Notes: a model not told the origin generated them from the sequence alone. Counted from the stretch's first letter, positions 1 through 39,413 are shown. The stretch is DNA of 39,413 nt from Trichoplax sp. H2 (GCA_003344405.1 NOWV01000176.1:124001-163413); one strand, 5' to 3'. Numbers and translations are program-made.

Positions 1-520
1 CGAAAGGGTACGTGCAGATCAATTACTATTTAGTAGAAAGCTATAATAAAATTGTTTTTTACAGCTCTAGTTTGATCATTGGTAACAATAAAAAAAGATT
101 CCAAATACCTTACATGTGTATTTTTAATTTAAAAGTCATTAAGATAAGCTAAATTTATCGGCATTGACGTATTATTTCTCGCATGCTGACAGGTTATCCT
201 AAAATTATAGACGTTGAGAACTTAAGATTGCGTTATATAGCGTAGTCTTTCGTAGAAAAAATAAATAATGCTTACATTTAACTATCTTATCTAAATCACA
301 ATTATCTAAGTCGTAAATGAATTTTTTCTAGAATTATTTCGTAGATGCTGAATGTTATCTTAAAAATAACCTTATTGATATTACGGAACATACTACATAG
401 TATAATCGTTCTTATAGAGAAATTAAATATTTTATTAATTTACTTATGCTATCTCGACGAAAGTTACCTATGCAATCAATAAACTATTTCTTGGGTTATA
501 CAAAATACGAGAATAATTAC

Positions 521-661
521 CATCTCTCCCTACTAAGATATGTCCACTAGCTGGCATAACTCGACAGTCCTCGGTGTACATATCGATTACGTCTGATATG
601 CTTCCACTTTTATAGGCTTCCATAATCTTTTTATTTGATTCTTCAATATGGCGACGAATCT
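521..661 (-). CDS. Internal coding exon of a SnoaL-like / DUF4440 (NTF2-like fold) protein; remaining exons not resolved
   Basis: Translation EIRRHIEESNKKIMEAYKSGSISDVIDMYTEDCRVMPASGHILVGRD fits the DUF4440/SnoaL pattern (amphipathic helix, G-D/S-x-x-x-x-x-x-Y-T-E-D, M-P, G-R). It is bounded by acceptor TTACTTCAG (ends 662) and donor GTAATT (starts 520). Length 141 bp, phase 1 to phase 1. Confidence 0.6.
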
Positions 662-2334
662 CTGAAGTAAGTTGATTAATATCATTACAAAAATTATAAA
701 AGTTACTATACAATTTATTCTCTTACTATCAAGCGATACACGATTATTATAGGCAATTATGACGATATCACGAATTTGTCTTAAGATGTATTTCAAGGCT
801 TGTGTGCACGTAATAAATCAATTTCAATTTCCGAGCTACGACGGAGCATTTATCATCAGAGCTAAAACTATTTTACCTAACTACTTGGATTGAGTCGAAA
901 AATTTCAGTTTGATGATATATTATATCTATCGAAGGAGGAATGGAAATAGGTTTTGAAAAATTAATCCCCCAAACTATGAAATATGAATGAGACCATTTT
1001 TCAACTAATTATTATTATCATAGCCCTTAACATAAAGCCAGCCAGAATATACTATAATTTAAGCTAACATACGAATTGTAACAGCTAGTGATTAGTCTAT
1101 TTTTCGTAAATTTATGGATAGTACATTCGTACTGGCTTGATTTGAAATGTACCGGTAAGTATTCATTTCCAAATAGCGACTCAATAATTTATTAAATACC
1201 GTATAAGCGAACTCAAGCCCAATGACAGCAGTTAATTTAAGACAATGATTGAAATTTCAATTTCTCGTAAAGTTAGACTATATATCTTTGTTTACCTTTT
1301 AAATACCCATTAGCTTAATTATTTAATAGCTCGGTATTAGTCCTTATATGTCAATAATGTAGACAAATGTTAGGTAAAGATTCTAGTCCTTCAAGTTAGG
1401 CTTTATATGATCATTCACACTTGAAATTTTTGATCGCTAAAATGTTCAGCAGATGAATATCAAAGTATGTCTCATTCGAACAAATAAGTGAGACAATTAT
1501 AGTTCTATAATTATGATTGTTAATAAGTTGTTCCCTATATCATCCATTTAGATCTAGAAAACCCGATAGCATAAATGTTCAATGCCTTAAAATGGATATT
1601 TGCCTTATACAAATAGTGTAGGCAAATGCTAGACAAATACGCTATTTCTGGTAAAGATCGCTTAAATAGTATCATTTATACCTAAATTATCCTGGTCATT
1701 ATTCTAAGTTTGATGTTTTACTAGCTGTTTCTCAAAACTACTAGTAGTACTTCTATCCAATTAAATACCTGCTGTAGTACATATTAACTACCTTAAGTGA
1801 TTGCAGTCATGGAATTGTTAGGCACTAATTATAATTAGTTAGTTATCCTCTTGAAATCAAATAATAAAATTTCCTCATAAGCATTGAAAACTTCTGGCCA
1901 TATTGCTAAGTATTTCTAATTCGCAAAAACTGCGTATGTAGGAGAAAATGTTTAAATTTTCTTTTAATTTTCTTGTTACTATATTGAATTGTAAAATAGC
2001 GGTATCTACTCCCACCTTTTCCTTTGCCATACATAATGTACACCCTGACAGCTTAATTTAAAGAGTAGAATAAACCACAGTTGATACAATATCGTTGGAT
2101 AATACCCTTACTGTCAGCAGCTGTCAATAGACGATCTAGTGATAATCGTTGACTATTCATCAAGTCATGGTGTATCATTAATGCTATATCTGTTATTAAT
2201 AAAAGGTAAGAACTTCGGTTATGAGTGGCAGCCATTATGTTTGCAGTAGAGTCGTATGAAATAATTCATTAAAATGATATTATTCGATAGCCAAGAGTAA
2301 GAGTTTTGGTTTACATTGGTTGTATTTTAAAACT

Positions 2335-2700
2335 TGGATAGGAAATGGTAGAAAATTTCACTATAAGAAATTCTTGTGAAAGTTGCAGGTGCAATATACT
2401 TTTCTATAGCGCTATAGATGGTAATTTAATTTTTAGATACTGGTGCTATACTACAGCCTATAGCAAAAAATTTTGCTAAAAGAAATCGTTATGAAGGTAA
2501 TCAATATAGTCTAATTTCCTATAGCGATAGATGGCGATTACATTCTTAGATACGGGTGCAGTAGCCAATGATGGAAACTCCTGTGAAGAGAATTCGCTGT
2601 AAAGGTTATCGGTCTAGTATAATTTTCCATAATAACTGATAGCAACTAGATTGTTAAATAGTACAAGGCGAAACTTCTGCTAAGAGAAATCGGTCGTTTT
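2335..2700. repeat. Diverged tandem repeat, about 110-bp unit, 3-4 copies
   Basis: Recurrent blocks tatagcg(ct)atagatgg..ttagatac.ggtgc..aaa.tt.tgctaa.agaaatcg near 2405, 2520 and 2630. Confidence 0.6.
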
Positions 2701-2759
2701 GAATAGTTTACTTTTCTTGTAGTCCTCTGTCATGTTTGAGCGATAGCAATACATTGAAC

Positions 2760-5010
2760 AGCAAGCTGCTATTTTACGTCCGAATAATGTTTTAATCCAG
2801 TCAATAGTAAAAAGCTATAGTTGGACGATAGTATACTTTTTATTATACAGAGTAATAAATGAGAAGTTTTGGATAGGCGATCAAGAGGATCGAAATTATA
2901 CATTAAGCTGAATAGATTATTTCGACTGGATATGAACTCTGTATAACTTCTCATCTTCAATAAAAGGACATCATTTGAACTTGAAAAGTTTGTTAGAATA
3001 TCGACACTAACAACGTTTACAACACAAACTTTGCATTGAGCAAAGGCAATCAAAAATAAAAGTAGTACACTTGTCCATGATTAGACAGTATAGGCGGAGA
3101 GGGGATAGTTTAGCGGGCTATTAAAAATCACGGGACAGCATAACGGATAACGATATCATGTTAAATATAAGCAACGAAACTGGACACTAGAACTTAACGG
3201 CTGGTAGAACATCAATAAAATCCATTGCAATAAATCCTAAACGGTAGCTCTACATAATTTGAAGCCTATTTTATTTTTACATTTGTACTTATTAGGACAA
3301 TAATGGTCAATAAAATCAGAATGAAACATTGATGAGAGATTCACTGCTTTTTTTATAGTGTAATAATATCAAAAGCAATGATAATGTCGATTAGGTACTA
3401 AATTGAAAATGATAATGCAATCAATTCTACCCCTATCCTTGAAATCTTGTCATGAATAACTTTACTCACGGAATAGAAGACATTCTGTTCAAGGATTTTT
3501 CACCTACTATAGCATGTAATTAGATTTACTGCTGTAGAAATTGGCTTTTAATCCCGTTCGCTAATCTACAAAATTTCACTCTGGCTATCCATGTCGAAGC
3601 ATAGACATTAGAAAACGCCATCATTCACATTAGATGATGCTGTTCTAATCGTTAGGAAAAGGAAAAATTTTCTCCTTAACTATAAATGTTTAAGCCTGAA
3701 ACAGTAGAATGCATCATCATTACCATTGGATGATGTTGTTCTAATTTAGATACCTATGCTGTCAAATCGTCCAGAAGAAATAAAGCTTTCTCCCTAATTA
3801 CATTTATAGTTACATTTGTTCAAGCATGGATAGTAGTATACATCGTAGTTAACATTGGATAGCGCTGTTCTAATTTTAATGCCTTTACTTTCAAATTGCT
3901 GTGAAAATGAGAAAATTTCTCCCTCGTTATCAATATTCAACCATAGACAATAGAATACATCATCACTAACATGAGATGATATTTTTATAATTTGGAAGTC
4001 TTTGCTGTCAAATCATCGTGAAGATAAAAAGCTTTCTCCCTCTTTAAAACTATTCAAGCATGAATAGTAGAATACATCATCAACTTTCTCCCTAATTATA
4101 GATATAAATATTCAAGCATGGGCTGTAGATTACATCATCATTAACATTAGACGATGCTGTTCTTATTTGGATACCTTTGCTGTCAAATCGTCGAGACGAA
4201 GAAAAACTTTCTCCCATGTTTTTATAACTATTCAAGCATGGACAATAGAATACACCATCATTACGGCAACATGGAACGATGCTATTATAATTTGCATGTC
4301 TGTGAAATCGTAGTGAAGAGGAAAAAAAATTTCTCTGTTGTAATACGTTAAGAGTATCATTGATAATTAATAGACATAACTAGTATAATTTATATTTGAT
4401 AATGATTTCGAAATTTATTACCGAAAAATTTCCGTTCTAGTCATTTTACTCCATAAAGAAAGTAAGTCATGCTTGAAATTAATGCATAAAACTACAATTA
4501 TTAGCTATAGAATAGCTAGGATTGCACAGTTATTAATATCAAATAATAATCTTCTATTGATTTCTAGTTTGAAGTGGCTTTGCAAGGCATTAATTAATAA
4601 GAAAAAATGAAGACACTGAAAATAAAATTAGAAACCTATAGTGTAGTAATAACTGTCCAAAGTAATCCTAATGATGGGTGAAAATTGCCAACTCGGTCTA
4701 GAAGAGTCTGGCAATCACAATAAGTGTAGAAAATTGGCTGTTCTTATGTCACTCTTTGAGAGTCAATTGGTGTCGGAGATCCAGGATAACATAGGAAGTA
4801 ATCGTTGCTATCATGTCTCCATAGTCTTCCACGATATTGTGATAATTGATCTTGAATGTGTAGTAAATGTATACAACAGAATGCAACATGGATAAAAGTT
4901 ATTTTTTATTGCCATTTGTTCACAGAATAATGAATTGTCATTCTTGACATCCAAATCATGATCATAGAACAATACTGTGTATCTGTCATCCTCTATATCC
5001 GATACTATCG
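2760..5010 (-). pseudogene. Decayed BTB-BACK-Kelch (KLHL-like) gene copy K1, interrupted by a tandem repeat array
   Basis: Minus-strand fragments in the expected domain order. BTB-like: SDI..FYDH..NSLFCEQM and MLHSVVYIYYTFKINYHNIVED..SYVILDLRHQ (4640-5010). BACK-like: LEQNVFYSVSKVIHDKISRIGVELI (about 3420-3495). Kelch-like: LMYNFDPLD (about 2880-2905). Stops and frameshifts occur throughout. Recognised by eye only. Confidence 0.5.
3590..4345. repeat. Diverged tandem repeat, about 115-bp unit, 6-7 copies
   Basis: Repeated core ttctccct..attcaagcatgga..gtagaatacatcatcattaacatt.gatgatgctgttctaattt.gataccttt gctgtcaaatcgtc. Confidence 0.85.
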
Positions 5011-5779
5011 TGATTGGAAAATGAAATTAACTTTTAAATAAGGGATCCATAGTGGAATGATTAAGAGAGAATGATGGAAAATTCTTATAATCTATCGTAA
5101 TCACTGATTTACAGTTGTAAAGAATTACAATTGGACATGATATAGTATTGCATTATTAATTTAAGTATAAGGAGAAATGACAGCTATAGATTGGAAAATC
5201 GGATAGGCGATTACCAGCTGCCTGCATCGCTTTGAAGATTGCACAATGTCCCAGTAGACTAGCTTTCAAGAGGGAATCGTTTATCGTTAAAAGAATCTTA
5301 TTCCTATCTTGTTAACGTAATTGAATACTTTTTGGTCCTATTTTCTCATCATCGATGACTTTATCTTGTTTTGATAAAGTCAAATTTTGACTGTTTCCAT
5401 CTAGTCTACAAAAAGTTTGTAGTTAATTTACTCTAGGCTCTTCTTACGATGATCCAATTCATGAACGAAAGTAGTCTAGTAATAGCAAAATGGAGCCAAA
5501 AACTAGAAGAAGCAGTCTAAGAAAGACCATGATAAGATCGCTCCTATCAATCAAGTAATTAGTCTAACTTGTAGGCTATTTCATCGTGATTCAATCCGCT
5601 CACGAAAGCCATCTAGTCCATCTTATAGTCTATAGTAGGGCTAATAATTTGGTAAAGTAATTTAATAGCTAGATCTAGATCAAATTGTTTCTATCAAGCA
5701 AGCAATTATTTCAGTTTGTATAGTATTAGACTACATTTACTACTTCTAAATCCGTAAATAGAAGCGATCTAATGAACAT

Positions 5780-8130
5780 GAAGAAAGCCAAATACGATCC
5801 AGATTCCTTATCCACTTGGGCTAATTTTAACTTCATTTTACGAAGAGCAAACGATATGTTAGAAAGTAGCAATCCAACATTGGTCCAATTATCCTTAACA
5901 ACGCAGTATTAATGACTACTGTCCTATCGAATCAAATTTAATTTCGCCAAGACAAATGATATTGGTGCCTAAGCGCTAAATTAAGAAAATATTGTGCTCA
6001 ATTATCCGATGAATCAATACTGCATTTGGACGATTATCGATGGATAATTATAGAATAGCATTCAATTGATTGTGAAAGTAAATGATAAAAGCCGTACTCA
6101 AAGAACATTTTTCTATACAGTCTGATCAATATTGTGGTTAGTATTCAAGTATTTACACACTATTTAAGTTTATCAATCACTGCCATTGATCCATATTCAA
6201 TGATTACTAGTAAATGGTTACACTATCGTTGCAACTGATTTTTATGAGATTCTTTCATAATTTATCATATTAAGGAAAATAATAAACGGACATTCCCAGC
6301 AATGCGTACAAATATTACCTCATGTCCTTAGTAACTTTCAGACGTTGAATAAAGGCACTTGGCAAGCCAATAACCTATTCCAACTATCTTAATTCTAGCT
6401 CTACATCCCACTGTACTTTACTCAATATCGCCATCTTGAATAGCCATAGTGAGTCTAACGAATAATCATCATCCTACAATCAATTTCTCGGTTTGATGCC
6501 CATTCCAATCAATCCATACATTATTCCAGATTCAATTTATAAGCGAATAAACTATTCTAACTATCTTCATTTTAGCTAACACCCACTGTACAACAGTCAA
6601 ATGTCGCCATCTTGAATAAGTCAAAGTTAGTGTAATGTAACAAATAGACATGATACTATAATTATATACTATAATCAATTCTTCGGCTTGAAGGCCAGCC
6701 AAATTCAATTTATAAGCGAACTATTCCAACTATTTTCATTTTAGCTAACACCTTATATACAAGAGTCAATGTCGCCATTTTGAATAGTCAAAGTTACTGT
6801 AACTAATGGACACGATCCTATAATCAATTTCTAGGCTTGATAGCCAATTCAACCAATCTGTACACCATCTCACATTCAATATAAAGAAATAGCCATTAAT
6901 TGATTATATATAACTTTCCACTTTGCTATCGTTTCTGTTACTTTCTATTTCAACAAATCTTCCCTATCGATATTATAGGAAGTCAAAATTTTGATCTGCT
7001 CTAAAATAGTAGTCATCAAAACTCTTCATGAATATTGAGAAAATAAAAACTTGAATATTTTCTTCATCAAGAGAAAGAGATAACTATTTCAAGGCGGACA
7101 AATATTATGGTGGTATGCACCCTTTGCTTTGAACTCGATCTAGTGGGGCGATTAGGCGAAAGATGGGTTCCCATTTCACTTTAGCCTATTTTATCCATTT
7201 AAGAGAAGCAATTTGAAAGGATGCTCTTGAATTTATCGGTCTACTGTTCTTCTTTTGCATCAAATAAAAAACATGCTTAATATCGCTCTAACTCAAGACC
7301 TCAGAAACTATATTATAATACCATTAGAATAAATCGGCATATAAAATAAATAGACAGAAGTAAGTGTATGCATATAATTGCTGTAAACAAGAATAGAAAA
7401 GAGCTAAAAAAACATTTTAATCTCCTCCAACCTTCCATTTTGATGATTGATTGTCGATAGATAATGCAATGGTTGATAGTGTAGAAGCCAAAAGGTAAAA
7501 AGGCCAAAAATGAGCGATAAAATGCCAATTCAAAACTTTTATCAATCACTTCAAGTAAGGTAGCAGAAGATAAGATATCATCGATTGGACAATAAAATAG
7601 TAGATTACCTAGAATCTAGACAATATATATATCAATAATTTTAAGTTACTTTGCATTTGGTATGATTGAATTTATTCTATAGAATCATGCATCATAAACA
7701 CGTTAAGTTGCTTGAAAGCTATCAATAATTAAAGTTAACATAATATAATGGTCGCCAAGAATACTATTATATCCATTCTATATAGCTAACATCAAGTTAT
7801 TAATGATTGCTGATTAAGAAAGGCTTGACCATTTAAGATATATACAGGTGCATTTTTTAATTTTATTTTTCAATCACAATACTTATTATCACGTTGATAA
7901 AATAACCAAAGCTTAACCCTATTATCGTTATCGAATTGAATATCAACATAGCTGCAACAATTAAAGTCATTATAACAAAACACTTTTCCATCTCCATTAA
8001 AAGATAGACAATAGCTATGCAGAATGTCTTGATGAATATTATATAGTCAAATGATAGTGTTATGATCCAATTCACTCACTTTTCATCTGGTTTAGTCCAT
8101 GAAATTTTTAATTTAAAATTAAAATAAAAA
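5780..8130 (-). pseudogene. Decayed BTB-BACK-Kelch gene copy K2
   Basis: BTB-like: LYNIHQDILHSYC (about 8010-8045) and GNLLFYCPIDDILSSATLLEV..TINHCIIYRQ (7450-7608). BACK-like: PINSRASFQIASLKWIK*..CIPP*YL (7095-7240). Three Kelch-like units: NDSVTIY**SLNMDQW (about 6180-6230), LYRKMFFEYG..SQSIECYSIIIHR* (6035-6120), LGTNIICLG..YCVVKDNWTNVGLL (5865-5970). Multiple in-frame stops. Confidence 0.6.
6372..6892. repeat. Tandem repeat, about 175-bp unit, 3 copies
   Basis: Units start ctattc(c/t)aactat at about 6375, 6552 and 6721 and share tcgccat(c/t)ttgaata and aatcaatt blocks. Confidence 0.85.
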
Positions 8131-9849
8131 GGAAAGAATAACAGACAGTTACAAGGTAATTCAAGGACAAAAATGCAGTCAAGATTTTGAATACAGTCAC
8201 GCTCAATCAAGATGAATACTATATTGTACAGATTTAAATCAATAAATGCTGTATTGGTTAATTTGCTACTCTATACCATGGCTGATGGAATAGCAACGGA
8301 TTAATAAAAATCTTCAACCATAAAATGTATTAAAAATACTTACAAAACAAAGGATAGACTATACATAGCAATAAAAAAACTCTTTTCAATCATGTAGCCA
8401 AAAGTCGTCCATTTGAATATTCAATTCCATATTATTTTTGCTTTGTTTCATTTCTCACGAATTATTAATGTAATACTTCCTTTATTCTGGATAGGATTTA
8501 ATTTAAAAGATAAAAGCACAGACAATTTTCGTGAGAATTCACCAAAATCTCCTTTAAATTAAAATTTTTCACCTTGTCTCTAGAGGGTTAGCAACTCTTA
8601 ATGAACATGCAATAACTCAGATTTTAATATCGTTGTTAAAATGAATTACTATTGTAAAATAGAGTAATATAATAAACGAAATGACTCATTCTATACAATA
8701 TAGGCTACCCTATTTCATGGAATAAACTGAGTTAATGTAACTATGATGTCTTATTAATTCATCCTTCAGACATGGTAAAATGAAAAGAATTATTTTCTTT
8801 TCACTTTTGGATCAAGGAAGAGCCGGATGGTATATAAAATATTATTATTTATTTTTCTTTATTAATTCGTTGGCCGTATCCTTTCTTGAGATATTGATAT
8901 CCATTAACGTATACTATCTACTATCCCTTATTAATTATTGACTCTCGAATTGATTATTTTGATTAAAGAGAGAACTTACCATATGCAGATACTATTCCTA
9001 TTCAGCAACATTTACTTAAAGAATCATCAAGACAATTTACACCTTCAATTGAATAGTTCAATTTGCACCATGCAGACGTTTTATCTTTTAACCGAGATAT
9101 TGTTCTATTTTTATTTCTTTCTAGTATTAGTCGCATTAAATGTAAAATTCTTTTCATTTAAATATAATCTAAACGACATCATTTTAAATAAAGATAATCG
9201 CGGTACCATGCTATTATTTACTATCTATCTTTCATTATTAAACCGGAAATTTAAGCAATAACTTCATTACTATTTGTAGACAGATGTGCAAGTCTTCTGT
9301 CGTGGGCCTTATAATACACTTGGAATAATTAGCTAGAGATAGCCTACTTAGTTTATTAAAGTTAGAAACAATCATGAAGACCCAATTAATCAAACTTGAG
9401 GCATAATTGTTAAATTACTAAAAATCTATATTGCTCGACTAGTTTCGCAATTAGAGTCGGATTTACTAGCCAATACAGACTAGGCTTTGTAATTATATAA
9501 ATATATCAATCGCTTTGATAACAGCAGCTGGATGGATTAAAGATTTGCAGCTTTACATAAAAGATTGATATCAGTCAATGATTGAGTAGAAATATATTTT
9601 GGATACAATCATACTTCTTGTCCGCGGCTTCAATAACAGTAGCCGGGTAAAAATGTAACTCTAACTCTGAAATAAGCTTTAAAATTAATTGATATGCAGT
9701 TTTAACATAATCATGCATAATATTTATAACTATATTAATGGCCATAGGTACATCAAAAGTCGAAACTTACTAAATTTGAAACCGATCTTTAGTTCTCTGA
9801 AAGAATAAAAACTTTAGCATTTCCAAAATATCATAATTACACATTTACA

Positions 9850-11100
9850 GATTTAATCATAGTAACTGCGGTAGATAGATTCCAGCTGTTAGTTTATAAA
9901 TCAAATTTAACCTGATGAACGACATCGTTTTAACGATCTAAATAAGACTTTTTATTCTTTCATTCCGTTAGCAATAAGTCCTTTGACATAGGTATTGTGA
10001 TTCTACGGCTATACAACTTCACTCAAAGCAATATTTAATGCAGTTCCCACCTAATATTCTTCGTAATAAATGAAAATCCGTCGCAGTCTTAAGTTTATGG
10101 CTGTAGCAATAGTATCTAAAGTAGGATACAAACCTACATTTTAATGTATAAGAGTACGCGCCTTGAATTCAATTTGGATCTGCTACAAAATACAATTTTA
10201 ACAATTTCAAATAAATTCCTATACACTTTATAGTGTTATACGAGCTGGGATATGTGTTTTGTAAGGCCTTAAACCAATATTTGATCTTTAGTAAAAAATC
10301 GATAACTTTGATCATTACTGAAAGAATTTGTCATCCTAAATCTACAGTATAACTTCAGCAATGATTGCCAGATTCGTTACAAGTTGACCGCTTGAAAAGC
10401 TTTATCATCTTTAGTCGATTTTTTTGGAAAATATATTTATGACAATCAGAATTAGTCGTGTAACGCTTTCATTAATTCGGTATTAGTAGTAATAATTCAA
10501 TGGAACAATTAGTAATTACATTTAGTTTTATAACTTTTAAAGTTAATATTTTAGCTTTGTAAAAGACAGACTTAACTTGAGTAAAGACATTAATATTACT
10601 CGTGAGCTAAGAAAATTTGCTACCATAAAATAGGGCAATAGCTTTACAACTAATCGAATCAATATCTGATTTAATATGTCAAAGTATAGATCCAGCGGCT
10701 AAAATCAACATTTGATAATATTGGAAACTTTAGTATTCCAAATTTAAAAATTAATATACCTTGAATTCAAGGCGATACATAGTTTAACGTAATTAATTAA
10801 CTATCTCGACCCATGCATGATAAGATCCTTTCTAGGGATCTAGACATTGCAGTAGATTGGGTATATCTAATCTGTGTTATCTCTCCCTATACGCGCATTG
10901 ACAATATTGCCAAGGTAATGGCCTGCCACAAGAATGAAATAAATTCTTTCCATCTTTATTTTTTCGATATTGGAGGAAAATATCCGATTATATAGGATAC
11001 CAAACATTTGAATAAATTTACGACAGTTTACTGTACAAAGCGTGTTATAATTTGTATTTCGATTCAAGCCGTAGAAGCATTTAAATGCAACATCATTAAT
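9850..11100 (-). pseudogene. Decayed BTB-BACK-Kelch gene copy K3, just downstream of cyclase gene A
   Basis: ORF 10867-11067 reads ..TVNCRKFIQMFGILY..MERIYFILVAGHYLG, resembling the BTB C-terminal F..LL.Y.Y / V..LL.AADYL motif. BACK-like FLNLEY*SF lies at about 10725-10750 and Kelch-like VKFDL*TNSW at about 9882-9912. Confidence 0.45.
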
Positions 11101-11447
11101 TTAGTTTTAATAATGGTTCGGTTAATCGTGGGGTAAATGAAATTCTACTATAGAAAACTAGCTTTGTGATATGACCTCTAGGATTGAAAAATTTATAGTT
11201 CATAATTCTTACTACCGTAACATGTAATAAATACAAAAAATGAAAAGAGACTTATTTACTGAAATCTAAATAACTAAATGTTTGCTTAAATAATCAAATT
11301 GATGTATTTTAATCCTATCGGTTTATATCAAAGGTCTAATTCATTAAAGATCTTCGATATTTCGACTTTACTAGCTATAAATCGTAAAAAATATGTTCTT
11401 ACTCTACAGTTTGTACGTAAGCCATATACATAGTCCATTAATCTGAC

Positions 11448-14400
11448 TTATTCATGATTGTCCATTAATCGAGACGAGCCAGGTCCGCCATTTTTTGAGG
11501 AGCAGAAATTTCCTGGCTTTCCTCTCAATATAATGCCCAACAAAACGGCTACAAGTAGAGCAATAACCACCCCTTCTATAATAATTCCAATAATTAGTCC
11601 TGACTGATTGGGTTTGCTTGGATTTGTCGTGGTGCTATTATCGATGGCTAAGCGGCAATGAAAATTATTGGGATTTTTTGTGCATAAATGGTGTAGAACT
11701 GATCTGTTAATAGCGAAAAAATAAAACTTCTTTTTAGTATTAACTGTAACGCTTTAATAAACTTAGCTTATGATATTTGCATCAATCTTAAAAGAGGATA
11801 TGATTAGTGATCAAACTTGTCAAGTATTTATCCCATTAATAGATACAAATAGGGGAAATTGTAAAACTGTGATTATTTATCTATACTAACTGTGACCATA
11901 TGGACATTCGTCTAGGTTTAAATATCGAAATTAGTGGAAGTAGCACATTTAAAGTTGGCAGGAATAAACGTAAGTATGATCAAGTTATATGTCATTCCTT
12001 TCACTAATTCTAGTAAGCTATAATGTATAATTGATGCGATTCAGCAGTTCTTGTATACAATCATTGGGTCGTAATTACGCTAGACATACAAGTAGCCGAA
12101 TCACTACTATACGGATTTTACTTAAAATAATAACCAGCCCTATAAAAATTCTTTTAACTAAAAGTCGTAGGAAATTCTGTTTTACTTCGAATCTTTTACG
12201 ATTGATATTGGCGGTGTTGAAGAAAATTAGAAGCAAGCTCGTTATACTTACTTTGGATTATCTTGGCAACTCCAAGTAAAATTATGGCTTGTAAGGATGT
12301 TTTGTAGTTCCTTTATTGAACCTATACCGCATCGATCACTAAAGAAACGAAATAAATTTAATGACGATCATTTTTTTATTGTACTTGAGCAGTACAGAAA
12401 CAAAATAATCTATCCACGTTTACAAATTTATAAGTAGTGCTTAAACCACTCTATAAGAGAAAGACGAAGAAACAATATTTCAGACCGTTGTACTAACTCC
12501 TTCTAGCTAGCTCGGACATTGCTGCCCACGAATATTAGCAGACACTCTGATAGTCATATATTAGTTAATTCAGCTATAGTAGATTATTCATATAAATAAA
12601 AGCAATTCTACGACAACAGCCGATCAAATCTTAGCTGCTACGTTGTTCTTAGTGAAACCCCAAGTTATAAATAACATTTAAAATAAAAATTACTCCCGGA
12701 ATTAATATTTCTATATCACATGTTCTATCATTAATCTAAGGAATTAAGATGAACTCGAACTGAACATGGAGATCGTATCAAATCGATTCTACGTACTTGC
12801 TTAATATAAGTTATAATTCTACAATTTATACATTACATTTGATTAGGTTTACTGTTCAAGCCATGCATAACCATAATTTCCACTTTAGATACCTTCTGAG
12901 GAGATAAATTGGGTAATTCAATAGAACCAAATATGCTATATCATGTGAAATTGAATTAGTTGTGTATTAAAATTAGTCAGGAAGCTGTACCATTAAATAG
13001 CACTATTGTGCGCCAAAGTAATAATAATAAAAGGAGTACAGATTATTAATTACTAATAGAACTTAAAGAAATCTCTACAATAGGTTGGATTATCGATCCT
13101 GCTTGAACAATATCGGTTAGTAATTTTTATAATTAATAGCTTGTTTATAATCCTTCCATAATATCCTTATCGATATTTTGAAAGTTTACTACTGAGAGAA
13201 TTACTGTTGTACTACTACATTTCAAAGTTATTATAACAGTAATAAAAGTGATTTATTATTTGCAGAATTAACAAAATTTGTCCGTTAATTGAAAATTGCA
13301 TTGCAATCCAACTAAATCTTCTTATGCTAGATACCTTTGGTTATTGAAGGCAGGAGTCTTGTTATCACTCGTAAGCAAGACTCTTACAAGTCCACTTGCA
13401 CTTTTGGCAAACTGGTCATAATTAATTTAAAAATAGCGGAAAAATTTTAAATTATATTACGACAAATCTTCTCAACTGCAAGTATGAAGCATTTAAGTTG
13501 TAAAATATAATTAGAATACTGCAAGTGTAAAGATTGAATAGAATACAATTCTAATAAAAATCATAATTCAGTACAATAATAGCTAGAGATTAATCGTCTA
13601 GTGGTCATTATATTCGGCGACTCTTCATATTAAAAAAACCTCATTTCTAAATTAAAATTAACCACTAGTACGTTTAAATTATGTTCCATTCCAGAGACTA
13701 CTCAAAAGTCTACTTGTTTGATTTTAAAATTTTTCTATTCATTCATACTACATATTTATTTGTATAGAGTGTAACTGTAAGAAATACACACTTTAAGTTT
13801 ACTATTAGATTAATTAAATAGTGAATGATCTACCTCACGGGATGCTAGAGCCCAAAATGACAGCATATTCCTGTGACTACATCCCTGTGAATCATTACAG
13901 TATAGATAATTGATACCTTCGGACTGAGGAGTTGATTTAAATCGACCGCACCAGGTTAATTTATCTAGCAGAAATCTAGAGTATGAAAATATGAAGGGAA
14001 GAAATTTTAATTAATCTCCTATGATTCGGAAATATTTAGGATAGAATATAGATGATTTTCTTGAATTTCATTTACACTTGTAATTATTTATGCAAAGAAC
14101 AGTGATTTTCATACGCATTATTAATGACATCTTTTAATAACTCCTCTAAGATTATGTAATGTAATAGGTGTCTTGACTAAAGGATAGTCAATAAAATCAA
14201 GAATGATTAATCTCCAGCCAGTATAAAGATGATCTACTAACTCACATTTAATTTACTCCTAATATTTTATTATTGTCGACAAATATATTTATAAACAGAA
14301 TGCCAAATTTAGAATTAATCGATAAGCAGTTTTATCCTAGAACTTTTAGAAATGTGACGATATCAAAATTTAAGCCCATGTTGTTCTGTCAAGATAAATT

Positions 14401-16645
14401 TTATAGCGGGTATACCCTAATTATGAATGTACAATAATAGCATTTGTATTGATTAAGGTTTACTATATAATTTTTTTTCCTGTTTTATTCACCTAATGTC
14501 TTAAATTTATCATCATCTAGTTGATAATTAGGAGCACAAGCTAACGTAAAGTTTAGTGGATAGTATGGTTATTTCATCTAATATATTGATATCATTATTC
14601 GTTAGTCTACAATAAACAATAGCTACTTTAGTTAGAATTCAATTGTTAATTTTCTGTTGAACAAGACAATCCAAAAAAAACTTGTGAAAATAATCTAATT
14701 GATTTTGATGACAGTGATCTACTTACCCAGTAAAAGTTTGTGATATTACCAAAACATCATCAACAGCTTGTGCGTACGAAGAAACAAAGTCATAAACGCC
14801 AGACCAAAAAAGAGCCTAAATTATTACAGAGACATGCAATTTAAATTAAAAAAAAGAAGAAGAATTTTTCCTATTCATTTATTTTCGGTAAATGGATGAA
14901 TATATACGATACAGTAACATAATGATGATAATGTTGGCCGAGATATAAAAATGACCTTCGAAAATGTAAATCAACTTCTTTATTAAAGTCAGTGTAGTGC
15001 AACCCCAAATTAGCTTAAGATTAAAATTATGTGATTGTACGAATATAGATACGTTGAACGTTTAATGGTGCAAGTATCTACTCTTAGATGAGATTTACAA
15101 TGCGTATGGTTCCTTTATTACGTCCAGGAACATACGTATTAGGAGTTGTAGATACGAATAGATTGTTCGAAGTAAATTAGCAATATGAAGGATTCATTAT
15201 GATACTTTAATTGGAAGCGATGTTTATAGCCAATAATAATTCGCTCGATATTAAATTTAGCTTAATCTTACGACATAAATGCCAAAATATGATTGCCTTG
15301 CTAAGCATAAACTTGTAACCAATTATTTACAAATCGTCGATTTTACTATAGTAAGTAAGACAGAAGTAAATTGAAGATAGATAACTCTTGATATTGTTAG
15401 AAGAACCAAGTTTATGCTCTAATGTGAGGACTTATAATGCTAGTTCTTGTTTAATATTTTGAAAAGACTTCATCGCAGCCAGATAAGACGTAAAGGATTG
15501 TTATTTTTACATGGTGATGACTGTAAAGATTATTTTGTTTGAGAGAATATATCGTGCCGATAATCAAAATAAAGTCAAAGCCATTATTAACACCGACATT
15601 ATACCACTAATGTATTAGTACATGGAGTTAAAATAAACGTTACGAAATTAATAGATATCCTATTCGCCACCTATTAATGATTGTTACGGCGCAATCGATT
15701 GATTATCGATGTAGAGCATTGCACTTTAATACTTTTATGTCTGGCTACTTGCTGCAATTACACTATATAGATAAAAGTGAGTAGGATGCCAAGGTACGTA
15801 GCGTAAAACTCTATCTTCAAGACATGATCTCGGCAATGTGTGTTAAATTTAATCGATACGATCTAATTGAGATATTAATATTCGAATATAATGACCCCCA
15901 GATAGGTTTCAATTAAAACGGGCTATAATGCTTAACAATCAAATTAATGTGGTTTATTAAATCAGTAAATTGTGGATTCATTGCTAGAATACTATCCAGC
16001 AACGTATTTTTTTCTGGACTAAGGACCTTTAAACACATAATAAGCTGTTAAAACGACAAATTGGATTTTTATGCAGAAAGTCTAATGTAGCACGATCTCG
16101 TAAAATATTTCAGAACTAAAAGTTGCATTGATTGCTTAACTGAATGCGTCCAAATCATAGTTGGAAACTAATTAAAACTTTGCTTTTAGGAAGATAAACT
16201 TGGCTTTGTTACCGATACATTATTCATGATTCAGGTGTAGTAAATCAACGATAAATAGCATTATATATCGAACAAGTGGCTTGTATTACAGTCTAGTCGA
16301 TTTTTAACTGTAAGTTGCTGCCTTATTCTATATGCCTATTATTGCTATAGGCATGAAATAAAATAGACTTACCTTATTGGGAGGGACAGGACTGGAAGAC
16401 TCAATAAGAAATCGACTATACTGAGTAGGATCGACTTCACAAGGTTCACGGTTTACGAAAACTCGACTAAATTCTTGCCATAACGAAGGACAAGTAACGC
16501 CAGGACGCAATGTAAAATTCTGCAAAGCAATATATCCATAGCAACGTCCGATAAAAATCTCTTTAATATTGTGAGTTGTGCCTGATACAGAAGTTGTTAA
16601 GTATTGGCACCCTGCAAGAATAAGAATGTAGTAAACAAGTTTCAT
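11448..16645 (-). CDS. CD38-like: ADP-ribosyl cyclase / NAD+ glycohydrolase (CD38/BST1 family) paralogue A, 340 aa, signal peptide + catalytic domain + Ser/Thr stalk + TM + tail
   Basis: Exons 16373-16645, 14727-14815, 13834-13975, 13335-13411, 12837-12935, 12252-12338 and 11448-11703 total 1023 nt, with all introns GT-AG and phases 0,2,0,2,2,2. Family motifs: GTT..IFIGRC, LW..F, ALFWSG, LTWCG, FWALAS, FAKSASG, IFGSIELPNL (catalytic Glu), RCGIGSIKEL, WSCQDNP, LC..NP..C. Start context TCAAGATGAAA is shared with the other two paralogues. Confidence 0.93.
15682..15824 (+). mobile_element. Possible miniature solo-LTR-like insertion in intron 1 of gene A
   Basis: Begins TGTTACGG like the other LTRs here and ends ..GACA. 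It is flanked by TGAT on both sides (15678-15681, 15825-15828) and contains CTATATAG. It is short enough to be chance. Confidence 0.3.
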
Positions 16646-16786
16646 CTTGAAGTCATCCAAATTTATTGCATGCAATTTTTAGCCACAGCCCCCAAACTTC
16701 TTTCTCACTCAAAGCTAAGCCTAAAGAGAATGTAATGAAGTAAGCGCTACTTGCCAAGTTAGAAAATTGTTCCTTTGTTGACATAA

Positions 16787-16794
16787 TGACGTCA
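16787..16794. promoter_or_regulatory. Perfect palindromic CRE (TGACGTCA) about 140 bp upstream of the gene A start codon
   Basis: Exact 8-bp CREB/ATF consensus in a proximal upstream position, next to a TATA-like GATATAAG on the minus strand (about 16807-16814). Confidence 0.4.
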
Positions 16795-16964
16795 GAATTT
16801 ATCGCCTTATATCTCTTGCCCGGGGCTTTTTATGGCAAAATTACTATTTAACAGGAAAATGATGCTCCAAAGCTAGGATATCAACTATGGGGACTCTAAC
16901 GATCAATGGCTGTCTATACAACCAACTTGATTTGATGGTAATAGTGGTTAACGAATAAGGCATT

Positions 16965-17548
16965 CTTGCACTGGGACTCGAATCTAGTTGTAATTGATTA
17001 ATCAAGACCAGACTGGAGTCTATTTCCCTAGTAATATACCCTAAGCCATAAATAATTATCTGCCATGATACTTGATGTATACTATACTATAGCTTAAAAA
17101 TAGCTGAAATTGACTAACTCTACTAGCTAATAAATGAGTCAAATCTTGGCAACTTGAATCTAGGTGATATTGATTAACACGGGCTAGATTGGGATCTATC
17201 TACATATTAGTTATATTTTATGAACTCCACCAGCTAACAGAGTCAATCTTGATAATTGGTGAGACTCGAACCATGTTAGCATTGATTAATACAGATTAGA
17301 TTGAATTTCAACAACATACTATCTATTCTGATACTTGCTGTATAACCTAAAATAGCTAAAATTTACTTATTCTATGAATTAAAAGTGTAAATTTGGGTAA
17401 TGAACGAGGCTTGAGCCTAGTTGACATTGACTAATGAAGGCTAGATTGGGAGTCCATCTGCATATTATCTGCGATAATACTAATTGTATAACTAAAAATA
17501 GCCAAAATTCCCTCCTTCCGCTAGCTAAAGGAGTAAATTTGGGCAATA
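16965..17548. repeat. Diverged tandem repeat (110-175 bp units, about 4 copies) upstream of gene A
   Basis: Recurrent gactcgaatctagttg..attgattaa..gggctagattggga and aaaatagctaaaatt blocks near 16975, 17151, 17261 and 17406. Confidence 0.7.
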
Positions 17549-17619
17549 TTTGAAGTCTTACAAGGGCGTCATGTGGAATTAGATCAATGGAAAATGCACT
17601 CTTTCAAAGCGGAAGTTGC

Positions 17620-18546
17620 AAGCATATTGAATTAAAGTGTTCCGGTTACCTTCGTATCAAGATATTAAATTTTCGATACTAATGGCAATATTTTAGAGTC
17701 TGTACTCTAGAGCTAAAGTTAAAATAAACCCATTTAATCACTTCTTACGGCAATAATAGTGCAGAATTGGATGAATAACACTCCTTTCAGTAGAAGCATA
17801 CTGATTGATATCGACATTCTTATTTTTATCGCTTTCAAGTCTAATCATAGGCCTAGGACTTAAGTATACAATTGTAGAAAAGAGCAGATTTGGCCTATTT
17901 TTAGTTCTTGTTATCAAATGTAGTACTGATACAGACAAATAGCAAATTCACCAATTCTAGCAGGAAGTAAATCGGATCCACGGTATTTTAATTACCATCA
18001 ACATTACCTCGTTCATCCTTTTTGATGTTAATGATAATATTTTGGATATCAAAAATACTCTATGCAGCCGAAAGATTACTAATTGCAATTAAAGCTCTCA
18101 TTTTTACTGACTTTAATAGCAGTCAATCACCATACTTTGAAATCAAGATAGTCTATGGTGGAAAGGGTCTATTTGGCTCATGTTCAAATCTTATTGCAAG
18201 TGGTGTACTGGTTAAAATATGTACGGTCTCCAATTCAGTCTCAAGTAATCAATTGTGGATCTATTTTGGCATACCCACAAACGTTAATCATTAGCAAGAA
18301 CTACTGGTATGAAATCGAGCAAGTGTTGTAAAGAGTCCGGCAAAGTTAGAGTTGTTATGGTAAGGGTTCAGATTTTTGCATGATTGCAATTTAGTTATAA
18401 AACATTTACATATCTTCTACTATAGGTACCGTCAAAGTCTTTTTAATAAGAACAATTTAATTGTACGGTACGATACAGAATTTATGCTTTGATCTTAAAC
18501 CAGCAATCCTTTATTGTAAATCAGCTGCATTGCAATTTGTTGACAT
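17620..18546 (-). pseudogene. Decayed, apparently intronless BTB-BACK gene copy K4 between cyclase genes A and B
   Basis: From the ATG at 18546: MSTNCNAADLQ*RIAGLRSKHKFCIVP (BTB start, L..LR....FCDV). Then PDSLQHLLDFI..STIDYLRLN (18230-18340) and BACK-like EVIKWVYFNFSSRVQTL (about 17694-17744). Domain order and spacing are as expected, with stops and frameshifts. Confidence 0.65.
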
Positions 18547-18848
18547 TACAGAACATTTCCTATTGGATTGAAGGATTGATTTATTCATAGATTACGATAG
18601 TCCATAGCAAACAAATCACCGCATGGTACTATTCTTCACATTTTACTTAGTCATAAAATAGCTTATGAATACGGTATGAAAACTGTCCGTCGAGTAAGAT
18701 GATAACTCTCAGCGGTATGGCTTTAATGTTGTCGGTTTATCTCCAGAAATTTTTGAAGAAATACTGTACATAATTACCTGCTTAAATCACTGAAGCAGGC
18801 ATAATACTAGATGTGCATGAGCACGATATTACATCAATTTAACATGAC

Positions 18849-19242
18849 TGTTACAGTGGAAATGTTCCGTGATAGGACATATCGTAATCTGACTATTCTG
18901 TATTAGTCAATACATGTCTATATTCGTAAGTACTGTTGTCTGCATTAAGGGAGCAGTAGCTAAACTTAATATCTAATTCAGTAAATGATTCGGAGGTTAA
19001 TTGTATTAACTATGACTCATGAACTATTGAGGAATAGTATATAAATGCAGTATATCGTGTAATAAGAGAATTCTCCAACTTAGTGTTTAACGTAAAATAC
19101 GAGGCGTTTAAGTCTTTGTGTAGTCTGCTAGTAGGGCAAAAGTGTTTCTGATAGTGCAGATATCGTTCCTTGATACGTGGTTCAAGGAATTGACTTATTG
19201 ATCGTACATTACGTTATCTTGTTGCAAAGCTGTTTTGTGGCA
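18849..19242 (+). mobile_element. Diverged solo LTR, related to the element at 27277-27832
   Basis: Termini TGTTACAGTG...TTTGTGGCA with near-perfect 5-bp TSD ATGAC/ATGGC and internal TATATAAA. It shares tttaacgt.aa..ggcgtttaagtc and tacgtta.cttgt.gca blocks with 27277-27832. Confidence 0.7.
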
Positions 19243-19899
19243 ATGGCCAAGGCAAACAACCTATTAAAATAGGCTTGGACTAAATACTGTGACCAGATTA
19301 GTAGCAGCTATATGATAATAGCTTTAGAGTTGCTCAATTTACCTACTTTCTCTTGTTCTACATTATAATATCCACCGAAAATTCTATGGAGATTGAGCTA
19401 TAATGATCAACCTCCAATCTAAAGGATATATATTCGATTCAAATTACATTTAATTATGTAAAGAGTTACATTTCAGGATTTCTGATAATTGATTAACCAT
19501 TGAATTGTTTGGATGATTTTTAAATGGAATTCGATCGAACAGATAAAATAAATTAATGTTTTACCCTAATTTCTAAAACTAGTTACTATTCATCTCAGAG
19601 TTAACATAAATACCTAGAATTATGCAATTTTATTCCAAACTATATTGAAGTTTTGCCCGATACACTTATAATTAAGATATCCAATGCTGAAAATCATAGT
19701 TACATTCAATTTCATTCCATTTCATACGATGTTACAAGGAATATAATTAATTTTAATTATTCTACTAACTGAAATCATTAGTCAGTGTAATCTATATCAA
19801 AATAATCATAAAAATAGCCAATCTTCCATCTACAATTAGTATGATTTTACTGCATTGCGGTAATGGAAAATTTTACAAAATGTTGCTATTATAATTGAT

Positions 19900-20214
19900 A
19901 AGTAGAGGAAGCCAAATTGATTCTAAATAATCTATACAAGCATTTAGGATTATCTTATAATTTATGCTAATACCCTTGTGATAAAAAATTTAATTCTTCT
20001 GCTCACTTGCTATACCTATTTAATATTACATAATACCACTCTGATTTATTTTAAGGAATAAATCTGCCTCGTTGGGATGGCAATTTGACGAAAATAAATC
20101 ATTTTTAATACTAAACCAGATGCCATCTTTCAGTACTAAAATCATATAGTCAAGCAATTTTACGAAGTAGTAGAAAGTTTCTAGGCTTGCATAATAGGAC
20201 ATCAGTAGTAGCAA
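19900..20214 (-). pseudogene. Possible further BTB-BACK remnant K5 downstream of gene B
   Basis: FVKLLDYM and SNCHPNEADLF in ORF 20026-20214 resemble the BTB end and BACK start. The match is weak. Confidence 0.25.
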
Positions 20215-20232
20215 ACACAGCTTCTTAGCATT

Positions 20233-20257
20233 CTAGAAATCAGTTTTAGTAGCCTCC
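20233..20257 (-). CDS. Candidate terminal exon 8 of gene B (adds EATKTDF-stop)
   Basis: A strong acceptor TTTCCTATGTCTTATTTTATAG is phase-compatible with the donor AAG|GTATAC at 20685/20684 inside exon 7. Splicing would give a 316-aa protein. Confidence 0.5.
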
Positions 20258-20575
20258 CTATAAAATAAGACATAGGAAATTTAATTTTAGAAGTTTAATA
20301 CAGTTATTTTCATGTAGTATATTATTGTTATGAGTTGCATCGATTTATTCCATATTATTTAGTAATTATTAAAATTAGATAGTAATACTAAGATATATTA
20401 AAAACTATACAGTAATCATTATAAATAGAACTATTAAATATGATGACAATCAACTAAGCTTGAAAGGTATGAAATTAGAATAATTTAGTCAATATACTAG
20501 GAATAAGCGCAATGTAAAGACTTGCAACAGGTTTTTGAATATGTATTTGGGAATCTGTGCTATCAAACTCTCTCT

Positions 20576-23548
20576 TTATAAGTAACTACAAATATCTGCA
20601 ATTCTTCTAAATTTAGTCCAACACGCGTAGAAATCAATGGTAGTATTATGGTAGCTTTTATTAATCGATGATTTATAAGTATACCTTGCTTTTGTTTGAG
20701 TTTTAGACCTTGTGCGAGACATTAGAATTATAACGATAAGTAATATGAGGATAACAGCACCAGCAGCACCCAATCCGGTCAATGTCACCACTCTAAGTAC
20801 TCCATGGATGCTTTGACACTGAAAGTGAGTGGGATTTGCAGCGCAGAGGATATCTTGTACAGAGCTTTAAATATATAAATACTTCATATTACCAACAAAA
20901 GGTTATATATTAGCTACAAATTATTGCAATATAGACTATCTTAAACTGATACTAAATAAATTGAGACGGCTATTCAACTTCAGTTCATCCTATAATGTGG
21001 TACCTTGGATTATCGGAACAACTCCAGGCAAAATTTCGTTGTTGAATGAGATCTTGTAAAGTTTTGATAGAACCAGCACCGCATCGTTCACTAGGAATAA
21101 AATTGAATACAAGCAATTCTCACTAACTTGCTAGTAAAGTTCTCTTAATTGATGATTTGTAGCTAAAATATGGTACATATGTATCCAATGAACACTAATC
21201 TAATGGATAATTATAATCGATGTTAATAAACACGAGTCTCCTATTCATGTTAACAATAATATGGGTTATTACCTTTGATTTACTTTCATATCAAGATCAT
21301 GAACCATTATGATTTCGATTTTATTTACTTTACTAGGTGATAAATTAGGAAGCTCATATCTGGCAAAAAAGCTATCATTTATTTTGATCATTAGTTAACA
21401 TCGATTACATGGTAATAGTGATAATATACTTATTATCTGAAAAAAGAATGGATAGAAACTGCTATGATCAAAGGTTGAAACAACGCTATCTTTATAAAGA
21501 TAGTAACTGCAATTGCAATACTTCCAAAAGTAGAAAATACGCTGCTTACCTATAGGGAGCAAATGCTGGAATGCGGCTAGAATTGAGTAGAACTCGAACC
21601 GTTCCGCTTGAACTTTGAGCAAACTAGATATAAATATAATAATAAAAGTGAGGGCTGGAAATTTATTCTTTGCCAACATGATATGCGAATTAACAGACTT
21701 GCTGTTAATAGCAGTTTCGTAAAAATTCTTCGTGTTAAGTATGCACGTATGCTGATATCATATTAAATACATTAATTAATATACCATATTTGAACAATAA
21801 ATCATAGACACTAGATCATAGGAATAAAATATTTATAATTAGTGACTGTTAAATAATTATTGATTGATGTGTATTACTGCTTACCCAAGTCGACATTTTA
21901 GACCAAAAAATTCCGGAATTTTTGTTATTACAATGTTGAGGATCATGGCAATCATTGTAGTTGATGCCAGGCAGGGCTAGTTGCCCGCACCAACTGAGAC
22001 CATTCACTAAATATCTTGTTAAGTGGAAGATAAAATTCGATAATTAAATTTAACATGATCAACAATTAAAGCTATTTGAAGAGTATAAATTTCTTATATT
22101 AACTCGGCAATGAATATTTTCTGAGTAGCAAACAATTCATGAATATACGTCTTATAAATCAATCATTTCTTGCAGTATAGTTGATTAACCAATTAATTAT
22201 CAAGCCTAATAATTTTGATTAAGACATTTGAAAACTTCCAGAAATAAGTTAATAAGTCTTATTCATTTATCAATATTAGGCAACATTATTTAAATGACAA
22301 AATTAGAGTTTTATAGCACCTTTCTCTAAGTATCAAAAAGACTGTTTATAGATTTTCAAATCTATAATTGAAGTTAAATTTAACTGAGATATATATATGT
22401 TACGGTCAATCTCCGGAACCAGCCATTCCCTATGACTGACCGAGCAACTTCGGAAATAGCCGAATTGCTCGGTCATGTCCTAGGAATGGATTTGCCATGA
22501 TGTACTGTTCACTGTATTTAAGGGATACAGATGTTTGGATTAAGTGATTAATATTTATCGGTGTTTGCTTATTATGCTAACCAAAAAACTATAACGCAAT
22601 AGTAAGGTATGATATATTCCAATATCCTTATTGATATGTAACTATGTGCTGTGAAATCAAATTGAATCAGATGCAAATAGATTAGTAATTACGCAATAAT
22701 ATACTCAATTTATTTATTCTTATATAGATTTAATTAGATGCAAAAAACTAGATACTATTTTATAAATTAATAGAAACGTGTCGTATATCTGCTAACCCAG
22801 GAAAAGTATTTTCCAACGTTTCTAGATTTTTAACAGCTCTGATGTAGAGGTGTGCAAAGCTATAAGTTCCGGACCAAAACACAGACTATATCAGTAGAAA
22901 AGCATATTAAAAATTTTCCGTTAGTATGCTGTATTGAATAATCAGGCTAAAAGTGAGGAGAAAATTTTATTACCTATAAGTTAATATAATAGGCCGCAAA
23001 GTAATGTACTTTTGCCTAAAACTATATTTAAATCGCTCTTGCAATATATTTCAAATTATATTTTTAATTTGATTAAATTATTCTTTTAAGATATTGAGTT
23101 TAGCAATAGGAAAAAGAATTGTTAAAATATAAATAGAATTCACTCAGGTAGCAATGATGCTACGCCTATGACCACTTAAGAGATGAGACTAGCCCTCATA
23201 TTAACCTGAAGCAATTTACAAAGTGATATATTGAAAGATTGATTATTCTAGCAATATGTAATAATAAGCCTAGAATCATACCGCATCTCTAGATATAGGC
23301 ACAGAAACTTCTTTAATAAAGTTATCATATTCACTTGCATTAACGGCACAAGGTTCTTTAAATGCAAACACACGGCTGAATTGATTCCATACGTGAATAC
23401 AATCAACTTGACGTTGCAATTTATTTACAGCTTGATATTCTGAACAACGGCCAATAAAGATTTCTTGGATGCGAGCCGTTGATCCATGAGCTAAAGACCA
23501 ATCAATATAAAGTGTAATGATTACGATAATGGATGCGATCAATTTCAT
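20576..23548 (-). CDS. CD38-like: ADP-ribosyl cyclase (CD38/BST1 family) paralogue B, 344 aa (or 316 aa if spliced to 20233-20257), signal peptide + catalytic domain + TM + tail
   Basis: Exons 23282-23548, 22797-22885, 21885-22014, 21550-21623, 21273-21371, 21004-21090 and 20576-20864 total 1035 nt, GT-AG, with the same phases as A and C. Motifs: IFIGRC, SVFWSG, TLENT, LSWCG, FWSKMS, FAQSSSG, SFFARYELPNL, ERCGAGSIK, WSCSDNP. TM segment VVTLTGLGAAGAVILILLIVIILM. Confidence 0.93.
22398..22642 (+). mobile_element. Possible degraded solo-LTR-like insertion with a strong internal hairpin, in intron 2 of gene B
   Basis: Starts TGTTACGGT after an (AT)n run, has a GC-richer interior with TATTTAAG, and ends in the complementary GTAAC. 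The right boundary and TSD are uncertain. Confidence 0.4.
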
Positions 23549-25749
23549 CTTGATGCGATTTTATGTCTACTGAGAAGTAGCAAATTGCAGGTTCTTCCTA
23601 GTGAATCAAAAAATGAATGATGATGCTGATACCATAGATATCGATTTAGAATGCTTGCTGTGAAGAGTTGTTTCTATATATATGTAAGTGTATACCATCC
23701 AAACTAATTATATATTCTATAGCTTTTCATAAAGAAATAGAAGGGTGACATTGTTTTTTCTCACGTTAGCAAATATTTTAACGTTTAGTCATGATTTACA
23801 TATTGCGAAATGATATCAAGCTGTCAATTATTCGAACTGAAATTATGCTAGCATTCAGGTCAAAGCGGTGTAAGAGGTCTTGTGATAACACATAGGAATA
23901 TCTTTATCAAATACTAATACACCACAACGAGTTGGTAGCCGATTTTAAAAATTTTTCGAGTCTAAAATAAAATTTTAATTTTAGTTTGTTTATCATAGGA
24001 AAAATAGACTTTGCATTATACCGCTGGATTCATTGAAATAAAAATCACTTGCAAACAGTGGAACTAGTTTTCTACGATTTTAGAAAGAAAAGTTGATAAG
24101 CCAAGAACTGATTATACCCATACAGTTGAAAATAGCGGTCTGTAAAGTTTATCGGTATATTGACATCACATGCACTTTTAATTTAATTAAGTATAACCTG
24201 GATTCAATTTGGCTTAACTTAATTAAAGATTTTTATCTTGAAGCAGTACTTAGACCACTAACTACAGGTTGTGTAAACATTATCAAGCCCAAATATATAA
24301 AGGTAATATATTAAGATATACCGAATCGTAAGTACTATATTTACTGCATCAACCACAGCATTATACCTTATTTAGTCGCTAATTATTTGGAGAGATTCAA
24401 AATTCTATACGTCTTATCATAAATAGCGCTTTCAAAATTAAGAGAAATAAATTGCTTTTACGGGTTAAGAAAGAGTAACTATGCTAAAGTATACGTTTAA
24501 TTTGAGTTAATTAAATAAATTAACCAAAAAATTACATGCTAACTCTTCAATAATTGCTTGTAATGAAATAGTAGCTGATACCCTTTAATTAGAATTATCA
24601 ATTCTTTAATTCAATTTCAATTCAAGGAGATAAGTCTATTGCTGATAATGCGAGATATGCTGTAAAGTAAAAAGATTTCCTCCATTTCGAGAAATTACTA
24701 AAGCGCTATTAAGACTCTGCAATTTTAGAGACAATAGTGTTAAATGCTTATAAATTTCACGTATGTTAATGAAGAAACAATAGTGAACTCTAGTAGAGTC
24801 AATTAAAATATGAATAGCTAATTACCGATGTTAAAATACAATATAATAAATAATTTTTCCAGTAACGGTGTTTACTATCCGTCATCCATACGAACCATAG
24901 GTAGACTCCTACGGTAAGTGATTAAAGGTTAAGATTGTTGACAAACTTGTAAATCAGTTCAAGAAATCACGTTTTTATCTAGTCATTATCACGCTGAAAA
25001 TAATTCAATAGATTGCAAAAAAACATTATTCATTATCTTTATTTGCTACGCAAAAATAAACTAGTTTGCAAACATCGCATTACACCTTAATTACAGATTG
25101 TACCATCGATATAGTCTAGTCAATTTAATGGCAACATGATTTACCATCACTAATTACCCCGCAAAAATAAACGATTGAATAATTAAAATTCATGTGCAAA
25201 ATATATTTGTGCCTTTCTATGAAGTGAAAGCCGTCTAAGGCATTAGTATCTTATAGAACTACTAGTAGATAAAATAAAATGCTTAACAATTTTATCATAT
25301 CCAATTTTATGTTAATCTGTTACTAATGCTCTTATGTAATTATAAGAATATATTTTTTAGAGAATTTTTTATAATGCACACCCTCTCTTAGGTTGCATAG
25401 ATAGCTGTATTATAAACGTTAATCAATTTTTATATGTCCAAGAGTTGAACCTATCTATTTATTCGAAGTTACTTTATTAGTGATGATAATCGAAGCCAAA
25501 ATTGCCACAGAAGTATCATTTGAAATTTACTTATGCCAGTCTTGGTGTCCATGTTAATTCAAATGTGTTTTACTATCGCCATATCTCTACCTTGTACTTT
25601 ATTTTTTTAGAATACAAATAAATTAACAATACATACAGCAGTGGAGAATTAATAGCATTAGCTATAATTATTCCATAAATCGGTAGCCAACACATTACTT
25701 CTTAGCAAATTAATTAATCAATGATGGTGGTCATCATGAACCTCTAATA

Positions 25750-26150
25750 CTAATCAATAAATAATGTCTTCGATTAAGTAAACAGTCTAATTGGCAGATG
25801 ATAGGTAAACGCAACCTATTATGTACAATAGCATCGATAATATTTGCGTTCTATGATAAATAAGCACCATTGAAACAGTTCTTAATCATTAAAGGGCATG
25901 AGATTGATGATGTAAGCAGATTACCTGAGGGTAAATGCCCACAGATAGAACAGCTTCGTCATTGAACTCGAAGAAAGCTACTAGGATGACTTAACAATAA
26001 TTTTTTCAAGTTATGTGACATGAAGAGCTCATTAAAGATTTTATGCAGGCTGAACTTTCTAGTGGCCTATTCCAGGAGAGAATACGACAAAATGAAGCAT
26101 TACTAATTCTTGATATGAACGAAAGATTACAAAATATATCAGGAGCTCTA
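25750..26150 (-). pseudogene. Decayed BTB remnant K6
   Basis: Fragments SRAPDIFCNLSFIS..SSACIKSLMSS, EKIIVKSS..SMTKLFYLWAF and ELFQWCLL follow BTB order, with stops. Confidence 0.4.
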
Positions 26151-27293
26151 GATATTAAGTTATACTATATTTCTGAGGAAGTACATTATGGTGCCATATA
26201 AATTTTAATTATTACCGGCCGGTACCATGATTACGTAATTTTAAATTTTTTGAAGTACAATTTTTTCCTTAAAATTATTTCTCACCTCATTGTTCTTAAG
26301 GTCATTAGTAGATATGATGCAATCGATTTGAATTAGGTCGAGGCGGTTGATGCGAAGTAATTTATGTACTGTTACGGTGTTGCCTTNNNNNNNNNNNNNN
26401 NNNNNNAGATTTTATGCAGGCTGAACTTTCTAGTGGCCTATTCCAGGAGAGAATACGACAAAATGAAGCATTACTAATTCTTGATATGAACGAAAGATTT
26501 CAAAATATATTGTAATGAAATGAAAAGTGTAGAGATCAAGCTACAAAACTTTAACAAACTTTGATTCTACTTTCGTTGCACTCCGGTCGACTTAACGCTA
26601 ATACTTTGACACCAAATAAAATTTGGGGAAATAACCGAACAACAATTTATTTCACAACAAAAATGGAGAGAAGTATAGACCGAACAACCTTACAAATACT
26701 TAGCTTTAAGTATCATTAAAATAAATGACAGACTTAAAAACTGTCAACGACCAAACAACCTTTCAAAAAGAAGAACGTTTTAACATACGACAATTCGACC
26801 CCGAAGGCCTTTTAAATTCAACATGTTCTTCAAATAAAATCTTCTTCTACTCTCTCTCTAAATTTTCTAATTGCACTATCATTTATAGGCTTCGTAGAGC
26901 CGTCTGAGGTATTAAAAACTAAACATTTGCTAACCAATTCGCACCAATCGCTCTTAAGATCCGTTTTAGAAAACTACTTTGCATCATTTAAGAAAACAAA
27001 AATCATTCAAAGTTCAGACACAATTTACCCTACGATTCCCTTACAAAACACTATAAAAGTAACAAGCTAACTATAAAAATACATCNNNNNNNNNNNNNNN
27101 NNNNNTAAATTTTAATTATTACCGGCCGGTACCATGATTACGTAATTTTAAATTTTTTGAAGTACAATTTTTTCCTTAAAATTATTTCTCACCTCATTGT
27201 TCTTAAGGTCATTAGTAGATATGATGCAATCGATTTGAATTAGGTCGAGGCGGTTGATGCGAAGTAATTTATGTACTGTTACGGTGTTGCCTT
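26036..27293. other. Assembly gaps with duplicated flanks (probable two haplotypes)
   Basis: N runs at 26387-26406 and 27086-27105. 26036-26139 recurs at 26407-26510 with one mismatch, and 26199-26386 recurs identically at 27106-27293. Confidence 0.9.
26511..27085 (-). mobile_element. Partial LTR of a retrotransposon inserted at an ATAT site in one allele
   Basis: The sequence diverges from the empty-site copy exactly at AAAATATAT|TGTAATG. The minus strand has CTATAAAT (about 26881-26888), then AATAAA (26646-26651), and ends ..TTACA. It is truncated by the gap. Confidence 0.6.
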
Positions 27294-28125
27294 GTCATTA
27301 GGATAGTTTAAAAAGTACAGTAGTAGCTAGTATGGAGAATATCCATATTTGTAGTGCTAGGTAAGATAAGTAATGCCTTAACGTGGATGTTGTTTGTGAT
27401 AGTTCAATACATATTTGATATTGATTGTTATTGTGTGATAGATAGCAAGCAGTAAGATGATTCAAGTTCTAGTTGATGATATTTGAATTGGACAACCTAC
27501 GAGCATAGATTAAGATTAAGTATGAGTAAGAGATTCAAAATATTTACCGATAGAAAAGCTACGTAAGGAACATCTCAGTTCGAGATGTTTCTCCTAGTAA
27601 GGTATAATAATAATACTGTTGTTGTTTACAAACTAGACGGTTCCTATATAAACGGGAATATTTGAGTTGAAAGGGGTGGTAAAAAGTTGTAGATGTATCT
27701 TTGCTAATAAAAGTTTTATCTTTACAGTATTTTACTGTGTGTATTTAACGTTAAGTAAAAGGGCGTTTAAGTCAGTAGCTACTTATAGACTTTTACTGTA
27801 CGTTACCTTGTCGCAGAAGTGAAATTGTGACATGTACATATCTAAATTATTCTATTGATTCTAGTCCAGACTAACATGTTATACGCCAAGTCGCTTATAC
27901 GTAATTATATGTCGTAATTGCATAACTTAGAGTTTTTATGAGGTACAACTTGACCTTAGAATTATTCATCACCGTATTTATTCTTAAGATTATTAACAAA
28001 TGTGATACAATCGATTTAAATTAGGTCGAGATGGTTAATGTGCAATAATTTACGTACATATCTAAATTACTGTAATGATTCTAGCCCAGCTAGGATATTA
28101 CATGCAAAGTACCGGTAGCATATAT
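27106..28125. repeat. Diverged tandem repeat of about 220 bp, first unit split by the solo LTR
   Basis: 27190-27276 resembles 27970-28057 (caatcgattt.aattaggtcgag). 27833-27890 resembles 28053-28110 (gtacatatctaaatta..gattctag). Confidence 0.7.
27277..27832 (+). mobile_element. Solo LTR (556 bp) with perfect 5-bp target-site duplication
   Basis: Termini TGTTAC...GTGACA with TSD TGTAC at 27272-27276 and 27833-27837. TATATAAA lies at about 27645 and AATAAA at about 27706. The neighbouring repeat unit shows the empty site (taattta.gtacatatctaaatta at about 28045-28070). Confidence 0.9.
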
Positions 28126-29079
28126 ACAATTATAGAGTAAACGCGTATCTTAGGATTACTTTTTGACTTCATAATACGATCCAGCGCAATCATCATGAAC
28201 ACTAGGAGACATGCAAATATAGTGTGCGTTTAAACTGCCTGTTATGCTGCAGATGTTAATCAGGTACTTTACTTTTAAGTTTATGAAATCATTCTGCAGC
28301 TCTCATGTTACGATGGTAGTGAATAGGTTCTATAACCCCTTCGGTTTGCAATTACGAACTCGGAAATTAGAGTTATTAGAGTTGAGCAAATTCCTAACGT
28401 GACTCAGCACTACCGCACCTCATTTACTATTGTAATTAGCTGGAACTACTACAAAGACCCATGAATATATTAGTCCTGTACATTACGGTCCTTCAATAAT
28501 TCTTTTTCTAGAATCAGAAGTTAGTCAGATGATACTTGGTAACAATACACGAATATACTTAAAGTATACCTTCACGGACACTTAACTACTGTACATAGGC
28601 TTCTGAAGTAATCTTTATGTAAATAAGAGAACTATCGTAACAAAATAATGCCTCTACCCCCAAAAATCACTACTTGCAGGTTTGCAAGTGAATTTCCTTC
28701 TATAAAGTCTAGATAATTAATATATAATTATCTAAGTGTTGAGGAGAACTAGGCGTAGCATAACTACTATTAGATAGCGTTAAAGAAATTTAGCTAAAAC
28801 AAGATTAGCTATAATGTTATTCATATTCGTGTAGATAGCTACTTACATACATCATGTCATCGAAATTATACTAATGCTGTTTATGTGTAGCTAAACTATA
28901 AGTTAGCTGGTACTTTAATTGCATTGGAGAATCATAGCTCAGTTTGAGTATAGACTTGCGATTGGAGTATTCTACTGATGACCGGGTTTGTTGGTAATCA
29001 GAGTAATATAGTAGGATAGATGCTGATAACATTACTTTGGGCAATAAACACCTTACTTTGCTCAAACCCTATTCCAAGA

Positions 29080-29640
29080 TAACTAAAATACTAGCACTTG
29101 AATTTTAGACAATAAATGAATGTTAGTAATTTATGAAGAGTTAACCTCCGATCTTATAGCAGCTTTGAGTGGATCAGGATTAATTATAACACCTATCAAT
29201 CAAGAAAGTATGCTTTTAACGTAAATTATTTATTAAGGCAAATACAATAACCATATATGCGCAGACATGCTGAAAGTAACTGGCTTTCCAAATAAAAAAG
29301 TTGCAAACTAAGGATACTACGGCTACTCCGGTGAAATATAATAACAAGATAAAGGCATCGAAATATTCTTAACTAGGCAACCCATATTATTCTGAAATGT
29401 GTATGAAACTGTAATCTACATCTATGCAGGCTTTTCACTAATGTTAACTCAAGTCGTAGTTTCTTGTATGAATACGGCAGATCATCAATCAATAGACATT
29501 GATAGATAACATCTGTAGCTATATGAGGTATGAAATAAGGTAAAACTGACAGATACATTCAGTGATCACTTATTATTAAGCACCATACATGTATATAGAG
29601 GTCTAAATAATGCAAAGATATACTTATGCTTAGAAGCTTG
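29080..29640 (-). pseudogene. Decayed BTB-BACK gene copy K7 immediately downstream of gene C
   Basis: KHKYIFALFRPLYTCMV matches the BTB motif HK.VLA..SPYF.AMF (29581-29631). It is followed by YSYRCYLSMSID, SYFQHV and BACK-like HSKLL*DRRLTLHKLLTFI (about 29115-29172). Confidence 0.55.
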
Positions 29641-29706
29641 CTATAAATTTTAAGAAATGGAAAATTGATTCCTGGATTAGCCAGTAAACGAAATAACTGA
29701 ATCCTA

Positions 29707-32700
29707 TTAAGCTTTAACGTTTTGCGCCATCTTTAAATATCTTGTTGCCCTCCCTCTTTCACACAATAGAGCAATAATAAAACCTGCTAAGATAAATATA
29801 AGCACTCCACCGGATGCTAGAGCTGCCAAAAGAACGATCCTAGAAACTCCATGAATACTTCGACATCGGATAGTATCGGGCGTGGAGGTACAGAGATGGT
29901 GATATATAGGGCTATAAATATTTGAAAGAAATTAGTAAAAGACATTAGCTATTCATTTTCACCTAAATTAGTCATAAAGTGAAACGTGTTATCGTGTAAT
30001 AGTTATCCTGGTTTCCTCTTTAGACTATCACAAACTATTCTTTTTGATAAGTAAGGTAAAAATTAAAACGAAATGTAAATATAATAATTAACCCTGGATT
30101 ATCAGCACAGGTCCAAGCGAAGTTGTACTGTTCTATCAGACTCTGCAATTCTTTTATTGAACCTGAACCACACCTCTCCCTGACGTTTTATAATAATATA
30201 TGATTAGTCAGTTTATGAGCATGAAAAGAAAAATTAGTTTTCATCCAGAACTTCCCAAAAATATAAACCAGATGTATTTCTCTTACTTTGGATTATCTTT
30301 ACCGTCGATGCCATGAACAACAATAATCTCTATTTTATTTACTTTATCATGTGGGAGATTGGGCAATTCAAATTTGGCGAAGAAGCTTCATAAACAAGAA
30401 TGTAATAGAAATGAAACTTTGATACCATTATGCGCTTAACAATCAACTAAATTCATGAAAATAGAAATTGTAAAAAAATCGCCCATAAAATATAAATTAC
30501 CTATCTGATGCGAAAGCCGGATCACGGCCTGCATTTAGTATCACTTGAACAGACCCACTGGCACTTTTAGCAAACTTATTATTGGATTAATTAATAGACA
30601 AATTAAATTAGTAATTGTCTAATACTACATTAGAAATGATTTAACAGGTGTAATCTCTGATCTTACTGCCATATAATTTCCAAGATAAAGAACCAAAATG
30701 AAATATTTTTACTAAAGTATTCTTTTAAATATATACTCGTACACCTATATATGATCTGATTAAAATCCGATCCCTGCGTACACCTATATATATATATAAT
30801 ATGGACAGTCTAAGTACGGAATGAAGGCACTTATCATCAATAGCACGGACACTAATTATAATTATCTATTAACATAACGACTAAAGGTGTTATTTTAGAT
30901 TTTAAGTTAAAGATTAAAACAGATTGTAACTATTTTTTTAATTAAATTAATGCGTATGCCGCAAACAGATGACTTAAATTTGTTATGCAGAACTTTACAA
31001 AAGAGCCGCATGTGGTTACAGTTTTACGTACAATGAAAATTAACAGAATACAACATGGAAAAATACAGTTTTGTCTAAGCTGACGTTTTATAAATGATAC
31101 GTAAGTATTATACTAAATTGCAAAACAATTACCAATCATAAAAGAAAAAAAATTATAGGTAATAACACACAAGCAAACTACTTTTATAGTTGTGAATATA
31201 TCCCTACCCAAGTCGACATTTTTGCCCAGAAATCGTATGTATTATTCTTATTACATCCTTGTGGATCTGAGCAAGTTTCATAGTTGATACCAGGAGATTT
31301 TTCTTGGCCACACCATGTTAAGCTATTGACTAAATATCTATGATTTACCAGAAAACAATGATGATTCGATTTCGTCAAGTAACAAATTTAATTGTTTGTT
31401 TCGGCGTAATTTTTAAGTATAAATTCGCCTTTAAATACGGATTTAATCAAATAAGCGTCATGATCTCATTATAATTGAAAATTTTACACGTATCGACTAA
31501 AATTTAGCTCACCAAAGAAACTAGTTGTAGCTCTTCTATATAAATGATTATGCCAGCCACTTACCCCGGTAAAACATCCTCGAGTGTATATAAATTCCCA
31601 ACAGTTTTTACGTAACTATGTGTGAAATCATATGTTCCGGACCAGAATACTGACTTTACGATTTAAAATAAAAAGGAAAAAGATCAATTATATCAGGGAA
31701 AAGATTCAAGTGTTGAATATCATAATTGTTTGCAAATACTAGAATATAGCCAATCTTATTAATAGCCCAAGAACTGCATGTTTAATAATGCACTTGGGTA
31801 AAGGTAAGATGTCAGTATTTATGTTTGCATTTATATAAGGGAAACTAAATGTCTGCACATCTCTGCTAGTCTATTACCCATACATGCATACCTATAACAT
31901 GATATAATTCCTAGATAGCTAAAAGTACGTTATTTTAGCCGATATCATTTTTCCTACTAATATTTTTACGTATCTTCTTGGATTGTATTAATAACAATGT
32001 CGATAGCTATCATTGACCTCTTCACTGTTTGATTAGCTGTATAAAATAATTAAACGCTGTTTGATTAGCTATGTCAAATACTTAACCTATCGTTCATTTA
32101 TGATTTCATCATATCGATTTTAGCGAGAGATGAAGACGATATAGTGCATATAAAAGTAATCAAAGCGCTTAGTACTAGTATTAATCGATAGCTACGATGT
32201 CTGATGAACTGTGTAAATTACTTAGACTATCATCTATTTTTGATTTTATTATTTTATCTAATTTTTTGCAAAAGGTGAGCATGATACGTAGCACACAAAA
32301 GTAATCAAGCAGTAATGTTAATTAATAGCTATTTAATGAAAAGGAATACTGAATGTATCATTCATTTTTGGTTTTATCACTTTATCTAAATTTAAGCGAA
32401 GGATAAAGACGAAGTAGCGCGTATAAAGCAATCAAGTTATTCGCTATTAAGCATTAGCTGATATGAGTATCTTACGCCATCTTGAGGAATTGGCACAGAT
32501 GATTTCTCTATGAATTTATCGTAGCCAGCCGTTTGTACTTTGCAAGGATCTAAATTAGCGAAAACGCTAGAAAATGTCATCCATAATTCATGGCAATCGA
32601 CCTCATGCTCCATAGTATGTGATGCTTGATAATCTGAACAGCGTCCAATGAAGATTTGATCAATCCTAGGTGTTGTACCAGCATCATCACTTAGTCCATA

Positions 32701-32775
32701 AAATGGATATCGATAATGGGACAGTCCAACTTGGCTATAGGCAAAAATCAAGCAGATATAGAGAAGAATTTTCAT
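29707..32775 (-). CDS. CD38-like: ADP-ribosyl cyclase (CD38/BST1 family) paralogue C, 327 aa, signal peptide + catalytic domain + TM + tail
   Basis: Exons 32476-32775, 31565-31653, 31208-31337, 30501-30574, 30287-30385, 30093-30179 and 29707-29911 total 984 nt, GT-AG. Motifs: GTT..IFIGRC, SVFWSG, TLEDV, LTWCG, FWAKMS, FAKSASG, SFFAKFELPNL, ERCGSGSIKEL, WTCADNP. TM segment IVLLAALASGGVLIFILAGFIIALLC, tail ERGRATRYLKMAQNVKA. Confidence 0.94.
32088..32436. repeat. Diverged tandem repeat, about 135-bp unit, 3 copies, intron 1 of gene C
   Basis: Units tatc.ttcattt.tg.ttt.at..gatgaagacgat..agtaatcaag near 32088, 32229 and 32357. Confidence 0.7.
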
Positions 32776-32867
32776 CTTGATTCAATAAAAAGATTAATTG
32801 TGTTTAGCAAGATGTCTTTGGTAGATAGCAGGCCGTGAAAGTGATGAATTGTAAACTCAAAATTCTG

Positions 32868-32875
32868 CTTTTATA
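32868..32875 (-). promoter_or_regulatory. TATA box of gene C
   Basis: Consensus TATAAAAG on the minus strand about 95 bp upstream of the ATG, with an Inr-like TCATCACTT about 30 bp downstream of it. Confidence 0.55.
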
Positions 32876-34109
32876 GTATGCTTTTGCATTTGCATAATAA
32901 ATAAGAGGAGCCTTTATAAAAAGTACAATAGTCCAGATGTATAAACTAATTAGTCGAAATAATAGTTTTTAACTCGTCGGATTTATTGGCTAACGCTAAA
33001 ATATATTAAAACACTACCGATATTTAATTTAAATCGCTTTTAGGGTTAATTAAATAATTGATTTCACACCATGCCCTAGGGCTTAATTTTATTAAACTTG
33101 ATATATTGATTTTTTTGCTATTTCCATTAATTATAATCGAACAATTGCTATTGTTATTCTTGATATGGTAGCGATAGCCGTGAAAATTTTGCTAAGAAAA
33201 AATTTAGCTACACTACAATATTGAGAGATCATTCCAGCTTCAATGCAATAGTATATGATAAGGATTAACTTATGATCTCCTCTCCGTTCACAAATTGTCA
33301 GCTATATCAATACATATTCGTTGCTAAAGTTTAATATTTGAATCCATTAGTCTTCGATGATTCAGCTCTGCATGAGATATTATTTTTTATCTGGTGAGAA
33401 TTTATATTGATTTGAATTGGATCACGAGATGAATGGTCTCGCAGTAATTCATATAACTTATAAAAAATTATTATAGTATAAAGAATATGGTGTATAAAAA
33501 GATGAGAATTTTAGATTACGATTTTAAGGTCTTTTTGGAATCTTAAGTAAAACTTGCTTTGATAAGATTGTAGTTAGATCTTCTGTATGCATTTAGAATA
33601 GTAATTATTCCAAGAGTCAAGATAATCTCCGTCCCTTTTTTGTAAATTTTTGTTTTTTTTAGATTACCCAACCTTGATTGCATTTAGATAAATAATTAAT
33701 TCGCTGAGTAAAGGAAAGCAACTAAGCGATTTATTTCGTTATTAGGATTGATAAAATGAATTTGTCAGTAGACGCTAGCGTTAGCCGTTCCAAATTCTCA
33801 TAAATTAGCAAATTTTAATCTATACTATCAGAGATACTAGAAAACTTTTAATACTTTTCAGCCATAGTGTATCGATGAGTGGACTAATCCTATATTGTAA
33901 AGGCTTGAGCTTAGCATGCTGTTTTGCAAGGTTTGCGTATTTGCAATTTTGTGGCATTTTATGAAGAACTACCGTATTATAGCGTCACTTGTATATTACT
34001 GTAGTTGGCTCAATGGCCTACTTTTAAGTTACCTAACTGTAATGATATTCCCCAACAGATATCTATTAGAAATAATTACTTATTGACTTTAGCTAGATGA
34101 ACAATTACA

Positions 34110-34845
34110 TTTATAATAATAGAGGTTAACAGCTGCCATAGGTAAACTGTGAACTTATTCAGAACAATTACAATTATAATTGCGATGGAGGGTTCGATAT
34201 CTCGGAGGATTGAGATTTAGTTACCATTTATAATTAGTACACCAAAAGTTGAATAAAAGCTATACTTTATTTTAAGTAGTAAAGTAAGTACAGCGAGGTA
34301 GTTACGGTAGACCAGCGTGCAAGCTGCCGTGAGTAACGTGTGAAGATTAAGCAGGAAACGAACGATTTCTGAGGTGGAAAACGGCGGTATTTATAGTTTA
34401 AAGATAGAGCACATGCAGAGAATAGAATTGTAGAATTAGATACAACATATACCCTAACAGGTTACAACATAGCTGATGATTGTAGCAAACAGCGAGTAAT
34501 ATAATAACTAAATACAGTAGCCTATATATGAATGTGAAGTAAGCGGACTGTAGATATGTTTAAATATAAGAGCAATATAACATATCTATATTTAAGAGTA
34601 GGATATAGTTACAGTATATTCTAAATACACTAAAATAATAATAGAGGCTAACAGCTGCCATAGATAAACTGCGAACTTATTTAGAGAAAGGCATGGGACA
34701 GTTGGTAGTGCAGCTTAAGTAATAGCTTACTATATCTTACTAACAGCGATTAATAGCTGCCATACATAAACCGTATACTTATGTAGAGAAAGGTATAGGA
34801 CAGCTGATAGTGTTGCTTAACTAATAGCTTTCTATACCTTATTAA
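34110..34845. repeat. Three diverged copies of an approximately 100-bp unit, the first separated by an LTR-like insertion
   Basis: taa(c/t)agctgccata..taaac.g..acttat at about 34127, 34649 and 34751. Confidence 0.65.
34181..34469 (-). mobile_element. Putative solo LTR (different family)
   Basis: The minus strand starts TGTTGTAACC, contains CTATAAATA then AATAAA, and ends ..TCGCA. It is GC-richer than its flanks. No clean TSD was found. Confidence 0.4.
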
Positions 34846-35529
34846 TGTTTTTAAGAAAGTTTTAAAATTATACTCGGTCAAGGTTAGTTCATTTTTAAAC
34901 AGGATATCACAGACCTTTTAATATCGAGTAACCAATATACAAACGTGTATGTCCTGTCTTAAATTCATTCTCTTAGTTTTGGTTAGCATATCATTCAATC
35001 GAAGGATAAATATCCTTTATTCTGTGCTTATTTTTTTCTAACCTTTTCTGTAAACAAAGATGCAAAATTACTGGTTAATTATTTTGGGCATTCTAATTCC
35101 ATCTCTCCTGCATCTACTAAGCGTTGGAAGACATAGCGTCTGTTCATGATGATCGAAATAGAGTGACTTTGTGTACAAAACTACTGATCATTTTATTTAT
35201 GGTAGTTAGATTCCATTTTTCGTACGTATACTAAACATTAAAAGATACAAACGTCTATTCAAGGAGATCGCATTTTATTTAACTCTATTTCTCAACTTCT
35301 GTTACAGTGACTATCTTCTATGCTTAATTCATGTAATAAGATCATTATTATTTGAGACATGAAACACTCTATTTAAACTGAATCACTGCTAACTTTAAAT
35401 TAAATAGGATTCCTTTTTACACCACGCTAATTAAACATAAAAGAATTCATATAACCAAAGGAATAGAATCAGTAAGCCATTACCTATTGTTTATGCTAAT
35501 TATTCAGCTCTTTCAATAACTATTGGAAT

Positions 35530-35680
35530 GATTAGTAATACTATTGCTAATTAATTACGTCGTATTAAATGCCTTGCCAAGACAATAAATTGAAATCAGT
35601 GGGTACAGTAAAGATAACTCTGTCTAGATGATTTTCCAGTAATTCTATAAATGTGACGAGCATCTGTAAAATATTGATGA
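35530..35680 (-). pseudogene. Possible BACK-domain remnant K8
   Basis: MLVTFIELLENHLDRVIFTVPTDFNLLSWQGI*YDVIN resembles the BACK pattern L.ELL..D.L.V..E..VF..L.W..HD. Confidence 0.3.
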
Positions 35681-35884
35681 CATGCATTAATTTAAAATTA
35701 ATTTGTGCTATTATTTCATATTTCCATTATCTACTGCATTATTTAGTAACTAATTAACGCTAAATAACAATTTAGACAAATCGACAGTTACGATAAATCT
35801 CTTGATTAGATACAATATGGCTTTGTCTTATTGATTTAACTTTAGGAAACTATAATAAATGGGCAGTCAAGAAGTCTGATTGTT

Positions 35885-37694
35885 CAAATTTATAAATTGA
35901 TGCCAATTCCTTATACTGTAATAGAATTAGAATGATTCTTTAGAATCGTTTAAAATCAACTATTGCATGAAACGGTATTTAATTCGATACTTGGGGCTTA
36001 AGCTACATTAGAAACAACATAAAACGCTTTTTGCGAGATATTTTATTCCATTATATTGTGGAAATGATGCCACCCAGCATTATGTTATTTAATTTAATGG
36101 AATGGTTGTCCAAAACAGTTCAAATCAATAATTGAATGAAATCTAATTTCATATCTTGTACTTAAGCTAAAGTAGTACCAACATAAGACGCCTTTTCAAT
36201 TTGCACTTATTTCAAATCGATAAATTTATGCCACGATTCCATACTTTAGTTGAATTAGAATATTCGTTCTGAAAAATTAAAACCAACATTTACAAAGAAC
36301 TTTTTTTAATTTGATACTTGGGAGCTTAAGCTACTTTAGCACCAACATAAATAGCTTTTTCCGAGACATTTTATTCCACTTCATTGAGGAAGCGGGGCTA
36401 TCAAGCATCATGCTACTTAATTTAATGGAATGGTCGCTCAAAATAGTTCAAATCAACAATTTAATGGAATTCAATGCGATACCTGGTACTTAAGCTACTC
36501 ATGAGTACCAACATAAGACACCTTTCCAATATACCATCTTTTCGAACGGATAGATTCATGATATCGTTCTATACTTCAGTTGAATTAGAATAATTGTTCA
36601 AAACAGTTACAATCATCTATTGCATAAAATTGTATTTCGTTCGATGCCTGAAGCTTAAGCTACATTAGTACCGACATAAAATGTTTTTTTTGAGACAAAC
36701 AATTCTATTATATTAAGAAAGTGATGCTAACAAGCACCAAGCTATTTAATTCGATTGGATGCTTGTCTAAAATAGTTCAAATCAGCGATTGAATGAAATC
36801 TAATTTGATATCTGGTGCTAAGCTACAGTAGTACTAACATAAATCGCCTTTCCAATATCCAATTATTTTGAACTTATAGATTTATGCTACCTTTCTAGAC
36901 TTAAGTTGAACTAGAATAATTGGTCAGAATAATAAAAATCAGCTATTTCACGAAATTATACTTAATTCGATACCTGAGGCTTAAGCTACATCAGTACCAA
37001 TATAGAACATTTCCCCAAGACATCCTATTCTGCTACGTATAGGAATTGATGTTCCTAGCACTATGCAACTTAATTCTATTTAAAATTGATAGACTCATGC
37101 CACCATTCTATACTGCAATTGAATTAGAACGATTGTTTAAACGATTAAAATCAACTATTGCATAAAACAGTGTTTAACTCGATAACTGGGGATTAAGCTG
37201 CATAAGTATCGATATAAAACACATTTCCAGAGACATTCTATTCTGCTATGTTGGGGAAATGATATTATCCCATGCTACATTAATCATATTTAGGATTGAT
37301 AGATTCATGATACTATTCTATATTTCAGTCGAATTAGAATGATTGTTTAGAGCAGTTAAAATCAATTATGGCGTGAAATGGCATTTCATTTGATGCCTGG
37401 GGCTTAAGCTACATTAGTACCAAGGTAAATCGCTTTTTCAGACGTTCTATTTTGCTAGGTTGAAGAATGGACGATAGCACCATGCTACTTAATTAAATAG
37501 AATGGTTGTCTAAAATAGTTAAAGTCAACTATGGAATGAAATAAATTTTTTTTGCAATAGTTGAATTTAAACCACACGGTGCTGATTAATCATAAATTCT
37601 AATTCAGCTGCATTATAGAATGGTATCACGAATCTATCAATTCGAAATAGTCGGATATTGAAAGGCGTTTTTATGTCGATACTACGTAGCTTAA
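35885..37694. repeat. Higher-order tandem repeat (about 164-bp A/B monomers, about 328-bp dimer, then about 212-bp hybrids) with a terminal inverted unit
   Basis: The (c)ttaagctac anchor recurs near 35997, 36161, 36325, 36489, 36654, 36818, 36980, 37192 and 37403. 37551-37694 is a reverse-complement copy of a B monomer. Confidence 0.9.
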
Positions 37695-37939
37695 ATTACA
37701 TTGATAAATTATTTTTCATAAGATTTATAGCAATTTTGTTTTCGCTAACTTATTAGCAGCTATTTCTAATCCTTCACCTTTACTGCGAATTGTAAACTAG
37801 ACTATCTGGCTGTGTGGTAATTGGAATCAATTTTATGACATTGATTGAATGATCACAGCAGCTTTCCGCAGCAAATATCTTACCTGGACAATTAATTAAT
37901 GGTTACCGGTGCCATTTCAACACCGATAGTATTCTGTTG

Positions 37940-38450
37940 ATTTCGTGAGATGTCTACCTATCCGAAATATATAGAACGTTCATTTAAATTGCAATAATTA
38001 CAAATTATATCTGCATCCGTCGATCTATTAAATTACGTGAATATGCAGATCATAAATAGAGGTTTTCTTTTGCACTAAATAATCTGCTTTACTAGCAGAA
38101 ATGCCAAATAAAGTATCTGCTTCCGAAAAATTTTGGTCATATAAAATAGAGCACCTTTTCATGCTTCATGAAGTAGGATATACAGTAAATGTTATAATAA
38201 ATCATCGTGTTATTAAAATGCCTTACAAGGATAGGCATAATTATTAAAATTAGCGCCAGGATTATTCCATTTGAGCTTTCTACCTTTGCATTAATTTTGC
38301 TACAGTTACAACATATGTAAAATAGAACAGCAAATACAAAATTGATGAAAAATATCAAAGTTGTTATGGCAGTAGAATATAGTATAACAAGTTCAGCATT
38401 CATTTATCAACGGCAATCGTATAGAATTTTGCAGATGAAATTTTTTTCTT
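37940..38450 (-). pseudogene. Decayed BTB-BACK gene copy K9
   Basis: ORF 38137-38403 reads FVFAVLFYI..KINAKV..IILALILIIMPILVRHF..NIYCISY (BTB end). In a shifted frame it continues MKRCSILYDQNFSEA (BACK C..FI..NF.EV) and NYCNLNERSIYF. Confidence 0.5.
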
Positions 38451-38479
38451 TTCCATTATATTATTAGAAATCTTTTGGA

Positions 38480-39413
38480 AGAGATTTTATTAATGTCTTT
38501 ATGTTTATCGTTGCGATAAGATCATGCATGGTACATTTAAACTAATTTTTGTGGCTGGAAATACATTGCTCTTAATACTCTAAGAACTTTTATTAGCGGT
38601 GTACTCTAAAATTTGTCCTATAATAAAACTAAATAACATAAATTAAGTTCATTTTTTGTAGCTTTAAATTTCTCATTTCTAACTCTAAAGGAGCTTTCAT
38701 GAATGCCCAATAATTATTGCCCATGTTGTCATCACTCTCATATAATCATCCAGTGTTGAATTGATTTTCTGGAAGTGTAAAGTTCTTGCTCTTCATTCTC
38801 TAAGAGCATTGGTCAATACTCACATTTAAACTACTGTGATACGATCAAAGAGTATTAAATTATATTAGTTTTCTGAAGCTAAAAAATTCTTGCTGTTAAT
38901 TCTATACCGGCTTTTCATGAATGCCTGTATTGTCGTAATAGAATCAAGCAGTATTAATTAAATTGATTCTCTTTATAAGTGCAAATTTCTTGCTTTTGAT
39001 CTTTTAAAAACTTTATGAATGTCCTTCTTTCACCACCGTTATATCATCGTAAAATATTTAATTAAATTGTTTTTCTGTCGCTGAAAGTTTCTTACGATTA
39101 ATTCTAGAAGAGCCTTTATGATTGCCTGTATTTCTTATCGTCGTGATAGAATCATGCCCTTTAAAATAAGTAAGCATTCTATCCCTGCAAATTTGTTTCT
39201 CTTCATTGTATAACCATCGGTCTTACTCTCATCATAGCGATCTACTGTAATCATACAATGTTAAATTGATTTTTTGTAGCAGAAAATTTTTTTCCTGTTA
39301 ATTCTATATGACCTTTGTTAAATGCCTGAGTTGTTGTTGTGATAGAATCAAGCAGTATTAAATTGAATCGATTTTTCATTAACTGCAAATCTCCCTTCTT
39401 TCCATCACTGACA
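38480..39413. repeat. Diverged tandem repeat, about 100-bp monomer / 200-220-bp dimer, running off the window end
   Basis: cttt.at(g)aatgcc recurs at about 38695, 38912, 39114 and 39313, and ttaaattgattt..aaatttcttgct blocks recur about every 100 bp. Confidence 0.8.

What the first reader, a model, noticed from the sequence alone, without database searches (positions are those of the whole stretch)
11448..32775. Tandem trio of CD38/BST1-family cyclases with a predicted type I transmembrane topology
Seen: all three genes encode an N-terminal signal-peptide-like stretch and a complete 10-Cys catalytic domain. A 20-26 residue hydrophobic helix follows, then basic stop-transfer residues and a 17-45 residue polar tail (A: RGKPGNFCSSKNGGPGSSRLMDNHE; C: ERGRATRYLKMAQNVKA). 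Known: CD38 is type II, BST1/CD157 and schistosome NACE are GPI-anchored, and the Aplysia cyclase is soluble. Inference: this is a lineage-specific expansion of receptor-like type I NAD+-consuming ecto- or luminal enzymes with cytoplasmic tails, potentially an undescribed cADPR/NAADP or NAD-depletion signalling module.
Basis: partly seen in the sequence, partly recalled or inferred. Interest (0 to 1): 0.85.

Follow-up and report, generated by a model that had tools for sequence, protein, structure and literature searches.

The report
Three membrane-anchored ADP-ribosyl cyclase genes, Trichoplax
Three neighbouring, expressed genes of the placozoan Trichoplax encode CD38-family NAD-converting enzymes that seem to be held in the membrane by a C-terminal helix with a short inner tail, an anchoring mode not yet tested in this family but also seen in sea anemone and slime mould relatives.

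Summary
On the minus strand, 11448-32775 carries three ADP-ribosyl cyclase (Pfam PF02267) genes: A 340 aa, B 316 aa, C 327 aa. They have 7, 8 and 7 GT-AG coding exons. Gene B translates exactly to the Trichoplax sp. H2 protein RDD38458.1.

Each protein has a short N-terminal hydrophobic stretch starting at residue 3, ten conserved cysteines and the catalytic Glu. Each ends in a 24-26 residue hydrophobic segment, basic residues and a polar tail. Spliced RNA contigs from 4 runs of 4 studies join the helix/tail exons to the catalytic exons in all three genes.

One correction: B's expressed tail is 19 residues, not about 45, because a further small exon is spliced on.

Type I topology is the best reading (about 0.7). 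It rests on hand-made rules, not on SignalP, DeepTMHMM or NetGPI.

The trio is a placozoan-specific expansion (clade support 100). The architecture is not placozoan-specific. Eight of 96 other family representatives show it, including Nematostella and Physarum proteins. Sea urchin SpARC1 was already described with a possible C-terminal transmembrane domain.

"Receptor-like signalling module" is unsupported: the tails are short, unlike one another and match no domain family. Modest novelty; interest about 0.3.

The parts
11448..16645 (-). Gene A, ADP-ribosyl cyclase paralogue, 340 aa. Exons 16645-16373, 14815-14727, 13975-13834, 13411-13335, 12935-12837, 12338-12252, 11703-11448 (stop included).
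   Evidence: Model built by hand with GT-AG at every intron. Five of its six joints are listed in RNA contigs: four in 4 of 4 runs, and 12338|12837 in 2 of 4 plus 2 with a one-letter shift. PF02267 matched exons 1 and 3.
16580..16645 (-). Gene A N-terminal signal-peptide-like stretch (about residues 1-22; cleavage site not predicted by a program).
   Evidence: The hydrophobic run covers residues 3-13. The alignment to the mature Aplysia cyclase chain starts just after it.
11526..11600 (-). Gene A C-terminal hydrophobic helix, residues 291-315, with one Glu inside it. A Ser/Thr/Asn/Pro-rich stalk with two N-glycosylation sequons precedes it.
   Evidence: Coordinates worked out by hand from the exon end.
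11451..11525 (-). Gene A polar tail, residues 316-340, beginning with Arg-Gly-Lys.
   Evidence: RNA contigs run unbroken over 11400-11703 in 4 of 4 runs.
20233..23548 (-). Gene B, 316 aa, identical to P0002 (RDD38458.1, Trichoplax sp. H2). Exons 23548-23282, 22885-22797, 22014-21885, 21623-21550, 21371-21273, 21090-21004, 20864-20685, 20257-20233.
   Evidence: Exact spliced mapping of P0002. Six of seven joints are listed in 4 of 4 RNA runs. One contig of run X9 spans 23625 to 19831 through the listed exons.
23483..23548 (-). Gene B signal-peptide-like stretch (about residues 1-22).
   Evidence: Hydrophobic run at residues 3-15. AlphaFold helix 2-15.
20720..20791 (-). Gene B C-terminal hydrophobic helix, residues 274-297. 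It starts about 9 residues after the last conserved Cys.
   Evidence: AlphaFold gives one continuous helix over 263-313.
20685..20719 (-). Gene B tail, first part (residues 298-309), rich in Arg and Lys.
20236..20257 (-). Gene B tail, last seven residues, on a separate 25-base exon.
   Evidence: Joint 20685|20257 in 4 of 4 RNA runs. The same tail stands in the T. adhaerens orthologue P0001.
29707..32775 (-). Gene C, 327 aa. Exons 32775-32476, 31653-31565, 31337-31208, 30574-30501, 30385-30287, 30179-30093, 29911-29707.
   Evidence: Model. The four joints inside the laid stretch are each in 4 of 4 RNA runs. Loose ends at 31338 in 2 runs read on into exon 2. The T. adhaerens model P0003 stops in the intron after exon 6 and lacks the last exon.
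32719..32775 (-). Gene C signal-peptide-like stretch (about residues 1-19).
   Evidence: Hydrophobic run at residues 3-18.
29761..29838 (-). Gene C C-terminal hydrophobic helix, residues 285-310.
29710..29760 (-). Gene C polar tail, residues 311-327. It holds a Tyr-x-x-hydrophobic motif about 8 residues after the helix.
   Evidence: RNA contigs run unbroken from 29911 to at least 29624 in 4 of 4 runs, that is through the stop codon.

Best explanation
The region holds three old tandem paralogues of the ADP-ribosyl cyclase / NAD glycohydrolase family of Trichoplax sp. H2. All three are transcribed and spliced.

Inferred route: each protein enters the endoplasmic reticulum through a cleavable N-terminal signal peptide. 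The ten-cysteine catalytic domain folds in the lumen. The protein is then held in the membrane by a single C-terminal helix that acts as a stop-transfer sequence. Arg/Lys and a 17-25 residue tail stay on the cytosolic side, which makes this a type I protein. The catalytic domain therefore faces the outside of the cell or the lumen of an organelle, as it does in CD38, BST1 and SpARC1. Only the anchor differs.

Inferred chemistry: the conserved catalytic Glu and the two Trp cleave nicotinamide from NAD+. The product is cyclic ADP-ribose or ADP-ribose, or NAADP by base exchange at acid pH.
- B and C keep the Aplysia-type Glu-98, Asn-107 and Phe-174 equivalents, so they are likely cyclase-leaning.
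- A has Ser, Asp and Ile at these three places, so its product mix probably differs.

The paralogues differ most in stalk, glycosylation sites and tail. This suggests that they are sorted to different membranes.

Shown here: genes, splicing, family, fold of B, active-site residues, hydrophobic segments and tails, the placozoan clade.
Inferred: signal-peptide cleavage, type I insertion, orientation, enzyme products, sorting.
For: Family and fold:
- PF02267 matched 6 of 9 exon ORFs.
- P0002 versus PDB sequences: 41 distinct chains, best the Aplysia cyclase at E 2.2e-56.
- AlphaFold model of B: pLDDT 90.7. Foldseek top hit 3zwm_B, E 6.3e-28, TM-score 0.89 on the target.

Active site:
- Catalytic Glu (Aplysia 179 / CD38 226) is invariant in alignment A1 (E193) and kept in A, B and C.
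- Both Trp are kept.
- Residue roles come from PMC2785692 (passages).

Secretory route:
- Ten aligned Cys.
- N-glycosylation sequons: 8 in A, 4 in B, 1 in C.
- N-terminal hydrophobic runs start at residue 3 with no preceding tail.

Anchor:
- Hydrophobic segments of 24-26 residues, mean hydropathy 2.8-3.5 over the scored stretch, followed by basic residues and tails of 17-25.
- In the same family, 47 of 100 rows have GPI-signal-like ends with tails of only 0-7.

Transcripts:
- The 15 joints listed are present in all 4 runs, except one of gene A in 2 of 4 plus 2 with a one-letter shift.
- The last exons are covered through their stop codons.
- The helix lies on the same exon as the last two conserved Cys, so it cannot be skipped alone.

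Expansion: A, B, C and P0001 form a clade with SH-aLRT 100.
Against: - No dedicated predictor (SignalP, DeepTMHMM, NetGPI) could be run. The topology call rests on my own hydropathy and charge rules.
- Gene A's helix holds a Glu.
- SpARC1, the one studied relative with a signal peptide and a hydrophobic C-terminus, behaved as a soluble luminal protein (PMC1949048, passages).
- All four RNA data sets are assembled contigs. Rare isoforms that lack or change the last exon would not show.
- The tree is a 'quick' one with 44 of 97 inner branches unresolved.
- No enzyme activity is known for any placozoan member.
Confidence: 0.7

Rival explanations
1. The C-terminal hydrophobic segments are unusual GPI-attachment signals. 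They would be cut off in the endoplasmic reticulum, leaving BST1/CD157-like GPI-anchored ectoenzymes.
For: GPI-signal-like ends are the commonest C-terminal class in the family, 47 of 100 rows. Gene A has a Ser/Asn/Gly-rich stalk just before the hydrophobic run that could hold an attachment site.
Against: The hydrophobic runs are followed by 17-25 polar, charged residues. The 47 GPI-like relatives have 0-7. In B and C the run starts about 8-9 residues after the last domain Cys, which leaves hardly any room for an attachment site plus spacer. The runs are 24-26 long against a median of 15 in the GPI-like set. NetGPI and big-PI were not run.
Confidence: 0.1
2. The proteins are in effect soluble luminal enzymes, as reported for sea urchin SpARC1. 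The hydrophobic C-terminus would serve only for retention in an organelle, or would be clipped off.
For: SpARC1 has a signal peptide, no predicted GPI site and the most hydrophobic C-terminus of the three sea urchin enzymes. It still behaved as a soluble protein of the endoplasmic reticulum lumen and was not secreted (PMC1949048, passages).
Against: I did not see SpARC1's C-terminal sequence, so I cannot tell whether it has a polar tail like the ones here. Its hydropathy figure and prediction table are supplements that I could not open. Segments of 24-26 residues with mean hydropathy near 3 and flanking basic residues are typical stable membrane spans.
Confidence: 0.12
3. One reading: the three are receptor-like molecules whose cytoplasmic tails pass a signal into the cell, forming a new NAD-linked signalling module.
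For: Tails exist, are transcribed, and B's tail is identical in the two Trichoplax lineages. C's tail has a Tyr-x-x-hydrophobic motif. B's tail ends in a Ser/Thr-x-hydrophobic triplet.
Against: The tails are 17-25 residues, do not align among the paralogues and match no Pfam family above a cut-off. The two motifs are short and are better known as sorting or scaffold-binding signals than as signalling domains. No partner gene was seen in the window: 10 flanking or intergenic ORFs gave no Pfam match above a cut-off.
Confidence: 0.06

Closest known systems
Aplysia californica ADP-ribosyl cyclase (PDB 1lbe, 3zwm)
   Same: Best sequence match (E 2.2e-56) and best fold match (TM-score 0.89). Ten cysteines. 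The catalytic Glu-179, Glu-98, Asn-107, Trp-77, Trp-140 and Phe-174 equivalents are all kept in B and C.
   Different: The Aplysia enzyme has no membrane anchor: the crystallised chains end a few residues after the last Cys. The placozoan proteins continue into a hydrophobic helix and tail. Gene A has Ser, Asp and Ile at the 98, 107 and 174 positions.
Human CD38 (type II membrane ADP-ribosyl cyclase / NAD glycohydrolase)
   Same: Same family and fold (E about 1e-41; Foldseek E about 1e-25). A single-pass membrane protein whose catalytic domain faces outward or into a lumen.
   Different: CD38 is anchored by an uncleaved N-terminal signal anchor behind a cytoplasmic N-tail (PMC1949048). Here the N-terminal hydrophobic run starts at residue 3 and the anchor is C-terminal.
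BST1/CD157 and Schistosoma NACE (GPI-anchored members)
   Same: Signal peptide, catalytic domain and C-terminal hydrophobic segment. BST1 matches at E 9.2e-47.
   Different: Their hydrophobic segment is a GPI signal at the very end of the precursor (anchoring as stated in PMC1949048). The placozoan segments are longer and are followed by 17-25 polar residues.
Sea urchin SpARC1 (Churamani et al. 2007, PMC1949048)
   Same: [quoted passage not shown] The catalytic domain is luminal.
   Different: SpARC1 was found to behave as a soluble protein of the endoplasmic reticulum lumen. Whether it has a polar tail after the hydrophobic stretch I could not check.
Nematostella vectensis XP_048588917.1 (P0021) and other uncharacterised type-I-like members (P0042, P0044, P0075, P0109, P0113, P0122 of Physarum, P0140)
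   Same: Same predicted layout: N-terminal hydrophobic leader (P0075 lacks its N-terminus), catalytic domain, a 20-26 residue hydrophobic segment, basic residues, and a tail of 8-50 residues.
   Different: They sit in other clades: a cnidarian clade (support 98) and a clade with Physarum. They are 25-35% identical to B. None is studied, as far as my searches show.

Membership tests
ADP-ribosyl cyclase / CD38 family (Pfam PF02267) | Match to the family profile above the curated cut-off | tested here: met
   Exon ORFs of all three genes score 37.6-62.7 bits against a cut-off of 25. PF02267 is precomputed for P0001 and P0003.
ADP-ribosyl cyclase / CD38 family (Pfam PF02267) | Family fold | tested here: met
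   Tested for gene B only. AlphaFold pLDDT 90.7. Foldseek found the Aplysia cyclase, BST1 and CD38 at E 1e-24 to 6e-28, with TM-scores of 0.85-0.90 on the target.
ADP-ribosyl cyclase / CD38 family (Pfam PF02267) | Catalytic Glu (Aplysia Glu-179 / CD38 Glu-226) and the two active-site Trp | tested here: met
   Present in A, B and C. The Glu is invariant in 50 of 50 aligned members. Roles come from PMC2785692.
ADP-ribosyl cyclase / CD38 family (Pfam PF02267) | Second active-site acid (Aplysia Glu-98 / CD38 Glu-146) | tested here: met
   Met in B and C. Not met in A, which has Ser there. In CD38, mutating this residue shifts the enzyme towards cyclase activity (PMC2785692), so A is a divergent member rather than a non-member.
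ADP-ribosyl cyclase / CD38 family (Pfam PF02267) | Ten conserved cysteines (five disulfides) | tested here: met
   Ten aligned Cys columns in A, B and C. Eight of them are invariant or nearly so in alignment A1. The disulfide bonds themselves were not checked.
ADP-ribosyl cyclase / CD38 family (Pfam PF02267) | NAD cyclase, glycohydrolase or base-exchange activity | not testable with these tools
   Needs recombinant protein and NGD, etheno-NAD or NADP plus nicotinic acid assays.
Type I single-pass membrane protein | Cleavable N-terminal signal peptide | tested here: inconclusive
   Hydrophobic runs of 11-16 residues start at residue 3 and are followed by small residues. Homology to the mature Aplysia chain begins right after them. 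No signal-peptide predictor was available.
Type I single-pass membrane protein | One membrane-spanning helix near the C-terminus, followed by a cytosolic tail with basic residues | tested here: met
   Segments of 24-26 residues, then Arg or Lys within the first three tail residues, then tails of 17-25. A continuous helix in the model of B. Judged by hydropathy rules only.
Type I single-pass membrane protein | Experimentally shown N-out / C-in orientation | not testable with these tools
   Needs epitope tagging, protease protection and glycosylation mapping.
GPI-anchored ADP-ribosyl cyclases (BST1/CD157-like) | Hydrophobic signal at the extreme C-terminus of the precursor | tested here: not met
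   Tails of 17-25 polar residues follow the hydrophobic run. The 47 GPI-signal-like relatives have tails of 0-7.
GPI-anchored ADP-ribosyl cyclases (BST1/CD157-like) | Attachment site of small residues plus a spacer before the hydrophobic run | tested here: inconclusive
   B and C have only about 8-9 residues between the last Cys and the run. A has a stalk that could hold a site. No GPI predictor was available.
Type II members (CD38-like) | N-terminal cytoplasmic tail followed by an uncleaved signal anchor | tested here: not met
   There is no N-terminal tail: the hydrophobic run begins at residue 3 in all three. By the same rule, 8 of 100 family rows do have a run that starts after residue 15.

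The most novel reading that the evidence does not exclude
A C-terminal transmembrane anchor with a cytosolic tail may be an old and recurrent third membrane form of ADP-ribosyl cyclases. It is present in Placozoa, Cnidaria and even Amoebozoa.

In Trichoplax the three paralogues may have divided the work by tail-encoded sorting:
- C, through its Tyr-x-x-hydrophobic motif, would go to acidic endo-lysosomal organelles and make NAADP there.
- B, through its Ser/Thr-x-hydrophobic end, would go to a scaffolded patch of the cell surface.
- A, with its glycosylated stalk and altered active site, would have a different product.

That would give a nerve-less animal compartment-specific NAD-derived calcium messengers.
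Probability: 0.15. Interest if true: 0.5.

Novelty: new variant of a known kind. Interest (0 to 1): 0.3.

Why it matters
[quoted passage not shown] Their catalytic sites face away from the cytosol, which is the long-discussed "topology paradox".

The studied anchoring modes are type II (CD38), GPI (BST1 and the schistosome enzyme) and none (Aplysia). A type I form does not solve the paradox, because the domain still faces outward. It would however add a cytosolic handle through which the cell could sort or regulate the enzyme.

The form appears in early-branching animals and in an amoebozoan, and the C-terminal class changes at least 8 times on a tree of 100 members. This suggests that the anchor is an easily exchanged part of the family.

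For Trichoplax it yields three concrete, expressed candidates for NAD-based calcium signalling. It also gives two annotation corrections:
- The T. adhaerens model of gene C lacks its last exon.
- Gene A has no counterpart among the best 150 database representatives.

Tried and rejected
Searches that gave little or nothing:
- No whole genome is held for the window. I could not count family members elsewhere in the genome.
- The third word-index protein search, with a 50-sequence alignment, returned only 4 proteins and added no names.
- Earlier notes of this scan: none for this genome.
- Rfam at gathering thresholds: 0 matches in the window.
- Pfam on 10 flanking or intergenic ORFs: nothing above a curated cut-off.
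- The zebrafish ARC1-like paper (PMC6675606) is not held.

Literature searches for a described placozoan or type I member:
- 'Trichoplax' + 'ADP-ribosyl cyclase': 2 papers, passages read, neither treats these genes.
- 'ADP-ribosyl cyclase' / 'type I transmembrane' / 'invertebrate'.
- 'ADP-ribosyl cyclase' + 'Nematostella': 8 papers, listing only.
- 'CD38' + 'placozoa': 2 papers, listing only.
- 'ADP-ribosyl cyclase' + 'C-terminal transmembrane': 3 papers, listing only.
None describes such a member. Most subscription papers are not in the library, for example the reviews on the evolution of the family that I recall.

Corrections to my own work:
- I first took another Glu for the catalytic one (note 1). 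The alignment to the Aplysia chain corrected this (note 3).
The coordinates given were worked out by hand from exon ends and residue numbers.

Limits of what was examined:
- Parts of the stretch without RNA contig cover, such as the introns and 15402-16068, say nothing either way.
- Depth was not used to rank the genes.
- Of the 20 coding differences between the window and the RNA contigs that I translated, 14 change the residue and 6 do not. None lies in a tail codon. Only 40 of 122 differences were listed, so no selection argument is made.
- Two of the 14 rows classed as 'helix plus tail' (P0016, P0054) were judged doubtful and are not counted among the 8 convincing ones.

Full report
**What the window is.** The window is AT-rich, with G+C of 0.28-0.34 in 2-kb steps, and has split genes. 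The first exon of the middle gene retrieved a 309-aa Trichoplax adhaerens protein at 100% identity over the part aligned (P0001, XP_002108469.1, 'expressed hypothetical protein'). Its cluster mate is P0002 (RDD38458.1, Trichoplax sp. H2, named 'ADP-ribosyl cyclase/cyclic ADP-ribose hydrolase', 316 aa). P0002 maps to the window letter for letter through eight exons with GT donors and AG acceptors at all seven introns. The window is therefore Trichoplax sp. H2 or an identical sequence. No whole genome is held for it.

**Checking the observation.** Pfam PF02267 matched 6 of the 9 exon ORFs I submitted. The three first exons scored 54.9-62.7 bits and the three middle exons 37.6-47.4 bits, against a cut-off of 25. 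The three last-exon ORFs gave only sub-threshold matches to assorted membrane-segment families. tblastn with the Trichoplax proteins found three loci and no fourth in the window.

I built models for the other two genes by hand.
- Gene A: 16645-11448, 7 exons, 340 aa.
- Gene C: 32775-29707, 7 exons, 327 aa.
- Every intron is GT-AG.
- Exon lengths nearly match across the three genes: 89, 130 or 142, 74 or 77, 99 and 87 bases for exons 2-6.

The three proteins align throughout the domain with ten shared cysteines. Identities are A-B 44.7%, A-C 43-45% and B-C 55-58%. The genes share no DNA-level similarity in a self-comparison of the window. The duplications are therefore old.

**Are the helix and tail exons real?** I laid the contigs of four runs from four studies on 11400-31399. 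One run is on record as RNA and three are guessed to be RNA. The contigs carry intron-less joints with GT..AG ends on the minus strand, so they derive from spliced RNA.
- Gene A: five of six joints are listed. Four are in 4 of 4 runs. 12338|12837 is in 2 of 4, plus 2 with a one-letter shift.
- Gene B: six of seven joints are listed, all in 4 of 4 runs. They include 20685|20257, which adds a 25-base last exon.
- Gene C: the four joints within the laid stretch are all in 4 of 4 runs.
- Ten further joints were not shown by the tool.
- Loose ends at 22886 (1 run) and 31338 (2 runs) read on into the neighbouring exons of B and C.
- The last exons of A (11400-11703) and C (29911 down to 29624 or beyond) are covered without a break through their stop codons in 4 of 4 runs.

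The '45-residue' tail of B is a read-through artefact; the expressed tail has 19 residues and is the same in P0001 and P0002. The hydrophobic segment lies on the same exon as the last two conserved cysteines, so it cannot be dropped by skipping an exon of its own. Contigs cannot exclude rare isoforms.

**What the proteins are.**
- P0002 matches 41 distinct PDB sequences. The best are the Aplysia ADP-ribosyl cyclase (E 2.2e-56), BST1 (9.2e-47) and CD38 (about 1e-41).
- An AlphaFold model made with a 50-sequence alignment has mean pLDDT 90.7. It superposes on the Aplysia cyclase, BST1 and CD38 at Foldseek E 1e-24 to 6e-28, with TM-scores of 0.85-0.90 on the target.

Counting along the Aplysia chain reproduces the published residue numbers. 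The catalytic Glu-179 (CD38 Glu-226), Trp-77 and Trp-140 are kept in all three genes. The Glu is invariant in 50 of 50 aligned members.

At three further positions the paralogues differ:

| Aplysia position | CD38 equivalent | B and C | A |
|---|---|---|---|
| Glu-98 | Glu-146 | Glu | Ser |
| Asn-107 | Asp-155 | Asn | Asp |
| Phe-174 | Thr-221 | Phe | Ile |

According to Liu et al. 2009 (PMC2785692, passages read), Phe-174 favours cyclisation, and mutating Glu-146 turns CD38 into a cyclase-like enzyme. I therefore infer that B and C lean towards cyclase activity and that A differs in its product mix. No activity has been measured.

**Topology.** No signal-peptide, membrane or GPI predictor was available, so I used hydropathy and charge rules of my own.
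- N-termini: hydrophobic runs of 11-16 residues start at residue 3 with no preceding tail. Homology to the mature Aplysia chain starts just behind them. This fits a cleaved signal peptide, not a CD38-type signal anchor.
- Secretory route: the domains carry ten cysteines and 8, 4 and 1 N-glycosylation sequons in A, B and C.
- C-termini: hydrophobic segments of 25 (A, with one Glu inside), 24 (B) and 26 (C) residues. Arg or Lys follows within three residues, then tails of 25, 19 and 17 residues.
- In the model of B, residues 263-313 form one helix.
- In B and C the segment starts about 8-9 residues after the last cysteine. A has a stalk of roughly 25 residues, rich in Ser, Thr, Asn and Pro, with two sequons.

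For comparison I classed 100 near-full-length family rows: 97 of the best 150 representatives of a search that found 518 relatives at E ≤ 0.001, plus the three window genes.

| C-terminal class | Rows | Detail |
|---|---|---|
| Hydrophobic run at the very end | 47 | tail 0-7, median run 15; the GPI-signal look |
| No C-terminal hydrophobic run | 39 | |
| Hydrophobic run plus tail of 8 or more | 14 | see below |

The placozoan proteins fall clearly in the last class. I put type I at about 0.7, an atypical GPI signal at about 0.1, and an in effect soluble luminal form as in SpARC1 at about 0.12.

**Is it special to placozoans?** The expansion is; the architecture is not. In a quick maximum-likelihood tree of the 100 rows, A, B, C and P0001 form a clade with SH-aLRT 100. 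44 of the 97 inner branches are unresolved.

The 14 'helix plus tail' rows break down as follows:
- 4 placozoan rows.
- 8 convincing others: P0021, P0042, P0044, P0075, P0109, P0113, P0122, P0140.
- 2 doubtful: P0016, P0054.

P0021 is Nematostella vectensis XP_048588917.1. It lies in a clade (support 98) whose named members are all cnidarians: Sanderia, Actinia, Desmophyllum, Hydractinia and Hydra. P0122 is from Physarum polycephalum. The rest come from unnamed transcript-sized contigs. The state 'helix plus tail' needs at least 8 changes on the tree. The anchor type is therefore labile, or some database C-termini are wrong.

In print, Churamani et al. [quoted passage not shown] They nevertheless found it to behave as a soluble luminal protein. 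Its hydropathy figure and prediction table are supplements that I could not open. My five literature searches found no paper on placozoan or type I members. The library lacks most subscription journals.

**The tails.** They do not align with one another and match no Pfam family above a cut-off. C's tail holds a Tyr-x-x-hydrophobic motif about eight residues after the helix, the spacing typical of endo-lysosomal sorting signals (established knowledge, not tested here). B's tail ends in a Ser/Thr-x-hydrophobic triplet, the form of class I PDZ ligands. A's tail has a Cys near the membrane. These are leads for sorting, not evidence for a receptor function.

**Verdict.** The genes are ordinary, already annotated members of a well-known enzyme family, and they form a placozoan-specific tandem expansion. 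Their likely type I anchoring is a variant that has not been tested experimentally in the family. It is shared with cnidarian and amoebozoan sequences and was foreshadowed by SpARC1. It leaves the catalytic domain on the same side of the membrane as in CD38. Interest is modest (0.3).

Noticed in passing
window 26036-26139 / 26407-26510 and 26199-26386 / 27106-27293: Two near-exact duplications (99% and 100%). The second copy of each starts right after a 20-N run (26387-26406, 27086-27105). They look like unmerged contig ends at scaffold gaps rather than biology.
   Followed up: partly
window 18737-19403 and 26074-28074: These are by far the most heavily covered bins in all four RNA contig sets. 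Loose ends recur at 18857 (4 of 4 runs) and 19238 (2 of 4), and at 27085, 27277 and 27832. ORFs there match no Pfam family and there is no Rfam match. They may be exons of unannotated transcripts or copies of a dispersed repeat.
   Followed up: partly
window 29707-30179 (gene C, exons 6-7): The T. adhaerens database model of gene C (P0003, TRIADDRAFT_19184, 276 aa) reads on into the intron after exon 6. It lacks the exon with the last two cysteines, the helix and the tail. RNA contigs support the spliced form given here.
   Followed up: yes
window 11448-16645 (gene A): Gene A has no counterpart among the best 150 representatives. Its best non-placozoan hit is P0024 at 36%, and nothing beyond its window paralogues and their database copies comes close. 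It may be missing from the public protein sets, although all four RNA contig sets hold it.
   Followed up: partly
window 35883-37548: Several overlapping direct repeats at 75-78% identity, in units of roughly 330-360 bases. This is a degenerate tandem array of unknown nature.
   Followed up: no
window 6526-6635 / 6699-6802: A 110-base direct repeat at 85% identity.
   Followed up: no
P0005 (534 aa) and P0114 (535 aa), database relatives: Two family representatives show two matched stretches each, which suggests tandem double-domain cyclases. P0005 also has an N-terminal signal-anchor-like run at residues 15-33.
   Followed up: no
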